A stretch of 64,000 nt of DNA. It comes from Alphaproteobacteria bacterium (lineage in GTDB: Bacteria > Pseudomonadota > Alphaproteobacteria > UBA9219 > RFNS01). The notes under the pieces were generated by a model. The model did no database searches. It was not told the DNA's origin and was given only the letters and a program-made list of their open reading frames with translations. This document shows positions 1-64,000 of this stretch, piece after piece (positions within the stretch are counted from its first letter, which is position 1; each line of letters starts with the position of its first letter). A program made the position numbers and the translations under genes. The stretch spans positions 42,416 to 106,415 of the forward strand of contig JBBCGY010000001.1 in the NCBI GenBank assembly GCA_037200005.1, read 5' to 3'.

Positions 1-8
1 TCACTTAA

Positions 9-38
9 CCGCGCACCGGCCTCCGATGCGCGGTTTTT
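9..38 (+). terminator. intrinsic terminator-like hairpin for a gene ending left of the window
   Basis: CCGCGCA (9-15) pairs with TGCGCGG (27-33) and is followed by T5 (34-38). Confidence 0.5.
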
Positions 39-59
39 CTATGCCGACTGATCGCCAAT

Positions 60-545
60 TTACGTTTTGAATGGATTATCGAAAACGAGACCGACCTTGC
101 CTGAGAGCGGCCAAATACCATGCTCAGAACCGAATCCTAATTCGAGGGAGAGTTCGCGCAAGGATTTAAAGATTAGAGAAAAGATGCTCCATATCTTACA
201 TGCGATAGAGACGACGTATTCTTTGACCCGCTCGATGAATTCGATAAGCGCATCTCTGGTTCGTCGTGCATAAGTTCTAAGAGAGGCCAACACGCTAGAG
301 GCCAAAGATTTTACATGCAGGAGAAATCGCTCGGCATGCCCTTTGGTCAATTCAACTCCTCTCGCTATTCTATCTGGCATGATGTCGCAATATTCTAGAA
401 AAGCAGAAAAAAGTTCACCTTCTTCCTTTGGAAATTCTCTAGTCGCATCGGTATCTTTGGCGATCCTTATGTCCTGTTTTAGACTCACGAGGATGGCATT
501 GACGGCTGCATCGTCAGCTTTTTCAGATAGTTCTAGAATAAGCAT
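60..545 (-). CDS. hypothetical protein (161 aa)
   Basis: Uninterrupted ORF in an AT-rich stretch with natural-looking helical, charged composition. No motif recognised. Confidence 0.5.
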   Translation of the reverse strand: MLILELSEKADDAAVNAILVSLKQDIRIAKDTDATREFPKEEGELFSAFLEYCDIMPDRIARGVELTKGHAERFLLHVKSLASSVLASLRTYARRTRDALIEFIERVKEYVVSIACKIWSIFSLIFKSLRELSLELGFGSEHGIWPLSGKVGLVFDNPFKT

Positions 546-745
546 GGGCTTGATCCTCCCCTATAGATTGCAAAGACTAAATTAAACACATCCATTCCTT
601 AGAATCCAAGCTTCTTCATACCGAACAACTGAAACATACACCGTTATGTGTCTGACCGATAAACCGTCAGCTACTGCTGCGCAGCATTTAAACGCACCCA
701 TCTCTTCAAAACAATTTCCCCCTCACCTCATAGAAAGGAAAGCAT

Positions 746-1006
746 ATGAAAACATCCATGTCCGAAATCATTGATCTTACCCTCACGCAAGCTATTGAGC
801 GTTACATGGAGATGGAGCCGGAGGCGGTTCACGATGCCATTGTCGCCGAATGGCCGGAACAACTGGCCGTCATTCTGGTGGAGTTCTTTTTCAAAACCAC
901 ATGCGGCAATTGCGACGGCTTGCCGGATTTTATCCAAATCCCAAGAGAGCAGAGCGACATTTATTACATCGTCCCGCTATGCGGCTGCGAATGGGGCGGC
1001 GAATAG
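746..1006 (+). CDS. hypothetical small Cys-containing protein (86 aa)
   Basis: ATG is preceded by AGAAAGGAAAGCAT. The same CATAGAAAGGAA upstream element precedes the next gene. It has CGNC...CGC cysteine pairs. Confidence 0.5.
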   Translation: MKTSMSEIIDLTLTQAIERYMEMEPEAVHDAIVAEWPEQLAVILVEFFFKTTCGNCDGLPDFIQIPREQSDIYYIVPLCGCEWGGE

Positions 1007-1091
1007 CGTCTTAACCATACTGAGGGCGTGCGCACGACTTCGCCAAAGATTTTAAGCCCCGATTATTCCAACCATAGAAAGGAACCCTATT

Positions 1092-1772
1092 ATGAAAGCC
1101 GGAAACACCCATACCACGCGCGAAAGCTGGCTGCGGTCGGCGACGAATGAATTACGCCCGTATTTCAGCAAGCTCGGCTACGAATTGCCGGAGAAGATTC
1201 GTTTTGCCATCGCGTTCACATCAACCGGCAAGCGCGGACACATGGCCGGAGAATGCTGGCATCCGGCGTCATCGGCAGACGGGCATTATGAAATCATCAT
1301 CCGCGCGGATATTGCCGATCCCGCAGAAGTCCTTGGCATTCTTGTGCACGAACTTGTGCATACGTTGTTGCCGCCCGAAGTGAAACACGGGAAAGAATTC
1401 AGAGCCATTGCGCTGCGCATCGGCCTTGAAGGCAAAATGCGCGAAACAACGCCCACGCCGATCTTGGCGGAGCGTTTAAACGCTATCGCCATCAATCTCG
1501 GCGCATTGCCTCACGCCAAACTTAATTTTTCCGAGAACGCCGATGCTCCCAAAAAACAAAAAACCCGCTGGCTGAAAGCTGAATGCGGCGCGGCTTGCGG
1601 TTATAGCGTTCAAATCACCGCTAAATGGGCGCGCGCCGGGCTTCCCATTTGTCCAATCGATACCGATCATGGCGCATTGATTTGCAATTTGCCGGATGAT
1701 GGCAAGGACGAAGAAATAACCATGGACAACAAATCGGACATGCAAACAAGCAAAGCAATTTTGCGTTCCTAA
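1092..1772 (+). CDS. SprT-like zinc metalloprotease domain protein
   Basis: HExxH motif (VHELVH) lies in an SprT-like context (ECWHP...YEIIIR). The C-terminus has a Cys-rich ribbon (CGAACG...CPIDTDHGALIC). A Shine-Dalgarno (SD) sequence GAAAGGAA is present. Confidence 0.7.
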   Translation: MKAGNTHTTRESWLRSATNELRPYFSKLGYELPEKIRFAIAFTSTGKRGHMAGECWHPASSADGHYEIIIRADIADPAEVLGILVHELVHTLLPPEVKHGKEFRAIALRIGLEGKMRETTPTPILAERLNAIAINLGALPHAKLNFSENADAPKKQKTRWLKAECGAACGYSVQITAKWARAGLPICPIDTDHGALICNLPDDGKDEEITMDNKSDMQTSKAILRS

Positions 1773-1823
1773 ATAACCGACATTGAGAAATTGATTTCGT
1801 CGCAGGCTCCGCAAGGTGTGGGT

Positions 1824-1872
1824 CGTGTGACGTTGTCACACGCCACCCCCTCTGTGTGACGCGTCACACAGA
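1824..1872. promoter_or_regulatory. two tandem palindromes sharing GTGTGAC/GTCACAC half-sites (candidate operator pair)
   Basis: CGTGTGAC-GTT-GTCACACG at 1824-1842 and TCTGTGTGAC-GC-GTCACACAGA at 1851-1872. Centres are about 28 bp apart. Confidence 0.4.
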
Positions 1873-1996
1873 GATAGCAGGGGCTTCGCCCCATGCACCC
1901 CCATATTCATTTCAGCGAGGATATTCACATGACTATTTCGCAAAAATCACGGTTATCAACCAAGTCCTTTCTCAGCATCCGCGAGAGAAAGACGGA

Positions 1997-2200
1997 ATGC
2001 AGTATCATTCCGTCAATATTGAGTCTCCAGTGTTGCCGACGCCGATCAATGCCGCGCTATTCCAGGACAAGGAGGATGACAGCAAGTTCAACCTCATATG
2101 GAACAGGCCGGAGCAGCAGGGACTCAAGGCCGAAGCCACCCTAAGCGTCGCGGGTCAGCCCCAATCCCGCCGCTTCTCCGGCCCGCGCGCAACGCCGTAG
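1997..2200 (+). CDS. possible small ORF (67 aa), hypothetical
   Basis: In-frame ATG inside ORF 1856..2200. It is bracketed by the twin palindromes upstream and a perfect hairpin 20 nt after its stop. The start and its reality are uncertain. Confidence 0.25.
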   Translation: MQYHSVNIESPVLPTPINAALFQDKEDDSKFNLIWNRPEQQGLKAEATLSVAGQPQSRRFSGPRATP

Positions 2201-2220
2201 GTAGTAACGGAGAGGACGAC

Positions 2221-2250
2221 ATCCCCGCAGGACGCTCGTCCTGCGGGGAT
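2221..2250 (+). terminator. perfect 14-bp-stem GC-rich hairpin (terminator-like, no U-tract)
   Basis: ATCCCCGCAGGACG-CT-CGTCCTGCGGGGAT. Confidence 0.35.
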
Positions 2251-2331
2251 TAATCGGAAAATATCGAACGAATGCCCTATGGCGCAATCCAGAGGCCGCC
2301 ATTATAATGCGCGGAAACTAAGGGATAGCAT

Positions 2332-3892
2332 ATGGCGCAAGCGAAAAAGGCAAAGAAACAGGGCGGCAATGGGGCTAATTTGGGGTTTGAAGCCCAGATG
2401 TTCCAAGCCGCCGACAAAATGCGCGGCAGCATGGATGCCAGCGAATATAAGCATGTCGCCCTGGGACTGATTTTCTTGAAATATATCTCCGACGCTTTTG
2501 AAGCCAGACATGCGACTGTCAAAGCGGACGGCGAGGACCCGGAAGACCGCGATTTTTATATCGCGGAAAATGTCTTCTGGGTTCCCAAAGAGGCCCGATG
2601 GAACCATCTACAAGCGAATGCCAAGCAACCGACCATCGGTAAATTGATTGATAATGCCATGCTGGCGATTGAGTCGGCGAATGCCTCTTTGAAGGGGGTT
2701 TTGCCAAAGGATTATGCCCGCCCAGCCCCTCAACAAACAAATGCTTGGCGAGCTGATCGACCTTATCAGCGGCATCGGGATGCATGAGGGCGCAGGCAAG
2801 AGCAAAGATATTCTTGGGCGCGTTTACGAATATTTCCTCGGTGGCTTTGCCGGAGCCGAAGGCAAGCGCGGCGGTGAATTTTATACGCCGCGTTCCGTAG
2901 TCATGCTGCTGGTTGAAATGCTGGAGCCTTATAAAGGCCGCATCTATGACCCTTGCTGCGGTTCGGGCGGCATGTTCGTTCAATCGGAGAAATTCGTGCT
3001 GGCGCATGGCGGGCGCATCGGCGACATCGCCATCTATGGCCAGGAAATGAATAACACCACATGGCGCTTGGCCAAAATGAATATGGCGGTGCGCGGCATT
3101 GACACGGATATTCGCTGGAACAATGAAGGCAGCTTCCATAAAGATGAATTCAAAGACTTGAAGGCCGATTATATCCTCGCCAATCCACCGTTCAACGTAT
3201 CGGATTGGGGAGCGGATCGCCTGCGCGAAGATGTGCGGTGGAAATACGGCTTGCCGCCTGCTGGCAATGCCAACTACGGCTGGCTACAGCATATCATCCA
3301 CCATTTAGCGCCGAATGGCGTTGCCGGCGTTGTGCTGGCCAATGGCAGCATGTCTTCCAATCAGTCCGGTGAAGGCGAAATCCGCAAGGCTATGATTGAA
3401 AAGGATTTGGTCGATTGCATGGTGGCCTTGCCAGGGCAGCTATTCTATTCAACCCAGATTCCGGCCTGCCTGTGGTTCTTGGCGCGGAACAAAAAAACAT
3501 CGCATCCGCGCAATCGCAGCGGCGAAGTCTTGTTCATTGATGCCCGGAAAATGGGTGTCATGATTGACCGCACCCGCCGTGAGTTAACGGAAGATGACGT
3601 TAAGAAGATCGGCGCTCTCTATCATGCCTGGCGCGGTGAAAAAGACGCCGGGAAATATGCCGACATTCCTGGTCTTTGCAAGGCGGCAAAGTTGGATGAA
3701 GTCTCCGGTCATGGCTTTGTCCTCACCCCTGGCCGCTATGTCGGCAGCGAAGCGGTGGAAGATGACGATGAACCGTTTGAGGTGAAATTTCCCCGACTGG
3801 TTGTTGAGTTGGAAAACCAGTTTGAAGAAAGCGATAAACTCACTGCCCAAATTCGGCGGAATCTGACTTTGTTGGGAGGGTCGCAAAAATGA
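2332..3892 (+). pseudogene. hsdM: type I restriction-modification methyltransferase subunit HsdM, frameshifted
   Basis: The HsdM N-terminal domain (ORF 2332..2787) and the methylase core (ORF 2714..3892) lie in different frames. Core motifs include [15 protein letters not shown] and NPPFN. Removing one C from the C4 run at 2726-2729 gives a continuous ...[19 protein letters not shown]... Confidence 0.85.
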
Positions 3893-4380
3893 CGCTCAAC
3901 CACAAATACATCAAACAGATATTGATTTCCTTGCGGGACAATCCAGCTCCCAGCATGGACAGTTATGATCTGGCAAAAATTTGTGGCGTTGATATGAACC
4001 ATATTGATGAATTGGCGTTTGGTAAGTTTGTGACCCAACTGCGCCTGCTAAAGGATATGGCATGCATAGACTGTCCCGTGGACAATCTCGGCTTTAGCCA
4101 GAACATCAATCGCCACTGGATAATTTGTCGCACCACCTATCGGCTCTCCAGCCAGGGGCACAGTTTTCTGGACACAGAAAACAAAAATACCCTGTTCAAT
4201 AAGGGAAAGGCGTTCTTCTTTTCAGCCTTTACGGAAGCTGGAAAGCGTTTTCTGATTCAGGCAATAACGGCAATTTTTATTGTTGTGCTGGCTACCGTTG
4301 CCGCAAACGCTGGTCTTTTCAAAATTTCGAGTTCGCATGGCCTAGCTAATCTCAAAAATCCAAAAGAGCGAGGGCTATGA
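3889..4380 (+). CDS. hypothetical protein, N-terminal wHTH-like (DUF2513-like) region plus C-terminal TM helix (163 aa)
   Basis: Its start overlaps the hsdM stop (ATGA) and its stop overlaps the hsdS start (ATGA). It has a hydrophobic segment [20 protein letters not shown]. The family call is inferred from the N-terminal pattern only. Confidence 0.55.
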
Positions 4381-5696
4381 TGTCTCTTTCGGAATGGCAA
4401 ATATTATCATTTAAAGAAGCTGGTGTTCAGTTGATTGATTGCGATCACAAAACACCCCCGGCATCTTCTTATGGGTATCCATATGTTACGATCCCTCAAA
4501 TCAAAAATGGGCGCATAGATGTGTCTGAAGCAAGGCGGATTACCGCAGAACATTTCAAAGAGTGGACAAGGAAGGCCAATCCAAAGCCCTTTGACGTTGT
4601 CTTATCTCGTAGATGCAACCCAGGAGAAACTGCCCATGTCCCTGCGGGGCTAGAGTTCGCTCTTGGACAAAATCTCGTTTTGTTGCGTGCAAATGGTGAA
4701 AAGGTATTTCCGCGATATTTACGATGGCTTACGCGGGGAGTGTTATGGTGGGAACAGATATCAAAGTTTATTAATGTGGGCGCCGTTTTCGATAGTTTGA
4801 GATGTGCGGACGTTCCAAATTTTCAATTTCCAATACCAGCACTGCATGAACAAAAAGCAATTGCTTCAATATTGACCGCACTGGACGATAAGATCGAACT
4901 GAACCGCCGGATGAATGCGAACCTGGAGGCGATGGCGCGGGCGGTGTTCAAAAGTTGGTTTGTCGATTTCGACCCCGTCCGCGCCAAAATGGCAGGCCGC
5001 CAACCCTTCGGTATGAGCGCGGCTACCGCTGCCTTGTTCCCCTCGCGCCTCGCCCCCTCCGAACTCGGCGATATTCCGGAGGGGTGGTCGGTCGATCAAA
5101 TCGGGAACGCGGTCACCGCCGTTGGCGGCAGCACCCCCAGCACCGAAAATCTAGAATATTGGACTGATGGGCAGTATGCCTGGGTAACGCCAAAAGACCT
5201 CTCTGCACTGAAATCGCCTGTTTTGTTCACAACGGAACGCAGGATAACAGATGCAGGAATCCGTGTTATCAGTTCCGGACTTCTGCCGTCGGGTACTGTT
5301 TTGATGTCTTCCCGTGCGCCAATCGGCTATATCGCAATCGCCGAAACGTCCGTTGCCATCAATCAAGGCTTCATAGCCATCGTTTGTGACAAAGAGCTTC
5401 CCAATTTATACGTCTGGCAATGGCTGCACGCCAATCTTGACATGATCAAAAGCCATGCAAACGGCTCAACCTTTCAGGAAATCAGCAAAGGCAGTTTCCG
5501 GCCTCTCCCCTGCATCATTCCATCAGCAAAGGTTCTCGAAAAATTTCAGGCAATCGTTTTGCCTATCTGGCAAAAACTCGTTGCGAATGAAAAAGAGTGT
5601 CTGGGGCTAGAAAAAACGCGCGACTACCTTCTTCCCAAACTAATCTCCGGCGACATCCGCATCCGCGACGCCGAGAAATTTATGGAGGCTGCATAA
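4377..5696 (+). CDS. hsdS: type I restriction-modification specificity subunit HsdS
   Basis: Two target-recognition halves are separated by the conserved central helix (LDDKIELNRRMNANLEAMARAVFKSWFVDFDP). The conserved C-terminal helix is LEKTRDYLLPKLISGDIRI. Confidence 0.85.
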   Translation: MMSLSEWQILSFKEAGVQLIDCDHKTPPASSYGYPYVTIPQIKNGRIDVSEARRITAEHFKEWTRKANPKPFDVVLSRRCNPGETAHVPAGLEFALGQNLVLLRANGEKVFPRYLRWLTRGVLWWEQISKFINVGAVFDSLRCADVPNFQFPIPALHEQKAIASILTALDDKIELNRRMNANLEAMARAVFKSWFVDFDPVRAKMAGRQPFGMSAATAALFPSRLAPSELGDIPEGWSVDQIGNAVTAVGGSTPSTENLEYWTDGQYAWVTPKDLSALKSPVLFTTERRITDAGIRVISSGLLPSGTVLMSSRAPIGYIAIAETSVAINQGFIAIVCDKELPNLYVWQWLHANLDMIKSHANGSTFQEISKGSFRPLPCIIPSAKVLEKFQAIVLPIWQKLVANEKECLGLEKTRDYLLPKLISGDIRIRDAEKFMEAA

Positions 5697-7150
5697 TGAA
5701 TCGCTGGGTAAATTCGTTCCAGAACCATCCTTTCCAAAAGCCATGGAAAGATATTGTGGAGCTTTCAGAAAAGATTGCTCTTCAAGATGAGACTGTCGCA
5801 ACTGACGTCCAAGAGCTTGCGCGTCTAAAAAAGGTTATAACCTATGTTGGCCAGTTAATAGGTGCAGCTGATCCGGAATTGATTCCATTAAGCATATGGA
5901 GTTCTTTTCAGGACCAGGCCACGCAGTGTGCAGATCAAATCAATCAGTACAACAGCAATAAGAACATTACTCACCTCAGCAACGCTAATAGCAATCTAGA
6001 TAATTTATTGACATATGTTCGCCCTTATGTGGTTTCTGCAGAGGGGGCGGCTCAGGCGGCAATGTCTGCGTTCATAGTGTATTCCGACACCATCAATACA
6101 CAGACCGATCTGATACAATCAAAAACCCAAGCCTCTGTTAACGGTACGCAGGCGAACAAAGAAAAGTCTGATGAAATATACAAAGAAATAGAGCAGTCAA
6201 AGCACAACATTCAACAATTGGAACAAAAATTTTTGATCGGCGATAGCAATGAGAAGAGCCTCCAGGAAAGAATGCAGATTCTTCTTGGGGAAGCCCAGGA
6301 GTGGAATAAAATAATTGGTGAGTTTCACAAACGGCTGACAAGCGGCAATGAACAAGAAAGCGCAATTTCGCTACAAATCGAAGAAGCAAAAAATAAAGCT
6401 ACTAAGGATAAGGAGGCTATAGAAAGTGCCCTTCAATTATCTGAAAATTTAATCAAAGACCTCAAAGAGTTTTATGAGCGAGTTTTTGGCAAAGAAGGCA
6501 GTGACGGAAACGTCATGGTCGGTCTAAAGCAAGAATTGGATAACCGCATTAAAGAGCTTGATAATTTTAAAATTAATCAAGGAACAGCCTACAATACCTT
6601 ATTTCAAAAAATTGAATCTCTACTGCCCGGAGCAACAAGCACTGGTCTTGCCAGTGCGTATAGAGAATTAAGAGACTCTTTTGCTGCGCCCATCAATATC
6701 TATACGCTAGTGTTTTGCTTCACCCTAGCAGTGATGTTTTTTGTTGGCTTGTGGGGTGTTGACTTCGGTGATGATGTGGGATTGAACAAGATGCTCGGCA
6801 GTCTCTATCACAAACTCCCACTTTTACTGCCCATCCTGTGGCTGGCAATTTTTGCTTCCAGACGAAGAAGCGAAAGTCAAAGGTTGCAACAAGAATATGC
6901 CCATAAAGAGGCGCTCGCAAAATCATTTCAAAGCTTCAAAAAACAAATTGATGCATTGCAGGAGAAGGACGAGGTCCTTACCAAGAAACTCCTGGATGCT
7001 ATGATCGGTGCCGTGTCCCATAATGCATCACAAACACTGGATGGAAAACATGGAGATAAAATTCCAACGCAAGAACTTCTAGAGGGAGTTATCAAGAAAT
7101 TTCCTGCGCAAAGCTTTTTTGAAAAATTAGTCGATAAAATCCTTAAATAG
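5696..7150 (+). CDS. coiled-coil protein with two C-proximal TM helices (484 aa), function unknown
   Basis: The ATG overlaps the hsdS stop (TAATG). About 340 aa are heptad-like and Q/E/K/N-rich. Then come TM segments (IYTLVFCFTLAVMFFVGLWGV; LPLLLPILWLAIFA), an RRRSESQRLQQEYAHKEALAKSF segment and a helical tail. Confidence 0.65.
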   Translation: MNRWVNSFQNHPFQKPWKDIVELSEKIALQDETVATDVQELARLKKVITYVGQLIGAADPELIPLSIWSSFQDQATQCADQINQYNSNKNITHLSNANSNLDNLLTYVRPYVVSAEGAAQAAMSAFIVYSDTINTQTDLIQSKTQASVNGTQANKEKSDEIYKEIEQSKHNIQQLEQKFLIGDSNEKSLQERMQILLGEAQEWNKIIGEFHKRLTSGNEQESAISLQIEEAKNKATKDKEAIESALQLSENLIKDLKEFYERVFGKEGSDGNVMVGLKQELDNRIKELDNFKINQGTAYNTLFQKIESLLPGATSTGLASAYRELRDSFAAPINIYTLVFCFTLAVMFFVGLWGVDFGDDVGLNKMLGSLYHKLPLLLPILWLAIFASRRRSESQRLQQEYAHKEALAKSFQSFKKQIDALQEKDEVLTKKLLDAMIGAVSHNASQTLDGKHGDKIPTQELLEGVIKKFPAQSFFEKLVDKILK

Positions 7151-7233
7151 GGAACAATGTGAATGGTCTGTTAGGGGCAAAAAACTCGTCACATCCAACT
7201 TATCAAGTACGTTCCTCGGAAAGAGCTACTCAC

Positions 7234-8319
7234 ATGACCTTTGACCGCAACACACCCTACAACGATCTTCCGCTTTTGCCACCGGCGCAGATCGACCTGG
7301 AAACAAAGCCTATTCTCAAAAAGGCGATCACGGCGAATATCGCGCTTGCCAAGCTGTTCGACGCGGGAAAGTTGATTCCCAATCAGGCGCTTCTGGTTCA
7401 GGCGATTGGGTTGCAGGAAGCCAAGCTGTCCAGTGAAATCGAGAATATCGTCACGACCAATGACGATCTTTACCGCGCTTTCGCGGATGAGGGCGTGCAT
7501 TCCAGCCCCGCAGCCAAAGAGGTTCTGTTTTACAAGGACGCGCTCTGGAAAGGCTATAACGCGATCAAACTGGAAAAGCGCCCGCTCTCCACGCGCCTTT
7601 TTGAAGATACGTTCCGCATTATCAAGCAATCCTCTGACGGCATCCGGCGTTTGCCGGGCACGAAATTATCGAACCCGGCAGGCGAGATTATCTACACGCC
7701 GCCCGAAGGCGAAAATCTTTTGCGTGACAAGCTCTCCAATCTCGAAAAATTTCTTTACGCCGAAGACGGGCTTGATCCTTTGATCAAAATGGCCGTCATG
7801 CACTATCAATTCGAGGCTATTCATCCCTTCACCGACGGCAATGGGCGCACGGGGCGCATTCTCAATCTTTTATATTTGATCGAGTGCGGGTTGCTGGAGA
7901 TTCCGGTTTTGTATCTATCCCGCTACATCATCGAACACAAAACGGATTATTATCTGGGACTGCGCGGCGTAACCGAGGGGCAAAATTGGGAATCGTGGAT
8001 TCTCTATATTCTCGATGCGATTGAAGTGACGGCGCAGATGACCAGAGATCGGATTCTTCGCATTCATTCTTTAATGGACAAGACGGCGGAGGCGGTCAAA
8101 GCCCAGGCTCCCAAAATCTATTCCAAAGACCTTATTGAGGTGATTTTCCGCCAACCCTACTGTAAAATTCGCTTTTTGGAGGAGGCAGGGATTGCCCAAA
8201 GGCAGACCGCCTCCACTTATCTCTCCAAATTAGAGGCTTTGGGTATTTTGGAGTCCGTAAAGGCTGGACGCGAGAAATATTATATTAATCCGGCATTCTT
8301 TAACCTTTTGGCAGAATGA
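7234..8319 (+). CDS. Fic family protein (AMPylase-type), class with N-terminal inhibitory helix
   Basis: Fic motif HPFTDGNGRTGR is present. SSEIEN fits the inhibitory [ST]xxxE[GN] motif. The N-terminus PYNDLPLLPP is typical of the Fic_N domain, and the tail is wHTH-like. An alternative GTG start exists at 7159. Confidence 0.85.
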   Translation: MTFDRNTPYNDLPLLPPAQIDLETKPILKKAITANIALAKLFDAGKLIPNQALLVQAIGLQEAKLSSEIENIVTTNDDLYRAFADEGVHSSPAAKEVLFYKDALWKGYNAIKLEKRPLSTRLFEDTFRIIKQSSDGIRRLPGTKLSNPAGEIIYTPPEGENLLRDKLSNLEKFLYAEDGLDPLIKMAVMHYQFEAIHPFTDGNGRTGRILNLLYLIECGLLEIPVLYLSRYIIEHKTDYYLGLRGVTEGQNWESWILYILDAIEVTAQMTRDRILRIHSLMDKTAEAVKAQAPKIYSKDLIEVIFRQPYCKIRFLEEAGIAQRQTASTYLSKLEALGILESVKAGREKYYINPAFFNLLAE

Positions 8320-8385
8320 CATGGTTATTTTCTGCATGTTTATGAAGTGCTTAGGTGATATGTTGTTTTGATCGACACATCGTTC

Positions 8386-8422
8386 CAACATGTCGAAAAA
8401 ATCAGAAAATTTCGACATGTTG
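8386..8422. promoter_or_regulatory. 13-bp perfect inverted repeat between fic and hsdR
   Basis: CAACATGTCGAAA (8386-8398) and TTTCGACATGTTG (8410-8422) have an A-rich 11-nt spacer. This may be an operator or a bidirectional hairpin. Confidence 0.3.
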
Positions 8423-8503
8423 AGGCTTGTGCCCTTGTTGGTTCTAAAATGCGCTTAACCGAGGCCAAACAGGCAACGGCATCGCAGTCCAAAGAGAAAA
8501 TCG

Positions 8504-11500
8504 ATGGTCGCTGACATTCAATACACCCAGCCGGAACCGAATTATGACGGATTCCGCGAAGCGCATGTTGAAGAAGCAACTTTCGATTGGCTCTCTGGGC
8601 TTGGCTGGACACTCGCGCATGGGCCGGATTTGGCACCGGAAGGCAAAGCCCCGGAGCGGGCCAGTTATGGCGACGTGCTGTTGTTGGGGCGGTTGAGGAC
8701 AGCCTTGGCCGCGATCAACCCGCAACTCCCCGCCGATGCGATTGACGACGTGGTGCGTAAGATTATCGCAGTCGAAATGCCGTCTTTGGTCGAAGAAAAC
8801 CGGCGCTTGCATAAACTGATGGTCGATGGCGTGGCTGTGCAATACATGCAGGCCGACGGCACGATCAAAAACGACATCGCGTGGCTGATCGACTGGGAAA
8901 ACAAAAAGAACGATTGGCTGGCCGTCAATCAATTCACGGTCATCGAAGAACGCAACAATCGCCGCCCCGACGTGGTGATGTTTATCAACGGTTTGCCCCT
9001 TGCCGTTATTGAATTGAAGAACGCGGGAGACGAAAACGCGACAATCGAAGGCGCGTTCCGCCAGACGCAAGCTTACAAGCAATTGATCCCTTCTCTGTTT
9101 CGCACGAACGGCATACTGATTATTTCCGACGGACTGAAAGCCCGCATCGGCAGCCTGACCGCAGATTATGAGCGTTTCATGCCATGGCGCACGGTGGATG
9201 GGGCCGGTGTCGCGGCCAAAGGAACGCCCGAATTACACACAATGATTCACGGCGTTTTTGAGCAAGGGCGTTTTCTGGAGTTATTGCGCCGGTTCACCGT
9301 GTTTCAAAGCAACGGCAAAGATATTTTCAAAATCGTAGCAGGATATCACCAGTTCCACGCCGTAAAGCTCGCCGTTGCCAGCACCATCGACGCAACGGCC
9401 AGTGAAGGAAATCGCAAAGTCGGCGTCATCTGGCATACGCAAGGATCGGGCAAAAGCCTGTTGATGGCATTTTATGCGGGCAGCGTGATTGCCAATCCTG
9501 CGATGGCCAATCCGACTCTGGTTGTGCTGACCGACCGGAATGATCTGGACGACCAGCTTTTTTAACACTTTCAGCCTATCTCGTGATCTTATCCGCCAGA
9601 CGCCCGCGCAAGCGGGAGATCGCGATGAATTGCGGAAGCTTCTGGCGGTATCATCTGGCGGCGTTATCTTTACGACCATTCAAAAATTTCTGCCCGCTGA
9701 TAGTGAAAAAACTTTCCCGCTGTTGACTGACCGCAAGAATGTCATCGTCATCGCCGATGAAGCGCACCGCAGCCAATATGGCTTCAAGGCCAAGTTGGAT
9801 AAAAAGTCGGGCGAATTAGCTTATGGTTTTGCGAAACACCTGCGCGATGCGCTGCCGAATGCGTCCTTCATTGGCTTTACAGGAACGCCTATTGAGAAAG
9901 CAGATGTCAATACGCCCGCCGTATTCGGCGATTATATTGATGTCTATGATATTCAACGCGCGGTCGAAGACGGCGCGACGGTGCCAATCTATTACGAAAG
10001 CCGCCTAGCCAAACTCCAGCTTGACGAAGAGGAAGTCAAAAATCTTGATGCTGAGGTCGAAGAACTGACCGAAGACGAAGAATCCAGCGAGCGCGAGCGT
10101 AAGAAAAGCAAATGGTCGCGCGTTGAAGCCCTGTGGGAGCCGAAACACGCTTGGCTCAAGTAGCCGCCGATATTGTTCAGCATTTTGAGAACCGTATCAG
10201 CGCCTTAGACGGCAAAGGCATGACCGTATGCATGAGTCGCCGTATTTGCGTGGCGCTCTATAACGAGATTATTAAATTACGGCCCGCATGGCATTCAGAC
10301 GATGACGCGCAAGGCGCTATCAAGATTGTGATGACGGGCAATATCGCCAACGATCCGCCTGAATGGTTGAAACATACGGGCAGCAAGGCGCGCCGTGATT
10401 TCCTGGCAAAGCGGGCGCGCGACGCTAAAGACCCGCTAAAACTTGTTATCGTTCGTGATATGTGGCTTACGGGCTTTGATGCGCCCTGCATGCACACGAT
10501 GTATGTCGATAAGCCGATGCATGGTCATGGCTTGATGCAGGCCATTGCCCGTGTAAATCGCGTATTCCGCGACAAGCCAGGCGGCTTGATCGTTGATTAT
10601 ATCGGGATTGCCCATAATCTGAAACAAGCTCTCTCTATTTATTCCCCCGGCGACCGCGAAGAAGTCGGCATTGACGAGCAGCAAGCCGTCGCAGAGATGA
10701 TGCGCCGCTATGAAATCGTCCGGGATATGTTTTATGGATTCGATTATATGCGCGCGCTGCACGGCACACCGGCTGAACGCTTAGTGCTGATGGCCGAGGC
10801 TCTGGAGTGGATTCTCGATTTGCAGCAACGTGAAGCTGCAAAAGAACAGACCGAACAAGCCAGGAAAGAGGTGCGCCGCAAATTCTCAGACGCCGTTGTT
10901 GGCTTATCGCGCGCCTATGCGCTGGCCGCAACCTCGCCAGAAGCGGGGAAAATTCGTGATGAAGTCGGTTTCTTCCAGGCTATTCGTGCAGCCCTGGCAA
11001 AAAATGAGCCGGGCAAAGGTAGCACACAGGCGGAAATCGATGTGGCCGTCCAACAAATGGTCAGTCGTGCCGTGGTGTCAACGGAGATTGTCGATATTCT
11101 GGCGGCGGCAGGCATTAGAACCCCGGATATATCCATCCTCTCAGATGAATTTCTGGCAGAAATTCAAGGCATGAAGAAGCGTAACCTTGCATTGGAAGCC
11201 TTACAGAAACTCATCAATGGAGAAATAAAATCCCGCATCAAATCGAACGTGGTGCAATCTAAGAAATTCAGCGAACGACTGGAAGCCGCCGTCCGGCGCT
11301 ATCATAACAACGCTATAACTGCCGCGCAGCTTTTGGAGGAGCTGATTGCCATCGCAAAGGATATTAAAGCTGACCGCGAACGAGGAGAAGAACAAGGACT
11401 TAGCGAAGAGGAAATCGCTTTTTATGATGCTCTGGCTGAAAATGAAAGCGCATTGCAGTTGTTGGGCGATGAGAAATTACGAGTGATTGCTACTGAACTG

Positions 11501-11680
11501 GTTGTCTCCGTTCGCAATAATGTGTCTGTTGACTGGATGCACCGCGATAGCGCCCGCGCCAAGTTGCGCATCGAAGTCAAAAAGATTCTCAAGAAATATG
11601 GCTATCCGCCAGATTTACAGGATGCAGCGGTGCAACTGGTGTTGCAGCAGGCCGAAGTTTTGGCCCCACTCTGGGCATAA
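8504..11680 (+). pseudogene. hsdR: type I restriction endonuclease subunit HsdR, two frameshifts
   Basis: Three consecutive ORFs (8504..9565, 9540..10163, 10133..11680) each carry bona fide HsdR sequence (DEAH box DEAHRSQYG, helicase C, C-terminal domain). An extra T in the T6 run at 9558-9563 gives DQLF*. A missing G near 10131-10136 makes expected ...[13 protein letters not shown] read EALWEPKH. Confidence 0.85.
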
Positions 11681-11772
11681 CAATCGCTGACGGCGATCTT
11701 TGGAATTCTATGTAAGAGGCTGCAACAGGTAAGGCCAGATTATGACCGAGAGGAACGAAGATTCTTAAACAA

Positions 11773-12903
11773 TCAAAGCGCCAGCCGGGGCCGGATTAGC
11801 GACAAAGGCCGGGCAGTGGAAAGCTGGAGGCCAACAGCTTCGTTTGGAACATTGGAAAAATCGGTAATAAGCGGCAGCATGGCGTTAGGGCCAAGGGCGC
11901 GTGGTGAGGCACCTAGTTCTTTAAGAGCGGAAACAATTTCCGGTTCATTTAGCGCATGAATGCGCATAAGGGGTTGCGTAGTGTCAGGAATCCATTTCCT
12001 GCGCGAGACTTCATCGCGGCCCGTCGAGATAAGTGCCGCGACCACGTCCTTGAGTTTGTCGCCTTTCGGCAGATTGCCGTTGCTGGTGATTTGAGCGCGG
12101 ACAATCGGCTCGCCCAGGAAGGTCGAAATGGCTTCCGTAAAACTGGCGGCGATTTTCTGATTGCCGTCCTCACTTTGCCAATTCGCCAGGAACACATTTG
12201 GCAAGCTGGAGTCTTTGCCGGGTTTCGCGGCGAAGTCCGCGAGCTGGATTGCAACTCGTGAGCGGCCCGTTTCAATGGGCGCATCGCCGATAAATTCCAG
12301 AACGGCGCTATCGTCCGGCGCTCCCATCGTCGCACCGAGTTTCTTGAAGATGCCGGTCATGGCCGCATTGCCGCCCGCATATTCGCCGACGCGGCCGCGC
12401 GAGACGAGGCCATAGGGCGAATAGCCTTGTTCGCGGCTGACGGATCGCCGGATTTTCTCGTAGATAAAATGCGAGCCAAGTCCAATGCCATTCGGGTATT
12501 CCGCGCTTTTTGTGCGATTACGGAATTCCTGGGATAGTTCCGGCGACACATAGGTATCTTCGCCATAGATAGCAGGATAATGGCGGAAATCCCGGCCATT
12601 GCGTTCCGTGAGAACGGTCGGAAACTCGATTGAGCCACCGGCGAGTTTGGGGCTGCAATTTTCCCACTCCACGATGGCGAAATAAGCCTGAATTTTATTT
12701 TTCTTGATGGCCTCGATAACTTTGCCGAATTTGGCGTTATCAGCGGACGCTCCATGCGTCACGGCTTCACTTTCGACGATTCTATAAAGAATCTCATCAA
12801 GCGCCATATGATGAACGACGTCCGTACCGTTCATGCGCACGATGCTGGCTTTGGCGTTTCCCGGCAGCAGACCGGGCATATTATCGAGCGCAACGGAAGA
12901 CAT
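11773..12903 (-). CDS. protein of unrecognised family (376 aa), paralog of 24000..25298
   Basis: Intact ORF with SD AAGGGGA. Its start lies 2 nt after the XRE gene stop. Long blocks are shared with the 432-aa paralog (HYPAIYGEDT, YPNG[IL]GLG, IAASFT..IST..G.PIVR.Q.TSNGNLP, MRIHAL..PEIV.ALK.LGA.PR.LGP). Confidence 0.7.
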   Translation of the reverse strand: MSSVALDNMPGLLPGNAKASIVRMNGTDVVHHMALDEILYRIVESEAVTHGASADNAKFGKVIEAIKKNKIQAYFAIVEWENCSPKLAGGSIEFPTVLTERNGRDFRHYPAIYGEDTYVSPELSQEFRNRTKSAEYPNGIGLGSHFIYEKIRRSVSREQGYSPYGLVSRGRVGEYAGGNAAMTGIFKKLGATMGAPDDSAVLEFIGDAPIETGRSRVAIQLADFAAKPGKDSSLPNVFLANWQSEDGNQKIAASFTEAISTFLGEPIVRAQITSNGNLPKGDKLKDVVAALISTGRDEVSRRKWIPDTTQPLMRIHALNEPEIVSALKELGASPRALGPNAMLPLITDFSNVPNEAVGLQLSTARPLSLIRPRLAL

Positions 12904-12905
12904 GA

Positions 12906-13556
12906 TTATATTTTCCCCTTGTCGTCGGGGATCGAAGCATTTTCCCAGAATGATTCAAATTGCTCGACATATCTTTCGGCCAAGGGCTTGGAGTGTATCG
13001 AAACGACTTCGACATTATGATCGCTGCGATGCACCGCCTGGGCGATATAGTCATTATAGACGTAATAGGGAATGAGGATTTTCGTCGTCTTATCCAGCCA
13101 GCGATATTCGCAATAGCTGGCGGAGAAATTATAGTCGCCATCCAGGATAAGAACGCGGGCGTCAAGATTCGGAAGCTTGCTCATTCTTTCCATATGCTCG
13201 GTCGCATAATCTTGCGCATAGGAAAGGGTCTTGCCGTCGCTGGAATTAAACTGGCGAATGCGTCCACCGTCTTTCAGCGTTTCGTATATATGATCGAGGA
13301 ATTGTCGGTATCCGGCTTTGCCCGAAAAAACCCTGACTTGGTTTCTCCGCATCCGAACGCCCTCGTCATCCAGGAATTCGACGCCGTGCCGGTCGAAAGC
13401 ATTGGTTATGCTGGCGATGGTCTTCTCATGCGGTTGTACCGTATCGGCCTCGATTTTGCTCACGGTCACGCGGGTAAGCCCGGCCTCCCTAGCCAAGTCT
13501 TCCGCTTTCCATTCCAGTAAGCTGCGCGCTGCGCGAATTTGACGCCCGGTAATCAT
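12906..13556 (-). CDS. XRE-family HTH regulator with uncharacterised C-terminal domain (216 aa)
   Basis: N-terminal HTH: GRQIRAARSLLEWKAEDLAREAGLTRVTVSKIE. It is the first gene of a two-gene minus-strand unit. Confidence 0.75.
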   Translation of the reverse strand: MITGRQIRAARSLLEWKAEDLAREAGLTRVTVSKIEADTVQPHEKTIASITNAFDRHGVEFLDDEGVRMRRNQVRVFSGKAGYRQFLDHIYETLKDGGRIRQFNSSDGKTLSYAQDYATEHMERMSKLPNLDARVLILDGDYNFSASYCEYRWLDKTTKILIPYYVYNDYIAQAVHRSDHNVEVVSIHSKPLAERYVEQFESFWENASIPDDKGKI

Positions 13557-13817
13557 AAAGTTAGCACTAGCATATGGTTTAGTTAAAAATAGATAACAAT
13601 CGAGATAACTAAAATTGGCAATAACATATTAATATTTGTAAAAACATGCCCTGTCAATTCAGAAACATTAGTTTCATGTAAAATTTACTGATACCATAAG
13701 TATATTCTTCTTGATTCCCAGTCGGCTTTGCATTTATGTTCCCAAATATTGGTAATGCCTAATGGTTGAAATTAGCTCGATTAAGCCATTTAAAGCGATT
13801 TTCAAGGGGAATTTCAG

Positions 13818-13991
13818 ATGACCAATTCATTTAACGCTTATGTCATGCGCCAGGGCGAACCGGCCATTACCGCCATCATCGAAAATTGGGAAAGGCTTGT
13901 CGGCTTGCGGGCCGAGGCCGAAACGCCGCTTGAGCAGCGCTGGGCGGCGATGATGCATGGTTATGAGCCACAGGCAATGGCAGTCGCATGA
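13818..13991 (+). CDS. small hypothetical protein (57 aa), first gene of a coupled four-gene operon
   Basis: ATG at 13818 follows AAGGGGA. Its stop overlaps the next start (ATGA). It falls below the ORF-track length cutoff. Confidence 0.45.
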   Translation: MTNSFNAYVMRQGEPAITAIIENWERLVGLRAEAETPLEQRWAAMMHGYEPQAMAVA

Positions 13992-14278
13992 GCCGGAAAG
14001 CCGAAAAACCTTTCAGCCCGGTTGACGAGATGCAGCTTTCTCAGCCGATGGGCAATCGAACCGCCGAACATTTCCGCGATGCCCTGGATGATTTGGAGCA
14101 TGAGGCGACCGCGCAGGACGCAAAAATAAAGCAATTGCGCCAAGCTATTCTGCAACGCGCACAAGAACTCGACACTACCGTTTGCCAATCCTGGCTGGAT
14201 TCAGAAATCGAAAAAGCGGACCACCTCGCGTTGGAAGCGCGGCTGGAAAAACTCATCAAGTTCCTATCGGAAAAATGA
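13988..14278 (+). CDS. small hypothetical helical protein (96 aa)
   Basis: ATGA overlaps at both ends. The composition looks coiled-coil-like. Confidence 0.55.
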   Translation: MSRKAEKPFSPVDEMQLSQPMGNRTAEHFRDALDDLEHEATAQDAKIKQLRQAILQRAQELDTTVCQSWLDSEIEKADHLALEARLEKLIKFLSEK

Positions 14279-14493
14279 TGATGGCGAATTTTCATGAACG
14301 CCCCATGACATATAAAAAGCTCGTCGCTCGTTACGGCCATGACATGGCTTTCGATTTACTCGTCACTATCGAGAGCCTTGCGAAGATTAAGCACGACATC
14401 ATCGAGATCAACGAAGAAATTCGTCTGCAACGCGCGCTGGAAGTTTTGGACGAGGCGGAATTCGGACAGGCAGATAAAGGCGGGGTCAAATGA
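14275..14493 (+). CDS. small hypothetical protein (72 aa)
   Basis: The start ATG at 14275 overlaps the previous stop, and its stop overlaps the next start (ATGA). Confidence 0.5.
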   Translation: MMMANFHERPMTYKKLVARYGHDMAFDLLVTIESLAKIKHDIIEINEEIRLQRALEVLDEAEFGQADKGGVK

Positions 14494-14738
14494 TTTCCGG
14501 TAATAACATACCCAATAAAAAGCTTGCGCCGCGTGAAATCGAAGTCATGACCTTAACGGCGCGTGGCAAGACGACCACCGAAATTGCAATGCTTCTCTCG
14601 ATTGCCGAGGATACAGTTAAGACTCACATCAAACGATCCTGCCAGAAATTGAACGCGGCCAATAAAACACACGCCGTTGCTCTCGTTATGGCTCGCGGCA
14701 TAATAGAATGTTCCTGTTGTCACCCGAAAGGGGGATAG
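14490..14738 (+). CDS. LuxR/GerE-type HTH protein, DNA-binding domain only (82 aa)
   Basis: REIEVMTLTARGKTTTEIAMLLSIAEDTVKTHIKRSCQKL matches the GerE HTH pattern. Confidence 0.8.
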   Translation: MISGNNIPNKKLAPREIEVMTLTARGKTTTEIAMLLSIAEDTVKTHIKRSCQKLNAANKTHAVALVMARGIIECSCCHPKGG

Positions 14739-14820
14739 AACTGCATTTTTATTTGCGCTACATAGTTGCGGCGCATTGGCGATGAAGTTAGAGTAAATTT
14801 TCGCGAAGGGGAGAACGGCG

Positions 14821-17800
14821 ATGGTGGCACCTGCGAAGAAATTTCACGAAGCGAACGGCGAACTCACCAATGAGGCAGGGGCAACGCGACCGCCGCTCTC
14901 GAGGAACAGCCTCTGGCGGACACTGCGCCCCGGGATCTCGGTGGGAGTAAGCCTCGCGGCAGTCGTCGCTTGCGAAAGCGGCGAACCCAACGCTTCAAAT
15001 GACAACATCGTTTCGATTTCCCAAGCGATAGGCTCTGCGACAATCTATAGCTTGCCTACCAATGTTTTGATGCCCAATGCCATCAATAATCAAAATCTCA
15101 TTGTGGGCCAGGGTCTGCCTTCGATCTATGATGCCAACACGGGAACATTTAGTAGCCTTGAAGTAAACCAGCCTTCGGGGGCGGTCACTTCCTATGCAAT
15201 TAGCAATGCCGGTCACGTTGTCGGCAATTCATTCAATGTTGGGCCGGTTTCCAATTCGGCGTTCATTTCACAGGGCGGACATTTGTCCGATCTATACGCC
15301 GGCAACAACAACGGGGTGACCAGCGTCGCTTACGGCGTCAACAATTATGGCCAAGTCGTCGGCACGATGCCGGTGACGGTCAACGATGCGAACAATAGTC
15401 CACATCCTTTCACGCATGCGTTCTCGTGGCAGGGCAGCGTTACAGACCTTACACCGAACTACTATGGAAATTCAGCCGCCTATGGCATCAACGATGCTGG
15501 GCAGATCGTGGGAACGATAGGAACTGCGGGGGTCAAGTGGCAGGGCGGATCGTCAAGCACGCTGCCGAGCGGCACCAGCACGCCCGCCATGATCAACAAT
15601 GTCGGTCAGATCGTCGGGACATATAGTTCAGGCGGTTCGTCGCACGCTTTCCTTGTGCAGAGCGGCACCCTGACCGATCTCGGAGCCATACAGGGAAGCA
15701 CACCTGTGAGGATCAACAACAAAGGACAAGTTACGGGCGGCTTCTACAACACGGGTGCCGGACAATATTACCCGAGCGTCTGGCAGAATGGCGTCGTGGT
15801 TACGATTCCCACTCTGTCGGGCATTCCCGCAGGCTGGTCTATCACGTCGATAAACGGCATCAATGACAGCGGAACCGTCGTAGGGCAAGGCACGCTTTCG
15901 GGTTCTTCACGGGGTTTTTACCTAACTTCGCCGCAGCTTCTGAACTACGCCATTGCCGGAAAGCCCTACGATCCGAAAGCGAATGGTGGTGAGGATTCGG
16001 CGTCAACCCCGACAGACGATCTATGTGGAACTCATGGCATGTGTGTGCCCAACGCGCAATTGCTGTCGGCCAGCTTGAATTTGAACGATACGCCGATTGG
16101 GTATCAGCCGCCCAAAGGGCCACCAGCCTATATCCGGCTTACATATAATCATCGTGACAGTGTCGCGCCCAGCAGCACTTCCTCGCATGTTGGGCCAAAC
16201 TGGACTCTGAATGTCATTTCTTACATTCAGGATGATCCGGCCAGCCCGGGCCAGAGCGTCACGCGCAACGTGGCGGGCGGCGGTATCGTCGACTACACTT
16301 TTGAGGCAGGGCAGTTCAATACCACCACGGGTGCATTCGGGCCGGAGAAGCAAACCGGGGCGATCTTGAAACGGACTCCCGCGACAGGGTTCAGCGCCAG
16401 TGCTTCCTATGAGCTTTCCTTTCCCGATGGGGCCAAGCAAATATTCTCCTACCCGGATGGAAGCTTCAATTATCCGCGCCGCGCATTCCTGACGGATATC
16501 GTTGATGCCTCAGGCCAGGGCCTGCATTTTGGCTACAATTATCTTCAAGGAACTTTCGGCGCGATCAATTGCACGCCGGGATGTCCGCAACTGCAATCAG
16601 TTTCTGATGCTAATTTCCGTGCAACAAACTTCGTCTACGGTGACGCATCTAATGTCTTGCGCGTGACGCGGATTAATGACCCGTTCGGGCGTCACGCCGA
16701 TTTAGCTTATGATGGCAGCGGACGGCTTTCGTCAATCACGGATGTGATCGGCATTCAATCGTCTTTCACCTATGACACCACCGACCCTACTTTCATCAAA
16801 AAGCTAACGACACCCTATGGCGATAGCAATTTCGTCTTTGGGCAAGATACGGCGACGGATCGTCGTTGGCTCACACTCTCCGATGCCGTGGGCAATACGG
16901 AAAAAGTGGAATACCGGGGCAGCAGCGCCAGCGGCATAGCGGCGTGCGACAAAAACACGAGCGATGCGTCGTGCAGTGTCTCGACCTCCGTGCCGACAGG
17001 CATGCCTAACGGCATCAATAACGCCGATCTCGACAAGCGCAACACCTTTGTCTGGAACAAATGGATGTATGCGAATGGCTATGGCAGCGATTACACGCAG
17101 GCGAATGTTACCCATTGGCTCAAGGACGGTGCGGGCAATCCCGTGGGGATTCCGGAAAGCGTCAAGCCGCTGTACGAATCCCGCATTTGGTATAATTATC
17201 CCGGCCAGAACGATCCTAGCACCCCAGGAACCCTGTCTGTGCCGAGGGCGACGGGCCGCGTGATCACCGATCCGCTTTACGGGCAAGCGCCGCAGAATCA
17301 GGTTTACCAAAGTCAATATAACAGCCTCGGCAAGCCCACCTTGACCGTCGATCCCTACAAGGTTTCAGGCAACAACAATGAAGGCCGAACTACACGCATG
17401 ACCTATGATGCCTCCGGCGTCGATCTTTTGACGGTGGAACAGAAAACCGGCAGCGGAACGCCGGGGACATGGGCGACGATTGCTTCCTACGTCTATACCG
17501 ATCCGACAGAACAGCCCACATCGATCCACAAACCGATCCGCTATACCGACGCGGCGGGGCAAACTTATAAATTCAAATACAATGGCGACGGCCAATTGAT
17601 CTATGCCGCCAATCCCTACAACGATACGACGTATAATGAATATCATCCGTCCGGCAAGCTCCTGCGGACGACCATGCCTGTGCCGAGCGTAAACTGGAAT
17701 ACCATCGATTATGGAACCGATATTAACGGCGCGCCGACGGGGGCGAGCAACAGCAGCGCCCTAAGGGACACCGCCATTACCTACGACTCCGCCGATCGTC

Positions 17801-20202
17801 CGTATGACGTGACCGACCGGATGGGTCTGGTGAAGCGTTTCGGCTACGACAATCTCGACCGGGTAACGCGGGTGGATTACGCCCCCGGCACGGCGGGCAC
17901 GACCTATGAGACGAACACCTATACCAACCTCGACCTGACATCGCACCGCGACCGGCTTGGCCGGGTTAGCACCGATGTTTACACGGCGAACCGGCAGCTG
18001 TGGCTGAGCTTCAATGCTTCGGGAACGCGGCGGGGCTTCACCTATTACCCGAACGGCGCGCTACAAGGCTACTACGACGAGAACGACCATCCTACAATCT
18101 ACGGCATCGACGGCCAGGGACGCGCCAACGCCGTCGTCTATCCCAATGGCAACCAGACGAATTACTACTACGATGATGGCGGGCGGATGCGCACCATTGT
18201 CGATCTCGACGGCTCGAACCAGCGCTGGCGGAACATTAAATATAACGTCGATAATAGCGTCCATATCCGCGACTATACCAACCCGGCAAATCCGTCCGAT
18301 CCCGTGGTTCTGGCGACGACAACCGCGACCTTCACCTACGATCCATGGTTCCCCGGACAAATGACTTCAATGGCCGATGCCAGCGGAACGACCAACTATA
18401 CATACAAAACCGTAGGCACCGTCGGCGCCTTACAACTCGCGACCGAAAATCCGCCGACGGTAAGCGGCGACGCGGATAAAATCACCTACACCTATGACCA
18501 GAAGGGACGGCTCGCCTCGCGCCAGATCGGTATCGGCACGGCGAGCGTGCTGCCGCAGGAAAGCTGGGTGCGCGACACCTATGGCCGCATTAACAGGCAC
18601 ATCATTCCCGACGGCAACCTGTTCTATTACGACTTCAACGGCGCGAGCAATCAGGTGACAATGCGCGCGTTTCGCAATCAGGCGCTGACGGAGATCGACC
18701 CGCTGAATACGCGCACGATGATGAGCTACGACACGGCGGCGAACGACTCGCGGCTGCTGACGATCAACAACCCGCCCTACGACAACAGCGCGCCCGGCGC
18801 GCGGGACTTCACCCTCAATTGGGGATCGTCGCCCGCCAATCCGTACGTTCCGGCGACGATCACCGACTCCGCTGGAGGCCCCGGCGGGGCGTGGGGACAG
18901 CGGGTGTGGACGATGGGCTATGACGCGCGCGACCGGCTGACCTCGGCGGTCGCCGCCGACCGCAGCTATTCGTTTACCCTGGACGCGCCGGGCAACGCGA
19001 CGAGCTTCACCAGCACGCACTATCCGAGCGGCGGGCTGTATAGCTTTAACTCGACCTACAACACGTCGAACCAGATGACGGTGGCGAACGGCAACGCGCT
19101 GATCTACGACCCCTACGGCAACCTCGTCACCCACACGAACTACCGCAGCTTCAAGTACGACGCCGAGAACCGCCTGATCGAGGTCGACTTCCCCGCCGCG
19201 CCCGCCGACAAGGTTGAGATGCAATATGACGGTCTTGGTCGCCGCACGCAGATCAAATCCACCATCGGCGGCGTCGTCACGACGCGGAACCTGCAATGGT
19301 GCGCCCAGACGACCTCGCCGCCGTTCCAGGGCGCGGCGGAAGAGATATGCGTCGAGCGCGACGCATCGGGCGGCATGCAGCGCATGGTCTATCCCGAGGG
19401 CGAATATCGCGCCAACGGCGGCCGGTACTTTTATGAACGCGACCAGACCGGCAACATCCGCGACGTGATGAAGATGGCGGCGGGATTGACGACCGCCGCG
19501 CGCGATAGCTCCTTCAACTACACGCCTTATGGCGGCGTCGACGGCAAAGACGGCACTGCCGAGCCGCTGCAGCAGTTCGCGGGACTGCTGTATGAGAAGA
19601 ACAGCAACCTGTTCCTCTCCCGCACCCGCGCCTATGCCCCATGGATCGGCAGATGGCTCCAGCGCGATCCGATTGGGCAGAATGGGGGGAGTAATGTTTA
19701 TGAGTATGCGGGGGCGAGTCCGATTAACAAGATTGATCCGAGCGGGTTGCAGGGGGTGCGACCTGGGTTAATAGAAACGATGCGACCTACAATAGGAGTG
19801 CCACCAGCAGCGGGGATCAACGAGGGGGCAGGAAATTACGCCGATTATCTTCAAGAAAATGGAGAAATGATGGGTGATCTAGCCACCCTTTATAGGGCCA
19901 CTAGCGCGGCGGTTGCCGGTGCGAGCAACCAATCAATGCGAGAGGATATTGAAAAAGCAAAAGTATGCACATCGTTTGGAAACAGCATGTCGGCGGATCA
20001 GCCGTTATGGTGCGGGCCTGGCGGATGCGCGGATAGCGTCAGGCAGCAGTGGCTGGATGCGACCGGCGGCTTAGTGTATCCACAAATCATCGAGTCTTTC
20101 AAAAAGAGGTTTGAACCGGCTCCCTCGCGGCTTGTGTCGACGCCGATGCGTGGCAATGACTTCGGTAATTCGGTTTTATTCCCTAATGTGGGCCCAGGTT
20201 AG
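14821..20202 (+). CDS. Rhs/YD-repeat polymorphic toxin with N-terminal HAF-type repeats and unrecognised C-terminal tip (1793 aa)
   Basis: Lipobox-like signal (SLAAVVAC). HAF-type repeats (HAFSW..., YGINDAGQIVGT, HAFLVQSGTLTDLG). Many YD repeats (YDGSGRL, YDASGVDL, YDNLDRV, YDQKGRL, YDAENRL, YDGLGRR). The core ends RWLQRDPIGQNGGSNVYEYAGASPINKIDPSGL and is followed by a 150-aa tip. Confidence 0.9.
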   Translation: MVAPAKKFHEANGELTNEAGATRPPLSRNSLWRTLRPGISVGVSLAAVVACESGEPNASNDNIVSISQAIGSATIYSLPTNVLMPNAINNQNLIVGQGLPSIYDANTGTFSSLEVNQPSGAVTSYAISNAGHVVGNSFNVGPVSNSAFISQGGHLSDLYAGNNNGVTSVAYGVNNYGQVVGTMPVTVNDANNSPHPFTHAFSWQGSVTDLTPNYYGNSAAYGINDAGQIVGTIGTAGVKWQGGSSSTLPSGTSTPAMINNVGQIVGTYSSGGSSHAFLVQSGTLTDLGAIQGSTPVRINNKGQVTGGFYNTGAGQYYPSVWQNGVVVTIPTLSGIPAGWSITSINGINDSGTVVGQGTLSGSSRGFYLTSPQLLNYAIAGKPYDPKANGGEDSASTPTDDLCGTHGMCVPNAQLLSASLNLNDTPIGYQPPKGPPAYIRLTYNHRDSVAPSSTSSHVGPNWTLNVISYIQDDPASPGQSVTRNVAGGGIVDYTFEAGQFNTTTGAFGPEKQTGAILKRTPATGFSASASYELSFPDGAKQIFSYPDGSFNYPRRAFLTDIVDASGQGLHFGYNYLQGTFGAINCTPGCPQLQSVSDANFRATNFVYGDASNVLRVTRINDPFGRHADLAYDGSGRLSSITDVIGIQSSFTYDTTDPTFIKKLTTPYGDSNFVFGQDTATDRRWLTLSDAVGNTEKVEYRGSSASGIAACDKNTSDASCSVSTSVPTGMPNGINNADLDKRNTFVWNKWMYANGYGSDYTQANVTHWLKDGAGNPVGIPESVKPLYESRIWYNYPGQNDPSTPGTLSVPRATGRVITDPLYGQAPQNQVYQSQYNSLGKPTLTVDPYKVSGNNNEGRTTRMTYDASGVDLLTVEQKTGSGTPGTWATIASYVYTDPTEQPTSIHKPIRYTDAAGQTYKFKYNGDGQLIYAANPYNDTTYNEYHPSGKLLRTTMPVPSVNWNTIDYGTDINGAPTGASNSSALRDTAITYDSADRPYDVTDRMGLVKRFGYDNLDRVTRVDYAPGTAGTTYETNTYTNLDLTSHRDRLGRVSTDVYTANRQLWLSFNASGTRRGFTYYPNGALQGYYDENDHPTIYGIDGQGRANAVVYPNGNQTNYYYDDGGRMRTIVDLDGSNQRWRNIKYNVDNSVHIRDYTNPANPSDPVVLATTTATFTYDPWFPGQMTSMADASGTTNYTYKTVGTVGALQLATENPPTVSGDADKITYTYDQKGRLASRQIGIGTASVLPQESWVRDTYGRINRHIIPDGNLFYYDFNGASNQVTMRAFRNQALTEIDPLNTRTMMSYDTAANDSRLLTINNPPYDNSAPGARDFTLNWGSSPANPYVPATITDSAGGPGGAWGQRVWTMGYDARDRLTSAVAADRSYSFTLDAPGNATSFTSTHYPSGGLYSFNSTYNTSNQMTVANGNALIYDPYGNLVTHTNYRSFKYDAENRLIEVDFPAAPADKVEMQYDGLGRRTQIKSTIGGVVTTRNLQWCAQTTSPPFQGAAEEICVERDASGGMQRMVYPEGEYRANGGRYFYERDQTGNIRDVMKMAAGLTTAARDSSFNYTPYGGVDGKDGTAEPLQQFAGLLYEKNSNLFLSRTRAYAPWIGRWLQRDPIGQNGGSNVYEYAGASPINKIDPSGLQGVRPGLIETMRPTIGVPPAAGINEGAGNYADYLQENGEMMGDLATLYRATSAAVAGASNQSMREDIEKAKVCTSFGNSMSADQPLWCGPGGCADSVRQQWLDATGGLVYPQIIESFKKRFEPAPSRLVSTPMRGNDFGNSVLFPNVGPG
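18991..19746 (+). repeat. direct repeat copy 1 (Rhs core 3' end)
   Basis: Near-identical to 21502..22257 at a constant offset of 2511 bp. There are 3 aa differences over about 250 codons. Confidence 0.9.
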
Positions 20203-20206
20203 TCCT

Positions 20207-21478
20207 ATGAAAAAGTTTACTCTATTGCTTGTCGCGCTTTGTAGTCTGACAATGTTACCGGCTCATGCCGCTGACCAAGACTCCAAACCACCCGTCATTG
20301 ATATTCCTGCCACGCGAAAAGAGGCGGAGTCTGGAGATGCTCGGGCTCAATATAATCTGGGCATAGCTTATCTCAACGGTTACGGGGTGAAGAAAAATAA
20401 AGATGAAGCTATTGAATGGATTTACAAAGCAGGGAAGAACAATGATGCCCTCGCAATATATTTCTTGGGCAGCGCATATCATGATGGCGACCTTTTGCCA
20501 CAAGACTACGCCAAGGCTATGAAGTGGTATCACAGGTCCGATGAATTATACGGCAGTCCCCTTGCGCAGAATATGCTTGGCGTGATGCACGAAAACGGTC
20601 AGGGGGCTCCACAGAATTATGAAGAAGCGGCTAGGTGGTATCGCAAAGCTGCCGAGAATATTTACGCACCGGCTCAATCCCATCTTGGATTCCTATACTA
20701 CGCTGGACGCGGCGTTCCTAAGGACGATCAAAAGGCTCTATATTGGCTTAAGAAAGCAGCCATACAAAACGATGCGCCAGCAAAGCTTATGCTAGGCATT
20801 ATGCACTATAAAGGCGAAGGAGTGGAAAAGAATTACGTTAAAGCTGTCAGCTATTTTCGCGAAGCCGCAGACGTCGGAATATCGATAGCTGAACGATATT
20901 TGGGAAATATGTATTACCACGGCGAAGGCGTTTCCAAGGATGAAGCCCAGGCTGTGTCTTGGTGGCGCAAAGCCGCCGAACAAGGGGATAGGGAGTCGGA
21001 AAAGATCATAGGTGGTATGTACTATTATGGCACAGGAGTGTCGAAGGATTTTTCCCAAGCCGTTTTATGGTGGCAAAAAGCTGCGGAAAAGGGTGATGTC
21101 GATGCTCAATGCAACTTGGCGAAAGCTTACTATCATGGAGAAGGTATAGGAAAAGATGAAACTCAAGCTGTGTTATGGTGGCGGAGGGCCGCGGCACAAG
21201 GACATGGAGAATCCCTCCTTTATTTAGGACAAGCGTATTTTAGTAGCATAGGCGTATCGCAAGATGATGTGCAGGCTTATATATGGCTAAGCTTGGCGGC
21301 TACAAGAAATCAGTCGTCAGCGGTTGCAACACTCACGGAACTCGAAAAGTCCATGACGCCGGAACAAATCGCTGAAGCCAGAAAACGCGTGGCAGAATGG
21401 AAACCCAAGCCTGAGCCAAAGCCTGCCCCAATAGGGCCAATACCCGAAATTCTAAAAGAAGTCCGTGAAGATTTATGA
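20207..21478 (+). CDS. secreted Sel1-like repeat protein (423 aa), candidate cognate immunity/partner of the Rhs tip
   Basis: Signal peptide MKKFTLLLVALCSLTMLPAHA. About 10 Sel1 repeats (AQYNLGIAYLNGYGVKKNKDEAIEWIYKA...). The start lies 5 nt after the Rhs stop. Confidence 0.8.
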   Translation: MKKFTLLLVALCSLTMLPAHAADQDSKPPVIDIPATRKEAESGDARAQYNLGIAYLNGYGVKKNKDEAIEWIYKAGKNNDALAIYFLGSAYHDGDLLPQDYAKAMKWYHRSDELYGSPLAQNMLGVMHENGQGAPQNYEEAARWYRKAAENIYAPAQSHLGFLYYAGRGVPKDDQKALYWLKKAAIQNDAPAKLMLGIMHYKGEGVEKNYVKAVSYFREAADVGISIAERYLGNMYYHGEGVSKDEAQAVSWWRKAAEQGDRESEKIIGGMYYYGTGVSKDFSQAVLWWQKAAEKGDVDAQCNLAKAYYHGEGIGKDETQAVLWWRRAAAQGHGESLLYLGQAYFSSIGVSQDDVQAYIWLSLAATRNQSSAVATLTELEKSMTPEQIAEARKRVAEWKPKPEPKPAPIGPIPEILKEVREDL

Positions 21479-22668
21479 TCTCGACTTCGAGGATGCATTT
21501 GGGCAATGCGACGAGCTTCACCAGCACGCACTATCCGAGCGGCGGGCTGTATAGCTTTAACTCGACCTACAACACGTCGAACCAGATGACGGTGGCGAAC
21601 GGCAACGCGCTGATCTACGACCCCTACGGCAACCTCGTCACCCACACGAACTACCGCAGCTTCAAGTACGACGCCGAGAATCGCCTGATCGAGGTCGACT
21701 TCCCCGCCGCGCCCGCCGACAAGGTTGAGATGCAATATGACGGTCTTGGCCGCCGCACGCAGATCAAATCCACCATCGGGGGCGTCGTCACGACGCGGAA
21801 TCTGCAATGGTGCGCCCAGACGACCTCGCCGCCGTTCCAGGGCGCGGCGGAAGAGATATGCGTCGAGCGCGACGCATCGGGCGGCATGCAGCGCATGGTC
21901 TATCCCGAGGGCGAATATCGCGCCAACGGCGACCGGTACTTTTATGAACGCGACCAGACCGGCAACATCCGCGACGTGATGAAGATGGCGGCGGGATTGA
22001 CGACCGCCGCGCGCGACAGCTCCTTCAACTACACGCCTTATGGCGGCGTCGACGGCAGAGACGGCACCGCCGAGCCGCTGCAGCAGTTCGCGGGACTGCT
22101 GTATGAGAAGAACAGCAACCTGTTCCTCTCCCGCACCCGCGCCTACGCCCCATGGATCGGCAGATGGCTCCAGCGCGATCCGATTGGGCAGAATGGCGGC
22201 GCGAATGTTTATGAATATGCGGGGGCGAGTCCGATTAACAAGATTGATCCGAGCGGGCTTCAAAGCATCCAGAATGCGGATGACTGGATAAAACAGAGAA
22301 ATGCCCCTGCTCAGCCGTCAAATAGTATTTGGAGTGAGATCCTAGATAAAATCAGAGAACCTGTGTCTAGAAATGAAGCCATTAGTGAGATTACAAATTT
22401 CCGTCAATCTGGAGAGGCCCAAACTGAAGCACAGATAGCTAGAATGCTCATGGGTTTACCCGTCGAACCTGATTTTTCTGTTGCTATAGGAGGGGCTGAA
22501 GGTGAGCAAGATCTTGGCAGAGCGATTATGTCGGTAGCGCGCGAGATTTTGCGCCGCCCTGCGGAGCAGTCGTGCCCAATAGTTCAGAGAAAAGTCTTCG
22601 GTCAATCCTTGCCACCAAGTGATTTTGGTGACAAGAATCTCCCACTGCCATCTATATTAACCCTTTAA
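21475..22668 (+). CDS. orphan Rhs C-terminal cassette (Rhs core fragment plus alternative toxin tip, 397 aa)
   Basis: The ATG overlaps the Sel1 stop (ATGA). Residues from GNATSF to DPSGL duplicate the main Rhs. They are followed by a different, AT-rich 135-aa tip. Confidence 0.8.
   Translation: MISTSRMHLGNATSFTSTHYPSGGLYSFNSTYNTSNQMTVANGNALIYDPYGNLVTHTNYRSFKYDAENRLIEVDFPAAPADKVEMQYDGLGRRTQIKSTIGGVVTTRNLQWCAQTTSPPFQGAAEEICVERDASGGMQRMVYPEGEYRANGDRYFYERDQTGNIRDVMKMAAGLTTAARDSSFNYTPYGGVDGRDGTAEPLQQFAGLLYEKNSNLFLSRTRAYAPWIGRWLQRDPIGQNGGANVYEYAGASPINKIDPSGLQSIQNADDWIKQRNAPAQPSNSIWSEILDKIREPVSRNEAISEITNFRQSGEAQTEAQIARMLMGLPVEPDFSVAIGGAEGEQDLGRAIMSVAREILRRPAEQSCPIVQRKVFGQSLPPSDFGDKNLPLPSILTL
21502..22257 (+). 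repeat. direct repeat copy 2 (orphan Rhs core fragment)
   Basis: See copy 1. Homology starts at GGCAA(C/T)GCGACGAGCTTCACC and decays right after the codons for DPSG. Confidence 0.9.
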
Positions 22669-22700
22669 AGAATATGAGTGGAATTGAGGGAGTTAATGCA

Positions 22701-23489
22701 ATGAAGAAGATAATTATTATTACGGCATTTGCTTTGATGGTCGCATCAGTTCAAGCTTATGCTGCCGTCCAGGATGAAAAAGCCGACAGTTTGTTAGGGC
22801 ATCGCCTGTCCGAACAATTACGGAAAACAGAAGCGCAGACAACTCTTGCTGCGGGAAAAGAGCTATTTAAAACAGGCGAAGGTCTTTCTAAGGATAATGT
22901 CGATGCAGTAAAGCTATTTCGCGTAGCTGCCAATCTTGGCTCGATGGAGGCACAAACAATTCTCGGCGCTGCATACCTTAGTGGCGATGGAGTGCAAAAA
23001 GATATTCCTGAAGCTTTAAAATGGATACAAAAATCTGCCGCCCAAGGAGACGCCAAGGCTCAACATTTATTGGGTGTATTGTATCATGAAGGATCAGACG
23101 TAAAAAAAGACAATGTGAAATCGTTAAAATGGATACGGAAAGCAGCGGAGCAAGGTTTGCCATCGGCACAATTTAGTCTTGGCACTATGCTTTCTAAAGG
23201 ATATGGAACACACCGAGATGAAACTTCAGCGATGGAATGGTTTCATAAATCCGCAAACCAAGGCTATGCTAAGGCCCAAATTATGCTCGGAATTGCATAT
23301 CACCTAGGTAAAGATATATCTAAAGACGATATTCTAGCTGATCAATGGCTGATATTGGCCGGGGAAAAAGAGGCACGTGATGATTTGGAAAAATCCATGA
23401 CCCCCGAACAAATCGCCGAAGCTATAAACCGCGCGGCGGAATGGAAGCCGAAACCACCAACCAAGCCCGATCCTGAATCCAAACCGTAG
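22701..23489 (+). CDS. secreted Sel1-like repeat protein (262 aa), candidate partner of the orphan tip
   Basis: SD GAGGGA. Signal peptide MKKIIIITAFALMVASVQAYA. Sel1 repeats are present. The C-terminal LEKSMTPEQIAEA...AEWKPKP tail is shared with 20207..21478. Confidence 0.8.
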   Translation: MKKIIIITAFALMVASVQAYAAVQDEKADSLLGHRLSEQLRKTEAQTTLAAGKELFKTGEGLSKDNVDAVKLFRVAANLGSMEAQTILGAAYLSGDGVQKDIPEALKWIQKSAAQGDAKAQHLLGVLYHEGSDVKKDNVKSLKWIRKAAEQGLPSAQFSLGTMLSKGYGTHRDETSAMEWFHKSANQGYAKAQIMLGIAYHLGKDISKDDILADQWLILAGEKEARDDLEKSMTPEQIAEAINRAAEWKPKPPTKPDPESKP

Positions 23490-23513
23490 CGTCTAATTTC
23501 AAGGCAAGAAGCG

Positions 23514-23882
23514 ATGAAATTTATCCGATTTTATGTCGTTGCATCTCTTGTTCTTGGAGTTTTGCAGATTGCTGACGGCATCGTTCTTGTTTCGTATGGC
23601 ACAATAGCAATTAGTAATATTTTCTCTTTGCTCGAAGCTATATGGGTTGTTGTCTCGATGATAGCGCTTTGGTTTTTCATAAAAAGCAAATTTCCAATAT
23701 TCATTCCGACGACATATATTTTATACAATGTTGCTGGCTGGGGATACGGGGCCTATTTGTTTTCACAATTGCAAAATTCTGACCAAATAATCGACGTTCC
23801 TCTTTGGTTTAAAATTGCGGGTATTTGTTTTGGCATCTATTTTGCCTGCGTAAATTTCATATTGTATAAACGAAAACTGTGA
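23514..23882 (+). CDS. small integral membrane protein (122 aa, about 4 TM)
   Basis: Four hydrophobic segments in a very AT-rich gene. The start lies 24 nt after the preceding stop. Confidence 0.6.
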   Translation: MKFIRFYVVASLVLGVLQIADGIVLVSYGTIAISNIFSLLEAIWVVVSMIALWFFIKSKFPIFIPTTYILYNVAGWGYGAYLFSQLQNSDQIIDVPLWFKIAGICFGIYFACVNFILYKRKL

Positions 23883-23999
23883 ATCATCTTCCAGCAAGCT
23901 GGGTAGCGCACTGACTTTGGCGATGAAACTAAATTGATTGATTGCCCCATGCTGGCATTAAATTGTATATTCTGAGGTACATTTTAGGGCGGCATATTT

Positions 24000-25298
24000 A
24001 TGAATCAGGCATTTAACTCCGATCCCTATAAGCGCCTGCCCGGCGGCATCCGGGCGGCGGTTTTGCCGATGCAGGGGGCCGACCTTGTGCATCAAGCCAC
24101 GCTCGGCGCGGCGCTTGAGCATATCATCGGTCATGAGGCTGCGGTTCATGAAGCGGCTTTCCAAAGCCAGCATTTTCACAAGATTTTGAAGGCAAGCGAG
24201 AAAGGCGAAATCAACGTCCTTTTTCTTATGGCCGCGATGCATACATGTTTGCCGAAATTGGCGGGCGCGGCGATTGAACTTCCGACCGTCATTACGAAAT
24301 GGCAAGGCAACGAGTTTAAGCACTATCCCGCCATCTATGGCGAAGATACATGCGTTCTGCCGGAATTCTCCAAAACCTTCCGCGAAAAGACGGCGGGCGC
24401 GCTTTATCCTAATGGCCTGGGCCTTGGCACATGGTTCGCCAAAGAACGGATCGAAGGATCGGTATCGGGCCGCTCTGGGTTCGCGCCTCTCGGCATGGTG
24501 TCCCAAGGCCGTGTTTGTGAATATTCCGGGCATAACGGGCCGATGATTGGACTCTTGAACAAATTCGGTGCAACGACTGCGCCGGACGCGAGCGCAGTCC
24601 TCGAACTCGACGGCCTCACTCCCACGATGAAAAGCCGCTGGCAAGTGCCGGTCGATACTGAAGCCTTGGCCGATCAGAACGGCAAGCCCCTCGACAATAT
24701 TTTCGTAACGAGATGGTCAGGCGAAAGCGGCAAGCAACAAATCGCCGCAAGCTTTACGAAAACCATCTCCACCTTTACCGGCGATCCTATTGTGCGCGTT
24801 CAGCTAACGAGCAACGGCAATCTTCCGAATGGCGATATGCTGCAAAATGTACTATCTTCACTGCTGGCTGCCGGTCACGACGAAATCCGCGAGCGGAAAT
24901 GGGCCATAGCAGGCGAATTAAAAAGTGTTGCTAGCAACCGAAGCCCGATCATCCCGCTCCTTGCTTCCCGGCAGCAGCAAATGGCTGCGCTTCTGTCCGC
25001 AGGGCGAGATGAAATTCTATCCCGGCGTATCGGCATGGATGATTTAAGCCATATTTTCGGCGGCGCGGTTCCGACAATGCGGATTCATGCGCTCAGGAAG
25101 CCGGAAATAGTCGCGGCCTTGAAAGACTTAGGTGCACAACCCCGTATTCTCGGCCCCCACGTCATGCTGCCCGCGATTATGGACTTCGCCAATATGCCGC
25201 AGGAGGCGCTTAATTTCGATCTGCCCCCGGCGAGGCCGCTGAATACGGTCAATCATAGAGGCGCAACCAGCACGCCGCTTTTCTCTCTGGCGGCATAA
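24000..25298 (+). CDS. protein of unrecognised family (432 aa), paralog of 11773..12903
   Basis: Collinear similarity to the 376-aa protein over its whole length. It has an extra ~50-aa segment that duplicates the LL[AS]AG[HR]DEI..R motif. Confidence 0.7.
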   Translation: MNQAFNSDPYKRLPGGIRAAVLPMQGADLVHQATLGAALEHIIGHEAAVHEAAFQSQHFHKILKASEKGEINVLFLMAAMHTCLPKLAGAAIELPTVITKWQGNEFKHYPAIYGEDTCVLPEFSKTFREKTAGALYPNGLGLGTWFAKERIEGSVSGRSGFAPLGMVSQGRVCEYSGHNGPMIGLLNKFGATTAPDASAVLELDGLTPTMKSRWQVPVDTEALADQNGKPLDNIFVTRWSGESGKQQIAASFTKTISTFTGDPIVRVQLTSNGNLPNGDMLQNVLSSLLAAGHDEIRERKWAIAGELKSVASNRSPIIPLLASRQQQMAALLSAGRDEILSRRIGMDDLSHIFGGAVPTMRIHALRKPEIVAALKDLGAQPRILGPHVMLPAIMDFANMPQEALNFDLPPARPLNTVNHRGATSTPLFSLAA

Positions 25299-25524
25299 CC
25301 ACCTCTTGATCTAAATTCCAACAATAGATCGACTTTCCGCGAGGGCGCGGAAAGCGGTTCCCGCCGCCGTTCTGCCGCGTAAAGAACGCGGCGCGGTGGC
25401 TCGCTACGCGCTGCGCCGACAAGAGCGGCTTACGCTTTCGCGCCCCCAAGCGGGCGCATTTGCTTACCGGCATGAGTGAGCGCGGCCAGCACCACTCTCT
25501 ATTTCCAACCGCCTTTTTCTAACC

Positions 25525-25551
25525 CCCTCTTTCGCCGAAAGAGGGTTTTTT
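25525..25551 (+). terminator. rho-independent terminator
   Basis: CCCTCTTTCG / CGAAAGAGGG stem followed by T6. It lies 34 nt upstream of the xis-like start. Confidence 0.7.
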
Positions 25552-25584
25552 CATTTCAACCACAGCATAACAAGGGAGGAAGAT

Positions 25585-25776
25585 ATGAGCCAGGAAGCAT
25601 ATCGCGTGAAAGAATTCTGCAACCGCTACGCCATTTCAAAAGCCAGCTTCTACCGGGAAACAGCGGCGAAGCGGCTGCATATCCTAAAACGTGGCCGTAC
25701 AACGCTCGTTGCCCGCACCGAAGCCGAACGCTGGTTTGAAAGCCTTGGCCAAGGCCAGCCGCAGCAATCAGCCTGA
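25585..25776 (+). CDS. excisionase/AlpA-like small HTH DNA-binding protein (63 aa)
   Basis: SD AGGGAGGA. The pattern YRVKEFCNRYAISKASFYR...RWF resembles MerR-superfamily excisionases. It lies immediately upstream of the integrase. Confidence 0.65.
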   Translation: MSQEAYRVKEFCNRYAISKASFYRETAAKRLHILKRGRTTLVARTEAERWFESLGQGQPQQSA

Positions 25777-25843
25777 TCGCATTCAATATCCCGAATATTT
25801 CCAAAGCCATTTTTCGTCAATCTTATTCTCATGGAGGCATGTC

Positions 25844-27031
25844 ATGCGCCATACGGGACATATTCGCCAGCGTTCAGAAGGGAGTTTCGAGCTTCGCTAT
25901 AGCATCGGCACCGATCCGGTCACGGGAAAATGGAAAGTCAAAACCGTCACCGTTAAGGGAACGCGCAAAGCTGCCGAGAAAGAATTGCGCCGCATACTCG
26001 ATGCAATCGATGACAATGATTATGTCGAACCCAATAAAATCACTACCCGTGATTTTTTGACACAATGGCTTGAAACAATGCGTTCCCAGATAACCCCCAA
26101 ATCCTATGAAAGCTACGCTGAAATAGTCGATAACTTCCTTATCCCAACTCTTGGCGGTCATATTCTGGCGAAACTTGCTCCGGCTGTTATCCAAAAAGCC
26201 TACAATGGATGGGAAGCTGGTGGCCGCAGGGATAAAAAGGCGGGCGGGCTGGCGGCGCGTTCCCGTCTCTATATCCACCGCATCCTTAAATCGGCACTCA
26301 AACATGCCGTGCAAATACAGCTAATCGCCCGCAATCCCGCCGACGCGGTTAAAGCGCCGCGCGTCAAGAAAGCCGCCATAACTACATTGACCGTGGATCA
26401 ATCGGCGGCGCTGCTCGATGCCCTGTCCGGCAAGCCGCTTTATTGGCCTGTGTTGCTTGCCCTAACAACGGGCATGCGCCGGGGTGAAATTCTGGCGCTT
26501 CGCTGGAAGAATATCGACTTTGAAAAGAAAACTGTTCGCGTCGTCGAAAGTCTAGAGCAAACCAACACAGGCATTCGCTTCAAGGCTCCGAAAACGGAAC
26601 GGAGTCGTGCCGTCATGTTGCCGGATTATGCCGTTGAAGAACTGCGGAGACTGAAAAAAGAACAGGAGAAAAAATTGTCGGAATCAGGAATCGGCCAAAC
26701 CACTGAAACGCTGGTTTGCGGTCGCTATGACGGCGAACCGCTATGGCCTACCTCACTTACGCATGAATTCGTGAAGGCCATGAAGAAACTGCCGAAACTG
26801 CCGCGCGCCAGATTCCATGATTTGCGCCATTCCCATGCCACGCAACTCCTGACAGCAGGAATCCATCCCAAAATCGCGCAAGAACGGCTGGGACATACCA
26901 CGATTACGACAACCCTAGACCTCTATTCCCATGCGACGGACACCATGCAAGACGAGGCTGCATCAAAGCTCGACAATGCCTTCCGTTCTGCTATAAAGGC
27001 CCGTTCCGACCAAGCGCCACGACTAGGATAA
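25844..27031 (+). CDS. int: tyrosine recombinase / phage-type integrase (395 aa)
   Basis: ATG follows GGAGG. Catalytic signature: RRGEILALRW, HDLRHSHAT, LGHTTITTTLDLYSH. Confidence 0.9.
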   Translation: MRHTGHIRQRSEGSFELRYSIGTDPVTGKWKVKTVTVKGTRKAAEKELRRILDAIDDNDYVEPNKITTRDFLTQWLETMRSQITPKSYESYAEIVDNFLIPTLGGHILAKLAPAVIQKAYNGWEAGGRRDKKAGGLAARSRLYIHRILKSALKHAVQIQLIARNPADAVKAPRVKKAAITTLTVDQSAALLDALSGKPLYWPVLLALTTGMRRGEILALRWKNIDFEKKTVRVVESLEQTNTGIRFKAPKTERSRAVMLPDYAVEELRRLKKEQEKKLSESGIGQTTETLVCGRYDGEPLWPTSLTHEFVKAMKKLPKLPRARFHDLRHSHATQLLTAGIHPKIAQERLGHTTITTTLDLYSHATDTMQDEAASKLDNAFRSAIKARSDQAPRLG

Positions 27032-27036
27032 ATTGG

Positions 27037-27059
27037 TTCTGTAGCAATTTCTGTAGCAA
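27037..27059 (+). repeat. tandem 11-nt direct repeat TTCTGTAGCAA x2 (possible integrase arm-type site)
   Basis: Copies at 27037-27047 and 27049-27059, between the int stop and the tRNA. Confidence 0.35.
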
Positions 27060-27111
27060 AATCGATTTTGCTTCCGGTAGGAATACTCTAAGTGTATGTT
27101 TTTGCTGATGT

Positions 27112-27187
27112 GACCTTGTAGCTCAGCCGGTAGAGCATCTGACTTTTAATCAGGGGGTCGCGGGTTCGAACCCCGCCGAGGTCACCA
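27112..27187 (+). tRNA. tRNA-Lys (anticodon UUU), CCA encoded
   Basis: Manual cloverleaf. Acceptor GACCTTG/CGAGGTC, D arm GCTC-AGCCGGTA-GAGC, anticodon loop CTTTTAA, T arm GCGGG-TTCGAAC-CCCGC, discriminator A, CCA. Confidence 0.9.
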
Positions 27188-27220
27188 GCTATAAACGGAC
27201 TTTTAAGTCCGTTTATAGCT
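27187..27220 (+). terminator. perfect 34-nt palindrome immediately after the tRNA
   Basis: AGCTATAAACGGACTT-TT-AAGTCCGTTTATAGCT. There is no U-tract. Confidence 0.45.
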
Positions 27221-27268
27221 GGTTATGAAGTTGGGTTCGAACCCGCGACAAAATAACAGTCGGGTTCA

Positions 27269-27291
27269 CTTCCTGCCCAAGAGGCAGGAAG
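27269..27291 (-). terminator. hairpin downstream of the REC-EAL gene
   Basis: CTTCCTGCC-CAAGA-GGCAGGAAG, 70 nt beyond the minus-strand stop at 27361. Confidence 0.35.
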
Positions 27292-27360
27292 CCACGCGGC
27301 AAAAAATCCAATAAAACACTTCGCGTACAACCCCGCCACAGCGCCGCCATACACGAGGCT

Positions 27361-28557
27361 CTAACCCCGCCCATAACCCGCGCAGAATTCGACGAGCGAT
27401 TCCAAATTCATCGGCCTGGCGATAAAATATCCCTGAGCGAGATCGCATCCCATGCCCTTCACGGTCTCCCAGTCTTTCTCAGTTTCGATTCCTTCCGCGA
27501 CGCATTGGATCTCCAGCTGATGCGCCATCTCAATGCTGGATTTTACGATGATGCCCAATGCGTTGTTGTCGGCGCAGTCTCTGATGAAGGACTGGTCGAT
27601 TTTCAGTTCTCTGAAATCGATGCGCATCATCTGCTGGATATTGGAAAATCCCGTGCCGTAATCGTCGATGGAAAGCGGAAAGCCGTGCATCCTCAGCCTG
27701 GCCAGATTTTCCAGGGAATGCGCGACATTCAGCATGGCCGCGGACTCGGTGATCTCGAACATGACGAGATTCGGATTGATGCCCGCATCGCGCACGACCC
27801 GCAGGATTTTATCCGCGAGATCGGGATTGTCCAGGAGACTGGGGGATAGATTGACGGAGACGGAAAGCGGATGGCCGTTGTCGTGCAGAAGCCGGCAAGC
27901 GGCGATGGATTTTTCCATAATGAGGTAGGTCAGCTTCTCGATATTATCGCTTTTCTCGAGCGGCTCGATGAAGGCGTAGGGGGAGATGACGCCATGTTCG
28001 GGGTGAATCCACCGGGCGAGCGCCTCCGCGCCATGCACGATGCCGGTCTTAAACCCGACCTTGGGCTGATAGAAAGGCTCGAACTGCTTCTGCTCTATGC
28101 CGTTCAGAATATCCTCGATGGTAAAATCAGGCGTCGCCGCCTGCCTGGACGTCCTGGACTGGAGGGCGCGATGCCGTGAAATAAAGGCTTCGATATGCAA
28201 CGGCGAAAGAGGCTTCTGTATCGCTCCCAGCAGCCTGACATTATAGGCGGCGGCCATTTTCTTCACCGTCCCGATGAGGGCGCCGTCGTGCGAGCTTATG
28301 ATGACGACGGAAACGTCCGGATGATTCTTCCCCAAATGGCGGAGAAATTCCATGCCGTCCATTCCGGGCATATTGAGATCGCAAAGAACGATATCGATCG
28401 AATTTCCGTCCTGGCGCCGGAGTATCTCCAGCGCCATTTTGCCGTCGGATGCTTCCAATACCGGCTTGGAGCTATGCGGGCGCAGCATATTCGCCGTCGT
28501 CAGCCGCAAGAAATCGTCATCGTCCAGCACCAGGAAATTCAACTCATCTTTGCTCAT
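27361..28557 (-). CDS. response regulator receiver + EAL domain c-di-GMP phosphodiesterase
   Basis: REC motif (DIVLCDLNMPGMDG). EAL motifs (GAEALARW, DDYGTG, KIDQSF). Confidence 0.85.
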   Translation of the reverse strand: MSKDELNFLVLDDDDFLRLTTANMLRPHSSKPVLEASDGKMALEILRRQDGNSIDIVLCDLNMPGMDGMEFLRHLGKNHPDVSVVIISSHDGALIGTVKKMAAAYNVRLLGAIQKPLSPLHIEAFISRHRALQSRTSRQAATPDFTIEDILNGIEQKQFEPFYQPKVGFKTGIVHGAEALARWIHPEHGVISPYAFIEPLEKSDNIEKLTYLIMEKSIAACRLLHDNGHPLSVSVNLSPSLLDNPDLADKILRVVRDAGINPNLVMFEITESAAMLNVAHSLENLARLRMHGFPLSIDDYGTGFSNIQQMMRIDFRELKIDQSFIRDCADNNALGIIVKSSIEMAHQLEIQCVAEGIETEKDWETVKGMGCDLAQGYFIARPMNLESLVEFCAGYGRG

Positions 28558-29338
28558 GGGCCGCCTTCCTATGCATCACGGTCGGACAGTTGGTATAGTA
28601 ATATTCGAGCTTCTCGGGAGAAAAATTCTTGGCGACGAAGCCCTTGGCGCCGAGATTCTTAGCGGTCAGGACATTATCCTTCACGCTGTCGCTGCTGATA
28701 ATAATAACATAAGCGCTGGGGTCGAAGCTAAGAATCTCGGATAACGCTTCCATGCCCGAGCCTCCAGGCAGATGAATATCGAGAAAAAGTATGTCGGGGA
28801 GCATACTTAAGTATGTTTCCACGAGGCCGTCGATGCCGCCCACTTCGACGACATGTATTTTGGGATGGAAAACCCTGGCGATCAGCGACCTGACGAACAT
28901 ATCGTCCTCGACCACCATGACGATGTCGCGCGCCCTTTCCATTCTCGCCGTGAGCAAAGGAGGCGTGTCCGATTTTTCCTTCATGGCGTCCTGAAGCCGA
29001 AGCTGGAGCCTGGGCAGCCCTCCCATGGCGGCGGGCATCGCCTCGACGGAACAGCTATATTGCGGCATTGTCTTTTCAATATCCGAGCACAGGCCGTCAG
29101 GATCCGTTTGCGGCCCCATATTGACGAGCGCCAGAATCTCCCGGCCGGCGCATACGAAAATAACCCCATCGATGCCGCGAAAGTACTCGCGCAACTTCCA
29201 TGCTATATGGGGCGCGTTATGCGTGGTCTTCCCTGTCAGGGAGACGGCGACGAATTGCCACGCGTTTATATCTTTTTTGACTTTGGCGGCGAATTGTAAG
29301 AGCTTCGCATGATCATAGGAAGGCAGAAACTCCATCAT
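28544..29338 (-). CDS. response regulator with C-terminal REC domain and uncharacterised N-terminal domain (264 aa)
   Basis: The C-terminal half carries REC motifs (VVEDD..., DILFLDIHLPGGSG, KGFVAK). The N-terminal ~130 aa are unrecognised. Confidence 0.7.
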   Translation of the reverse strand: MMEFLPSYDHAKLLQFAAKVKKDINAWQFVAVSLTGKTTHNAPHIAWKLREYFRGIDGVIFVCAGREILALVNMGPQTDPDGLCSDIEKTMPQYSCSVEAMPAAMGGLPRLQLRLQDAMKEKSDTPPLLTARMERARDIVMVVEDDMFVRSLIARVFHPKIHVVEVGGIDGLVETYLSMLPDILFLDIHLPGGSGMEALSEILSFDPSAYVIIISSDSVKDNVLTAKNLGAKGFVAKNFSPEKLEYYYTNCPTVMHRKAAHEQR

Positions 29339-29346
29339 CTTCTCCC

Positions 29347-31860
29347 ATGCCGCATAAGGTGGCCTTATGCATAAGGAATGAAACCGTGGCCGAGCCGTAT
29401 AATGAACAATTTTTGACTAAACTCCACCTGTTTGTCAAAGCCGCAAGCGTAGCCATTATTCTGGGCGGCTGCGCCTCTATTGCCGGGTGGCAATTCGATA
29501 TTGCCGCGCTGCGGAGCCTCGGGCCGGGCTTCACGGCGATGAATCCCGGCTCGACGGCGATCGGCTTTTTGCTGACGGGCTGGGCGCTATGGGGCCGGCA
29601 GGCGGGAGTGCCTCACCGTCTAAAATATCAGGCTCATATATGCGCTTTCGGCATTCTGGCGATCGCTATCTGCTGGATCGTCGTCCGATGGCTCGGCTGC
29701 GATTGCGGCATGGACCAGATGCTGTATCGGGATAAGCTTCACATGGAAGCTCTGCTCACCGGCCGTCCCAACCGCATGGCGCCGAACACGGCGGCGACGT
29801 TTCTTCTTGCCGGGCTTGCGCTGCTGTTTCTCGACGTCAAATACCGCCGCATACGCATATGGCCGGCGCAGTTTCTCGCCGTAGGCGTCATATTAAGCTC
29901 CCTGCTGACACTTATCGGCTATTTATACAACTCGATCTCCTTGATCGGCTTCAAGAATTTTACGCCCATGGCGCCCAATACGGCCACCTTGTTCCTGCTG
30001 ACGGGCGGCGCGATTCTATGCCTGCGTCCCAAACGCGGCCTGATGGCCATTATAAGCGGCGCAGGCGCGGGCGGCATGCAAGCGCGCCGCCTGCTGCCTT
30101 TGATCGTCGCGATCCCCGCCAGCGTCGGCTTGATAGAAGAACACGCCCAGTCGGCGGGCCTGCTGGATCAAGCCCTCCTGCTGCCGGTTTTCGCGCTGAC
30201 CAATATCGTCGCCCTTGCGGCATTGATCTGGTGGGGCTCGGCTTCCGTAGGAAAATTGGATCGCCAGAGGCGGCACGCCGAGGAGGATCTGCAAAAAGAA
30301 AAAGCCGCTTCCGACAAAGCCAATCAGGCCAAATCCGAATTCCTGGCCAATATGTCGCATGAGCTGAGAACGCCGCTCAACAGCATCATCGGCCTGAACC
30401 GGATGCTTTACGAAGATAAAACCCTCGATGCCGAGCATAAGGAAATGGTCGGCATTTCCTTCCGGGCGGCCACCAATCTGCTGAACATCGTCAATGATAT
30501 TCTCGATTTATCGAAGATCGAGGCCGGAGCCCTGGAACTCGAAAAGATCATCTTCTCGCCGGAAGAAGTGGCCAACAACATCATGGAGGTATTCCTTCCT
30601 CTATGCAGTCAGAAGGGCCTGGCGCTGACGTGCGATTTCGCCACCGGCACCGCGCCTTATCTCGTCGGCGATCCGCTCCGGCTGGGGCGCATCATGCTCA
30701 ACCTGGTCAGCAATGCCGTCAAATACACCGAGAAGGGATCGATCAAGATCGATATCTCGTTTTCTCCCGCCGGTCCGGATTACCTGACGATGGATTGCGG
30801 CGTCACGGACACGGGTATCGGGATACCGGCGGACAGGCTGGACCGCATCTTCGACAAATTCATGCAGGCGGATTCTTCCATCACGCGCAAATATGGCGGC
30901 ACCGGGCTTGGCCTGAATATCGCCCAGCATTTGACCGCGCAGATGGGAGGGCAGATGGGCGTGGAGAGCGCCGAAGGCGTAGGGTCGCGTTTTTGGTTCA
31001 GAATTCCGTTCCCGACTTCGGAAATCAGGCCCATGCTCGATAAAAGAATCTTCCAGGGCCAGCATCCGGACAGGCTGCCCGAAGAACGGCGGAAAAGAAT
31101 GGAGGATATCAGCATTCTGGTCGGGGAGGACCATCTGCTGAATCAGGAATATGTGACAAGGCTTCTGGCCAGAATGGGCCTCGGCAACCATCATATCGTG
31201 GACAGCGGGAAAATGATCCTGGAGGCCCTGGACCGGAAATCATACGATCTCATCCTGATGGATTGCCACATGCCCCTCCTGAGCGGATATGAGGCGACGA
31301 AGGCGATCCGGCTCAAGGAAAAAGAAACCGAGAACCATGTTCCCATCATCGCCATGACGGCGGACGCCATGCCCGGAACGCGGGAACGGTGCCTGATCTC
31401 GGGCATGGATGATTATATCAGCAAGCCGATCAATCCCGACGAACTGCGTCATATCATGAGCCGGTGGGTGACGTTCGCGGACGATGATAGCGCGGACGGC
31501 CCCCATGAAGCCGCGGCGGCGCTCGGCGGCGCATTCGGTCTTCCCACCTTGATGGCTTTCGCGAAAAGCGACGACGATCTGCGGCGGCTGCAGGAAGTGT
31601 TCGTGCGGCAGTCGGAGCACACCCTCGAAGGCTTGCGCAATAATCGCAGCGACGGAGAGAATGCGGCATGGGTCGAAGCGGCGCATAAATTAATGGGAAG
31701 CGCGACGGCGGCAAAGGCGGAAAAACTAAGGGCCGCGTGCGAACGGGCGCAAGAAATGGCAAACGCCGCCGCCATTCAGCGCCAGGCGATCTTCGATGAG
31801 ATTTGCGCGGCCTATGACGAAGTCAAGAAAATCCTTCTGGAAGAAAAATGGCATGGCTGA
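29347..31860 (+). CDS. hybrid sensor histidine kinase (multi-TM sensor, HisKA, HATPase, REC, HPt)
   Basis: H-box SHELRTPLNSIIG. N/G boxes NLVSNAVKYT, DTGIGIP, GGTGLGLNI. REC motif DLILMDCHMP. HPt motif AHKLMGSA. The true start is probably downstream of 29347, which lies only 8 nt from the divergent gene. Confidence 0.85.
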   Translation: MPHKVALCIRNETVAEPYNEQFLTKLHLFVKAASVAIILGGCASIAGWQFDIAALRSLGPGFTAMNPGSTAIGFLLTGWALWGRQAGVPHRLKYQAHICAFGILAIAICWIVVRWLGCDCGMDQMLYRDKLHMEALLTGRPNRMAPNTAATFLLAGLALLFLDVKYRRIRIWPAQFLAVGVILSSLLTLIGYLYNSISLIGFKNFTPMAPNTATLFLLTGGAILCLRPKRGLMAIISGAGAGGMQARRLLPLIVAIPASVGLIEEHAQSAGLLDQALLLPVFALTNIVALAALIWWGSASVGKLDRQRRHAEEDLQKEKAASDKANQAKSEFLANMSHELRTPLNSIIGLNRMLYEDKTLDAEHKEMVGISFRAATNLLNIVNDILDLSKIEAGALELEKIIFSPEEVANNIMEVFLPLCSQKGLALTCDFATGTAPYLVGDPLRLGRIMLNLVSNAVKYTEKGSIKIDISFSPAGPDYLTMDCGVTDTGIGIPADRLDRIFDKFMQADSSITRKYGGTGLGLNIAQHLTAQMGGQMGVESAEGVGSRFWFRIPFPTSEIRPMLDKRIFQGQHPDRLPEERRKRMEDISILVGEDHLLNQEYVTRLLARMGLGNHHIVDSGKMILEALDRKSYDLILMDCHMPLLSGYEATKAIRLKEKETENHVPIIAMTADAMPGTRERCLISGMDDYISKPINPDELRHIMSRWVTFADDDSADGPHEAAAALGGAFGLPTLMAFAKSDDDLRRLQEVFVRQSEHTLEGLRNNRSDGENAAWVEAAHKLMGSATAAKAEKLRAACERAQEMANAAAIQRQAIFDEICAAYDEVKKILLEEKWHG

Positions 31861-31961
31861 TGACGGCCCGCGGAAAGTCGCGGCCGGGCGCATCGCCGTC
31901 TTGAATTCTTCACAATTCCATGCGTCAATGATGGCATCATTTTTTTCAGACGGGGTGCGTC

Positions 31962-32405
31962 ATGATGCGTCATTTATTCTTGGGACTTGGCCTTATGCTG
32001 CTCTCGGACTGCGCGGCGGCCGATACGATGGCTGAGGGGATGGCCAATGGGATGGAAAGCCCATCCTGGCAGGGAGCGATAGCGGCGCATGCGGATGTGT
32101 CCGATTTCGCCGTCGCCATAGACGAAAATTCATGGCGGGAATTATGGCAGCGGATCGGACAGCCCGCCCCTTCTCCCTTGCCGGAAGGCCAAATGGCGGT
32201 CGCGGTTTTCCTGGGACAGAAGCGAAGCGGGGGCTATAAAGCCGAAATCGTCGGGGTGCAGGAGCATGAGAGCAACCTGACCGTTTCTTACCGCGAGCAT
32301 CGCCCCCGCCTCGGCGCCATGGTGACGCAGGTGATCACGTCGCCCTATGCGGTGACGCTTCTGCCGCTCACGACACTGCCGGTCAAATTCGAAAAGGCCG
32401 ATTAG
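31962..32405 (+). CDS. secreted PrcB-like family protein (147 aa)
   Basis: Signal-like N-terminus. The AVFLGQKRSGGYKAEIVGV segment resembles the PrcB C-terminal domain. Assignment is from memory of the family pattern. Confidence 0.5.
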   Translation: MMRHLFLGLGLMLLSDCAAADTMAEGMANGMESPSWQGAIAAHADVSDFAVAIDENSWRELWQRIGQPAPSPLPEGQMAVAVFLGQKRSGGYKAEIVGVQEHESNLTVSYREHRPRLGAMVTQVITSPYAVTLLPLTTLPVKFEKAD

Positions 32406-33733
32406 CCGGCAGCGGCAGGGGCCTCAGGGGCTTCTTTCCGCGCCATGATCGCCGTGAAGAATCCGTCCGTGCCGTGCTGGGCCGGGGTCAGACGCATGAC
32501 ATCCCCTTCGCACGGCGGCGGCGCCGAGGCGACTTCGCGCCAGACCTCGCTATAGGGCATAAGCGTGAAATCCTCATGCGCGGCGAGAAATGTTTCCACC
32601 TGCTGCTGATTTTCTTCCGCGAGTAATGAGCATGTCGCATAAATCAGCCGCCCGCCCGGCTTGACCAGCCGCGCGGCGCTGGCGAGAATCCGCGCCTGAA
32701 GCGGCAGAAGCTCGGCAAGTCCTGGGCCTAGCTTTTTCCAGCGCGCGTCGGGATTGCGCCGCCAGGTGCCCGTGCCGGAACAGGGCGCGTCGGCCAGCAC
32801 GCGGTCGAACGCGCCTTTCTGCCGCTTGACCCAAGGATCGGATTCCGCCGCCAGAGTCCGGGTTTCGATATTATGCAGCCCGGCGCGGCGGAACCGTTCT
32901 GTCGCCCGTTCCAGGCGCTTGCCGAGAACGTCGCAGGCCGAGACGCGCCCCTTATTCGCCATCGCCGCCGCCATGGCCAGGGTTTTGCCGCCCGCTCCGG
33001 CGCAGAAATCGGCGACGCGCATGCCCGGACGGGCGTCGGCCAGCAGCGCGGCGAGCTGCGAGCCTTCATCCTGAATCTCCACCCTGCCTTCCTTGAAGGC
33101 CGCGAGCGTCGGCAGCGCGGCGCGCGCGCCGAGCCGCAGCCCGTAAGGCGCATAGCGGCTTGGCTTGGCCGAAAGCCCGGCTTCCGCAAGCTCGCGGATA
33201 ACGTCGTCGCGGTTTGCCTTGACCTGATTGACCCGCAGGTCGAACGGCGCGGGCGCGCATAGCGCCTCGAGCTCTTCTTCGCATCGCGCGCCGAACTGCG
33301 CCTCGAACAGCGGCCATAAATCTTCGGGACATTCCACGCGGACATGGACGGGCATGCGGGGATGCAGAAGGTCATGCCCCTTGAGCTTGCCGAGAAATTT
33401 TTCCTCCTCCATGCCGAGCATGTCGGGCGCGAATCGCGCGCCGGAAAAATAGGCGGCGGTCGGCGCTTCCTTCTCGTCCAGCACCAATCGCAGATACGCA
33501 ATCGTCAGCAGGCGCGGCGACGGCGAAGCCCCGTAATGCCCGCACCACCAGGAAAGCCGCGCCCTGTGGCGCAGGATGCCGTAAGCGGTCTCCGCGACCG
33601 AGGTGCGGTCTTTCGCGCCGATATAGCGATGGCCGCGGAAATACGCGGATATCAGCGCGTCGGCGGGCCGCGCCTCCTGCTCGATCATGCCGAGAATATC
33701 GATGACGGCTTGCAGCCGCGCGGCGGGGCTCAT
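32402..33733 (-). CDS. rsmB: RsmB/Sun-family 16S rRNA m5C methyltransferase
   Basis: FCAGAGGKT SAM-binding site, DAPCSGTGTWRRNPD, YATCS. Confidence 0.8.
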   Translation of the reverse strand: MSPAARLQAVIDILGMIEQEARPADALISAYFRGHRYIGAKDRTSVAETAYGILRHRARLSWWCGHYGASPSPRLLTIAYLRLVLDEKEAPTAAYFSGARFAPDMLGMEEEKFLGKLKGHDLLHPRMPVHVRVECPEDLWPLFEAQFGARCEEELEALCAPAPFDLRVNQVKANRDDVIRELAEAGLSAKPSRYAPYGLRLGARAALPTLAAFKEGRVEIQDEGSQLAALLADARPGMRVADFCAGAGGKTLAMAAAMANKGRVSACDVLGKRLERATERFRRAGLHNIETRTLAAESDPWVKRQKGAFDRVLADAPCSGTGTWRRNPDARWKKLGPGLAELLPLQARILASAARLVKPGGRLIYATCSLLAEENQQQVETFLAAHEDFTLMPYSEVWREVASAPPPCEGDVMRLTPAQHGTDGFFTAIMARKEAPEAPAAAG

Positions 33734-34959
33734 GGCTCACCTATAAGACGCCGCGCCTCGGCCAGGCAAGCATCGCGCTCCGCCTTGAAACCGCCCGCGA
33801 TCCACCAATCCTCGATCTCGCGCATCATGACGCCGAGGCGCGGCGACGACGCAAGACCAAGCTTCAAGAAATCCTCGCCGGTCAGAGGAAAGCGCGGCGC
33901 GTTCCACGCAGCGGCAGCCGCCAGCAATTCCGGCAATAGGGGCGGCAGGCCGTCCGCTGCCGCCTGCAGCAGCAGCCGCGCCTTGCCGTAAGGTGCGCCG
34001 TAACGGTACAGCGCCTTGTTAAACGCCTTGCGGTCGGGCGCGGCGGCGCGCGCCGGATCGAGCAGATCGAGAATATCGCGCATCTCGCGGTTCGGCAGGC
34101 GCAGCGCGGCATGCAGCACCGGCTCGAGCTGCCTGTCCTCGCGCAGCAGCGCCGCGAAACGCAGTGCGAAACCGGCATCGGGCGCAAGGGACAGCAAGCG
34201 CCCCAGCCGCTCAAGATCGAGATCGAGCGGCAGGACTTCCGCCAGCACGCCGTGTTTTTTCATCAAGGCGAGCGCGGACGCGGGATCGGGCGCGAGCAAC
34301 AATTTCCGCCATTCCTGCGTGATCCGTTCGCGCGAAAGCTGGACCATGCCGCCCGCAGCTTCGGCGCAGGCGGCAAGCGCCGCCTCATCGGCTTTGGCGC
34401 GCCCGTACCAGGCATGAAAGCGGAAGAACCTTAAAATCCGCAGATAATCCTCGGCGATTCTTTCCTCGGCACGGCCGATGAACCGCACGCGCCCGGCGCG
34501 CAAATCCTCCAGCCCGCAATGATAGTCATAAACGCGGCCCTCGGAATCGGCATAAAGCGCGTTCATCGTAAAATCGCGCCGCGCCGCGTCTTCGGCCCAT
34601 TCGTCGGTATAGGCGACTTCGGCATGGCGGCCGTCGGTTTCCACGTCGCGGCGCAGGCTGGTGATCTCGTAGCCCCTGCCCTTGACCACCGCCGTGACGG
34701 TGCCGTGCGCGAAGCCGGTGCGGACCACCTTGATCCCCGCCTGCAGCAAAAGCGCCTCGGCGATTTCGGGCGGACGGTTTACGGCGAGATCGACCTCCCC
34801 CACCAGCCTGCCCAGAAACATATCCCGCACCGCGCCGCCGACGGCCCGCGCCTCGGCTCCCGCCGCCGCGAAGATGGTGAAAATCGCGCGCAGGCTTTTA
34901 TCGCGCAGCCATGGTTGCTGCGCGGCGTCGATGGCCGTCGCGGGTTGTCCTGTATTCAT
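33730..34959 (-). CDS. cca: CCA tRNA nucleotidyltransferase / poly(A) polymerase family
   Basis: GGAVRD head motif, RRDFTMNA. ATGA coupling with rsmB. Confidence 0.8.
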   Translation of the reverse strand: MNTGQPATAIDAAQQPWLRDKSLRAIFTIFAAAGAEARAVGGAVRDMFLGRLVGEVDLAVNRPPEIAEALLLQAGIKVVRTGFAHGTVTAVVKGRGYEITSLRRDVETDGRHAEVAYTDEWAEDAARRDFTMNALYADSEGRVYDYHCGLEDLRAGRVRFIGRAEERIAEDYLRILRFFRFHAWYGRAKADEAALAACAEAAGGMVQLSRERITQEWRKLLLAPDPASALALMKKHGVLAEVLPLDLDLERLGRLLSLAPDAGFALRFAALLREDRQLEPVLHAALRLPNREMRDILDLLDPARAAAPDRKAFNKALYRYGAPYGKARLLLQAAADGLPPLLPELLAAAAAWNAPRFPLTGEDFLKLGLASSPRLGVMMREIEDWWIAGGFKAERDACLAEARRLIGEP

Positions 34960-35007
34960 GTGACGAGGGTTATAGAACAGATTGCGCGGCGGGGGAACTT
35001 CCGAAAA

Positions 35008-35658
35008 TTACATGGTTCCGAACATGCGGTCCCCGGCATCGCCGATGCCGGGAACGATATAGGCGTTCTCGTTGAGCCGGTCGTCGAGGGCGGCGCAATA
35101 GACCCTGATCGCGGGATGCTTGGCGAAAAAGGCGCGCAGGCCTTCCGGCGCGGCGATCAAGGCCATGACGCGGATTTTTTCCGGCGCGATGCCCTGCTTG
35201 AGGACGAGATCGCAGGCATGAATCAGCGAGTTGCCGGTCGCCAGCATCGGGTCGACGACGAAAAACATCTGCCCCCTGTCCTTGGGCAGACGCACCAGAT
35301 ATTCGACGGGCATTTTGGTGTCGTGGTCGCGATACACGCCGATATGCCCCACCTGAGCGGTCGGCATCAGGTCGAGCAGGCTTTCCGCCATGACGAGGCC
35401 GGCGCGCAGCACCGGCACGATGCAGGGTGGCGGCCCGGCCAGCGCCGGCGCCATCATCTCGGCGAGCGGCGTTTTGATGGGACGCTTGGTGGTCTCGAGG
35501 CCGCGCGTCACTTCATAGCCGACCAAAAGCGAGATTTCGCGCAATAAGGTGCGGAAGCCGTAAGCCTCGCGCGACACTTCGCGCATCTGCGTCAGTTTAT
35601 GCTGGATAAGGGGATGATCGACGATGAAGAAATTGGGGTACTCGCTGACCTTTTGCAT
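35008..35658 (-). CDS. upp: uracil phosphoribosyltransferase
   Basis: The N-terminus HPLIQHKLTQMR and the PRPP loop VVDPMLATGNS are present. The tail is YIVPGIGDAGDRMFGT. Start taken at the ATG at 35658. Confidence 0.9.
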   Translation of the reverse strand: MQKVSEYPNFFIVDHPLIQHKLTQMREVSREAYGFRTLLREISLLVGYEVTRGLETTKRPIKTPLAEMMAPALAGPPPCIVPVLRAGLVMAESLLDLMPTAQVGHIGVYRDHDTKMPVEYLVRLPKDRGQMFFVVDPMLATGNSLIHACDLVLKQGIAPEKIRVMALIAAPEGLRAFFAKHPAIRVYCAALDDRLNENAYIVPGIGDAGDRMFGTM

Positions 35659-35663
35659 CGCTT

Positions 35664-36284
35664 CTATTCCCCAAAGACCCAATCGACCGGTATATAGACA
35701 TTCGCGGATAGAATCTCGGTGCCTGGATTAAGATAGGTCAGCCCGGCATTCGATATATGCCCGAAGGAAGCGGCGATCCGCATATCGTTATCGAAGCGCC
35801 AGCCCACCTCCATGGTGGAGCGGAACTCGACGAAAGAGCCAAGCCTCTTGCCGTTGCCGCGGTAATAAACGCCGACGACCTCGTTGGGAGCTATGAAGAA
35901 ATTCCTGCCGAAAGGAAAAATATCGAACATGAAGCCGCCATAGCCGTACAGCGCCCCCGAACTGGTGCCCTCGATTCCGGTCATGGGACGAATCTGAAAA
36001 TATTTATCCCAGCTCTTGAAACTATCCGACACGATCGGCAGCAGCGACGTGCCCCAGCGATATTCGGCGCGGAAATCCACCGCCTGATGGCGGGGATTAT
36101 TCTGGTCGACGTCATAATAGCCAACGCTGAAGCCCAGAAGATCGGGCTGCTTCCACCACAGCAAATTCCTGTCCTCGGCGGACGCGTCCTGCGACCGCAC
36201 ATAGGTCAAGGGCGGCTCGGCAGCGTGGGCCAGGCCGGCGATCAGGCATGAAAGAACGAGCGCGGCGCAGAACTTCATGGGCAT
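35664..36284 (-). CDS. PagL-like acyloxyacyl hydrolase / lipid A deacylase family outer-membrane protein
   Basis: Signal peptide MPMKFCAALVLSCLIAGLAHA. HISNAG catalytic-type motif. Beta-barrel-like alternation. SD GAAGG. Confidence 0.65.
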   Translation of the reverse strand: MPMKFCAALVLSCLIAGLAHAAEPPLTYVRSQDASAEDRNLLWWKQPDLLGFSVGYYDVDQNNPRHQAVDFRAEYRWGTSLLPIVSDSFKSWDKYFQIRPMTGIEGTSSGALYGYGGFMFDIFPFGRNFFIAPNEVVGVYYRGNGKRLGSFVEFRSTMEVGWRFDNDMRIAASFGHISNAGLTYLNPGTEILSANVYIPVDWVFGE

Positions 36285-36351
36285 GGGAGAACCTTCGGAA
36301 AGAGCGATCTTCGGAGACGGAGCCGGATTCTGCGCAGAGGCGGGAATTTTA

Positions 36352-39054
36352 TCAAGGACGTTTTGCTTGCCGCCCCGGCGAGGCGAGGGATTTCGTGACG
36401 ATTTCATAGCTATTGGTCGAAAGGCCCCTGACCGCCTGCAATTCCTTAAGCGCCGCCTGCATCAATTTCTGCCGCGCGGGATCGAAGCTCCGCCAGCGGT
36501 CGAACGCCCCGGCAAGCCGGGCGGCCATCTGCGGATTGAGCTTATCGACCTTGCTGATTTCCTCCACCAGCAAACGATAGCCCGCGCCCGACGCCGCGTG
36601 AAAGGCGAACAGATTGCCGGCAAAGCCGCCGATCAGCGAACGCAGCTTGTTGGGATTGGCGCGGTCGAAGTCCGGATGTTTCAATAGTTCCCTAACCCGC
36701 CGCACCGTATCGCCGCGCCCTGCCGACGCTTGCACCGCGAACCATTTATTAATGACGAGCTCGTCCTCGCGCCAGCGGGCATAGAAATCCATCAGCGCGC
36801 GGATTCTGAGCTTGTCGCCGCTTTGCACGAGCACGCCGAGCGCGGCGGCCTGATCGGTCATGTTGGGCGACTGCCGCACTTGCGCCGCCGCCGCGGCCAA
36901 AGCCTTCCCATCGCCGCTCAGTCCCAGATAGCCAAGGCACAGGTTTTTCAAGGCGCGCGCGCCCATCGCCTTGCCGTCCACCCCATAGGGATCGGGCGCG
37001 AGATCGCGCCAGCGCGCCCAGAACAAATCGCGATGCTCGCGGGCGATCGCGCGGCGCAAGGCATCGCGCGCCTTCTGCACGGCGGCCGGATCGACGGTCT
37101 TGCCCGCCGCCGCGAGCAACAGCGCGATTTCATGCTCGCCGGGTATTTGCAAAAGCAGCGCGGCGAAGGCCGGATCGAGCGTCTTGTCGGCCAGAACCGC
37201 GCCCAGCGCCGCGATGAATTTTTCCGGCATCGCCGGTTTGCGCCCGGCCTTGAAAGCGGCGACGAGGCGCAGCAATATGCGGTTGAACAATGTCTGTCCG
37301 GCATCGAAACGGCTGAAGGAATCTGTATCGTGCGCCAGCAGAAAAAGCAGTTCCGATTCCCGCCAGGCGTAATCAACCCGCACCGGCGCCGAGAAATTCC
37401 GCAACAGAGAGGGGATCGGCTCGGATTCGATATTCTTGAACGTGAAATTCTCGACCGGCTTGCGCAGCTGCAAAATCTCGGTGCCGATAAGATCGCGCCC
37501 GCTTTTATCCAGAAGGCCGATAGCGAAAGGAATATGCAGCGGGCGCTTCTTCGGCTGCCCCGGCGTCGGCGGGCAGGATTGCCTGACCTGCAGGGCATAA
37601 GTCTGTTTCTTCTTGTTATAGCGCGACGTCACCTTGAGCAGCGGCGTGCCCGCCTGGCTGTACCACAGCTTGAATTGATCGAGATCGACGCGGTTGGCAT
37701 CGCTCATCGCGGCGACGAAATCGTCGCAGGTCGCGGCGCTGCCGTCATGCCGCTTGACATAGAGCTTCATCCCGCGCTGCCAGCCGGTTTCGCCGAGCAT
37801 GAGATGGAGCATATGGCATAATTCCGCGCCCTTCTGGTAAATCGTCGACGTATAGAAATTGTCGATGGTGAGATAGCTTTCGGGACGGACGGGGTGCGCG
37901 TTCGGCCCGGAATCTTCGGCGAATTGCTGAATTCGCAGCCCGCGCACTTCACGTACCCGCTCGACGGCGGGCGAATTCATCGCCTCGACGAATTGCCGCT
38001 CGCGGAATACCGTCAGCCCTTCTTTCAAACTCAGCTGAAACCAGTCGCGGCAGGTGATGCGGTTGCCGGTCCAGTTATGGAAATATTCATGGCCGACGAC
38101 GCGCTCGACGAAGGAAATATCGCCGTCGGTCGCGGTTTCCGGGCGCGCCAGCACGCAATCGGAATTAAAGATATTGAGTCCCTTATTCTCCATCGCGCCC
38201 ATATTGAAGAAGCGCGTGGCGACGATCATGAACCGGTCGAGATCGTATTCGAGGCCGTAGGCCTCTTCGTCCCAGCGCATCGAATTCTTGAGCGCGCGCA
38301 GCGCGATGGCCGTCTGGCTTCCGTTGCCCGGCTCGACATAGATTTCGAGCAGCACCTTGCGCCCGGATTGGGTGACGAATTTGTCCGGCACGCGGTCAAG
38401 CTTGCCCGCGACCATGGCGAACAGATAACAGGGTTTCGGAAACGGGTCTTCCCACGACACCCAATGCCTTCCACGGAGCCGTCCGCCGGCAATCCTGCCC
38501 TTGCCGATGAGATTGCCGTTCGAGAGCAGCACCGGATATCGCGCCGCGTCCGCTTCGATCCGCACGCGAAACCGCGCCAGCACGTCGGGCCGGTCGGGAT
38601 AATAGGTGATGCGGCGAAATCCTTCGGCCTCGCATTGGGTGCAAAGCATGTCGCCGGACTGATAAAAACCGGACAGCGCGGTATTTTTATGCGGCTCGTG
38701 CGTGCTGACGATCTCGAGCGTAAAGGGCTTGCCGCCATCCGGCACGAGCTTTTTCAGGACGATAAGATGCTCCGGCGTGACCTCATATTCCGCCGCCGCG
38801 AGCTTGCGGCCATCGAGGCGGACTTCCTTCAAATCCTGCGCTTCGCCGTTCAGGGTCAGCGCGCCGCCCGCGGACGCGGCGGGATTGCGCTTCATGCGCA
38901 GCGTCGCGTGGACCCGCGTATGATCGTCATGAATTTGCACATCGAGCGCCGTATCCGTAACCAGAAACGGCGGGGGCGAATAATCGGCCCGCAGCACGGG
39001 CATGGGCTTGGGCGGCGTGGGCGCGTCATAGGGGAATTTAGAAAATTTAGACAC
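36352..39054 (-). CDS. pepN: aminopeptidase N
   Basis: GAMEN exopeptidase motif (GAMENKGLN) and HEYFHNWTGNRITCRDWFQLSLKEG (HExxH+E). Length 900 aa. Confidence 0.95.
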   Translation of the reverse strand: MSKFSKFPYDAPTPPKPMPVLRADYSPPPFLVTDTALDVQIHDDHTRVHATLRMKRNPAASAGGALTLNGEAQDLKEVRLDGRKLAAAEYEVTPEHLIVLKKLVPDGGKPFTLEIVSTHEPHKNTALSGFYQSGDMLCTQCEAEGFRRITYYPDRPDVLARFRVRIEADAARYPVLLSNGNLIGKGRIAGGRLRGRHWVSWEDPFPKPCYLFAMVAGKLDRVPDKFVTQSGRKVLLEIYVEPGNGSQTAIALRALKNSMRWDEEAYGLEYDLDRFMIVATRFFNMGAMENKGLNIFNSDCVLARPETATDGDISFVERVVGHEYFHNWTGNRITCRDWFQLSLKEGLTVFRERQFVEAMNSPAVERVREVRGLRIQQFAEDSGPNAHPVRPESYLTIDNFYTSTIYQKGAELCHMLHLMLGETGWQRGMKLYVKRHDGSAATCDDFVAAMSDANRVDLDQFKLWYSQAGTPLLKVTSRYNKKKQTYALQVRQSCPPTPGQPKKRPLHIPFAIGLLDKSGRDLIGTEILQLRKPVENFTFKNIESEPIPSLLRNFSAPVRVDYAWRESELLFLLAHDTDSFSRFDAGQTLFNRILLRLVAAFKAGRKPAMPEKFIAALGAVLADKTLDPAFAALLLQIPGEHEIALLLAAAGKTVDPAAVQKARDALRRAIAREHRDLFWARWRDLAPDPYGVDGKAMGARALKNLCLGYLGLSGDGKALAAAAAQVRQSPNMTDQAAALGVLVQSGDKLRIRALMDFYARWREDELVINKWFAVQASAGRGDTVRRVRELLKHPDFDRANPNKLRSLIGGFAGNLFAFHAASGAGYRLLVEEISKVDKLNPQMAARLAGAFDRWRSFDPARQKLMQAALKELQAVRGLSTNSYEIVTKSLASPGRQAKRP

Positions 39055-39133
39055 GGGCTGATCTCCGACGGAACCATATAGACATCAGAGAAGCTTGCGG
39101 CAAAAGTCAATCGGACTCAAGCGCCGTCCGGCA

Positions 39134-39805
39134 TTAGGCCTCCAGCGCGGTCTTCTGGAACGTACGGCGCAGCATCGTCTGGTCTATATTATAGCGCTGT
39201 TCCGCATCATAGCCGAGCACGGGCATATTGCCCGGCGTCGCCCCTTCGCGCGGCTTCAGCGCGCCGAGATAAAGGAAACCGACCTGCCCAAGAATCATGT
39301 TCCGCATCACGAAAGGCAGATAGCCCGGACGGGGCCAGCCGTCGGCGATGCCGCGCGGCTTGTCGTAATCGGGATAGCCGAAAATCTCCGCGCCGCGCAT
39401 GGTGCGAAAACCGCCCGCGCCGCCGCCCGTCTTGCCGCCGGTCTCTCCGCCGCTTTTTTCGCCGGAATTTTTCTTTTCACCGTCGTCATTGGCGGCAAAG
39501 CCGCCGCGCCAGTCGTCATGCAGCAAATCCTGCAGCGTTTTCGAAGTATCCGGCAATTCGCGCAGGAACCGCCTGTAGACCATCGCGTAATTATGCCGGT
39601 AAAGATCGCCATGCTCCCGGTCGCGCTGCGTTTTCAGCCAAAGCGCTTTCAGCTCTGACCGGTAGTACCGGAAAAAGTCGGCCTCTTTTTCCCTGTCATG
39701 CTCGGCGAGGGTATATTGGATGACGCCCATCTGGTCATAGACGATGTCGCTCCATTCCCACCAGAAACGCATGGGGATCTTTTTTTGCGGTACGAGTAGA
39801 GTCAT
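39134..39805 (-). CDS. hypothetical protein with central Gly-rich linker (223 aa)
   Basis: Intact ORF. It has a GEKSGGETGGKTGGGAGG low-complexity segment between W/Y-rich halves. No family recognised. Confidence 0.55.
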   Translation of the reverse strand: MTLLVPQKKIPMRFWWEWSDIVYDQMGVIQYTLAEHDREKEADFFRYYRSELKALWLKTQRDREHGDLYRHNYAMVYRRFLRELPDTSKTLQDLLHDDWRGGFAANDDGEKKNSGEKSGGETGGKTGGGAGGFRTMRGAEIFGYPDYDKPRGIADGWPRPGYLPFVMRNMILGQVGFLYLGALKPREGATPGNMPVLGYDAEQRYNIDQTMLRRTFQKTALEA

Positions 39806-39915
39806 GGCCGGATTATTGCTCCTTCCCGTTGCAAAAGTAAATTCCTGTTTTTAGGCAAGTCATGAGTATATATCTTGTATGAACCGGTCTTGCGTTAACT
39901 ATAATAAACTCCGCC

Positions 39916-41109
39916 ATGAATGATCCTGCCGCCGATTCTCGCCCCTTGCTCCTTTATCTCGTCACCGAGGATTGGGCCTTTATGTCCCATCGGCTTCCGG
40001 TGGCGCGGGGGGCCGAAGAAGCCGGGATGCGCGTCGGCGTCATGACGCGCGTCGGACGGCATGGCGGGGACATTCAGGCGCTCGGCTATGATTTATATCC
40101 CCTTCAATGGGTCAGGCGCAGCCTTAACCCGCTCAGGATTCTGCGCGATCTTACGCAGATTATCGCGCTATATCGCCGCCTTCGCCCGCGCATCGCGCAG
40201 CATGTGGCCCTCAAGGCCGTTCTCATAGGAGGCCTCGCGGCGCGGTTCGCCGATATCCCGGCGCAAATCGCCGCGATCAACGGCGTGGGTTTCGTCTTTA
40301 CCGATCCGGGGCTGAAGGCGCGCCTCATGCGCCTCGCTTTCGTGCCCATGCTGCGTTTTGTCCTGCGCCGCGAGCATGTCATGGCATGGTTCCAGAATGC
40401 GGACGACCGCGATTTATTCATCAGGCTCGGCATCGTCGTGCCGGAACAAACCGTCATCCTGCGCGGCGCGGGCGTCGATACCGATATATTGCAGCCGGCG
40501 CCGGAAGCGGCCGGCCCCATCACATGCGCTTATGCCGGACGGATGCTGCGCTCGAAAGGCGTGGACGCGCTGGTCGAGGCCGTGCGGCGATGCAGGGCCG
40601 AAGGCATGGATCTTCGCCTTCTTCTGGCCGGATCGGCCGACGACAATCCGACCAGTTTCTCGCAGCAACAGCTCGAAGCCTGGAATCGCATGGAAGGGAT
40701 CGAGCATCTTGGCCACATTTCGGACATCGGCGATCTGTGGAGACGGGCGCATATCGCCGTCCTGCCCTGCCGCGTGCGCGAGGGAATGCCGAAAACCCTG
40801 CTCGACGCGGCGGCATGCGGGCGGCCCATCGTGGCCAGCGACCTCGAAGGCGTGCGGGAAGTCGCGCGGCACGGGCATAACGCCATCCTCGTTCCGCCTG
40901 GCGATACGAATGCGCTCGCGGCGGCGCTCGCGGCGCTGACGAAAGACGCGGCGCGGCGGCAAAATATGGGGCGCGAAAGCCGCGCCATGGTCATGGGAGA
41001 AATGTCGGCAGCCGCCATTCAGGCAGGCGCGGCGGCGATTTACCGCCGGATCATAGCGTCTTCCCGATCAGCGCCGGATTCCCTTCGGCGTCGCGGGCCC
41101 GCATCGTGA
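39916..41109 (+). CDS. glycosyltransferase family 4 (GT-B)
   Basis: C-terminal REGMPKTLLDAAACGRPIVASD motif and overall GT4 pattern. Confidence 0.75.
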   Translation: MNDPAADSRPLLLYLVTEDWAFMSHRLPVARGAEEAGMRVGVMTRVGRHGGDIQALGYDLYPLQWVRRSLNPLRILRDLTQIIALYRRLRPRIAQHVALKAVLIGGLAARFADIPAQIAAINGVGFVFTDPGLKARLMRLAFVPMLRFVLRREHVMAWFQNADDRDLFIRLGIVVPEQTVILRGAGVDTDILQPAPEAAGPITCAYAGRMLRSKGVDALVEAVRRCRAEGMDLRLLLAGSADDNPTSFSQQQLEAWNRMEGIEHLGHISDIGDLWRRAHIAVLPCRVREGMPKTLLDAAACGRPIVASDLEGVREVARHGHNAILVPPGDTNALAAALAALTKDAARRQNMGRESRAMVMGEMSAAAIQAGAAAIYRRIIASSRSAPDSLRRRGPAS

Positions 41110-41803
41110 ACGTGCCGCGCGCGCAAAGCCGCCGCGCGCCGGTCAGAAAATTTTCGGCGGTCATGGCGACCGAAACCGTGACGTCGCTTCCGGAAACGGC
41201 CGTGGGATGAGCGACCAGATCGATCAATTCGCCCTGATAAGAGGGCAAATGGAAGTCGATCTCCCCTGACGCGATCATGATCATGGACTGACGGCAAAAG
41301 CGCGACGCCGCCACGAAGGCGGCCTTGCCCATCAACCCGAGCGCCGCGCCATGATCGAGTTCGCCATGATGATCGGTGGAGTCGGGAAAGATCATTTCCA
41401 TCATATGCGCCGCGTGAGGCGGCAAGGGCCGGTCGTCGCCGGGCGCCGCGCGGATCGGCTCCTTGCCGTCCACCGCCACGAGAACGAAGCTGCCGCGCGC
41501 GCAAAGCTTGCGCGTTCCCGCGATCAGGTCTTCGGCATAGAGTTCGACTCCGGCGGCGAGCGATGTGTTGCCGACTCGCTCGATGCTGCCGGCAAGTTCG
41601 ACAAGCTGACCCTGGCGCGCCGGAGCGAGGAAATCGATCTGAGCCGCGGAGGCCGTGACGAAATTGCGCCGCGCATAGCGGCTCCCGGTCAGGAAGGCCG
41701 TCTTATCCATCAGTGCCAGCGCCGTGCCGCCGTAAAGCGTGCCGTGATGATTGGCCTGCTTCGGCACGACGAGTTCGACGATCTTGGTGACGGCGAGAGG
41801 CAT
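41051..41803 (-). CDS. acyl-CoA thioesterase, tandem hotdog domains
   Basis: Two repeats of the hotdog pattern (ANHHGTLYGG...; TDHHGELDHG...). Confidence 0.75.
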   Translation of the reverse strand: MPLAVTKIVELVVPKQANHHGTLYGGTALALMDKTAFLTGSRYARRNFVTASAAQIDFLAPARQGQLVELAGSIERVGNTSLAAGVELYAEDLIAGTRKLCARGSFVLVAVDGKEPIRAAPGDDRPLPPHAAHMMEMIFPDSTDHHGELDHGAALGLMGKAAFVAASRFCRQSMIMIASGEIDFHLPSYQGELIDLVAHPTAVSGSDVTVSVAMTAENFLTGARRLCARGTFTMRARDAEGNPALIGKTL

Positions 41804-41806
41804 GCT

Positions 41807-42673
41807 TTATCCTGCGCGGGATTTCGGGAACATGAAAGCGAGCGGCAGCGCCAAAGTCTGCATGATGAGAATCAGCACCCGGAAGCTCAGAGCGTAAAGC
41901 GCCGCCACGCCCTTAGCGTCGCCCCACAGCATCAGCGAGAAAACCCAGCCCCATTCGGCGAGGCCGAGATTGCCCGGCGTCAGCGGGACCAGCACCGTCA
42001 AAGTGGCGAACGGCAGGGCGTAGGCGATATGGGCGGGCGCAAGCGCCAGATTGAACGCCATCGCTCCCAAGAGCAGACGCAGCGTCATGAACAGGATGCG
42101 CAGGAACGACCACATCAAGGCTTCGGGAAAGACCAGGCGCGGAAAAATTTTAACGCCTGCCGCGCCGCCCAGCACAGCGACCCCAAGCCCGCATATCAGC
42201 CAGGCCGGGAAGCTGATATCCATCCATAGCTGCAGCAGGCTGCCGGGCATGAACGCCATGACGATGAACAATTCCCCCAGCTGGTCGACCATCGCATTCT
42301 TGAAACCACGCTTCCAGTTGCGCTCTCCGCCGCCATGCGTCGCCAGCGCGCGTCCGGCGATCAACGCCACGGTCGAGGGCAGGATTTGCGCGAGCCAGCT
42401 TTGCCAGACGAAATGCCGCCAGTAATAACCGGTGGCGTGCGGCGCATGATGATCGAGGGCGCGGTCGAGAAACGCCCATTTGCGCGCGCCCGTCCACAGC
42501 ATCAGGAATGTCAGCGCGACGACCCCGATCAAGGCCTGAATATTGATATTCTCGAGAAGCTGCCGCCGGTCGTCGCCGGTCAACGCCGTCTGCCGCACGA
42601 GATAAATGCAAAGCCCCAGGCCGAGCGCGAGGCCCGCCGCGGCCTGAAGAGCCAGAGGAATACGTTTTTTCAT
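41807..42673 (-). CDS. flippase-like / UPF0104 (lysyl-PG synthase TM region-like) membrane protein (288 aa)
   Basis: Polytopic membrane protein. The ATG at 42673 overlaps the upstream GT4 stop (ATGA). The longer ORF-track start was rejected. Confidence 0.5.
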   Translation of the reverse strand: MKKRIPLALQAAAGLALGLGLCIYLVRQTALTGDDRRQLLENINIQALIGVVALTFLMLWTGARKWAFLDRALDHHAPHATGYYWRHFVWQSWLAQILPSTVALIAGRALATHGGGERNWKRGFKNAMVDQLGELFIVMAFMPGSLLQLWMDISFPAWLICGLGVAVLGGAAGVKIFPRLVFPEALMWSFLRILFMTLRLLLGAMAFNLALAPAHIAYALPFATLTVLVPLTPGNLGLAEWGWVFSLMLWGDAKGVAALYALSFRVLILIMQTLALPLAFMFPKSRAG

Positions 42674-43824
42674 GGGATCAGCCCGCGAAAAATCGCCGCG
42701 TAATTCTCGACGGCGTCCGGCCACGACCAGTTGGACAATGCGAAGGCTGCCAGCTCGGCGCGCCGCGTCTCCAGTTTTTCCGGATCGGCCAGAACAGCCT
42801 TGATTCTTTCCGCCCAGCGCGCCGCCGTCGCCTCGGGATCGGCGGAATCGACGGTTTCCGTAAACAATATCTCCGGCAGGCGCGCGTCGGCTCCCGCGAT
42901 CTCGGCGCCGCAAAGAATCGGAAGACCGCAGGCGGCGGCTTCCTGAACCACCAGCGGAAAGCCCTCGCCGCTGCTGGGCAAAACCAGAAGATCGGCGGCC
43001 TGATAAAGTTCGGCGACGCCCGCGCCATTGCGATCCCGCACCGCCATGCAATTGCGCAATCCCCACAGCGCGGGATCGAGCGGGCCGCGCCCGGCGAACA
43101 TCCAGTCATATTCCGGCAGCGAAGCCGCGAGGCGCTTCAGCGCCGGCAATCCCTTTTTCTCGACGAAGCGCCCCACGAACAGCATGGCGGGCTGTTCGTC
43201 CAGGCCGAATTTCTGCCGCAGCACATGGCGCCGGTCGGACGTGACCGGCTTGAAAACGCTGGTCAGCACGCCGTTGGGAATTAATTGCGGCGCGTGCTTC
43301 CATTTGCCGATCAGGCCGGAGAAATAATCCTGCACCTGCGCGGCGATGAACACCGTCTGGTCGGCATGCTGGAGCATCTTCGCGGCGATCCAGCGATTCC
43401 CGTGACGCATAAGGTCGCGCAGCAGGCGGTTTTGATAAGGCACCGCGCCGATATGCTGGGTAATCACCACCGGCCTTTTAAAGACTTTCGCGAACAGATA
43501 CGCGGCGATATTGCCGGAATAAAGCGTATCATGCAGCCACAGCGCGTCATGCTCGCGCACCGCTCTCGCCAGCTTCATCAGCGCCCGCGGCGACCAGACC
43601 GGCATCGGCACGCCGTATTTCCGCTCGATGATGTTGGTGCCTCCCATCGGCAGATAGGTCACGCCCGGCAGCTCGACCACCGGATCGCAGGCCGTTGCCG
43701 CCCAGGTGAAATCGATGCCCGGCGCGACCTGGCGCATCGTCAGCAGCAATTGCCGCGCGACCAGCTCAATCCCGCCGCCATGAGCGGGGTAATAATGCGT
43801 GACGACCAGAACCTTCATAACCAC
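42670..43824 (-). CDS. glycosyltransferase family 4
   Basis: N-terminus KVLVVTHYYPAHGGGIE. The E-x7-E motif EGFPLVVQEAAACGLPI is present. Confidence 0.8.
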   Translation of the reverse strand: MVMKVLVVTHYYPAHGGGIELVARQLLLTMRQVAPGIDFTWAATACDPVVELPGVTYLPMGGTNIIERKYGVPMPVWSPRALMKLARAVREHDALWLHDTLYSGNIAAYLFAKVFKRPVVITQHIGAVPYQNRLLRDLMRHGNRWIAAKMLQHADQTVFIAAQVQDYFSGLIGKWKHAPQLIPNGVLTSVFKPVTSDRRHVLRQKFGLDEQPAMLFVGRFVEKKGLPALKRLAASLPEYDWMFAGRGPLDPALWGLRNCMAVRDRNGAGVAELYQAADLLVLPSSGEGFPLVVQEAAACGLPILCGAEIAGADARLPEILFTETVDSADPEATAARWAERIKAVLADPEKLETRRAELAAFALSNWSWPDAVENYAAIFRGLIP

Positions 43825-44849
43825 CGCACCTGCCCGGCAGCCTGCTGCTGCAGATCCAGCACCGCCATCGCATCCGCCGCGTCGATGCCTTGCGGCTTGG
43901 CGCCGGACGTCATGGCATCGGAGAAACGGCGGAACACTTCGTCATTGCCGTAATCTAGGCGTCCGCGAAGATAGGCGATGCCGTTCGGAACATATTGCGC
44001 CATATGCCAGGCGCAGGCGCGCAGACTCGTCCCCACGATCTGCGGCAGTTCATGCGCGCCGTCCTGCGGCAGGCGGATATAGAAATCGCGGAAGATATCG
44101 ACGATGCCCAGCGCCTTCTCGCCGCCGACGGTGAGCGTCCATTCGCTCAGCGGGCTGACAAAGTTGCAGCCTATCGTCACCGGAATATCGCGCTCGCCCT
44201 GATAGACGAGGCGGATTTCGTCCGGAGTATTGTCCTTCCCCTTCCGCCACGCCACCGCGTCGCGCAGCCGCATGCCGCCCGCGAGCCGCCGCAGCAGATA
44301 GAAGAAATGCGGACTTTCGTCATAAAACAGTCCAAGCGGCAATTGCTGATACCATACCGGCAGGCGGCGGCGCGGATTGCCGAGTTGCTGCGCCGCGATC
44401 CATTTCACCGCGCCCAGCCGCCCAGCCGCGATATCGCGCTCCAGCCGGGCGAAAGCGCGGGAGAACTGAAAATTATGCACGACCGCCAGAATCTTTCCCG
44501 AATCCGCCGAGGCTTTAAGCATGGCCCTGCCTTCGTCCCCGCTCATGGCGAAAGGCTTTTCGGTCAGCACATGCTTGCCCATGCCGAGCGCCTCGCGCGC
44601 AAGCTCCGCATGCGCAAAGGGCGGCGCGGCGATCGTCATTGCTTCGATTTCATCGCGCCACGGCGCATCGGCCAGGCTCATGCCGGCCGCGTGATAGGGA
44701 ATGCCGAACCGCTCGGCGACCATTTTAGCTTTGTCGGCATGCCGGTCGATGACTCCGGCAAGCTCGAGGCCGCCGCAGCGCATGATCGAGGGAATGTGCC
44801 GCGCCTGCGCGACCCAGCCCAGGCCGATGACGGCAACCTTACGCGCCAT
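43815..44849 (-). CDS. Gfo/Idh/MocA family oxidoreductase
   Basis: N-terminal Rossmann motif VAVIGLGWVAQARHIP and family-typical length. Confidence 0.75.
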   Translation of the reverse strand: MARKVAVIGLGWVAQARHIPSIMRCGGLELAGVIDRHADKAKMVAERFGIPYHAAGMSLADAPWRDEIEAMTIAAPPFAHAELAREALGMGKHVLTEKPFAMSGDEGRAMLKASADSGKILAVVHNFQFSRAFARLERDIAAGRLGAVKWIAAQQLGNPRRRLPVWYQQLPLGLFYDESPHFFYLLRRLAGGMRLRDAVAWRKGKDNTPDEIRLVYQGERDIPVTIGCNFVSPLSEWTLTVGGEKALGIVDIFRDFYIRLPQDGAHELPQIVGTSLRACAWHMAQYVPNGIAYLRGRLDYGNDEVFRRFSDAMTSGAKPQGIDAADAMAVLDLQQQAAGQVRWL

Positions 44850-45975
44850 GGCGGGACGATCGCTTGGAAGTCAGGAACAGCACCATGTAACCCATCACGG
44901 CGGCAAGGAACGATCCGGTCATAATGGCAAGCCGCGTCCTATCGATCAAGGCTCCATCCTGAAAGCTGAGGCTGCCGATGAACAGGGCCATAGTGAAGCC
45001 GACGCCGCCCAGAATGCTCATGCCATAGACCTGCGCCCAGCCGGCATGCGGCGGCAGGCGCGAGATTCCCGATTTCACCGCCACCGCGATCGCGGAGAAA
45101 ATGCCGATCTGCTTGCCGAGAAACATGCCCAGCACGATGCCCCAGAAGACCGGATGATCGAGGGATTCAATCGTCATGCCTTTCAGCGTCACCCCCGCAT
45201 TGGCGAAGGCGAACACCGGAAGAATGGCGAAAGCCACCCATGCATGCAGCGCCGACAATACCTTCTTGCCGCTGGCGCGCGGCAGCGCGAAAGCCAGAAT
45301 CACGCCCGCGATGGTGGCGTGGATGCCGCTGTGATGCACGCAGTACCATAGCGGCACGCTCAGCAGCAGATACGGCCAAGCCCTGTCGATTTTCAGGCGG
45401 CGCAGTCCCCACATGGCGCCGACGATGGCAAGCGCATTGCCGACATACAGCGCGTCGAGCTGCCCGGCGTAAAATAATCCGATGATGAGGATCGAGCCGA
45501 GATCGTCCACGATGGCGAGCGTCAGCATGAAGACGCGCAGGCTGGGGGGCAGGCGCTTGGCCAGCAGTGCCATGATTCCCACGGCGAAAGCGATATCGGT
45601 CGCCGCCGGGACCGCCCAGCCGCGATAAAACTCCGGATGGCCTGCTACACAGATGAAATAGACGATGGCGGGTGCCACCATGCCGCCGAGCGCAGCGATG
45701 ATCGGCAGGCTGGCGCGCCGCCAATCGGAAAGCGAGCCGTGGGAACCCATTTCGCGTTTGATTTCCAGCCCGACGACCAGATAAAAAACCGGGATCAGCG
45801 CGTCGTTGATCCAGCCGGCATAATGGATGCCGAGAAACTCGACGCGCCAGAAAGCGTGATAGAAATCGGCCAGCGGCGTATTGGCCAAAATCAGCCCCGC
45901 CGATCCCGCCAGCAGCAGCACGATCCCGGACGCGGCTTCGTCGCGCAGAATTTTATGCAGCCATGATTTGGGCAC
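44839..45975 (-). CDS. nhaA: Na+/H+ antiporter NhaA
   Basis: LAIVDDLGSILIIGLFY (the DD motif) and a polytopic membrane profile. The GTG start at 45975 lies 5 nt after AGGAG. The ORF-track N-terminal extension was rejected. Confidence 0.85.
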   Translation of the reverse strand: MPKSWLHKILRDEAASGIVLLLAGSAGLILANTPLADFYHAFWRVEFLGIHYAGWINDALIPVFYLVVGLEIKREMGSHGSLSDWRRASLPIIAALGGMVAPAIVYFICVAGHPEFYRGWAVPAATDIAFAVGIMALLAKRLPPSLRVFMLTLAIVDDLGSILIIGLFYAGQLDALYVGNALAIVGAMWGLRRLKIDRAWPYLLLSVPLWYCVHHSGIHATIAGVILAFALPRASGKKVLSALHAWVAFAILPVFAFANAGVTLKGMTIESLDHPVFWGIVLGMFLGKQIGIFSAIAVAVKSGISRLPPHAGWAQVYGMSILGGVGFTMALFIGSLSFQDGALIDRTRLAIMTGSFLAAVMGYMVLFLTSKRSSRHGA

Positions 45976-46024
45976 GGAAACTCCTGGAAACAACGGATGG
46001 ATTCGCGAGGATGGAATTATAGAA

Positions 46025-46639
46025 TCAGTCAGCGCGCAAACGATAGCCGAAACGCACCTTCGCCGTCGCGTTTTCGGAACATTGCCCGGCGGCGGTGCCG
46101 ATGATCGCGGTCGGGTTGGGCGGCAAAGCGGTGATTGGGGCGTCATTGATCGAAGCCGCGGCAAGTCCGCGGGAAATTTCGCCCGGTGCTGTCGCTTTCA
46201 AGACCAGCGCGGCGCAGGCGGCAGGCGGCAGATTCAGGTAATCGACGGTGTATTGGAACGCTTCGGGCGCATCGCATCCCGCCGCGCCGGTTCCCGCCAC
46301 CGTTCCGCGCGTTACCGTCACCGCCGTGCCCCAGGGGCTGGAGATGTTATTCGCCTGCAGCATTTCGCGCGGGATGAGGGGCGGATTGATCGCCGTCAGC
46401 GTCGCCGTCAAATCGCCGGTCGCGGCGATGCAGGGCCGCTCCTGGTAATAAGTGCGGATATTCTTGTTGATAACGAGGAGTTGCTCGCCGGTCTGCTGAA
46501 GTTTTACCGAATCGCGCGTGCTGACGATCACCAGCCATACGCCGCCGAGAATTACGCCCGCGACCCCGAACACGATGGCAAGCTCGATGAGCGTCACCCC
46601 GGCGCAGAACTTTCTGGCTCTTAATCGATGCTGTTTCAT
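46025..46639 (-). CDS. type IV(b) pilin-like protein, paralog 3 of 3 (204 aa)
   Basis: Class III signal: MKQHRLRARKFCAG/VTLIELAIVFGVAG. Conserved NLPxxxC and C-terminal C...F.Y.L blocks are shared with the two upstream pilins. ATGA coupling. Confidence 0.75.
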   Translation of the reverse strand: MKQHRLRARKFCAGVTLIELAIVFGVAGVILGGVWLVIVSTRDSVKLQQTGEQLLVINKNIRTYYQERPCIAATGDLTATLTAINPPLIPREMLQANNISSPWGTAVTVTRGTVAGTGAAGCDAPEAFQYTVDYLNLPPAACAALVLKATAPGEISRGLAAASINDAPITALPPNPTAIIGTAAGQCSENATAKVRFGYRLRAD

Positions 46640-47304
46640 GACGGATTCAGCCTGAAGGCAAAATAAAGACGGTTGGCATTGGCGCTGGTGCAACTGGCGG
46701 CGAGCCAGGTAGGCGTAGGCGGCATAGGAGTGGCAATCGCGCCGGGAATGGCGGCGTCTCCCGTATCGACGCCGATACCGACCAAACCGACCTGATCCAT
46801 GACCCCCAACAATTTAGTGCCCAGATCGATGCATGCGGCTTGCGGCAGATTGCGCAGCATAATCGTAATGCCATAGCGGGGATTCACGTTGCCGAAGGCA
46901 TTGGCGACGGGGGAAGCGGACACGCAAATCGTACCGTCGCCGCAAATCGATCCCGCGCCGTCGGAACTCCAGGGATGGGCGAAATAGCAGGGCGCTCCCA
47001 GACCGCAAGTCTTCGGATCGGCATCGGGCGTCAATTTGGTTTCGGCGGGAAATACATCTTTCCTCGCGACCCTTTGCGTGAAAAGAATATAGTCCTCATC
47101 CGGCAAGATCGCCGCATTCGTATAAGCGTCGCGGACATTTTCCACGATCTGCTGCAATTGATCGACGGCGCGGTTGATGTTGTGATGATGGGCCACGGCG
47201 CGCGCGCCGAGCCATATGGCGCCCGCCAGCATGCCCGCCACGCCCAGCACGATCGCAAGCTCGATAAGGTTGAACCCGCGCTGTCGATGCGGCATGCGGC
47301 GCAT
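46636..47304 (-). CDS. type IV(b) pilin-like protein, paralog 2 of 3 (222 aa)
   Basis: MRRMPHRQRG/FNLIELAIVLGVAG prepilin N-terminus. Confidence 0.75.
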   Translation of the reverse strand: MRRMPHRQRGFNLIELAIVLGVAGMLAGAIWLGARAVAHHHNINRAVDQLQQIVENVRDAYTNAAILPDEDYILFTQRVARKDVFPAETKLTPDADPKTCGLGAPCYFAHPWSSDGAGSICGDGTICVSASPVANAFGNVNPRYGITIMLRNLPQAACIDLGTKLLGVMDQVGLVGIGVDTGDAAIPGAIATPMPPTPTWLAASCTSANANRLYFAFRLNPS

Positions 47305-47325
47305 TGTCCGTTCTCCATTCCCTGA

Positions 47326-48003
47326 TTACCGCAGCATAAACGCCCATTCCAGCGTCACCAGACCGCCCGCCGCCGCATTCTGGCATTCCGTGACCGCCTG
47401 CGTCGGATTAACCGGCAGGCTGGTCCCATTCGCCCACACCGTTCCCGCCGCCGTATAGGCCGTCCCGGCAGGGCCGCCGAATAGAACCGCCCGCAGCATC
47501 ATTTTCTGATCCGGCGCGGAGATGCGCGACGCGAGCGCGATACAAACGTCAACCGGCAAATTGGCATAACGCACGCCAAAACTTGTTTCGCCCGGCGCGG
47601 CGGCGGCGGCCGTATTCAGATCCTTGTCCATCGGCTCGACGACAACCGCTCCCCAATCATTGGCGGGCGGAGTGCCGGGCACGCCGCCGATCATGTCGCT
47701 CGGAAAAGCGCCCTGGCAGCTCAATTTGGCCGTCAAATCCGCAGGATTGCAGCCGCCAATCGGGCTGTTGTCATGATAAATTCCCCGCTGGCTGGTATAA
47801 ATGCCGCGCACATTGGCGACAATTTCGAACAGCTGTTCGCCCGCCTTGTTGATGGAAGTGGAGCGGCTCACCCGGCCCGCCGCGAACATAATCCCGGCGA
47901 CGACCATTCCAGCGACGCCCAGCACGATGGCGGCCTCGACCAAAGAGAAGCCGGAGAATGAGCGGCCCCGCCTTCTGTTTTTTTCTCTCCGGCTAAAATC
48001 CAC
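47326..48003 (-). CDS. type IV(b) pilin-like protein, paralog 1 of 3 (225 aa)
   Basis: GRSFSG/FSLVEAAIVLGVAG prepilin N-terminus. GTG start overlaps the pilR-like stop by 11 nt. Confidence 0.7.
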   Translation of the reverse strand: MDFSRREKNRRRGRSFSGFSLVEAAIVLGVAGMVVAGIMFAAGRVSRSTSINKAGEQLFEIVANVRGIYTSQRGIYHDNSPIGGCNPADLTAKLSCQGAFPSDMIGGVPGTPPANDWGAVVVEPMDKDLNTAAAAAPGETSFGVRYANLPVDVCIALASRISAPDQKMMLRAVLFGGPAGTAYTAAGTVWANGTSLPVNPTQAVTECQNAAAGGLVTLEWAFMLR

Positions 48004-49084
48004 TGCCGCCGCCCTTGCTCGAGTCGCTGATGACCACGGTGATATGCAGGATCGAGCTCATGGCGAAGGCGATGACGGTGCCGACCACGGCGAGGCCGAT
48101 ATTCCGCACCACCACCGACTGCGCCTTAAGCTCGTCGATCTGCTCCCTGATCCATTCCTGGGTCACTTCCTCGATCACCGAGCCGATATCGCCGCGCTCG
48201 GAGAGAATTTCCATGTCGAGCGCGACCTGCGGATCGGGGAAACCGTAATTGCCCTGGCGCAGCGCCTCGCCGAGATTCTTGCCCTGCAGCACCGCTTCGA
48301 CTGCCGACGCGATCCGCTCCTTGATCCAGGGATTGCCCTGCTGTTCCAGGATTTCCAGCGCGCGGCGCAGCGGCACCTGCGCGCCCATGAGCGCCGAAAG
48401 GCCGAGCATGAAGCCGCTGCCCTGCCAGATGCGGAACCACGACCAGGGCGGATATTTATCGAACTTCGCCCGCGTCTTGCCCCTCCAGAACGGCATCGTG
48501 ACCGAAGTGATGACGGCGAGCGTGCCGATCGACAAAAGAATGGCGATGCCCCATTTCATGATGAAATCCGACACGTCGGCGAGCGGCCCGATCGATTCCA
48601 GCACCGCTTTCGGCGCGTTCTTGCGCATATTCTGGATCAGGTTGACGCCGAACATCCACAAGACGCCAGAAATCAGGATGATCATGAAGGCGGGATAGGT
48701 GATCGCCTGCATGACGGCGGTGCGCATTTCCTTGGCGCTCTCGCCCATCATCATGATGGAACGCAGCGACTTCGCCACGGTGCCCGATTCTTCCCCGGCG
48801 CGGAGCATGTATAATTCCGCCGACGGCACCCATCCGGCCATCGCCTGCGAAAGCGAATCTCCCGCCCGGTCGCGCTGCAGCCATTCGCGCAGCGCCATCG
48901 CCGCGGGGCGATTCGGGTATTTGCCCATCTCGCTGGAATTGTACCAAAGCCGCTCCAAGGCGCGCGACAGCGCCTCGTTCATCGCCAGCATGCCCTGAAG
49001 CTTGCGATAGACGCGAAAGCGCATCTTCGTGTTGCTGCGGAATTTCCACATGGCGTAGGAGCGTGAGAACTCTGCGCTATTCAT
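47993..49084 (-). CDS. pilR: GspF/PilC-family pilus platform protein (R64 PilR-like)
   Basis: GspF-like repeats (LSQAMAGWVPSAELYMLRAGEESG; LGEALRQGNYGFPDPQVALDMEILSERG) with three TM segments. The start at 49084 (ATGA coupling) or 49090 is ambiguous. Confidence 0.75.
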   Translation of the reverse strand: MNSAEFSRSYAMWKFRSNTKMRFRVYRKLQGMLAMNEALSRALERLWYNSSEMGKYPNRPAAMALREWLQRDRAGDSLSQAMAGWVPSAELYMLRAGEESGTVAKSLRSIMMMGESAKEMRTAVMQAITYPAFMIILISGVLWMFGVNLIQNMRKNAPKAVLESIGPLADVSDFIMKWGIAILLSIGTLAVITSVTMPFWRGKTRAKFDKYPPWSWFRIWQGSGFMLGLSALMGAQVPLRRALEILEQQGNPWIKERIASAVEAVLQGKNLGEALRQGNYGFPDPQVALDMEILSERGDIGSVIEEVTQEWIREQIDELKAQSVVVRNIGLAVVGTVIAFAMSSILHITVVISDSSKGGGSGF

Positions 49085-51009
49085 CGCCATACACCGAGGC
49101 GCTGCTCGACTTCGGCGATCTCGCGTTCGCGGGCGAGCGGCCCGACCTCGACTTCGGCGTCGGCGGGAGAAACTTCGCCGCGGCGGATTTTTTCGAGAGC
49201 GTGCCAGGCCATCGTGATGCCATTCAGCCCATGGGGCGAAAGCCAGTATTCCTCGGCCTCGATGATCTTGCCCTCCTGGAGCAGATTCATCAGCTTGATA
49301 TCGGTTTCCGCTACCTCGGCGCAAACTGTGCGCCCGCTGCGCCCCTTGAAGCATTTCGGGCAGCCGTCGGGATTGGCGACGTAAATCTGGCTCATGTCAG
49401 GCTCCTCGATCCGGTCGAGGGCGGGCTGTCCCGGATCGGCCTTCATGCGGCGCGCGATCATCAGCGCGAGGCCGGTCCGCACCCGGCGCGCGAGGTCTTC
49501 GTAATCCGGCCCGAACTGCTTGGGCGCTTCCTTGATCGGAACGCGGCAAGAGGGGCACAGGCCCTTGAGCAGCCTTTGGCAGAACATGCCGCACAGCAGA
49601 TGCGGATCATAAATCAGATAAGGCTCGATGCCGAGATCGAGCAGGCGGCGCGGCACGGCGATCGCCGAATAGACGTGCAGCGTCGTGTAAATCTGCCGCC
49701 CGGAAAGCGCCAGGCGGAAGGCGAATTTGGCGGTCTGGATGTCGCGGATTTCGCCGAGCATGACGATGTCGGGATCGAGGCGCAGGGCGCTGCGCATCAC
49801 TTCCGAAAAGCTTTTCTCGCGCTGCTCTTCCTTGACTGACGCGGACACGCCGATCTGGCTCGCGCCCATCACGCCGCCTTCCGGCGGGTCTTCGATCAGA
49901 TAGCATTTGCGGTCGAAATTGGTTTCCACCATGCGCCGGTTGAGCATCACGCGCAGCGTCGTGGTCTTGCCTTGGTTCACCGGGCCGGAAAATATCCGCA
50001 TGCCGCCGGGCAGGCTGCGCAGGAAGCGCACCGTCTTGAGCTGTTCCTGGGAAAAGCCGATCGAATCGACATCCGCCATGGCGAAATTCTCGCCGAACAG
50101 ATGCGCCGAGTCATATTGCAGGCGCATATTGAGATAGCGCCCCCCGTCCGACAGCGGCACCCACTGGCAGCGCATCGACGGCACGCCGATCGGAAGCTGG
50201 ACGGATTCCTGACCGCCGGTTCCGGCCAGCATCGCCGCCTGCGGCTCGAGCCAGTTGGCGGTCGCGCCCGACTGGCCGATCGAATGCGAATAGACGGCGG
50301 ACAGAACCTGCTCGCCTTCGCGCTGAGTCCAGGTTTCCCACAGGCGCAGCGCGCCATCGACGCGGAACTCCACCTTGGCGCGGCCGCCCGCCGCCTCGAT
50401 GTGAATGTCGTTGGCGCCCATGTCGGCGGCCTGCTGGATCATCTCGACGATCTTGCGCCTGACGGCATTGTCGTCGAGGCGAACCATCGCCGCCTGGCGC
50501 TCGGCATAGGCATAGGCCTGCTGCACGATATTCGGGGTGACGTAATGCGGCTCGTCGACTTTATAGCCTTGCCGCCGCGCCTGCAGCGCCACCGAAGTGA
50601 CGAGCGGCGAATTGCGGTGCGCGGCGCTGACCAGCCACATGCCGTTATCGAACAGCGCGCAGAAATTGCGCGACTCGGCAGTGATTTTGAGCGTGCTGCC
50701 CTCGACGGTCAGCACCAGGCCGGTGAATTTCAGCGCCCCGGACAGCGCCATCGAGCGCTCGTCAACGATCTTGATCTGCTGCTGCGCCGCAATGGCGGTT
50801 TTGGCCGCGTTATCCGCGCCCGAGGACGCCGCCTTGCCCTGCGCGGACGGCGCTTGATCGGGGGATGGCGGGGCTTCCGGCGGAGGGGACGGCGGCGCAA
50901 CGGCTCCCTTGGCCGGCGCGGTCAGCTCTCCGGACTTCGGCGCTGGTTTCGACGCCTCCGGTGCCTTATTGATAAGTTTGCGGGTGCGGTCGGCGAGATC
51001 GGACAGCAT
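49081..51009 (-). CDS. pilQ: GspE/PilB-family secretion ATPase (R64 PilQ-like) with Pro/Ala-rich N-terminal extension
   Basis: Walker A GPVNQGKT, Walker B/Asp box DIVMLGEIRD, His box TTLHV. Tetracysteine CPSC...CPKC. Confidence 0.85.
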   Translation of the reverse strand: MLSDLADRTRKLINKAPEASKPAPKSGELTAPAKGAVAPPSPPPEAPPSPDQAPSAQGKAASSGADNAAKTAIAAQQQIKIVDERSMALSGALKFTGLVLTVEGSTLKITAESRNFCALFDNGMWLVSAAHRNSPLVTSVALQARRQGYKVDEPHYVTPNIVQQAYAYAERQAAMVRLDDNAVRRKIVEMIQQAADMGANDIHIEAAGGRAKVEFRVDGALRLWETWTQREGEQVLSAVYSHSIGQSGATANWLEPQAAMLAGTGGQESVQLPIGVPSMRCQWVPLSDGGRYLNMRLQYDSAHLFGENFAMADVDSIGFSQEQLKTVRFLRSLPGGMRIFSGPVNQGKTTTLRVMLNRRMVETNFDRKCYLIEDPPEGGVMGASQIGVSASVKEEQREKSFSEVMRSALRLDPDIVMLGEIRDIQTAKFAFRLALSGRQIYTTLHVYSAIAVPRRLLDLGIEPYLIYDPHLLCGMFCQRLLKGLCPSCRVPIKEAPKQFGPDYEDLARRVRTGLALMIARRMKADPGQPALDRIEEPDMSQIYVANPDGCPKCFKGRSGRTVCAEVAETDIKLMNLLQEGKIIEAEEYWLSPHGLNGITMAWHALEKIRRGEVSPADAEVEVGPLAREREIAEVEQRLGVWR

Positions 51010-51015
51010 AATATC

Positions 51016-51855
51016 TCACGGCGCCCCGCGCCCATGGCTTAAAGCGCCGGCATTGTCGATGCGAAGGCTGTGCTCGTTTTTATCGCCCGGAGATTTAAGT
51101 TGAACCGTCGTGGCGTCGATGAGCTGGACTTCGGTGCCATCGGCGAGCTTGTCGCCGGCGCGCACATTGATCGTCTTGCCGTCCTGCGCAGAATCCAGAT
51201 CGGCGCTGTATCTTCCGCCGGCGCCGACGATCTTGTGCACTTCATAATCCGCGGGCGAAACGGCCGATGGCGTCCGGCGCGGCGCGGAAGCCGAGGCAAG
51301 CTCGGTCACCGGCACGGCCAGAGAGGCCTTTTGCATTCCCCTGGGCATTTTCGTGACGCCGGAGGGCAGCATGGCGCCGACTTCGCTCGCCATGTCGTCC
51401 CCGCCCTCGCGCTTGGCGCGAGCTTTTTCGAGATCATGCATTTTCTGCTCGAGTTCCAGCAGAAGATCGAGGCGCGCCAGCGCTGCGCGCGCCTGATTCA
51501 TGTCTTCGAGGCTGAGATCGATTTTTCCCGTCTCGAGCTTTTTCATCACGCTTTTAACCTGATCGGGAATTTCCTTGTCTTCGCCGGTCCCATCAGTCGC
51601 ACTAGCCGAAGCGGCTTTGGTTTCCTCGGTCGTCCCTACTCCCGGGCCGCCGGGAGGATGGGCGAGATTGATTCCGCCGCCGGGCTGTCCCGCCTGCGCG
51701 GGGATCGATGGCGCGGCCGATGATGCGGCGCCCGTCATGGCAGCGGTATGGGCGACGGCGAGATCGGTTACGGTCGTTTGGGCAAAAGCCATGGAAGACG
51801 CGGCGCCGAGGGCCAGCACAAAGGCCGGAAACCAAGATCTAAAGGCAATTCTCAT
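51016..51855 (-). CDS. pilP: PilP-like type IVb pilus biogenesis protein
   Basis: SD AGGAG. Signal peptide MRIAFRSWFPAFVLALGAASSMAFA. The C-terminal block YEVHKIVGAGGRYSADL...VRAGDKLADGTEVQLIDATTVQL fits the PilP family pattern. Confidence 0.6.
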   Translation of the reverse strand: MRIAFRSWFPAFVLALGAASSMAFAQTTVTDLAVAHTAAMTGAASSAAPSIPAQAGQPGGGINLAHPPGGPGVGTTEETKAASASATDGTGEDKEIPDQVKSVMKKLETGKIDLSLEDMNQARAALARLDLLLELEQKMHDLEKARAKREGGDDMASEVGAMLPSGVTKMPRGMQKASLAVPVTELASASAPRRTPSAVSPADYEVHKIVGAGGRYSADLDSAQDGKTINVRAGDKLADGTEVQLIDATTVQLKSPGDKNEHSLRIDNAGALSHGRGAP

Positions 51856-52129
51856 CCTACACTCCTTCGACCAGCCAGGGATCGTCCGATCGGTCAAACT
51901 TCTGATAAAGCCCCCAGGATCGGAGGCCCCATACCTAATCTGGGAAGTCGGTTCATCATCGGCGAATAGGGTTAAGTTCCCGTAAACATAGGCTTTATGA
52001 ACCTCGTGCCATTAACGAATGGTTATCGCCCTGCGGCAAGGCGTCAGTTTTGAAATCGGGCATGGAGGGGGATTGGCCTTCATGTCGGCCTAGACGCGGC
52101 GCGGCGCGGCGGCAGGGCGACAAAAAGCG

Positions 52130-53386
52130 TTATTTTCTGTTTTCGTAGATCACGCCGCTGATCTGCCAGCTTCCGCTCTGCGAGACGATGCTGTTGATGA
52201 TAACGCCGGGAACGCCGCCGAAATATTGCGGCAATTCGCCTGGTAAATCGGTAACCTTCAGCGTGAATCCGCGCTTGATCCAGGGCGTAGGCGGCGGATT
52301 CCAGTCTTCCGGCCGCACATTTTCCGGTTTCGGCGGCGGCGGATCGTCAGGCAGGCGCGAAATCGTGCCGTTCCAGTTCTGCGCCAGATAGCGTTTGGTG
52401 ATTTCCGCCGGATCGATCAAATCCTGGGGGCCGCGATTTTTCAGGCCCTCGATCGGCACGCCGCGCGAAGCGTTCGACCCCGATGGATCGATGGAGGCAT
52501 CGGCAAGGGGCTGAGTGTAGCCGACGATGCGGGTCCATGACAGCGACAGGCCGCCCTTCGCGCAACTTAATGTGCTAAGATTCCATCCCAGCCTCGCCTG
52601 CGGCACCTTGTCCAGCGCGACGCGGCACGCCTCTATCAATTCCAGAGGATGAGGCTCATCCTCCCAGAACCGCTTCGGCGGCGGATACGCGATCTGAATC
52701 GGACCGCCGAGACCCGCCGCTTTCATTTCGATCGCACGCTTCTGGGCCTCGATCCTGATCAATTCCCTTTGCGCTTCCTGCGCTTTTTCTTCCTGGTATT
52801 GGTAATACCAGAATCCCGCGATACCCAATACGACGACGAGCGCCGTGACGGCCACGCCGATAAGGATCGCGCGCGGTATCTTGACCGGCTGCAAGGGGCA
52901 GTCGCCGCGATTTTGCAGCACGAAGGGAAGCGCGACCGTTTCCGAAGCGGGAATCGACCATGCTTCAGGAGCATAGATGCGCTGCAGGCCGCCAAGCGTG
53001 ACTTCCTGGATAAGACGGTCGCGGGCGCTGGCGTCATCGAGATATATCTGGTCACCGTCCGGCGCGATCAAATCGTCGCGCACCACGATGACCACGATGC
53101 CTTCGCTTAACTTGAAGGCGCCCGCCCATGAACCCGGCAGCCGGTTGGCAAGCGACGCGGCCAAGGTCGCCATGCCGAGCTTGTGGCCGGATTGCTGAAG
53201 CCCCAGACCGAACTGGGCGACGCGGCCGCCCTTGACGCCGGGACGCACCGCAAAAAAGTCGGCGTGCTGGCCCGGCTGGCGCGCCGCCTCTTTAGCCGCT
53301 TGCGCGACACGGCCGCTCGGCGAAGGCTGCCAATAGAGGCCGACCGCGTATTTGCGCCGTCCGACTGTCGCGACGCCAGATCCCAT
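52130..53386 (-). CDS. pilO: PilO-like (PilO2-type) type IVb pilus biogenesis protein
   Basis: The N-terminus YAVGLYWQP... and a single mid-protein TM (ILIGVAVTALVVVLGIAGFWYY). Its position lies between the secretin and PilP. Confidence 0.6.
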   Translation of the reverse strand: MGSGVATVGRRKYAVGLYWQPSPSGRVAQAAKEAARQPGQHADFFAVRPGVKGGRVAQFGLGLQQSGHKLGMATLAASLANRLPGSWAGAFKLSEGIVVIVVRDDLIAPDGDQIYLDDASARDRLIQEVTLGGLQRIYAPEAWSIPASETVALPFVLQNRGDCPLQPVKIPRAILIGVAVTALVVVLGIAGFWYYQYQEEKAQEAQRELIRIEAQKRAIEMKAAGLGGPIQIAYPPPKRFWEDEPHPLELIEACRVALDKVPQARLGWNLSTLSCAKGGLSLSWTRIVGYTQPLADASIDPSGSNASRGVPIEGLKNRGPQDLIDPAEITKRYLAQNWNGTISRLPDDPPPPKPENVRPEDWNPPPTPWIKRGFTLKVTDLPGELPQYFGGVPGVIINSIVSQSGSWQISGVIYENRK

Positions 53387-53388
53387 TA

Positions 53389-53651
53389 GGGTCCAACCTT
53401 AATTAGAATGGGGTTTCGCGCAGGCGAAAAAGCCGCCCGGCTACGAAAAGACAGAAGCAGGTATCGGCGACTACCTGCGAGGTCTTTGAGAACGCCGGTC
53501 GGCTTTTTCGCCGCGCCCCTTGGGTATGCAAAAGAAGGCCGATCTGCGTTGTCGGCTTCGCTCGCCGTAGATTGACTACGGCTTCGCTCGCCTCCTAGCA
53601 TCTCAGCCTTCTTTTGCATACGAAACTCCCATTCTAATTAAGGTTGGACCC
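53389..53651. mobile_element. MITE-like non-autonomous element (263 bp) with TA target duplication
   Basis: The terminal inverted repeats (TIRs) GGGTCCAACCTTAATTAGAATGGG / CCCATTCTAATTAAGGTTGGACCC match over 26 nt counting the flanking TA, and over 32/33 with one gap. TA flanks the element at 53387-88 and 53652-53. Nested internal IRs: 53423-35/53500-12 and 53524-39/53606-21. There is no coding capacity. Confidence 0.75.
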
Positions 53652-55219
53652 TAGGGCTGCTCCGCCGAGGGAACGTCCAGCTCCTGCGGCGTAATGGCGA
53701 TAAGGAGAAGCTGTTTCGTCTTGGAATTGCCGATGCCGCCGCCGAGGAGATAATTATAGGGATTGATGGTTCCCGAGGCCGCTTGGCTGGTTTGATCCTG
53801 GCCGTAACCGGCAAGCACGAGCGTGGAACCGCTGCGCAGCAGGGATTGCTGCACGAAAACCCGGCTCGTGGTTTCCGGCAGCTGCACGCTGCTGGTCCCG
53901 GAGGTGAAGGCGGTGATTCGGACCAGATCGATCAGGTTCAGCGAATATTGCATGAGCACGCGTCCGTCGGCCAGCAGGCGCGGCGTCAGCTGGATCGAAA
54001 AACCTTCGCGCAGCGTGCCGGGCGTCAGCGTCGTGGTCGTCGTGCCGCTGGTTCCGGTCGTCGTCGTGGAGGACGAAGCCAGATAGGCGATATCGCGTCC
54101 GACCCGGCGCGTAATGGTGCGCCCGTTCAGCGTCGTCATCGGGAATTGCGCGACCCGCACATTATGCGAGATCTTCGATATCGCCCGCAGAACCGAGTCC
54201 GCCGACACATTGGCGTTGTCGATGATGCCGATGGTCAGATTGCTGAAATCCGCCACGTTGGTCGCGAAAGCGGGCGCGGCGACGCCGGCGAAGGTGAAGG
54301 GCTTGATGGTCTTCAGCGCCGCCGTGAGCTGGTTGTTGAAATCGTCCTCGTTATCGATCTCGGCGGTGTAAATTTCGACATTGATGGCAAGCTGGCGGAC
54401 AAGCCGCTTGTTTTCCTCGGCGACATAATGCGCTATGCTCTTCATGATTTCAGGCGTCGTCGTCACGGTGATGGTGCCGACCGCGGGCGAAATCACCGCC
54501 GTGCCGGTGCCGCCGAGAATGGAATTCACGGTATTGCCGATCTCGGCCCACATATCGATATCGGCCTTCATTTCGATTTCTTGCTTCAGGCTGTTCGAGC
54601 CGGCTTCCGTGGGGATGGAATCCTCAAATTTGCCCTTGCCGGCCATGACCTCGACCAGAAATACGCGCGTCTCGTAACGGCTGAAAAGAATCGCGCTGCC
54701 GTCATAGCGCCAGTCGACGCCGAACCGCGAACTGGCGTGATCCAGAAGCCCGGAAAGCGGCCCCTCATAAGCGACGCTCATCGTATCGCCGGCATCGGCC
54801 ACGGGAGCGCCCGCGCCGCGGGCGACGACGGGCACTGCCGCGGAAGCGGAAGGGCCGGCCGGAACGCCGGGTCCCAGACGGACCGGAATGCCGGTTTGGC
54901 TGGAAAGCGTCGAGGCGATATCGCCCAGCGACTGCGGCGTGCGCGCGACGAACGTCACGCCCTTCGCCGTCTCATATTTTTCGGGAAGCGGCAGCCCTCT
55001 ATGCAAGCGCACCGCCTGGCTTCCCACCCAAAGCCGGTCGGTCACGACGAGCGGATTGCTTTTGAAGGGAGGCAGGGGCTGCTGGGCGCGGACGAGATTT
55101 TGTTCGACTTGCTGCGCCTTCTGTTCGATTTCCTCGCGTACCGCGCCCGTATCACAAGCGGCGACGGCACAAACAACCGCTACTAAGAACAGGTTCCGCA
55201 GTTTCATCATTCTTTCCAT
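53651..55219 (-). CDS. pilN: type IVb pilus secretin lipoprotein (R64 PilN family)
   Basis: Lipoprotein signal LVAVVCAVAAC. The C-terminal region is secretin-like (LVLAGYGQDQ...). Its position is in pil synteny. Confidence 0.7.
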   Translation of the reverse strand: MERMMKLRNLFLVAVVCAVAACDTGAVREEIEQKAQQVEQNLVRAQQPLPPFKSNPLVVTDRLWVGSQAVRLHRGLPLPEKYETAKGVTFVARTPQSLGDIASTLSSQTGIPVRLGPGVPAGPSASAAVPVVARGAGAPVADAGDTMSVAYEGPLSGLLDHASSRFGVDWRYDGSAILFSRYETRVFLVEVMAGKGKFEDSIPTEAGSNSLKQEIEMKADIDMWAEIGNTVNSILGGTGTAVISPAVGTITVTTTPEIMKSIAHYVAEENKRLVRQLAINVEIYTAEIDNEDDFNNQLTAALKTIKPFTFAGVAAPAFATNVADFSNLTIGIIDNANVSADSVLRAISKISHNVRVAQFPMTTLNGRTITRRVGRDIAYLASSSTTTTGTSGTTTTTLTPGTLREGFSIQLTPRLLADGRVLMQYSLNLIDLVRITAFTSGTSSVQLPETTSRVFVQQSLLRSGSTLVLAGYGQDQTSQAASGTINPYNYLLGGGIGNSKTKQLLLIAITPQELDVPSAEQP

Positions 55220-55270
55220 CCAAGGCTAATTGAGGCGCGAACCTTATGACTTAATTGTTAACATTGGCTT

Positions 55271-56713
55271 TCATTCTCCGCCGCTGTTGCCGCGCGTTTC
55301 GATCACCAGAATTCTCTGCCCCGCGGTCGGATTATCATGCAAGCGCCCGAAAGGCTGCGGCTTGGCGTCGACAAAACCGCTAAGCAGATTGCGCACGGCG
55401 TCTTCGAACGAGCCGGAGAAATTCACGCTGGCCTGAATCGGATAGTCATATTCGGTCGCCCATACCAGTTCGACATTGGCGCGCTCGCTCCACTTTTTGA
55501 TGACGGCGCGCAGCTGATCACCCGGTTCGGCTTTCCACGCTTCCGCCGGAGCGGCTTGCGTCGCAGGCGTGAGGGGACTCGGTGTCACGACGGAGCCCGT
55601 TACCGGCGGCGCATCGGACGGCGGCGCGGCGGTAATAGGCTGAACCGCATCCACCGCATCTTTCGCGGGAGGCACGGAAGCCGGCGCGGGCTCAACCGGC
55701 GGCAAGGGTGGCGGGGCATCGGCGGCAAGCGCGGGCGCGGCGGCCGCGGCAATCATCGAATCATCCACGACCGGCGGCAGCGCGGCAGCCGTAGCCGGCG
55801 TTTCCAGCGGCGGCAGAGGCACCATCATGGCCTCGGGGGGAGCACCCGCCACAGGCGCGGGCATATCGGAGCCGGCCGGCGTTGCGGCAGCGGCCGCCGA
55901 AGGAACAGGCGGCGCCTCGGTGGGCAACTCGGCTACCGGCAAAGGCGCGGGAACTTCCAGCGGAGCGGCGGACGCTGCATGCACCCCTGTTTTACCGCCC
56001 AGACCCGCGCGGGCAATTTTGACGATTTTACCCTCTTCCTGGGCCGACAGCCCCGCGCCCGTCAGAGCATCATTCAGCACCGTCCGCCAAGGCTTGCCGC
56101 CCTGCCAGTCGACCGACGTGGAATTGTCTATTCCCTGCTCCAGCGCAAAACCGTAATCCGGCGGCAAAATCTGTTTGAGCGCGACCGTAAGCGGAATCTT
56201 CTTGCCAAATCCCACAATGGCCGGCCCTTGGTCAACCGGAAGAGGAGGCGGGACATCGGCGGCAAGCGTGGGCGCCAATTCCGGCGGCGGGACGGATAGC
56301 GGCGCAGACGGCTCTATCGGCGACGGCTCTATCGGCGGCAAGGGCACCGGAGAAGCAACGGCAGCCATAGGCTCAAGCGGCAATGGCTCCATCGGCGCCA
56401 AGGCTTGCGGCGACGATGCCACAGGAGAGGCGGCCGCCGGGGGGCTTACTTCCGGCAATTGCATGGGAGCGGGCAAAGCGGCCTGATCGGCAGGCGCTGG
56501 CGCAAGCGGAACTGCCGGCACATCCTCGACAGGAGCGGGAACGGGCGCGGGTGCAAGCGGAACCGCGGCAGGAGCCTCTTCAAGCGGCGTGACCCACTGA
56601 AACCCGGCCTGGGCGGTGCCGCACATAAGCGTAACGCCGATGATGCCTAATGCGAGACTGAGCAAGAGACGATGTTGTCGGGCAAACCAGGCCATGAGCG
56701 AACACTTCCGCAT
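55271..56713 (-). CDS. PilL-like protein: signal peptide, long Pro/Ala-rich regions, two TcpQ-like domains (480 aa)
   Basis: Signal: MAWFARQHRLLLSLALGIIGVTLMCGTAQA. The C-terminal block WKAEPGDQLRAVIKKWSERANVELVWATEYDYPI resembles the TcpQ/PilL C-terminus. A second similar block is VALKQILPPDYGFALEQG. Confidence 0.5.
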   Translation of the reverse strand: MRKCSLMAWFARQHRLLLSLALGIIGVTLMCGTAQAGFQWVTPLEEAPAAVPLAPAPVPAPVEDVPAVPLAPAPADQAALPAPMQLPEVSPPAAASPVASSPQALAPMEPLPLEPMAAVASPVPLPPIEPSPIEPSAPLSVPPPELAPTLAADVPPPLPVDQGPAIVGFGKKIPLTVALKQILPPDYGFALEQGIDNSTSVDWQGGKPWRTVLNDALTGAGLSAQEEGKIVKIARAGLGGKTGVHAASAAPLEVPAPLPVAELPTEAPPVPSAAAAATPAGSDMPAPVAGAPPEAMMVPLPPLETPATAAALPPVVDDSMIAAAAAPALAADAPPPLPPVEPAPASVPPAKDAVDAVQPITAAPPSDAPPVTGSVVTPSPLTPATQAAPAEAWKAEPGDQLRAVIKKWSERANVELVWATEYDYPIQASVNFSGSFEDAVRNLLSGFVDAKPQPFGRLHDNPTAGQRILVIETRGNSGGE

Positions 56714-56762
56714 AGGAGGGATAAAACCGATTCGTGATTCATACTACGTTATAGTCAGTCCG

Positions 56763-56962
56763 CTTGAAAACCCGAAAAAACTCCGTCGCGCCTACCCCGT
56801 CATTAAGGAGGAAACCCATCGCGAGCGCGACATAGATTTTTCGGATTTTTAGGCGGACGTCATCCACATCACTTGAAAACCCAAAAAATATTCTGTCGCA
56901 TCCGCATGGCTTTACTGCTTGGGGGAGAACGATGGCGACGGAATATTTTTTGGGTTTTCAAG
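56763..56962. repeat. three copies of a 27-28-nt motif CTTGAAAACCC[GA]AAAAA..T.C.GTCGC (two direct, one inverted)
   Basis: Copy A at 56763-56789, copy B at 56872-56899, copy C (inverted) at 56935-56962. B and C match 27/28 and are separated by 35 nt. Confidence 0.8.
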
Positions 56963-57115
56963 CCAAGTAACTATAGGAAATAGCCGGAAAAGCGCCATGA
57001 GAAAACAACAATTTTCGACTTTTCCCCAGAAGCAGGCGTGACATGGGTGCAACGGACGGTGAACAACAAAGATTAACGGATAGATAAGCGGGAAACAAAC
57101 CGCTCGATAGCGGCT

Positions 57116-57427
57116 TTATGAAGCGGTTTCGTCGCTCTCTTCCTGCGCCCGGGCATCTGCGGCGCCATAATCGGTCATGCGCCGCCGCAAAAGACGGATT
57201 GTTGCCGGACGCTCTTGGCCAAGAACCCAGCAGCGCAGGGCGCGCAGCGCCGACTCGAAGCTCAAGCCGCGCTGCTCGACGGCCCAGAAGATCAAAATCG
57301 TGATGACGGTCAGCGTCAAGGTCCAAAGCTGGATATACATCAAGCAGGCCAGAACCACGAAAAAAAGCCGCGCGTCAAAGATAAAGAAGCGGGCGATTTT
57401 CTGACTATTGCGCCAATGATCATCCAT
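57116..57427 (-). CDS. icmT: IcmT/TraK family small membrane protein (T4BSS)
   Basis: HWRNSQKIARFFIFDARLFFVVL followed by a second TM fits the IcmT/TraK pattern. It lies directly after the dotB-like gene. Confidence 0.65.
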   Translation of the reverse strand: MDDHWRNSQKIARFFIFDARLFFVVLACLMYIQLWTLTLTVITILIFWAVEQRGLSFESALRALRCWVLGQERPATIRLLRRRMTDYGAADARAQEESDETAS

Positions 57428-57513
57428 AATTCAGACTCCAGATGTCGGTGATCGGAAAGGGCAACGCGCGCCCTATCCGCCGGTTTCGGATAACTGGCAA
57501 CCGGTATTCGACT

Positions 57514-58743
57514 TTATACGTCCGTCGTTACGGTATCGTTAACGGCTTGCGTCGCCAAAGGCTCGAAATTCTGGTCTTCCCGTTCGTCGCCGGAGAAGCC
57601 CTTGGTAAGCAGCAGATACCAGCGGCGATCGATCAGCCCCGCCTTGAACGCCGATGTCGCCGATTGTTCCATGGTCTTGCCGTAGCGCACGAGCAAACGC
57701 TGGGCCTCGCTGGTCCAGCGCTCGATCGGCATATCAAGCAGAATTTCGCGGACATTCTCGTCAAAGATCATGAATTCGCGCAATCCCATGCGGCCGCCGC
57801 CGACTTTAGGCACGAGCGCCTGCGTGACGATCATGCGCAGCGTTTCCATCAGGGCGAAAGCGCGCTCGGAACGCTCGGAGGGCTCAAACACGCTGACCAT
57901 GCGTCGAATGGTGGCCGCCACCCCGGTCGTATGGGCCGTGGAATAGACCGCGTGGCCGGTTTGCCCTGCCTCAATGGAGGCCGAGACCGTTTCGCGATCG
58001 CGCGATTCGCCGACCAGGATAATGTTGGGCTTGCGGCGCAGCGCGTTGCGCACCCCGGCCGCGAAATTAGGCAAATGCTTTGGGATTTCCGATTGCGAAA
58101 CCAGCGACCGCTCGCCGACGATCGAATCGTACACATATTCGATCGGGGCTTCATAGGTCAGCATCTTGCCGCAGCCCTGAGCCCGCTCGATCAGCATCCG
58201 GTTGCCCGCGGCAAGCAATGTCGATTTGCCGCTGCCGGTCGGTCCCGTCACCAGGATCAGCCCCTGGCGCGGCGCCCAATTATCGATGATTTTTTCCTCG
58301 ATCCCCAGTTCGTGCATCGTCGGGGGAAGATTGGGCAGCGACCGCATGGTGATCTGCACCCCGTCCCGCCCTCTGCTCAGCATGGCCGTGATGTTGACGC
58401 GAAAACGGTAACGCGTGTTGCGATCGGGCCTAACCTCGTAGGACAAATCGAGATCGACGCCCGACGCAAGCTTGGCGATAGCGTCCTGGCCGTAAATTTT
58501 GGCCAGGACATTGGCCATATCCGCCGAATCGATCGATCGCCTGGTTATCGGAAACAGGACGCCGTCGACTTCGATATAAACCGGGCGGTCGGTTTGAATG
58601 CTGACGTCGGTGGTGCGCCGCTCGACGCACCACATCAGCAGGCCGTCGACATGCTCTTCGCGAATGCGCAAAGGCTCATCGGTCCAGGTTCCAAGCTCTT
58701 CGCTTTTGCGCCTGGCATCCGCTAGCGTAGCGTCGACTGCCAC
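57514..58743 (-). CDS. dotB: DotB/TraJ-type (PilT-like) T4BSS ATPase
   Basis: Walker A GPTGSGKST, Walker B ILVGESRD, TAHT His box. Synteny dotD-dotC-dotB. GTG start overlaps dotC by 22 nt. Confidence 0.8.
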   Translation of the reverse strand: MAVDATLADARRKSEELGTWTDEPLRIREEHVDGLLMWCVERRTTDVSIQTDRPVYIEVDGVLFPITRRSIDSADMANVLAKIYGQDAIAKLASGVDLDLSYEVRPDRNTRYRFRVNITAMLSRGRDGVQITMRSLPNLPPTMHELGIEEKIIDNWAPRQGLILVTGPTGSGKSTLLAAGNRMLIERAQGCGKMLTYEAPIEYVYDSIVGERSLVSQSEIPKHLPNFAAGVRNALRRKPNIILVGESRDRETVSASIEAGQTGHAVYSTAHTTGVAATIRRMVSVFEPSERSERAFALMETLRMIVTQALVPKVGGGRMGLREFMIFDENVREILLDMPIERWTSEAQRLLVRYGKTMEQSATSAFKAGLIDRRWYLLLTKGFSGDEREDQNFEPLATQAVNDTVTTDV

Positions 58744-59549
58744 TGTTCGCTCCGCGGAATAAGCGTGGATTGGCCGGTGATGGTAACGCCCCGGTCGCCG
58801 ATGCGCATTTCGGCGCCTCCGCCCGTGATGCCGCGATCCTCGTGAATCGCGAAGGGCGGAGAAATCATCCCCTGCGCCAGCAATTCACGGTAATGCACCA
58901 TGCCGACGAAATCGCTCGTCATGCGATCGAGATCGGCCTCGAAAGTATCGTCCGCCTGAATCACGCCGGCGTCCCACCCTTCCTTGACCCATTTGCGCCA
59001 ATCGGCGCGCTCTTCCTTGGTCTTGGGCACCAGGAGGCCCGGCGGCGGCTCCACTTTGCCCCAATCGCGCTCCAGATACAGGCGCCAGTCGCGCGAGGCC
59101 GTGACGATGCGGGCGATGCGATTGATGCGGATAATCCGGTCGGCAACGGCAGCCTTTTGACCGCCGCCGGTCACGATCACGGCGCGCTGGGCGTCCGAGA
59201 CGATCGGCGGCTCGATCAAAAGCCCCGAAGGAGCGTTAATGAGCAGCCTTTTGAAATCGAAAGTTTTGCTGAGGGTCGCTTCCTGTTCGGCAAGACGGCG
59301 CTGGATTTCAAAAGTGCGGTGGGCAAGGCCGCCGCGAGCGCCGTATGAAAGGGCCGCTTCGCGCAGCGCGTCATGACGGATTTGAAGCCCCATATTCTCG
59401 CTGGGCTTGGCGTTGACGCCTTCCGTCTGTTCCTGCAGCTGCCACAGATCGGGAGGCGGTTCGAGCGGCCCGACTGGCGTGCTGTCGGCCCACGCCGGCA
59501 TTGCCGCCAACAACAGCAGTCCGATCACGATAGCGGAAAGCCTGCGCAT
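58722..59549 (-). CDS. dotC: DotC/TraI family T4BSS outer-membrane-complex protein
   Basis: Signal peptide MRRLSAIVIGLLLLAAMPAWA. Its size and position between the DotD-like and DotB-like genes fit. The ATG lies 1 nt after the dotD stop. Confidence 0.6.
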   Translation of the reverse strand: MRRLSAIVIGLLLLAAMPAWADSTPVGPLEPPPDLWQLQEQTEGVNAKPSENMGLQIRHDALREAALSYGARGGLAHRTFEIQRRLAEQEATLSKTFDFKRLLINAPSGLLIEPPIVSDAQRAVIVTGGGQKAAVADRIIRINRIARIVTASRDWRLYLERDWGKVEPPPGLLVPKTKEERADWRKWVKEGWDAGVIQADDTFEADLDRMTSDFVGMVHYRELLAQGMISPPFAIHEDRGITGGGAEMRIGDRGVTITGQSTLIPRSEQWQSTLR

Positions 59550-59550
59550 T

Positions 59551-60072
59551 TCAGATTTTACCGTCGGTTGGAGCATAACGCAATTGCACCGCGCCGGCCT
59601 TGGCATCGACCGCGACATCGGCCCGGTTGCCCAGCTGCAGCCCGATATCGCGCAAGATATCGATCAGCGGCCGCTCGTAAACATCGACCGCGACCGTAAG
59701 GGGGACGGGCGTAGGCATACCCGCCGTCCGATAGGCGTAACCGGCCTTGGCCGCCAGAGTCTGCACCAACTGCTCCGCCGGTCCGTTCCAGGTTATGGTC
59801 ACGGGCTGCGAGAGGGCGTGCGGCGCGCCCATGAAATCTTCCATCGGCGGCAGCGGATTGCGATATTGCTCGATCCCAGCGACGGTATTGAGCGCTTTAG
59901 CCGCCTTTTCCGAAGCCTGGGCAATACGAAAAGCAACCGGATCGTTTTCAGCGACGAGAGGAGACACCGTTGGATTCGGCTCCTGACATGCCGCGAGCGG
60001 CATCAGCAGGATGAGAAATAAAGCGCCCGTGAAAGCGCCGGCGCAAGTAAGTGTAAATTTGGGCATGAACAT
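59551..60072 (-). CDS. dotD: DotD/TraH family T4BSS lipoprotein
   Basis: Lipobox LMPLAAC. The C-terminal block ITWNGPAEQLVQTLAAKAGYAY...VAVDVYERPLIDILRDIGLQLG resembles a secretin N0 domain. SD AGGGA. Confidence 0.65.
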   Translation of the reverse strand: MFMPKFTLTCAGAFTGALFLILLMPLAACQEPNPTVSPLVAENDPVAFRIAQASEKAAKALNTVAGIEQYRNPLPPMEDFMGAPHALSQPVTITWNGPAEQLVQTLAAKAGYAYRTAGMPTPVPLTVAVDVYERPLIDILRDIGLQLGNRADVAVDAKAGAVQLRYAPTDGKI

Positions 60073-60153
60073 CGATCCCTGTCGATATCGGAAGTCAAGG
60101 GGCGATTCTGTTTTAAGCACAAGCACAGCCAAAAACCAAGCCCTAAACCGACA

Positions 60154-60214
60154 TAGAGCGCGATCATTCCTCAGTGAAGTGTGTCTGCGCGTCCATGGGG
60201 ATGATCGCGCTCTA
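60154..60214. promoter_or_regulatory. 14-bp perfect inverted repeat between orf99 and dotD
   Basis: TAGAGCGCGATCAT (60154-60167) and ATGATCGCGCTCTA (60201-60214). Confidence 0.3.
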
Positions 60215-60217
60215 GCT

Positions 60218-60517
60218 CTAAGTCCTGAAGCGCATGAAGAACATCGCGTAGCCGAACAGCGCTCCGGCAAGAAGCAGAAGCAGAAGGCCGTTGAGCCACA
60301 CGCCGTTAATAAGAAAATAAAGCCCGAGCGCCGCGATCACGGCGGACGCTATGCCGTAAATCACCGTCGCATTCGGCATGGCGCCCTGCTTGGGCGGCGG
60401 GCTGGCCGGCCCCGACGGCACATAGGGAGAAACCGTCTGCCCGTTTCCCGGGGCCTGCAACGATTTGCCGCCGCCTATGGCGGGAACGGCGGGCGGCTTC
60501 TCTGAATCACGGGCCAT
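60218..60517 (-). CDS. small 2-TM membrane protein (99 aa), T4BSS-associated hypothetical
   Basis: Pro-rich N-terminus followed by two hydrophobic helices. Located in the operon. Confidence 0.5.
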   Translation of the reverse strand: MARDSEKPPAVPAIGGGKSLQAPGNGQTVSPYVPSGPASPPPKQGAMPNATVIYGIASAVIAALGLYFLINGVWLNGLLLLLLAGALFGYAMFFMRFRT

Positions 60518-60549
60518 GGATCACCTCTTCCCCGCATTGCCGATGATCG

Positions 60550-61536
60550 TCATGGCGACAGATCCGACAGGATGGTGGCGACCTTGTCAGGCTTCCCGAG
60601 CACGACTTTGATCTTGCCGTCCTTGCCGCGATAAACAATGTAGGGCGTCGCGGAAATTTTCCATTCCTTGGTCATCTCCATGGTCGCCCGCACCGCCGTA
60701 ATATCGGCGGTGGGCGGCACGCCGGCAAGAGCGTTGGCATCGCCATCCACGAACTGGCTCCAAGCCTTGAAAGGCTCGGCCACGCGCAGGAATATTGCAG
60801 ACTGGCGCTCGTCTTCGCTGTCAGGCGCGCCGATGGGCAGTAATTTGACGCGCAGCTCTCCCTTGTCGACATGATCCTTGAGTTCTTTCCATGTCGCCTT
60901 GCAGAAGGGGCAATGGGGCTCGACCAGCATTACCACGAGCGGCTTGTCGCCTTGGCCCATGGTCACGCCCACCGCTCCCTGGAAATCCTGATAGAGTCGC
61001 TCGCCGGGCGACAGGGACACGAGTTCCGGCGGTCCACTTTTCGACGCAGGCTGCGGGTCACTGCCGCCACCGCCGCCCACCTTTTGAATTTCTTCCTGTT
61101 TTTCTGCCGCCGAAGTCAGCAGCGCCTTGATCTGGGGTATCTGCATGCCGACCGTATTCATTTGCTCGGCGGTAATATTGGTGCCCTCGGCCGAGAACAT
61201 CGCGCCGAAAAGCAATGACTGGCGATCGGGAGCGATATAGAAAAACTGAAGCTGCCCGTCTTTCTGCAGCATGAAGCCGGGCATGCCGGAACGCTCGCCC
61301 ATATAATAAAGCTCGGCGCCTTGCTGCAGCATCGTACGCAACACCGGTATCCTCTTGATATCCACATCGGTCGCAGGCATCTGCTGCGCCTTGGCGATCT
61401 CCGCCGGATCGGCCTTGAGCAGGGCGCCCACCGGTATTTGCGAGGATTTCTGGGCCGCCGCTGGAAACGCAAAAAGCGCAACCGCCAGAGTCAAAGGAAA
61501 AAGCCGCTTTGTCAGGGATTTCATCGTCATGGTCAT
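60550..61536 (-). CDS. periplasmic thioredoxin-fold thiol:disulfide isomerase (DsbC/TrbB-like)
   Basis: Signal peptide. CPFC active site inside a thioredoxin-like C-terminal half. Conjugation-operon context. Confidence 0.7.
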   Translation of the reverse strand: MTMTMKSLTKRLFPLTLAVALFAFPAAAQKSSQIPVGALLKADPAEIAKAQQMPATDVDIKRIPVLRTMLQQGAELYYMGERSGMPGFMLQKDGQLQFFYIAPDRQSLLFGAMFSAEGTNITAEQMNTVGMQIPQIKALLTSAAEKQEEIQKVGGGGGSDPQPASKSGPPELVSLSPGERLYQDFQGAVGVTMGQGDKPLVVMLVEPHCPFCKATWKELKDHVDKGELRVKLLPIGAPDSEDERQSAIFLRVAEPFKAWSQFVDGDANALAGVPPTADITAVRATMEMTKEWKISATPYIVYRGKDGKIKVVLGKPDKVATILSDLSP

Positions 61537-62021
61537 TCGTCCACCTTGGCTATTTTAACGTTCCGATTCTCGGCTCCCGCCGCTGATTTCGGCGGCGGAT
61601 TTGCGGCGTATAACTCGTGCGCCACCAGCCCCTTATGCTCCATCACATCGATGACTTTGCCAGCATATCGCCCGCCGCGCCAGGGGGTAGCGGAATGATA
61701 ACGCGCGATACCGCCGCGCAAATAACCCGCTTCATCGATTTTCTGCCGCAGAATCCAGGCGGAAACATAAACATTGACGCAGCCGTTATCGCGCACCCAT
61801 TGCCGCGCGGTGCCGCCATCCACGCCCCACAGCCGCGCCAATTGCGGCATCCATACCGTGTTGACTTGCATCGGGCCTAAATCGTAGCTGCCATTGGTAT
61901 TATGGACTTCCTGGCCCACGCGGCCGCCCTCGACATGCATCATGGCAATCATCACCGCCGGCGGTACATGATAGGTTTGAGCGGCGAGCAGCAGGCATGC
62001 TGCGATCATTTGCGAAGTCAT
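61533..62021 (-). CDS. lytic transglycosylase (SLT domain; VirB1 / R64 PilT-like)
   Basis: MHVEGG catalytic Glu context, GPMQVN, YN/YH motif region. ATGA coupling to the next gene. Confidence 0.75.
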   Translation of the reverse strand: MTSQMIAACLLLAAQTYHVPPAVMIAMMHVEGGRVGQEVHNTNGSYDLGPMQVNTVWMPQLARLWGVDGGTARQWVRDNGCVNVYVSAWILRQKIDEAGYLRGGIARYHSATPWRGGRYAGKVIDVMEHKGLVAHELYAANPPPKSAAGAENRNVKIAKVDE

Positions 62022-62025
62022 GGCG

Positions 62026-62907
62026 TTAGCTCCATCCTTCTTCTTCCAGCTTGGCGGCAGACGGCACCTCTAGATAAGTGCCCAGCGTCGCAAGCAGCGC
62101 CATGCGCTGGTTGAATTCTTGCCATACTTGGGCCATCGGCACAACATTGCCGTGCTTGGCGAAATAGGCCGCGCGATCATCAGGATTCATGTAAAGCAGC
62201 CGGTCCGCCTCGGCATAATGGCTATCGGCATAAATCTGCCCCGCGGATTTCAGAACCGCCCAGCACAGCAGCCGCCATTGCTCCGGGCTGGCCCCGGCCG
62301 GCGCCAGCGAACGCGTAATCTGATCGGCGGTTTTGACGAGCCGCTCCGCCACCTCGGCAAGCAAACCGTGCTCGCCGCGCCCGAAAGAATATTGCGAGAT
62401 GGCGCCAACCACGGGCACCAGCGTCTCCAGCATTTTGGCGCGAAAAGTCGCCACTTGATTGGGGACAGGCTCGATGCCGCCGGTCACAAGGTTCTTGAAT
62501 TTTTCCGGCAGCGCGCCAATGACCGCGAGAATCGGCTCGGCCGCGCCCGCATCAAGCATATGTCCCGTTGCCCGGTAATTGGCCGCGACCAATTGACAGG
62601 CGGCGCCGATAGCGCCCCAGCGCAGAGCGGCGGGGGCGGCCGCGCCCTCCATTTTATCCGCCATCTGGCGCGCTAAATTGGCGGCATTTTCGATCAGAAG
62701 CGGAAATGCCTCAAAATTCGCTTTACGGGTTGCGCCGGCGCCGGCCGCGTTGCGGTCTTGCTGGCCGGCTTCCAGCAACGCCGTCAATAAGGGCGTTCCG
62801 ACAAGACGCAGCGCCGCCGCCAGCGTTTGCATGCGCTGACCGGCGTCAATTTCGCTCTGTGCTCCCGCACTATCCATGAATAAAATCCAACCGGCATCGC
62901 CAGCCAT
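62026..62907 (-). CDS. hypothetical protein (293 aa), T4BSS-associated
   Basis: Intact Ala-rich helical ORF, co-directional and 4 nt from the next gene. No motif recognised. Confidence 0.5.
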   Translation of the reverse strand: MAGDAGWILFMDSAGAQSEIDAGQRMQTLAAALRLVGTPLLTALLEAGQQDRNAAGAGATRKANFEAFPLLIENAANLARQMADKMEGAAAPAALRWGAIGAACQLVAANYRATGHMLDAGAAEPILAVIGALPEKFKNLVTGGIEPVPNQVATFRAKMLETLVPVVGAISQYSFGRGEHGLLAEVAERLVKTADQITRSLAPAGASPEQWRLLCWAVLKSAGQIYADSHYAEADRLLYMNPDDRAAYFAKHGNVVPMAQVWQEFNQRMALLATLGTYLEVPSAAKLEEEGWS

Positions 62908-62996
62908 CCTGGGATGAACACGCCATAGCTTTCACGAAAACGGTTAACACTTGCCTTATGCCATGACAAGAAGTCATTAAGAAAACTAAAAGCGCC

Positions 62997-63971
62997 TTAC
63001 ATGCCCTTGGATTTCGACGCGGGGCCGGGGACGGTATATTTCACCCGCCGCGGGCCGGACTCGTTTTCGACCTTGATCGGACTGGCGACGCCCTCCGTAA
63101 AGTCCTTGCTGATACTGTCAACGCCGATGACAAACTGATTGAAAGTCGCCCGATAGGTTTCGTCCCGCTGTTCGGCTATGCTTTTAAGCTGGTTGCATTG
63201 CGCCAAAACGGCGGTTTTGACTGAGTCGGGACCGGTATCGGCCTCGAAGCTGTGATTGTTTTTGCAAAAAACAATATCGCGGTAATGCTGCAAGAGGGCT
63301 TGGCTCACATATGTTCTCGGATCGGGAGTGCCATCGCCGTCGATATCTTCACCCACCACCGCGTTACCGTTGCTGTCATAAGCCTGGAATATCTTCTGGT
63401 CATAGCCCGACTTGACCATATTATAGCCGATACGGATGCCATTCTCGCCGATGGAATTGGCTTTCATCAGCGGGTCGCCGACGGCGAGCTTCGTGCCGTC
63501 GGCAAGCTTGCCGTCGGGATCGGGAGCGGTGCGCCGCGCAATTTCATCGTAACAGGTGCGAATAAGCGTGCTGACCTTATCGAGCGTGCTGAAATTCTTC
63601 ATGATCACATGCACATTTTTCGGATCCATCGCCCTATCGCCGGTGATCGTATTCGGCTGGATCGCTTGAAGCTCGATATTTTGGCAAAAACGCACGGCCG
63701 ACACATACAGTTTCTGCTTGTCCGTCATGGAGTCCCACGCGCCCTTGGCCGAACCGGTCCACTTCGTGCAGGGAGAGTTGGGAATGGTGCTATCATAAGC
63801 ATCGGGACTATCGAGGCAGGTCATCTGCTCCGCGCTCGGCTGAACCATAACCAAATTGGCGAGAATGGTCGAAGGCTTGACGAAAGCGTGGGCAAAAGCA
63901 GGGTCCTCGAAGCAGGGATTGGCGGCGCTTCCCATGGCATTCCACCACTTCATGCCGAAATCGCCCTTCAA
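62997..63971 (-). CDS. hypothetical Cys-containing protein; 5' end may lie beyond the window
   Basis: The reading frame stays open from 63971 to the window edge. The listed start is TTG and the first ATG is at 63953. No motif recognised. Confidence 0.45.
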   Translation of the reverse strand: MKGDFGMKWWNAMGSAANPCFEDPAFAHAFVKPSTILANLVMVQPSAEQMTCLDSPDAYDSTIPNSPCTKWTGSAKGAWDSMTDKQKLYVSAVRFCQNIELQAIQPNTITGDRAMDPKNVHVIMKNFSTLDKVSTLIRTCYDEIARRTAPDPDGKLADGTKLAVGDPLMKANSIGENGIRIGYNMVKSGYDQKIFQAYDSNGNAVVGEDIDGDGTPDPRTYVSQALLQHYRDIVFCKNNHSFEADTGPDSVKTAVLAQCNQLKSIAEQRDETYRATFNQFVIGVDSISKDFTEGVASPIKVENESGPRRVKYTVPGPASKSKGM

Positions 63972-64000
63972 AAACTGTCCGTTCTTGCATAGCCTCTGCA

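Follow-up and report, generated by a model that had tools for sequence, protein, structure and literature searches.

Three genes that do not encode restriction-modification (R-M) subunits lie within a Type I R-M operon of an Alphaproteobacteria bacterium, and this raises the question whether they form a defence system of their own or are separate passengers of the operon. The window, by which we mean the whole stretch of 64,000 nucleotides that was analysed, carries the genes on its plus strand. Gene calling and Pfam give the order hsdM, orf163, hsdS, orf484, fic, hsdR, as an earlier reading made from the sequence alone (the sequence-only reading) had claimed. The methyltransferase gene hsdM (2332..3892) is in two pieces, one with HsdM_N (2332-2787, E 1.4e-25) and one with N6_Mtase (2714-3892, E 3.3e-108). 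The specificity gene hsdS (4377..5696) is intact and encodes 439 residues with two target-recognition domains, matching Pfam Methylase_S in two stretches (E 3.4e-28) and PADLOC Specificity_I over its full length (E 1.9e-119). The restriction gene hsdR (8504..11680) is split into three ORFs in the window, over which the Pfam domains HSDR_N, SWI2_SNF2, T1R_D3-like and T1RH-like_C are spread. HsdM, HsdS and HsdR are all matched by Pfam and PADLOC, and the locus is thus a Type I R-M operon.

The element that contains the hsd locus is integrated at a tRNA-Lys gene. The island boundary (25691..27187, plus strand) consists of a tyrosine integrase (25691-27031, Pfam Phage_integrase, E 6e-29) and, beside it, the tRNA-Lys (27112-27187, found with ARAGORN). 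Genes for SprT-like and DUF736 proteins (Pfam) are found upstream of hsdM. A megablast search with 2300-11700 gave no match in E. coli genomes and only short hsd fragments in plasmids. Our main reading, to which we give a probability of roughly three in four, is that the locus is one Type I R-M operon on a tRNA-Lys island with three independent passengers in two slots between the subunit genes. Defence genes embedded in Type I R-M loci are a documented general phenomenon (Payne et al. 2024, bioRxiv 10.1101/2024.01.29.577857). The sequence-only reading had compared the operon with those that carry genes of the prrC and rlo kind, and this general idea was right, with at least one bona fide defence gene among the passengers.

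The passengers had been described as wired into the operon by overlapping stop and start codons. All three proposed junctions are present: ATGA at 3889 between hsdM and orf163 (aaaaATGAcg), ATGA at 4377 between orf163 and hsdS (ctATGAtg) and TAATG at 5696 between hsdS and orf484 (gcaTAATGaa). At each of them the upstream gene contains a Shine-Dalgarno-like GGAGG or GGGAGG in its 3' end. The description therefore holds for orf163 and orf484, but not for fic, which follows orf484 after a gap of 83 nt and ends 184 nt before hsdR. These distances depend on the start codon of fic, whose ORF is open from GTG 7159. The start is most likely ATG 7234, judging from the length of the homologues (360-361 aa, against 361 aa from this codon) and from the NCBIfam model, which begins at residue 28 of the long ORF. 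The overlaps and internal Shine-Dalgarno sites would give the passengers the transcription and translation of the operon. Four-base overlaps are ordinary in the window: same-strand overlaps of the ATGA type occur at several other gene pairs of its gene list, and related hsd operons have the same overlap type at their junctions. Insertion by overlap is probably the usual route for such cassettes, with no sign of a functional trio. The number of promoter and terminator sites found in scans of 1800-12000 did not exceed that in shuffled sequence, so that no internal promoter can be claimed there.

It had also been argued that the passengers are under independent selection, since they are intact beside a decayed hsdM and hsdR. 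A second, independent assembly of this locus from Logan (L087) was compared with the window. Over window positions 1-13375 the two differ by no more than two single-base indels, one at 9558 (T6 versus T5) and one at 10132 (one T missing). These coincide exactly with the two frameshift sites of hsdR, and the independent assembly encodes an intact HsdR of 1,058 aa. The decay of hsdR is an assembly discrepancy. The hsdM frameshift is common to both assemblies; mapped against the intact 517-aa homologue from locus L001, it is a one-base insertion that falls within 2684-2727, where the sequence is rich in C. The argument from integrity beside decay loses weight, since the second assembly lacks the hsdR frameshifts. 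Apparent pseudogenisation in this metagenome-assembled genome can thus be an assembly artefact.

The proposal that orf163, orf484 and fic together make up a new three-gene defence system, under selection of its own within a decaying hsd operon, is one we consider highly improbable. All three ORFs are intact, co-oriented and part of one operon, two of them overlap codons of hsd genes, and hsdM is frameshifted in both assemblies, but the three genes do not co-occur from whichever side the question is approached. They were found together at none of 80 loci with an orf484 homologue, none of four SoFic loci and neither of two orf163 loci. At the 80 orf484 loci there is neither an orf163 homologue nor an adjacent Fic gene, the sole Fic-like match being weak and some 4 kb distant (L059). 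This shows that the passengers are distributed independently and that none depends on the others. The intact hsdR of the independent assembly and the 83 nt between orf484 and fic also speak against a joint system, as does the finding that SoFic, to which fic belongs, is active alone in published assays (PMC12249575).

The sequence-only reading had not recognised the trio as a described system, but fic (7234..8319) by itself matches a catalogued one. Its product matches the PADLOC model of SoFic (PDLC03963) with an E-value of 2.7e-115 over profile positions 11-359 of 361. Pfam finds Fic_N, Fic and SoFic-like_C (E 9.4e-24, 7.9e-15 and 1.8e-33), the domain composition of SoFic. The catalytic motif HPFTDGNGRTGR, of the HxFxDGNGRxxR form, is at residue 197 of the 361-aa protein. 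The class II inhibitory motif SSEIEN, of the SxxxEN form, is at residue 66 and agrees with the prediction of an autoinhibited Fic. The protein differs from SoFic as strictly defined in scoring 484 bits against NCBIfam NF046030, under the equivalog cutoff of 550, and we assign it to the family by PADLOC and Pfam. We thus predict fic to encode a SoFic-type class II AMPylase acting by abortive infection, i.e. a catalogued single-gene defence. SoFic is cited in PMC12249575 as a single-gene anti-phage system of Millman et al. 2022. The four closest SoFic homologues that we looked up are all found after hsdM-hsdS; an hsdR was called behind SoFic in three of the four (none in L093), and neither orf484 nor orf163 is present in any of them. 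This SoFic clade is habitually found between hsdS and hsdR.

Besides its place within a Type I R-M operon, fic differs from SoFic in a conserved palindromic spacer on its 3' side. Between fic and hsdR we find a perfect 13-bp inverted repeat, CAACATGTCGAAA-N11-TTTCGACATGTTG (8386..8422, without strand). Its core, TGTCGAAA/TTTCGACA, is kept 3' of SoFic in two homologous loci (L091 and L093), and in a third (L094) the left arm is kept while the right arm reads ATCGACA. Since the arms hold the same letters among the homologues and show no covariation, the repeat is more probably an operator bound by a protein than an RNA hairpin. A small antitoxin ORF like AS1 was considered 3' of fic and rejected: none is identifiable there, a further difference from SoFic, and the proteins that small ORFs over the palindrome would encode are not conserved.

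The passenger between hsdM and hsdS, orf163 (3889..4380), had been read as a transmembrane (TM) protein, and one TM helix (residues 121-139) is indeed predicted behind a DUF2513-like N-terminal region, which we take from its Pfam clan to have an HTH-like fold. The N-terminal ~110 residues align end to end with DUF2513 (PF10711, profile positions 2-93 of 100), although the score of 19.7 bits is below the Pfam gathering threshold of 29.6. A match to phrog_585 has an E-value of 4.4e-9. Four relatives of orf163 (P0127, P0128, P0130 and P0142) pass the DUF2513 cutoff with 32.8-41.5 bits, so its membership is transitive only. It differs from DUF2513 and phrog_585 proteins also in its C-terminal TM helix; with 121-164 aa, most of its relatives have no room for a comparable extension. 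A single-sequence AF2 model (pLDDT 46) is too poor to give a fold. A phmmer search of 1.84 billion representatives found relatives in 32 clusters. A homologue with 58% identity lies in a plasmid-like context, in a plasmid maintenance region without hsd, orf484 or fic, and one other relative is directly upstream of an hsdS. By profile comparison orf163 is a rare, divergent DUF2513-like protein with relatives both with and without hsd genes.

The third passenger, orf484 (5696..7150), belongs to a large uncharacterised family of strongly conserved proteins of ~485 aa, which comprises 1,210 clusters at E <= 1e-3. The description of a long coiled-coil protein with two TM helices holds, with one strong TM helix (337-355) and a weaker second hydrophobic helix. 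The protein is predicted to be all-helical. Its N-terminal helical domain is conserved and is followed by a variable coiled coil, a TM hairpin and a juxtamembrane C-terminal region; the AF2 model is moderately confident (pLDDT 72, pTM 0.39). The juxtamembrane region is highly conserved within the family and contains the invariant motif KRRSExxRLQQEYAHKEALAKSY...NASxTLDxKHGDK. In the window's protein the region of TM1 and the loop is ~9-11 residues shorter than in homologues. No family match was found in Pfam, PADLOC, NCBIfam or the PDB. Searches of the PDB sequences with a family profile, and of Pfam (E <= 1) with each of the 25 members, gave only coiled-coil noise. There was likewise no match to Pfam SLATT or other known 2TM effector families, and searches of Pfam, NCBIfam and PADLOC at E <= 0.01 gave no family of ATPases or nucleases. 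PADLOC-DB v2.0.0, including its HEC and PDC models, gave zero families at E <= 0.01 for orf484 and orf163. A literature search for published coiled-coil/TM proteins within Type I R-M loci found none.

For its genomic distribution we used 80 loci of orf484 homologues picked by two peptide patterns, which is a biased sample. In about 60 of the 80 the gene is solo: hsd genes are absent within 10 kb of it. Solo copies have intergenic gaps of 100-600 nt and unrelated neighbours even within one genus; these are mostly housekeeping genes with scattered defence matches, so that any enrichment in islands outside hsd loci is weak. Against plasmid and phage collections, tblastn gave no match. In 18 of the 80 loci the gene is in or beside a Type I R-M operon, usually as hsdS-orf484-hsdR, and in 13 of these 18 the start of the homologue abuts or overlaps the stop of the upstream gene. 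Most of the 18, and additionally L083, have the order hsdM-hsdS-X-hsdR. Insertion after hsdS is seen in at least 13 of the 80 loci, from Alpha-, Beta- and Gammaproteobacteria and Campylobacter. Other co-passengers at the nearest orf484 loci are RhuM, a 173-aa or 188-aa ORF, DUF3644 and Schlafen-AlbA_2. Like the embedded HEC and PDC genes, the passengers described here are unrelated single genes nested in a Type I R-M operon, and PDC-S11 (cluster c25) adjoins orf484 homologues in three loci (L025, L066 and L076), but orf484 and orf163 themselves match no HEC or PDC model. As conserved partners of orf484 we rejected both PDC-S11 and DUF3644, which are found at three loci and one locus, respectively. 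The family is large and patchily distributed, and its members are mostly solo genes.

A putative defence role for orf484 and orf163 is suggested by their genomic context. For orf484 the closest parallel is with PrrC, RloC and the restriction-linked ORFs (rlo) of Campylobacter: it occupies the slot between hsdS and hsdR, as prrC does, and homologues of Campylobacter concisus (L067, L071 and L072) have the same position. It might then be a guard that is inactive on HsdMS/HsdR and freed by a phage anti-restriction protein to damage the membrane, following the logic described for PrrC (PMC2610378). The tight join to hsdS, seen in 13 or more loci of several proteobacterial classes, and an ArdA gene beside one copy (L081) would fit, but about three quarters of the family is solo, and no hsdS-tail remnants were found upstream of the solo copies, whereas PrrC is almost exclusively embedded (bioRxiv 10.1101/2024.01.29.577857). 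In this respect the family resembles RloC, which is termed "restriction-linked" although most copies are not embedded: 8 of 72 are in R-M loci (PMC2610378), to be compared with 18 of 80 here. Unlike PrrC and RloC, orf484 is a predicted helical membrane protein and has no ABC-ATPase motifs, anticodon-nuclease triad or sequence similarity to them, and the lack of an ATPase or nuclease domain also tells against a guard of this kind, which we regard as improbable.

Somewhat less doubtful, but still unlikely, is that orf484, orf163 or both have no part in defence and are accessory membrane or regulatory proteins hitch-hiking in a permissive operon; a membrane anchor, a controller of hsd expression and mobile-element cargo are options of this kind. 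Neither protein is matched by a known defence model, and the neighbours of solo orf484 are largely housekeeping genes. The DUF2513-type region of orf163, its position between hsdM and hsdS (a possible place for a regulator) and the plasmid maintenance context of its 58% homologue would also suit such a role. On the other hand, horizontal transfer has shaped the distribution, which is patchy and has a different locus in every species, and orf484 is recurrently and precisely inserted in R-M operons beside PDC-S11, RhuM, DUF3644 and SoFic. The most likely role of orf484 would be that of a candidate autonomous membrane-acting defence or abortive-infection protein, whose cytoplasmic N-terminal domain would sense, whose coiled coil would transmit, and whose conserved TM hairpin and juxtamembrane region would disrupt the membrane. 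In its full form, that the family is an undescribed autonomous single-gene abortive-infection system acting at the inner membrane and recurrently captured as a cassette in the PrrC slot, we offer this proposal as tentative.

Two of the loci suggest how the passengers may be exchanged. In L081 a fusion ORF of hsdM head and hsdS tail appears as a recombination scar, and in L001 a second cassette is flanked by a duplicated hsdS tail and hsdR head; a search of the window for such duplicated fragments found none. Cassettes would move between hsd operons by homologous recombination at the conserved 3' end of hsdS and 5' end of hsdR. Together with the palindrome linked to SoFic, these duplications suggest how passengers are exchanged and possibly regulated. 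SoFic and embedding in Type I R-M are both known, and the arrangement is another example of them and not a new three-gene system. The lead that is left is orf484, a large and well-conserved family without annotation. It is a well-defined candidate for a single-gene defence.

The three non-R-M genes in the hsd operon, orf163, orf484 and fic, do not form a system, and the locus is one more case of a known kind of embedding. The carriage of defence genes within Type I R-M, BREX, DISARM and Hma loci is a general phenomenon, for which a survey counted 17,432 genes from 3,231 families (bioRxiv 10.1101/2024.01.29.577857). The Type I R-M operon occupies 2332-11680 on the plus strand. Domain matches place hsdM at 2332-2787 (HsdM_N) and 2714-3892 (N6_Mtase), hsdS at 4377-5696 (two Methylase_S domains) and hsdR at 8504-11680 (HSDR_N, SWI2_SNF2, T1R_D3-like and T1RH-like_C). 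The extra ORFs are orf163 (3889-4380), orf484 (5696-7150) and fic, which ends at 8319. The fic ORF is already open from GTG 7159, but its start is likely ATG 7234, because its homologues are 360-361 aa long, the long ORF matches the NCBIfam SoFic model from residue 28 onwards, and NCBI also calls the gene from this ATG. From there fic lies 83 nt past orf484 and 184 nt ahead of hsdR.

The overlapping junctions described from sequence alone are exact when read in the sequence (ATGA at 3889, ATGA at 4377 and TAATG at 5696), and each of the three has a GGAGG-like Shine-Dalgarno within the upstream gene. Four-base overlaps are common elsewhere in the window and in related hsd operons. The overlapping junctions are a sign of operon membership and nothing more unusual.

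By its sequence, fic is the already catalogued SoFic, a single-protein abortive-infection defence (PMC12249575). It has the Pfam architecture Fic_N, Fic and SoFic-like_C, matches PADLOC's SoFic model over its full length (E 2.7e-115) and carries both the catalytic motif HPFTDGNGRTGR and the class II inhibitory motif SSEIEN; on the NCBIfam SoFic equivalog it scores 484 bits, below the cutoff of 550. We examined the genomic surroundings of four of the nearest homologues (89%, 78%, 71% and 69% identity). The hsdM and hsdS genes of a Type I operon precede SoFic at all four loci. A called hsdR follows in three of them, with none called in the locus L093, and in two the start of SoFic shares bases with the stop of hsdS. 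Homologues of orf484 and orf163 are absent from all four contexts. This SoFic clade is therefore itself a habitual passenger of the slot between hsdS and hsdR. At two of the loci, L091 (5514-7004) and L093 (6077-7011), a small ORF of 37 or 45 aa overlaps the SoFic start, and other passengers before SoFic encode proteins of 154 aa, 287 aa (with faint pentapeptide-repeat matches) and 266 aa; neither these nor the small ORFs match PADLOC.

Between fic and hsdR lies a perfect 13-bp inverted repeat (8386-8422; CAACATGTCGAAA-N11-TTTCGACATGTTG), 82 nt 5' of hsdR. Its core TGTCGAAA/TTTCGACA is kept 3' of SoFic in the hsd operons of L091 (~8160-8195) and L093 (~8150-8190), and the upstream ATCGACA half-site is likewise kept 3' of SoFic in other hsd operons. 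In a further locus, L094 (~8155-8190), the right arm of the repeat is ATCGACA. This conservation reaches down to 69% Fic identity, and the arms show no covariation. The palindrome looks like a putative operator tied to the SoFic cassette, and candidate binders are an XRE protein or the C-terminal winged helix of SoFic itself. Plus-strand mini-ORFs of 16-22 aa begin in the palindrome, as does a 62-aa minus-strand ORF (8230-8418) that extends into the 3' end of fic. We rejected these ORFs as counterparts of AS1, the E. coli antitoxin, as they have no protein conservation in L091, L093 and L094.

Among the candidates scored, 1,210 clusters (90% identity) fall in the orf484 family at E <= 1e-3; nearly all are 480-500 aa long and none has a name. 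When 25 members are aligned, they share an invariant N-terminal domain (MSRWxxxFxNHxF...NANxxLDNLLxYxRPY), an invariant LLPGATSAGLAxAY directly ahead of TM1, and invariant KRRSExxRLQQEYAHKEALAKSY and NASxTLDxKHGDK past the second hydrophobic helix, with a variable central coiled coil. The AF2 model is all-helical (pLDDT 72). Searches of Pfam, PADLOC, NCBIfam, PDB sequences and PDB/BFVD folds gave only coiled-coil noise. Neither orf484 nor orf163 matches the HEC or PDC candidates of PADLOC v2, though newer catalogues may name the orf484 family, and this family has no match in plasmid and phage collections. Compared with all 24 aligned homologues, the orf484 of the window is ~9-11 residues short between TM1 and the periplasmic loop (window 6700-6780, residues ~345-360, alignment columns ~378-392); it is otherwise full length and keeps every invariant motif.

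To survey the genomic context of orf484 we took one genome per species and retained 80 of the 103 loci found. The homologue lies within or beside a Type I operon in 18 of the 80, most commonly in the order hsdM-hsdS-X-hsdR, and 13 of these 18 copies start directly after the stop of the preceding gene or overlap it. The locus L083 has the 1-nt overlap seen in the window. In the remaining ~60 loci it stands solo, with intergenic gaps of 100-600 nt and no hsdS-tail remnants. Its neighbours there are unrelated, differing even among species within one genus, and are mostly housekeeping genes, among which defence or mobile genes are scattered, for example PD-Lambda-5, PifA, reverse transcriptases, PDC-S11 and integrases. 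A DUF4268/PD-(D/E)XK protein directly adjoins the orf484 homologue at three loci (L025:9984-11171, L066:1067-2191 and L076:8516-9658); the L025 copy matches the PADLOC candidate PDC-S11 (E 1e-173) and the other two cluster with it. We considered a PDC-S11-type protein as a conserved orf484 partner and rejected it as another embedded passenger, seen at three loci.

The gene orf163 is rare. A word-indexed search found a sole other homologue (P0122, 70% identity), whose gene also lies immediately upstream of an hsdS and overlaps it, and scanning 1.84 billion representatives in full with HMMER gave 32 clusters. Several relatives pass the DUF2513 threshold, orf163 itself falling below it. The protein has one clear TM helix (residues 121-139). 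A 58% homologue, P0123, is encoded in a plasmid-like region with RPA, ParA and an integrase and without hsd genes.

The sequence-only reading had proposed the trio as an undescribed system. Conserved co-occurrence was not found: across the 80 orf484 loci, orf163 homologues and adjacent Fic genes are both absent, and the sole Fic-like match, in L059, is weak and ~4 kb off. Co-passengers differ by locus: RhuM, a 188-aa ORF and a Schlafen-AlbA_2 gene at L001, and RhuM, a 173-aa ORF and DUF3644 at L083. The 188-aa and 173-aa ORFs fill the position of orf163 and are unrelated to it. At L081 the orf484 homologue has no hsd genes but is accompanied by an integrase and ArdA. The trio thus does not co-occur elsewhere and fic matches a catalogued system, the two outcomes that were to refute the proposal.

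It had also been argued that intact passengers beside a decayed hsdM and hsdR point to independent selection. Run SRR28211700 has an independent assembly from Logan (L087), which spans window 1-13375 and differs from the window by exactly two single-base indels across about 13,376 bp, at 9558 (a T-run, T6 vs T5) and 10132 (one T missing). Both coincide with the hsdR frameshift sites mapped using intact homologues. L087 encodes a single 1,058-aa hsdR, so the apparent decay of hsdR reflects a discrepancy between assemblies or at most a variant within the population, and the argument is therefore much weaker than claimed. In hsdM the frameshift comes from one base inserted relative to the L001 gene (86-89% identical), within C-rich sequence between 2684 and 2727, and both assemblies have it. 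Caution is due for pseudogene calls in this MAG.

The element holding the operon is bounded by a tyrosine integrase (25691-27031) and tRNA-Lys(TTT) (27112-27187), and reaches leftwards beyond the window. The operon is preceded by SprT-like and DUF736 genes and followed by an XRE regulator with a paired 376-aa gene, a LuxR regulator and an RHS-repeat toxin gene (14821-20202, 1,793 aa). The 376-aa gene (11773-12903, minus strand) is paralogous to a 432-aa gene of the same island (24000-25298, plus strand; 44% identity, E 3e-119), and neither has a Pfam or PADLOC match. The XRE-type HTH partner of the 376-aa gene (12906-13556), 2 nt away, has a weak PADLOC control-protein/RmrA-like HTH match.

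How passengers arrive is suggested by scars at two loci. At L081 (within 7235-8001) a 57-aa ORF begins as the N-terminus of HsdM and ends as the C-terminal tail of HsdS, and a second ORF ends in the same tail just ahead of the orf484 homologue. At L001 (11487-12936) an hsdR-head fragment is followed by a second hsdS tail, another passenger and the hsdR head again; the stop of this tail overlaps the start of the passenger, the Schlafen-AlbA_2 gene. These scars suggest that cassettes of hsdS tail, gene and hsdR head may be exchanged by homologous recombination via the conserved hsdS 3' and hsdR 5' ends, and the overlapping junction would therefore be inherited along with the cassette.

PrrC is almost exclusively embedded (bioRxiv 10.1101/2024.01.29.577857). 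Embedded orf484 copies could, in a PrrC-like role, be guards of the R-M enzyme. This possible role is disfavoured because three quarters of orf484 copies are solo, much as with RloC, which has 8 of 72 copies within R-M loci (PMC2610378) and so, like the orf484 family, is mostly found outside them. We tentatively prefer orf484 as an autonomous membrane-acting abortive-infection or exclusion protein, with a probability of about 0.35. Its cytoplasmic N-terminal sensor and coiled-coil stalk would control the conserved TM hairpin and a juxtamembrane effector. SoFic AMPylates its targets on infection, as published. The hsd operon would provide transcription and coupled translation, and every passenger would act alone.

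What the first reader, a model, noticed from the sequence alone, without database searches (positions are those of the whole stretch)
5696..7150. 484-aa coiled-coil protein with a 2-TM module: candidate membrane effector of unknown family
Residues 1 to about 340 are heptad-like and Q/E/K/N-rich (long coiled coil). Two hydrophobic helices follow (IYTLVFCFTLAVMFFVGLWGV and LPLLLPILWLAIFA), joined by a short loop. Next comes a basic juxtamembrane stretch RRRSESQRLQQEYAHKEALAKSF and a 90-aa helical tail. An extended sensor-like rod fused to a minimal membrane hairpin is the kind of layout used by abortive-infection pore or membrane-disrupting effectors. I cannot assign it to a named family from sequence alone.
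Basis: inference. Interest (0 to 1): 0.6.

Follow-up and report, generated by a model that had tools for sequence, protein, structure and literature searches.

The report
Uncharacterised membrane protein embedded in restriction operons
This gene encodes a member of a large, unnamed family of inner-membrane proteins that keeps turning up inside restriction-modification operons and other phage-defence hotspots, so it is a good, still untested, candidate for a new single-gene anti-phage system.

Summary
The ORF is real: 5696-7150 (+), 484 aa, with a GGAGG ribosome-binding site and an ATG that overlaps the hsdS stop codon. It lies between hsdS and a SoFic gene, inside a type I R-M operon on a tRNA-Lys island.

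The protein is all-helical. In order it has a conserved N-terminal head, a variable heptad stalk, a conserved hinge (LPGATSAGLA), a two-TM hairpin and a near-invariant helix after TM2 (RRSExxRLQQEYAHKEALAKSY).

It matches no Pfam, NCBIfam or PADLOC model. No PDB sequence or fold match is specific. The family is nevertheless large: 547 clusters at 50% identity (E<=1e-30), all about 480 aa.

No neighbouring gene is a conserved partner. However, 12-15 of 80 species-level loci and 4 of 11 metagenomic loci repeat the hsdS-X-hsdR arrangement, on at least six branches of the family tree. Other copies lie in a P2 gpA-gpQ hotspot, beside DISARM-like genes, or on integrase elements.

Best reading: a self-contained defence gene, probably a membrane-acting abortive-infection effector. 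The defence link rests on context and the mechanism is inferred. Linkage to Fic and membership of SLATT are not supported.

The parts
5696..7150 (+). Gene X: 484-aa all-helical membrane protein, the subject of the finding
   Evidence: ORF and translation. The start codon is fixed by the family alignment. AF2 model has mean pLDDT 78.
5684..5688 (+). Shine-Dalgarno GGAGG, 7 nt upstream of the X start. The X ATG overlaps the hsdS stop codon (TAATG at 5694-5698).
   Evidence: Sequence read directly. The same tight hsdS-X junction (gaps -14 to +14 nt) occurs in 8 other embedded loci.
5696..6070 (+). N-terminal head, residues 1-125: compact helical bundle. Invariant in A1: W4, R43, K46, D59, A97, N98, D102, P110. 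Proposed trigger-recognition or partner-binding module.
   Evidence: pLDDT >90. Conservation. The head is not shared with the sister branch. Its role is inferred.
6071..6595 (+). Stalk, residues 126-300: long antiparallel helices, Q/E/N/K-rich with heptad periodicity. This is the most variable part apart from the C-terminal tail.
   Evidence: AF2 helices 115-181, 189-264 and 277-352. Heptad z=9.6, and 11.4 for residues 189-264. Mean conservation 0.37.
6596..6691 (+). Hinge and pre-TM segment, residues 301-332, containing ESLLPGATSAGLASAY.
   Evidence: Mean conservation 0.72. pLDDT <50 at residues 309-315 suggests a flexible point. The segment aligns with SSDAGLAGGF in the sister branch.
6692..6757 (+). 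TM1, about residues 333-354.
   Evidence: Kyte-Doolittle 19-residue maximum 2.24. F340 is invariant and Y341 nearly invariant in A1.
6758..6808 (+). Short periplasmic loop, about residues 355-371, net acidic.
   Evidence: Mean charge -0.6 across the family, with low conservation.
6809..6856 (+). TM2, about residues 372-387, with conserved P375, P379 and W382.
   Evidence: At 0.62 it is more conserved than the stalk (0.37) or TM1 (0.42).
6857..6955 (+). Post-TM2 helix, residues 388-420: S(K/R)RRSExxRLQQEYAHKEALAKS(Y/F). This is the most conserved element and the signature of the superfamily.
   Evidence: Mean conservation 0.81. Invariant in A1: R390, R391, R396, E400, Y401, H403, K404, E405. 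The segment is shared with the sister branch.
7022..7066 (+). Second conserved cytoplasmic motif, NASxTLDGKHGDKxP, residues 443-457.
   Evidence: Mean conservation 0.71. N443, S445, D449, H452 and P457 are invariant in A1.
2332..3892 (+). hsdM of the host type I R-M operon, split into two ORFs (2332-2787 and 2714-3892).
   Evidence: Pfam N6_Mtase 3e-108 and PADLOC MTase_I. The N-terminal fragment hits TIGR00497. Frameshift seen.
4377..5696 (+). hsdS, immediately upstream of X and translationally coupled to it.
   Evidence: Pfam Methylase_S and PADLOC Specificity_I 1.9e-119.
7159..8319 (+). SoFic-type Fic protein, 8 nt downstream of X. It is independent cargo, not a conserved partner of X.
   Evidence: PADLOC SoFic 2.7e-115. 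NCBIfam ProtAdlyltaseSoFic scores 484 bits, below the 550-bit cutoff. It is absent next to X in every other locus examined.
8504..11680 (+). hsdR, split into three ORFs (8504-9565, 9540-10163, 10133-11680).
   Evidence: Pfam HSDR_N, SWI2_SNF2 and T1RH-like_C, and PADLOC REase_I. One frameshift lies in a T6 run.
25691..27187 (+). Tyrosine integrase (25691-27031) and tRNA-Lys (27112-27187): the probable edge of the island that carries the R-M/X/Fic/Rhs genes.
   Evidence: Pfam Phage_integrase. ARAGORN tRNA-Lys. X is the lowest-GC kilobase of the region (0.418).

Best explanation
X belongs to a large, previously unannotated superfamily of inner-membrane proteins. I read these as self-contained, single-gene anti-phage or anti-mobile-element defence genes.

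Anatomy, shown or predicted:
- Both termini are cytoplasmic.
- A two-TM hairpin anchors a helical stalk of roughly 10 nm that carries a conserved N-terminal head.
- The most conserved elements all lie at the cytoplasmic face of the membrane. They are the hinge (LPGATSAGLA), the proline-kinked TM2, the helix after TM2 (RRSExxRLQQEYAHKE) and the NASxTLDGKHGDK motif.

Proposed mechanism, inferred:
1. The protein is made constitutively at a low level. In this window it is translationally coupled to hsdS. It sits inert in the membrane.
2. The head, which is the module that differs between branches of the superfamily, recognises an infection cue.
3. The change passes down the stalk and hinge to the hairpin and the 'EYAHKE' collar.
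4. These rearrange or oligomerise to depolarise or permeabilise the inner membrane. The infected cell stops growing or dies before phage are released (abortive infection).

Inside type I R-M operons X would serve as a second line of defence next to restriction. It occupies the same hsdS-hsdR slot as PrrC.

Rough sub-probabilities: defence-related accessory gene about 0.65; membrane-disrupting abortive-infection effector as described about 0.35-0.4.
For: Embedding in type I R-M:
- The hsdM-hsdS-X-hsdR arrangement recurs in 12 of 80 species-level loci, plus 3 with a divergent HsdM.
- It also occurs in 4 of 11 independently sampled metagenomic contigs.
- The embedded copies fall on at least six separate branches of the family tree.
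- hsdS-X junctions are overlapping or abutting in 8 loci.
- Genes embedded in type I R-M are mostly defence genes (Payne et al. 2024).

Other hotspots:
- One viral contig carries X between gpA and the gpQ portal gene of a P2-like phage. That is the old/tin defence hotspot (Rousset et al. 2022).
- One copy abuts DISARM-like drmA/B/C genes, bracketed by serine recombinases.
- One copy lies between a Dam-type methyltransferase gene and a type III-like R-M.
- Co-cargo or neighbours include Abi_C, AbiEi, BrxR, RhuM, ArdA and HipAB.
- Within three genes of X in non-R-M loci there are type I-C Cas genes, AriA x3, AbiLi x2, mad3 x3, a defence-type RT, PD-Lambda-5 and PDC candidates.

Accessory character:
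- Only 107 confirmed relatives were found among 185,579 species genomes (a pattern-limited search), scattered over Alpha-, Beta-, Gamma- and Epsilonproteobacteria, Verrucomicrobia and Leptospira.
- There is no conserved neighbour apart from the type I R-M genes.
- X is the lowest-GC kilobase of a tRNA-Lys/integrase island.
- X diverges faster than its HsdM (39% vs 56% mean identity).

Effector-like anatomy:
- Conservation peaks at the membrane-proximal elements (0.81, 0.72, 0.71; TM2 0.62). The stalk scores 0.37.
- TM2 keeps two prolines and a tryptophan.
- The hinge-hairpin-EYAHKE core is shared with a roughly 400-aa sister branch (hhalign 99.9%, E=2e-31), but the head is not.
- Architecture is uniform in the 150 best hits, with no fusions, as expected for a stand-alone unit.
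Against: - There is no experimental evidence of any kind, and no homology to a validated defence protein.
- Fold searches return only generic helical bundles and hairpins. Pore formation is therefore pure inference.
- About 80% of loci have no R-M, and some sit among ordinary genes. Examples are L102 beside glmS/glmU and L100 beside smpB.
- In Psychrobacter, four loci share the same nitronate-monooxygenase (NMO) downstream neighbour, which looks vertically inherited.
- I could not compute a formal defence-enrichment score against a background. The PADLOC neighbour output is aggregated, so the number of loci with at least one defence neighbour is only a lower-bound impression.
- No hit was found in 50,697 GenBank phage records.
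- The host hsdM and hsdR are frameshifted in this window, so the local system may be decaying.
Confidence: 0.45

Rival explanations
1. Guard of type I restriction, by the PrrC or PARIS logic. X is held inactive while the R-M complex works. It fires when a phage anti-restriction protein (Ocr, ArdA or Stp type) disables that complex, and then kills the cell through the membrane.
For: X occupies exactly the PrrC slot between hsdS and hsdR. It is translationally coupled to hsdS in at least 8 loci. Most embeddings are in one HsdM subfamily with 54-86% identity. PARIS genes (AriA) and ArdA appear in some neighbourhoods.
Against: About 80% of family members have no type I R-M within 10 kb. The head is conserved whether or not X is embedded. 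X and HsdM co-diverge only weakly (Spearman 0.27), which argues against a tight physical partnership.
Confidence: 0.12
2. A non-lethal membrane barrier. X would act as a superinfection-exclusion or entry-exclusion protein that blocks DNA translocation across the inner membrane, or interferes with a phage membrane step such as holin function or assembly, without killing the host.
For: X is an inner-membrane protein carried in a P2-like hotspot and on integrative or conjugative elements. The sister branch sits on Campylobacter conjugative plasmids next to trb genes.
Against: Nearly all the mass and the conserved surfaces are cytoplasmic. The periplasmic loop is short (median 17 aa) and poorly conserved (0.37), which is unlike known Sie or Imm proteins. 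No relative was found in GenBank phage records.
Confidence: 0.15
3. An accessory or scaffold subunit of type I R-M, for example a membrane tether or a regulator of restriction alleviation, with no defence activity of its own.
For: Co-transcription and translational coupling with hsdS. Recurrent embedding in R-M operons.
Against: Most copies are solitary. The same hsdS-hsdR slot holds unrelated cargo in other loci, including SoFic, Abi_C, DUF3644 and RhuM, so it behaves as a cargo site. Canonical type I R-M needs no such subunit (established knowledge).
Confidence: 0.05
4. Not a defence gene. X would be an accessory membrane-stress, membrane-remodelling or signalling protein that hitch-hikes in variable regions. 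The head-stalk-hairpin-amphipathic-tail layout recalls atlastin or mitofusin-type remodellers and PspA-like proteins.
Against: Distribution is patchy across phyla. X is repeatedly captured by R-M operons and lies in P2 and DISARM-adjacent hotspots. It diverges faster than HsdM. It has no GTPase or other enzymatic domain.
Confidence: 0.2

Closest known systems
PrrC / RloC anticodon nucleases (restriction-linked abortive-infection effectors)
   Same: Same genomic slot, between hsdS and hsdR of type I R-M operons and co-transcribed with them. X also resembles RloC in often occurring away from R-M. The logic of a suicide back-up beside restriction would be the same.
   Different: There is no ABC-ATPase head and no HEPN-like nuclease domain. 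X is an all-helical membrane protein. Its proposed target is the membrane rather than tRNA, and it does not depend on R-M in most genomes.
Two-TM membrane effectors of defence systems (SLATT domains, CBASS/Pycsar/retron 2TM effectors, RexB, Cam1/Csx28)
   Same: A minimal TM hairpin with a conserved cytoplasmic helix next to it, encoded in defence islands. The presumed outcome is depolarisation or permeabilisation.
   Different: No sequence match to SLATT or any PADLOC effector. There is no linked nucleotide-signalling enzyme, RT or partner gene. X carries its own roughly 330-aa cytoplasmic head and stalk, so sensor and effector appear to be one polypeptide.
Embedded defence candidates of Payne et al. 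2024 (HEC/PDC, 'guilt-by-embedding')
   Same: X meets the operational criterion. It is repeatedly embedded in a known multi-gene defence system and is neither a mobilome gene nor a housekeeping gene.
   Different: X is not among the 145 PDCs or the HECs in PADLOC-DB v2.0.0, because no model hits it. It has not been tested.
Four-helix-bundle cell-death executioners (plant CC-NLR CC domains, HeLo/HET-S, MLKL) and alpha-helical pore formers
   Different: The similarity is generic. De novo designed bundles score the same, sequence identity is 2-12%, and the output gives no query range. The head is the non-conserved module of the superfamily, so it is unlikely to be the effector. This is a lead, not a relationship.
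Sister branch of about 400 aa (Campylobacter, Aliarcobacter, Acinetobacter; on Campylobacter conjugative plasmids)
   Same: True homologue over X residues 158-460: distal stalk, FYxxIFG...GLKxEL, hinge, TM hairpin and (Q/E)EYAHKE(A/S)LAKS(Y/F) (hhalign 99.9%, E=2e-31).
   Different: It has a different, shorter N-terminal region. It lacks the RRR cluster after TM2 and the KHGDK motif. It is likewise unannotated.

Membership tests
SLATT (SMODS- and SLOG-associating 2TM effector) domains | Sequence match to a Pfam SLATT model | tested here: not met
   No Pfam hit at E<=0.01 for X. No SLATT hit at E<=1 for 10 divergent members.
SLATT (SMODS- and SLOG-associating 2TM effector) domains | Fusion or operonic linkage to nucleotide-signalling or sensor enzymes (SMODS, SLOG, TIR, RT and similar) | tested here: not met
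   No conserved neighbour other than hsd genes. No fusions among the 150 best representatives.
PrrC/RloC restriction-linked anticodon nucleases | Gene located between hsdS and hsdR of a type I R-M operon | tested here: met
   True in this window. Also in 12-15 of 80 loci and 4 of 11 annotated contigs.
PrrC/RloC restriction-linked anticodon nucleases | N-terminal ABC-type ATPase plus C-terminal HEPN-like nuclease domain | tested here: not met
   No ATPase or nuclease family hit. The model is all-helical with two TM segments.
HEPN RNases | Rx4-6H motif in a four-helix HEPN fold, usually with a polar residue after the R | tested here: not met
Known or candidate defence systems in PADLOC-DB v2.0.0 (including HEC and PDC) | HMM match to any of 5,027 models | tested here: not met
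   0 families at E<=0.01.
Defence candidate by 'guilt-by-embedding' (Payne et al. 2024) | Embedded within a known multi-gene defence system, and neither a mobilome gene nor a housekeeping gene | tested here: met
   for embedding. for the absence of any transposase, integrase or metabolic family hit.
P2-like prophage gpA-gpQ hotspot cargo (Rousset et al. 2022) | Located between the replication gene A and the portal gene Q of a P2-like phage | tested here: met
   In L082 the order is phrog_91 nickase, 162-aa ORF, X, phrog_68 portal, large terminase. This is a single instance.
   A Fic gene is adjacent only in the window. Two other loci have a distant Fic gene 4-7 kb away.
Abortive-infection membrane effector (functional class) | Infection-triggered membrane depolarisation or permeabilisation with host growth arrest | not testable with these tools
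   Requires phage challenge and membrane-potential or dye-uptake assays.

The most novel reading that the evidence does not exclude
X and its relatives (at least 547 clusters at 50% identity, plus a sister branch) would be a new superfamily of one-polypeptide immune sensors and effectors. A swappable cytoplasmic head reads an infection cue. A conserved hinge, proline-kinked hairpin and 'EYAHKE' collar form a previously undescribed gated inner-membrane pore or depolariser. Recurrent capture between hsdS and hsdR would make it a membrane-acting counterpart of PrrC, backing up restriction when restriction fails.
Probability: 0.3. Interest if true: 0.75.

Novelty: new variant of a known kind. Interest (0 to 1): 0.6.

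Why it matters
If X is confirmed, it would add a widespread single-gene defence family to the catalogue. The family has hundreds of clusters across Proteobacteria and beyond, and no current annotation resource names it.

X would be a compact model for how a cytoplasmic sensing domain gates a minimal two-helix membrane effector within one polypeptide. The family also shows a natural 'head-swap' between branches, which could map trigger specificity.

It would extend the PrrC paradigm, a suicide module nested in type I R-M, from RNA targets to the membrane. It would also support guilt-by-embedding as a discovery route beyond the published candidate lists.

If X is not a defence gene, its repeated capture by R-M operons would itself need explaining.

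Tried and rejected
- **Family assignment by sequence.** Pfam, NCBIfam, PADLOC and PHROGs on X gave only coiled-coil noise (TrlF, SMC) and weak hits to PHROGs of unknown function. Pfam on 10 divergent members gave noise only. PDB searches with the single sequence and with the family profile hit only coiled coils, all on the residue 93-279 stalk region.
- **HEPN idea.** The invariant R396-x6-H403 suggested a HEPN motif. I rejected it: Leu follows the R, the motif sits on the TM2-continuous helix, and no HEPN fold was hit.
- **Fic partnership.** Rejected.
- **Conserved partner gene.** Clustering of the five genes on each side of X in 78 loci found only hsdM, hsdR and hsdS recurring.
- **Strict co-inheritance with R-M.** The correlation is weak (rho 0.27).
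- **Phage or plasmid carriage.** None in GenBank phages and only a distant sister branch on 3 Campylobacter plasmids. There were 7 IMG/VR contigs.
- **Internal promoter or terminator.** Nothing above the shuffled expectation.
- **Literature.** Keyword and motif searches found no description of the family.
- **Small ORF 3889-4380.** It is not homologous to the similarly placed small ORFs in other embedded loci.
Full report
**Observation.** The ORF at 5696-7150 (+) is real and encodes 484 aa. A longer GTG-initiated reading frame exists from 5597. However, all homologues start M-S/N-R-W at the position of ATG 5696. A GGAGG lies 7 nt upstream, and the ATG overlaps the stop codon of the preceding gene as TAATG.

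The hydrophobic hairpin alone is only modestly improbable in this one sequence, since 2.4% of shuffles reach the same maximum. It is conserved in position throughout the family. The charge distribution (+0.5 / -0.6 / +1.7) indicates that both termini are cytoplasmic. The description '1-340 coiled coil' needs correcting. Residues 1-125 are a conserved compact helical head (pLDDT >90). Heptad periodicity is strong only in the 126-300 stalk, especially residues 189-264 with z=11.4.

**Local context.** X lies inside a type I R-M operon. The order is hsdM (2332-3892, split), a small ORF of unknown function (3889-4380), hsdS (4377-5696), X, a SoFic-type Fic gene (7159-8319) and hsdR (8504-11680, split in three). 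Downstream lie an HTH/unknown gene pair, Rhs/Sel1 cassettes, a tyrosine integrase (25691-27031) and tRNA-Lys (27112-27187). The whole segment is therefore a tRNA-integrated island. X is its lowest-GC kilobase at 0.418, against about 0.50-0.55 nearby. No internal promoter or terminator signal exceeds chance.

**Family.** X matches no Pfam, NCBIfam or PADLOC model, and it has only weak hits to PHROGs of unknown function. It is nevertheless far from an orphan. A word-indexed search found 1,210 clusters at 90% identity, all about 485 aa, nearly all named 'hypothetical protein' (one 'coiled-coil domain-containing protein'). An exhaustive profile search of 1.84 billion representatives found 547 clusters at E<=1e-30 and 2,320 at E<=1e-10. 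The 150 best are near-uniformly about 470-500 aa, matched end to end; the shorter entries match only part of the profile and look like fragments. None has an extra domain. A protein identical to X is on record as a hypothetical protein of an Alphaproteobacteria MAG.

A sister branch of about 400 aa occurs in Campylobacter, Aliarcobacter and Acinetobacter, including on Campylobacter conjugative plasmids. It is homologous over X residues 158-460 (hhalign 99.9%, E=2e-31) but does not share the head.

**Anatomy.** AlphaFold2 with a 52-sequence alignment gives an all-helical model (mean pLDDT 78). It has a head bundle, three long antiparallel helices (115-181, 189-264, 277-352, the last running into TM1), a short loop, and a helix (363-420) that runs from TM2 into the cytoplasm, followed by shorter helices. 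The C-terminal module modelled separately gives the same picture (pLDDT 77).

Mean conservation over 70 diverse members, by region:

| Region | Mean conservation |
|---|---|
| Post-TM2 helix | 0.81 |
| Hinge (ESLLPGATSAGLASAY) | 0.72 |
| NASxTLDGKHGDKxP motif | 0.71 |
| TM2 (conserved P375, P379, W382) | 0.62 |
| Head | 0.50 |
| TM1 | 0.42 |
| Stalk | 0.37 |
| C-terminal tail | 0.26 |

Selection therefore acts most strongly on a membrane-proximal cytoplasmic collar plus TM2. A passive anchor would not be expected to show this pattern.

**Comparative context.** In 80 loci from one-genome-per-species collections, 12 repeat the hsdM-hsdS-X-hsdR order with HsdM 54-86% identical to the window's. 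Three more have X downstream of a divergent HsdM. Clustering of the five genes on each side of X found only HsdM, HsdR and HsdS recurring. Elsewhere X is mostly a solitary gene.

The embedded copies lie on at least six separate branches of a neighbour-joining tree, interleaved with solitary ones. The hsdS-X junctions are -14 to +14 nt in eight loci. X diverges faster than HsdM (39% vs 56% mean identity) and co-diverges with it only weakly (rho=0.27).

In the non-R-M loci, genes within three positions of X include a type I-C CRISPR-Cas, AriA (x3), AbiLi (x2), mad3 (x3), a defence-type RT, PD-Lambda-5 and several PDC candidates. Integrases, transposases, TIR, Cas4, WYL, KAP-NTPase and DUF4268 genes also occur.

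- Four are embedded in type I R-M. One has RhuM and DUF3644 as co-cargo on a P4-like element. One has Abi_C beside it and AbiEi downstream on a relaxase-bearing element. One is in a BrxR-headed operon on a TniQ element. One has no other cargo.
- One abuts DISARM-like drmA/B/C genes and is bracketed by serine recombinases.
- One lies between a Dam-type methyltransferase and a type III-like R-M.
- Three sit on integrase elements that carry ArdA, Sel1, or HipAB with an AbiEi-like gene.
- One lies just beyond the 3' end of glmS.
- One is at a contig edge and is uninformative.

Seven IMG/VR contigs carry X. In one, X lies between the gpA-like nickase gene and the portal and terminase genes of a P2-like phage. 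Rousset et al. define this interval as the old/tin defence hotspot. SoFic adjoins X only in this window.

**Interpretation.** By the 'guilt-by-embedding' logic of Payne et al., most genes embedded in type I R-M, BREX, DISARM or Hma systems are defence genes, and PrrC is the classic hsdS-hsdR resident. On that logic X is a strong defence candidate. It is absent from their PADLOC-distributed candidate set.

As a rough estimate from general knowledge rather than a computation here, a random gene should lie inside a type I R-M operon well under 0.1% of the time. X does so in 15-36% of sampled loci.

X has a uniform stand-alone architecture and no conserved partner. Its conserved hairpin and collar are shared between branches that differ in the head. 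These features fit a single polypeptide that both senses (head) and acts (membrane core). I therefore commit to an infection-triggered membrane-depolarising or permeabilising abortive-infection effector as the most likely mechanism. I put 'defence gene' at about 0.65 and this specific mechanism at about 0.35-0.4.

Shown here:
- gene structure, family size and conservation pattern;
- predicted topology and fold class;
- genomic associations.

Inferred:
- trigger sensing by the head;
- signal transmission through the hinge;
- oligomerisation and membrane damage.

**Rivals.**
- A PrrC- or PARIS-style guard of restriction (0.12). The slot and the coupling favour it. The roughly 80% of copies that are solitary count against it.
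- A non-lethal membrane exclusion function (0.15). The small, unconserved periplasmic loop weakens it.
- An R-M accessory subunit (0.05).
- A non-defence accessory membrane protein (0.2). A few housekeeping-like contexts and the shared downstream neighbour in four Psychrobacter loci support it.

**Novelty and verdict.** No curated resource (Pfam 2025, NCBIfam June 2026, PADLOC-DB v2.0.0) and no searchable paper describes this family. The functional kind is familiar: a membrane effector nested in defence loci. The protein family and its one-polypeptide head-stalk-hairpin-collar design are not. I rate it a new variant of a known kind, with interest 0.6. It is a well-supported and directly testable lead, but it rests entirely on context and predicted anatomy.

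Noticed in passing
window 2332-3892 (hsdM) and 8504-11680 (hsdR): The host R-M genes are interrupted. hsdM is split once (around 2725-2735) and hsdR twice. One hsdR frameshift lies in a T6 run at 9558-9563, and the other, near 10140-10160, is not at a homopolymer. hsdS, X and SoFic are intact. This could be sequencing indels in a MAG, or a decaying R-M whose cargo outlives it.
   Followed up: partly
window 3889-4380 (+): A 163-aa ORF is embedded between hsdM and hsdS, with overlapping stop/start on both sides. It has a weak DUF2513 match (E=1e-3, below cutoff) and matches phrog_585 (4e-9, unknown function). Other embedded loci also have a small ORF (130-188 aa) in this slot, but those are not homologous to this one. 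The hsdM-hsdS junction may be a second cargo site.
   Followed up: partly
window 7159-8319 (+): This is a SoFic-type Fic protein, a known single-gene defence family (PADLOC SoFic 2.7e-115). It lies 8 nt after X, so the hsdS-hsdR slot holds two unrelated cargo genes. It scores 484 bits against the NCBIfam SoFic equivalog, below the 550-bit cutoff.
   Followed up: partly
window 11773-13556 (-): An HTH-XRE protein (216 aa) sits upstream of a 376-aa protein with no family match, directly after hsdR. An HTH homologue (33% identity) also lies about 2 kb downstream of X, on the opposite strand, in L089, the locus of the 68%-identical X relative. This may be a regulator/effector or toxin-antitoxin-like pair that travels in the same islands.
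   Followed up: partly
window 14821-23489 (+): A 1,793-aa Rhs-repeat protein, a Sel1-repeat protein, a second Rhs fragment and a second Sel1 protein follow in series. This is a polymorphic-toxin cassette with likely immunity or orphan modules in the same island. A Sel1 gene also lies near X in L096.
   Followed up: no
window 25691-27187: A tyrosine integrase gene is immediately followed by tRNA-Lys(UUU), marking the probable attachment end of the island. The other boundary lies at or beyond the start of the window.
   Followed up: partly
L022 7227-8321 and L079 7230-8324 (two Pseudidiomarina MAGs, isolates EA23-05 and EA13-11): In these R-M loci X is called as only 364 aa and is separated from the upstream gene by about 560 nt, with an opposite-strand ORF in between. 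This looks like a degraded embedded copy. The genome that holds L079 also has a full-length solitary copy (L011).
   Followed up: no
L055, L056, L067, L076 (Psychrobacter spp.): Four Psychrobacter loci share the same downstream neighbour of X, a nitronate-monooxygenase-family gene of about 347 aa. The three loci with upstream sequence also show a similar upstream gene layout. This suggests stable vertical inheritance in that genus, unlike the mobile contexts seen elsewhere.
   Followed up: no
L093 5960-11890 and L094 3730-9660: X is bracketed on both sides by a DUF2924 gene plus a large serine recombinase gene, directly downstream of DISARM-like drmA/B/C genes. This looks like a recombinase-bounded cassette.
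   Followed up: no
L081 4425-5618 (Campylobacter jejuni plasmid p50_1_20): The roughly 400-aa sister-branch protein sits on MOBP/MPF_T conjugative plasmids, between the trb transfer genes and the RepL replication region. It is unannotated.
   Followed up: partly
L102 7127-8602: A solitary X copy, together with three small unknown ORFs, lies just beyond the 3' end of glmS. This is the classic attTn7-type insertion hotspot.
   Followed up: no

What the first reader, a model, noticed from the sequence alone, without database searches (positions are those of the whole stretch)
11773..25298. Inverted paralogs of an unrecognised protein family bracket the whole LuxR-Rhs-Sel1 module; one copy is paired with an XRE regulator
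The 376-aa protein (11773-12903, minus strand) and the 432-aa protein (24000-25298, plus strand) are collinear paralogs. Shared blocks include FPTVLTERNGRDFRHYPAIYGEDT / LPTVITKWQGNEFKHYPAIYGEDT and IAASFTEAISTFLGEPIVRAQITSNGNLP / IAASFTKTISTFTGDPIVRVQLTSNGNLP. A third is MRIHALNEPEIVSALKELGASPRALGP / MRIHALRKPEIVAALKDLGAQPRILGP. They face outward in inverted orientation around an 11-kb block holding the toxin locus. The left copy starts 2 nt after the stop of an XRE-HTH gene, so the two form one minus-strand unit with the regulator first. The right copy has no partner and carries an internal duplication of the LL[AS]AG[HR]DEI..R segment. I find no catalytic motif I can name. The arrangement could reflect a regulator-effector pair with an orphan copy, or accessory genes delimiting a mobile toxin cassette.
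Basis: seen in the sequence. Interest (0 to 1): 0.6.

Follow-up and report, generated by a model that had tools for sequence, protein, structure and literature searches.

The report
Paired acyltransferase-like genes, mobile island
The two look-alike genes are divergent members of a very rare, unnamed family of double-domain acyltransferase-like proteins that normally sit behind a DNA-binding regulator on small integrating mobile elements of uncultured Alphaproteobacteria. They are part of the element's regulator module, not markers that delimit the neighbouring toxin genes.

Summary
The 376-aa and 432-aa proteins are real paralogs (44% identity, E 3e-119), divergently oriented around the Rhs-Sel1 genes. 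The left copy starts 2 nt after an XRE gene and the right copy has no partner.

No sequence library names the family. A confident AlphaFold model gives a tandem GNAT (acyl-CoA acyltransferase) fold, and the N-terminal domain keeps GNAT motif-A-like and motif-B-like sequence. The XRE partner is a helix-turn-helix fused to a phospholipase-D/TrmB-like domain that lacks the HKD catalytic motif.

In 16 of 20 related loci the same XRE family lies directly upstream. The pair sits beside an integrase or a NikA-relaxase in small integrative elements. Paralogous XREs lead other transferase genes or Rhs operons.

In the window both copies lie in one roughly 31.7-kb island bounded by 42-bp repeats of tRNA-Lys. 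They belong to old short and long subfamilies, so they are not a recent duplication. Rhs is recurrent cargo, not something these genes delimit.

Most likely this is a repressor-led operon encoding an acyl-CoA-dependent acyltransferase. Its substrate and role are unknown. A toxin-antitoxin reading is weakened by orphan copies, a biosynthetic-operon homologue in Chlorobium, and no XRE-enzyme co-variation.

The parts
11773..12903 (-). Left copy, short-form family member (376 aa): tandem GNAT-like protein, second cistron of the XRE operon
12475..12492 (-). GNAT motif-A-like loop (residues 138-143, N-G-I-G-L-G) at the N-terminus of helix 142-155
   Evidence: Column counts over 73 family members: G141 in 58/73, G/A143 in 70/73, K/R138 in 28/73. 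Helix position is from the model. The best, non-significant, hhalign segment against a bona fide GNAT aligns IGLGSHFIYE to that protein's QGIGKQLIKE.
12331..12384 (-). Strand beta5 with invariant E174, followed by GNAT motif-B-like N179-x-x-A...K188-L-G-A191
   Evidence: E174 in 73/73, N179 in 48/73 (S in 20), G190 in 47/73, A191 in 52/73. E174 is the only invariant column in the 73-sequence alignment.
12906..13556 (-). XRE-family regulator (216 aa): N-terminal HTH plus C-terminal PLD/TrmB-like domain without the HKD motif; first cistron
13557..13817 (.). AT-rich divergent intergenic region between the XRE operon and the 57-aa/96-aa/72-aa/LuxR/Rhs operon: candidate switch and operator region
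   Evidence: Sequence. The conserved tiny ORFs on the far side are shared with other elements. A TTAAC..AACCAT element lies upstream of the XRE start, as in other loci. No binding was tested.
13818..14493 (+). Small ORFs (57, 96 and 72 aa) that open the divergent operon; the 57-aa and 72-aa products are conserved backbone genes of related elements
   Evidence: blastp matches to L001, L003, L004, L005, L022 and L029, E 1e-6 to 1e-12. No Pfam family.
14490..23882 (+). Cargo: LuxR-type (GerE) regulator, Rhs toxin (1793 aa), Sel1 protein, orphan Rhs C-terminal cassette, second Sel1 protein, 122-aa membrane protein
   Evidence: ORFs. GerE E 1.3e-17. Rhs and Sel1 gene calls. 300-nt, 99% identical repeat 18990-19289 / 21501-21800.
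24000..25298 (+). Right copy, long-form family member (432 aa), orphan (no XRE), immediately upstream of xis-int
   Evidence: ORF. Identical to P0020. Nearest relatives are long forms, P0004 52% and P0005 51%. It keeps all nine columns that are invariant in alignment A1.
24846..25031 (+). Internal helix duplication (residues 283-301 and 326-344) inside the long-form insertion
   Evidence: Self-alignment score 46 against shuffles 21 +/- 4.2. The insertion is shared by all long forms.
25585..25776 (+). HTH_17 (AlpA/excisionase-like) small protein
   Evidence: PF12728 E 1.7e-4, below the family's curated cut-off. Gene call in L014.
25844..27031 (+). Tyrosine integrase (395 aa)
   Evidence: Phage_integrase E 6e-29 and Phage_int_SAM_3 E 2.2e-10. 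Start taken from the gene call in L014.
27109..27150 (+). Right copy of the 42-bp direct repeat that bounds the island; it overlaps the first 39 nt of tRNA-Lys(UUU), 27112-27187
   Evidence: tRNA. A perfect 42-bp match to L027 13764-13723 lies about 4.5 kb left of window position 1; there is no other copy inside the island.
1..11680 (+). Remaining island cargo and backbone in the window: SprT-like, DUF736, and a type I restriction-modification system (HsdM, HsdS, Fic, HsdR split into three ORFs)
   Evidence: Pfam, gene calls, seed matches.

Best explanation
SHOWN
- The two ORFs are divergent members (short and long subfamily) of a rare, unannotated family of ~380-430-aa proteins with two GNAT-like domains.
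- In uncultured Alphaproteobacteria the gene is almost always the second cistron behind one family of XRE regulators. These have an HTH plus a PLD/TrmB-like C-terminal domain with no HKD motif.
- This two-gene module lies next to the integrase or the NikA-relaxase genes of small integrative, often mobilizable, elements.
- It usually faces a divergent set of conserved tiny ORFs.
- In the window both copies lie inside one ~31.7-kb island inserted in tRNA-Lys.

INFERRED
- The XRE protein is the element's repressor-type switch regulator and autoregulates its own operon.
- The downstream protein is an active acyl-CoA (or acyl-pantetheine) dependent N-acyltransferase. Its N-terminal GNAT domain would bind the donor through the K/R-x-x-G-x-G/A loop. 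The acidic residues E115/D116 on strand beta4 and invariant E174 on strand beta5 would serve catalysis. The degenerate C-terminal GNAT-like domain would form the acceptor site, as in Eis or N-myristoyltransferase.
- Because it is co-transcribed with the regulator, it would be made while the element sits integrated.
- The most likely role is an accessory trait for the host or element: modification of a small molecule or protein in a resistance, exclusion or defence context. It would be controlled at the level of transcription, not neutralised protein-to-protein.
- The orphan right copy occupies the usual position upstream of xis-int. It has lost its XRE, or is served in trans by the left one.
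- The Rhs-Sel1 cassettes are cargo inserted in the operon divergent from the left XRE.
For: Paralogy.

Fold:
- AF2 model pLDDT 89.2.
- Foldseek gives full-length hits to the tandem-GNAT proteins Eis2 (E 1.7e-6) and N-myristoyltransferase.

Motifs:
- G141 in 58/73, G/A143 in 70/73, E174 in 73/73, and N179...K188-L-G-A.
- E115, D116, S260 and H316 are conserved in at least 90% of members.

Regulator:
- HTH plus PLD/TrmB-like fold.
- No HKD motif in 0/42.

Gene order and context:
- The XRE is directly upstream in 16 of 20 distinct loci, with gaps from -4 to 87 nt (one locus, L022, appears to overlap by 47 nt under the crude ORF calling used).
- An integrase or serine recombinase, or NikA-relaxase, is adjacent in 8 loci each.
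- A minimal ~5.5-kb element holds an integrase, two XREs, this gene and small ORFs.
- The tiny ORFs on the divergent side are conserved.

Island: 42-bp direct repeats and no internal att copy.

Enzyme rather than toxin:
- Orphan copies keep all invariant residues.
- The Chlorobium/Chlorobiaceae homologue (37% identity) sits without an XRE inside a PPTase/FabA/KS/KR/KASIII/ABC-FtsX-LolA operon, i.e. among enzymes that handle pantetheine-linked acyl groups.
- XRE and enzyme identities do not co-vary: Spearman 0.02, and L004 against L008/L012 shows enzymes at 69% but XREs at 26-28%.
- Paralogous XREs lead other transferases: methyltransferase, GNAT, formyltransferase-like and cyclodipeptide-synthase-like.

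Makarova et al. 2009 (PMC2701414) already noted chromosomal GNAT-Xre two-gene modules and favoured a resistance or stress role.
Against: - No sequence library recognises a GNAT domain. Only three weak single-member Pfam hits appeared (E 0.025-0.18), with nothing in the PDB by profile.
- The motif reading is by eye and by column counts. The first motif-A position is K/R in only 28/73, and a ~15-residue helix (121-130) separates strand beta4 from the loop. Donor binding is therefore unproven.
- Global superposition on Eis and N-myristoyltransferase is poor (TM about 0.3).
- The substrate and the biological role are unknown.
- Tight XRE-first coupling on mobile elements is also what a type II toxin-antitoxin pair looks like.
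- XRE binding sites were not identified.
- No relaxase was found in the window's own island.
- The Chlorobi context represents a single lineage, and one of its two genes looks frameshifted.
Confidence: 0.45

Rival explanations
1. Type II toxin-antitoxin or abortive-infection module. The tandem-GNAT protein would be a toxin that acylates aminoacyl-tRNA or another translation component. The XRE protein would be its antitoxin, binding it through the PLD-like domain and repressing the operon. The pair would stabilise the island or abort phage infection.
For: - XRE comes first, with a 2-nt gap or overlapping stop and start codons.
- The module lies on mobile elements next to integrases of several unrelated types, as expected for a portable two-gene cassette.
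- The HTH gives weak hits to antitoxin families.
- Partner enzymes of paralogous XREs include families that act on tRNA or aminoacyl-tRNA: Fmt-like and cyclodipeptide synthase.
Against: - Intact orphan copies exist: the window right copy, L011 with only an XRE remnant, and Chlorobi.
- The Chlorobi homologue sits in a biosynthetic operon.
- There is no XRE-enzyme co-variation, and XRE subfamilies have been swapped between close enzymes.
- The protein is two to three times the size of known GNAT toxins, and its pI is neutral (median 7.0).
- The regulator is a large folded two-domain protein.
- There are no PADLOC hits.
Confidence: 0.2
2. Signal or metabolite circuit. The protein would synthesise an N-acylated small molecule, much as GNAT-fold AHL or N-acyl-amino-acid synthases do. 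The PLD/TrmB-like domain of the XRE would sense that product or the substrate. This would give a LuxI/LuxR-like or inducible-enzyme circuit that gates island genes or excision.
For: - The XRE C-terminal domain resembles the effector (sugar) binding domain of TrmB regulators.
- The Chlorobi homologue lies in a lipid/polyketide-like biosynthesis and export operon.
- A paralogous XRE is paired with a cyclodipeptide-synthase-like gene.
- The XRE operon faces a divergent operon of conserved tiny ORFs, a switch-like layout.
Against: - Cognate signal-receptor pairs should co-diversify, and none is seen.
- The XRE is much more conserved than the enzyme: 55-71% against 35-49%.
- No exporter or other biosynthetic genes accompany the module on the islands.
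- A PLD-like fold can equally serve oligomerisation or protein binding, as in the FAM83 pseudo-PLD hits.
Confidence: 0.12
3. Anti-repressor by covalent modification. The protein would acylate the XRE repressor, or another island regulator, to flip the integration/excision switch. It would be a functional analogue of ImmA in the ICEBs1 immR-immA-int cassette, using acylation instead of proteolysis.
For: - The gene order XRE - this gene - (nuclease) - xis - int in L005, and this gene - xis - int in the window, parallels immR-immA-int. That parallel is from my own knowledge of ICEBs1; the gene orders are.
- The gene is present in the smallest elements, where little else could regulate excision.
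- Paralogous XREs are each followed by a different group-transfer enzyme.
Against: - There is no co-variation between the presumed enzyme and its presumed substrate.
- The Chlorobi homologue works without any XRE.
- I know of no precedent for this mechanism.
- Nothing here tests modification.
Confidence: 0.08
4. The inverted paralogs would mark or mobilise the Rhs toxin block, acting as recombination or accessory genes that delimit a mobile toxin cassette.
For: - The two copies sit in inverted orientation around the Rhs-Sel1 block.
- Rhs genes lie within 10 kb of family members in 4 elements: the window, L001, L003 and L005.
Against: - There is no DNA-level repeat between the copies or their flanks.
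- The copies belong to different old subfamilies.
- Other Rhs-bearing elements have a single copy, and most elements with the gene have no Rhs.
- The fold is an acyltransferase, not a recombinase or nuclease.
- The mobile unit is the whole island, with tRNA-Lys repeats and an integrase.
Confidence: 0.03

Closest known systems
Tandem-GNAT acyltransferases: Eis (Mycobacterium), N-myristoyltransferase, MshD
   Different: There is no detectable sequence similarity, and global TM is only about 0.3. The length and secondary structure leave no room for Eis's third (SCP2-like) domain. Here the motif-bearing domain is N-terminal and carries a helix inserted before the glycine loop. The gene context, an XRE-led operon on an integrative element, is unrelated.
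GNAT-Xre and GNAT-RHH two-gene modules (Makarova et al. 2009, PMC2701414); GNAT toxin-antitoxin systems TacAT, AtaRT and KacAT
   Same: A DNA-binding protein gene is followed by a GNAT-fold gene, forming a compact mobile two-gene module. GNAT-Xre pairs were reported as chromosomal (67 against 0 on plasmids) and of uncertain role, resistance or toxin-antitoxin. KacT and another GNAT toxin are among the fold hits.
   Different: Known GNAT toxins are single-domain, about 160-180 aa, with RHH/DUF1778 antitoxins (my own knowledge). Here the protein has two domains and 376-432 aa. The partner is an HTH plus PLD-like domain of about 216 aa. Orphan copies are tolerated, and partners do not co-vary.
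ImmR-ImmA-Int regulatory cassette of ICEBs1, and lambda cI-rexAB (genes co-transcribed with the maintenance repressor)
   Same: An XRE/CI-type repressor gene is followed by a second gene, lies close to xis and int, and faces a divergent operon. The comparison with ICEBs1 and lambda is from my own knowledge.
   Different: The second gene is not an HEXXH metalloprotease: no Peptidase_M78/DUF955 hit appears. It is not rex-like either. The repressor's C-terminal domain is PLD-like, not an S24 peptidase.
TrmB-family transcription regulators (DNA-binding domain plus C-terminal effector-binding domain)
   Different: The DNA-binding domain here is a Cro/C1-type HTH, not the TrmB winged helix. There is no sequence-level match to any TrmB Pfam family. 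Ligand binding is untested.
Integrative and mobilizable elements (review: Guedon et al. 2017, PMC5704250, found)
   Same: These are small integrated elements with an integrase or serine recombinase, often a NikA-like protein plus a MOB relaxase and ArdC, and variable cargo such as restriction-modification, Fic, Abi, reverse transcriptase and Rhs. They are flanked by direct repeats at a tRNA gene.
   Different: The window's own island shows no recognisable relaxase. The XRE-plus-tandem-GNAT module has not, as far as my searches show, been described as an IME component.

Membership tests
GNAT superfamily (acyl-CoA N-acyltransferase fold) | Mixed alpha/beta fold with the order beta1-alpha1-alpha2-beta2-beta3-beta4-alpha3-beta5-alpha4-beta6 | tested here: met
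GNAT superfamily (acyl-CoA N-acyltransferase fold) | Motif A pyrophosphate-binding loop Q/R-x-x-G-x-G/A at the start of helix alpha3 | tested here: inconclusive
   G141 in 58/73 and G/A143 in 70/73, placed right at the start of helix 142-155, but K/R at position 138 in only 28/73, and a 15-residue helix is inserted after strand beta4. hhalign places the loop on motif A of a real GNAT, but not significantly (E 0.3).
GNAT superfamily (acyl-CoA N-acyltransferase fold) | Significant match to a GNAT sequence profile | tested here: not met
   No Pfam or NCBIfam hit for either window copy. Among 73 members there are only three isolated weak hits: Acetyltransf_1 E 0.025, FR47 0.11 and Acetyltransf_3 0.18. 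The family profile finds nothing in PDB sequences.
GNAT superfamily (acyl-CoA N-acyltransferase fold) | Binds acyl-CoA and transfers the acyl group | not testable with these tools
   This needs biochemistry.
Eis-type tandem GNAT | Two GNAT domains followed by a C-terminal SCP2-like domain | tested here: not met
   Two GNAT-like domains are present (residues ~17-205 and ~219-375), but the chain ends there and no third domain exists. Foldseek E is 1.7e-6 but TM only 0.30.
GNAT-type type II toxin-antitoxin (TacAT, AtaRT, KacAT) | Antitoxin gene upstream, tightly coupled to the toxin gene | tested here: met
   The XRE is upstream in 16/20 loci, with gaps from -4 to 87 nt apart from one apparent 47-nt overlap in L022.
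GNAT-type type II toxin-antitoxin (TacAT, AtaRT, KacAT) | Single-domain GNAT toxin with an RHH (DUF1778) antitoxin | tested here: not met
   The protein has two domains and 376-432 aa. The partner is HTH_3 plus a PLD-like domain, with no RHH.
GNAT-type type II toxin-antitoxin (TacAT, AtaRT, KacAT) | Toxin not tolerated without its cognate antitoxin, and partners co-evolve | tested here: not met
   Intact orphans exist: the window right copy, L011 and Chlorobi. XRE and enzyme identities are uncorrelated, Spearman 0.02. This is indirect evidence; toxicity itself was not tested.
PLD superfamily (XRE C-terminal domain) | PLD-like fold | tested here: met
PLD superfamily (XRE C-terminal domain) | HxK(x)4D catalytic motif | tested here: not met
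   The pattern H.K....D is found in 0 of 42 family members.
ImmR/ImmA-type ICE regulation module | Second gene encodes an HEXXH metalloprotease (ImmA/IrrE, Peptidase_M78) | tested here: not met
   There is no such Pfam hit, and the fold is GNAT. The gene order relative to int is similar.
Integrative (mobilizable) element | Site-specific recombinase plus flanking direct repeats at the insertion site | tested here: met
   Integrase at 25844-27031. 42-bp perfect repeats at the tRNA-Lys 5' half and about 31.7 kb away. G+C is about 50% against about 62% outside the island.
Integrative (mobilizable) element | Relaxase and oriT for mobilisation | tested here: not met
   A NikA-like protein plus a relaxase is found in 8 related loci, but not in the window or its leftward extension L027. 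Unrecognised proteins of 316 and 422 aa remain unassigned.

The most novel reading that the evidence does not exclude
A family of XRE regulators with a dead PLD/TrmB-like domain, each coupled to a different group-transfer enzyme, may form a previously unrecognised modular switch on alphaproteobacterial integrative elements. The coupled enzymes seen are the tandem-GNAT acyltransferase, a methyltransferase, a formyltransferase-like protein, a GNAT and a cyclodipeptide-synthase-like protein. In this reading the enzyme either covalently modifies its regulator or makes the ligand that the PLD-like domain senses. That would decide between quiescence and excision, transfer or cargo (Rhs) expression. 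The tandem-GNAT protein would then be an 'acylating anti-repressor', or a signal synthase of a new kind.
Probability: 0.15. Interest if true: 0.8.

Novelty: new variant of a known kind. Interest (0 to 1): 0.45.

Why it matters
The analysis gives a fold and a testable activity to a protein family that every sequence library leaves blank. It also defines a new regulator architecture: an XRE helix-turn-helix fused to a catalytically dead PLD/TrmB-like domain.

It shows that this pair is a portable core module of small integrative elements that carry Rhs toxins, restriction-modification and other conflict genes in uncultured Alphaproteobacteria.

If the enzyme proves to be a resistance or defence effector, or a modifier of the island's own switch, it would add a new mechanism to mobile-element biology. 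If it is an ordinary regulated acyltransferase, the value is mainly annotation.

The family is very rare: 104 clusters among 1.84 billion representatives, none in plasmid or phage collections. Its general reach is therefore limited.

Tried and rejected
SEARCHES THAT FOUND NOTHING FOR THE FAMILY
- Pfam, NCBIfam, PADLOC, PHROGs and PDB sequence searches of both copies gave nothing for the family, and only the HTH for the XRE.
- A profile of 73 members against PDB sequences gave nothing.
- A per-member Pfam scan gave only three weak GNAT hits among noise.
- hhalign of the N-domain against the C-domain, and against two real GNATs from related loci, was not significant, though the local alignments fall on motif B and motif A.
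- The AlphaFold-database Foldseek library was not available.
- tblastn of the protein against 72,556 plasmids, and of the XRE C-terminal domain against plasmids and phages, found nothing. A pattern scan of IMG/VR also found nothing.
- A metagenome scan added only 6 loci, mostly short.

TESTS OF SPECIFIC IDEAS
- Recombination scars: no direct or inverted DNA repeat links the two copies or their flanks. Only a 27-nt, 85% match was found (2640-2666 / 23930-23956), which I treat as chance.
- Tandem-element hypothesis (two islands side by side): rejected, because no internal copy of the 42-bp att repeat exists.
- Recent in-situ duplication: rejected, because each copy is closer to proteins from other metagenomes than to the other copy.
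- XRE-enzyme co-variation, expected for a cognate toxin-antitoxin or signal-receptor pair: not found.
- Operator search: k-mer comparison of 12 XRE upstream regions gave only a TTAACCA(T)-type element, and it is not present upstream of the orphan copy.
- PADLOC scan of the alternative XRE partners and the unknown island proteins: nothing informative.
- Literature searches for an XRE/tandem-GNAT system or for these elements: no description found.

Full report
**1. The observation**

BLASTP aligns them end to end at 44% identity, E = 3e-119.

ORF 12906-13556 (-) is an XRE/HTH_3 protein (E 1.4e-7). Its stop codon is 2 nt from the start of the 376-aa ORF. An HMM of that XRE family finds no other member in the window, so the 432-aa copy is an orphan. 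It lies 117 nt downstream of a 122-aa membrane-protein ORF.

The internal repeat in the right copy is significant: residues 283-301 against 326-344 score 46, against 21 +/- 4.2 for shuffles. It sits in an insertion of about 50 aa common to all long-form members and is still visible in P0006, P0008 and P0009. The duplication is therefore old and subfamily-wide.

**2. How rare the family is**

Neither copy matches Pfam, NCBIfam, PADLOC, PHROGs or any PDB sequence.
- A word-indexed search of 5.8 billion clusters gave 19 relatives, all 'hypothetical'.
- An exhaustive HMMER pass over 1.84 billion representatives gave 104.
- A scan of one genome for each of 185,579 species gave 9 loci: seven from Alphaproteobacteria MAGs and two from Chlorobium/Chlorobiaceae MAGs.
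- Nothing was found in 72,556 plasmids or in IMG/VR.

The window itself comes from GCA_037975565.1, contig JBBCBH010010965.1, labelled 'MAG: Alphaproteobacteria bacterium'.

**3. What the protein is**

An AlphaFold2 model built on the 21-sequence alignment is confident: pLDDT 89.2, pTM 0.89.
- Foldseek's best full-length hits are tandem-GNAT enzymes: Eis2 at E 1.7e-6 and N-myristoyltransferase at about 1e-5. Global TM is only about 0.3.
- The secondary-structure order shows a complete GNAT domain (residues ~17-205) followed by a second GNAT-like domain that lacks helices alpha1 and alpha2 (~219-375).

In a 73-member alignment the only invariant residue is E174 on strand beta5 of domain 1. E115, D116, S260, W304 and H316 are conserved in at least 90% of members.

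Column counts show a glycine loop [K/R]138-x-x-G141-x-G/A143 exactly at the N-terminus of helix 142-155, with G141 in 58/73 and G/A143 in 70/73. After E174 comes N179-x-x-A...K188-L-G-A. These match GNAT motifs A and B as I know them.

The reading is not statistically validated. Pfam GNAT profiles give only three weak single-member hits, and hhalign against two real GNATs is non-significant, although it places IGLGSHFIYE on the other protein's motif A.

I therefore infer, but have not shown, that the N-terminal domain binds an acyl-CoA-type donor and that the C-terminal domain is a degenerate acceptor-side domain, as in Eis or N-myristoyltransferase.

**4. What the partner is**

The XRE family is larger, with at least 169 clusters. 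All members share about 150 C-terminal residues.

An AF2 model (pLDDT 86.7) gives two parts:

The HKD motif is absent in 0 of 42 members. The domain is therefore a non-catalytic sensor, oligomerisation or protein-binding module.

**5. Gene neighbourhoods**

Twenty distinct loci have a visible upstream region.
- A member of this XRE family lies directly upstream on the same strand in 16, with gaps from -4 to 87 nt (L022 appears to overlap by 47 nt under my crude ORF calling).
- The exceptions are the window's right copy, L011 (a 93-aa XRE remnant) and the two Chlorobi loci.

The pair lies next to a tyrosine integrase or a serine recombinase in 8 loci, and next to NikA-like plus MOB relaxase (often with ArdC and DUF736) in 8 loci. 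Surrounding cargo includes type I restriction-modification with Fic, Abi_2, reverse transcriptase, MmeI, a Rosmer-like pair and Rhs/YD-shell toxins.

Two elements are minimal:
- L008: serine recombinase, XRE, this gene, three small ORFs, relaxase and NikA, lying between argG and housekeeping genes.
- L029: about 5.5 kb, with an integrase, two XREs, this gene and small ORFs.

The recombinases are of unrelated types, so the XRE-enzyme pair behaves as a portable module. It faces a divergent operon that opens with two tiny conserved ORFs: the window's 57-aa and 72-aa products match L001, L003, L004, L005, L022 and L029. No Pfam family fits them. The layout resembles a repressor / counter-operon switch.

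**6. The XRE family leads other genes too**

Paralogous XREs in the same elements are followed by different genes:
- an MTS-type methyltransferase (L001);
- a GNAT (L003);
- a Formyl_trans_N-like protein (L004);
- a cyclodipeptide-synthase-like protein (L023, PF16715 E 6.7e-9);
- a 316-aa unknown protein (L027, L028);
- Rhs operons: L001 with a 127-nt gap, and L005 through three small ORFs.

In the window the Rhs operon (57 aa, 96 aa, 72 aa, LuxR, Rhs, Sel1, orphan Rhs C-terminal cassette, Sel1) is divergent from the left XRE. What recurs beside Rhs cargo is therefore the regulator family. The acyltransferase-like gene occurs with Rhs in only 4 of 18 alphaproteobacterial loci.

**7. The island in the window**

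G+C is about 50% up to roughly 27-31 kb and about 62% beyond. tRNA-Lys(UUU) is at 27112-27187, and the integrase ends at 27031.

A perfect 42-bp repeat, 27109-27150 (the first 39 nt of the tRNA), recurs at L027 13764-13723, which is about 4.5 kb left of window position 1. No other copy lies between them.

The island is therefore a single unit of about 31.7 kb. Its gene order, left to right, is:
- XRE(P0183) with the 316-aa protein, and HTH_26 with the 422-aa protein (left of the window);
- SprT-like and DUF736;
- type I restriction-modification with Fic;
- the 376-aa copy and its XRE (both on the minus strand);
- the Rhs cargo;
- the 432-aa copy, the HTH_17 protein and the integrase.

The right copy's best relatives are long forms (P0004 52%, P0005 51%) and the left copy's are short forms (P0001 51%). 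Each is closer to those than to the other copy, at 44%. No DNA repeat links them. They are co-resident members of two old subfamilies, not a recent duplication and not cassette borders.

The right copy keeps every column that is invariant in alignment A1 and sits where the gene usually sits, upstream of xis-int (compare L005).

**8. Toxin or enzyme?**

The XRE-first, tightly coupled, mobile two-gene layout is what a type II toxin-antitoxin pair looks like, and GNAT toxins exist. Four results weigh against that reading:
- Intact orphan copies occur.
- In two Chlorobi MAGs the homologue (37% identity to the left copy) has no XRE. It is embedded, with conserved synteny, in an operon of PPTase, FabA-like dehydratase, ketosynthases, two SDR ketoreductases, two KASIII/chalcone-synthase-like enzymes and an ABC/FtsX/LolA-like exporter. 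These enzymes handle pantetheine-bound acyl groups, which fits an acyltransferase.
- XRE and enzyme identities are uncorrelated across 12 loci (Spearman 0.02). L004 against L008/L012 shows enzymes at 69% but XREs at only 26-28%, so partners have been swapped.
- The proteins are large and near-neutral (median pI 7.0), unlike known small GNAT toxins.

The same lack of co-variation also weakens a cognate signal-synthase/receptor model.

Makarova et al. (2009, PMC2701414) described chromosomal GNAT-Xre two-gene modules and considered a resistance or stress role more likely than a toxin-antitoxin system. This is the nearest published category.

**9. Conclusion and limits**

Well supported:
- the paralogy;
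- the GNAT-type two-domain fold;
- the HTH plus dead-PLD regulator;
- the conserved XRE-then-enzyme operon;
- its residence in integrative (mobilizable) elements;
- the single-island structure in the window.

Inferred:
- acyl-CoA binding and catalysis;
- XRE as the operon and switch repressor;
- expression in the integrated state;
- an accessory (resistance, exclusion or defence-type) role.

Unknown: the substrate, any ligand of the PLD-like domain, and whether the orphan copy is controlled in trans.

'Delimiting a mobile toxin cassette' does not.

Noticed in passing
window 8504-11680: The type I restriction subunit HsdR is split into three overlapping ORFs (353, 207 and 515 aa). A Logan contig from what looks like the same organism carries it intact at 1058 aa (L017). 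This points to frameshifts from assembly error or recent decay.
   Followed up: partly
window 27109-27150 and L027 13723-13764; window 27037-27058 and L027 13587-13608: The island is bounded by 42-bp perfect direct repeats covering the 5' half of tRNA-Lys, not the more usual 3' end. A second, 22-nt perfect repeat lies just inside both ends and may be an integrase arm site.
   Followed up: partly
window 27184-27249: Immediately after tRNA-Lys there is a perfect 19-bp hairpin (27184-27223). It is followed by a 17-nt inverted copy of the tRNA T-arm (27233-27249 against 27157-27173). This may be a terminator plus a tRNA-fragment remnant.
   Followed up: no
window 18990-19289 and 21501-21800: A 300-nt, 99% identical direct repeat links the end of the Rhs core to a downstream 397-aa orphan Rhs C-terminal cassette, each followed by its own Sel1-repeat gene. 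This is the classic displaced-toxin-tip arrangement.
   Followed up: no
L027 9995-13578 and L028 9995-12268 (same genome, two places): A second XRE of the same family (P0183, 223 aa), with a 316-aa unknown protein and an HTH_26 gene, sits at the far end of the island. The same module is duplicated about 900 kb away, next to an integrase fragment. No library names the 316-aa and 422-aa proteins.
   Followed up: partly
L018 1-7900; L021 1750-14810: Chlorobium/Chlorobiaceae MAGs carry a homologue inside a type II FAS/PKS-like operon: PPTase, FabA-like, KS, two ketoreductases, two KASIII/CHS-like enzymes, and an ABC-FtsX-LolA-like exporter. In L021 the gene appears frameshifted.
   Followed up: partly
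L023 11650-13003: An XRE of the same family is followed by a cyclodipeptide-synthase-like gene (PF16715, E 6.7e-9), convergent with the XRE-plus-tandem-GNAT pair.
   Followed up: no
window 13580-13610 and the upstream regions of XRE genes in L005, L008, L012, L020, L022, L023 and L026: A TTAACCA(T)-type element lies about 35-55 nt upstream of the XRE start codon in 6-8 of 12 loci. From memory it resembles the alphaproteobacterial CtrA half-site. It is absent upstream of the orphan right copy.
   Followed up: no
window 13818-13991 and 14275-14493: Two tiny ORFs (57 and 72 aa) that open the operon divergent from the XRE are conserved in at least six other elements. No known domain fits them. They may be the Cro/Xis-like side of the switch.
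   Followed up: partly
L005 10075-11499: In one element a 474-aa Cas4/PD-(D/E)XK plus RNase_H-like nuclease is inserted between the family gene and xis-int.
   Followed up: no
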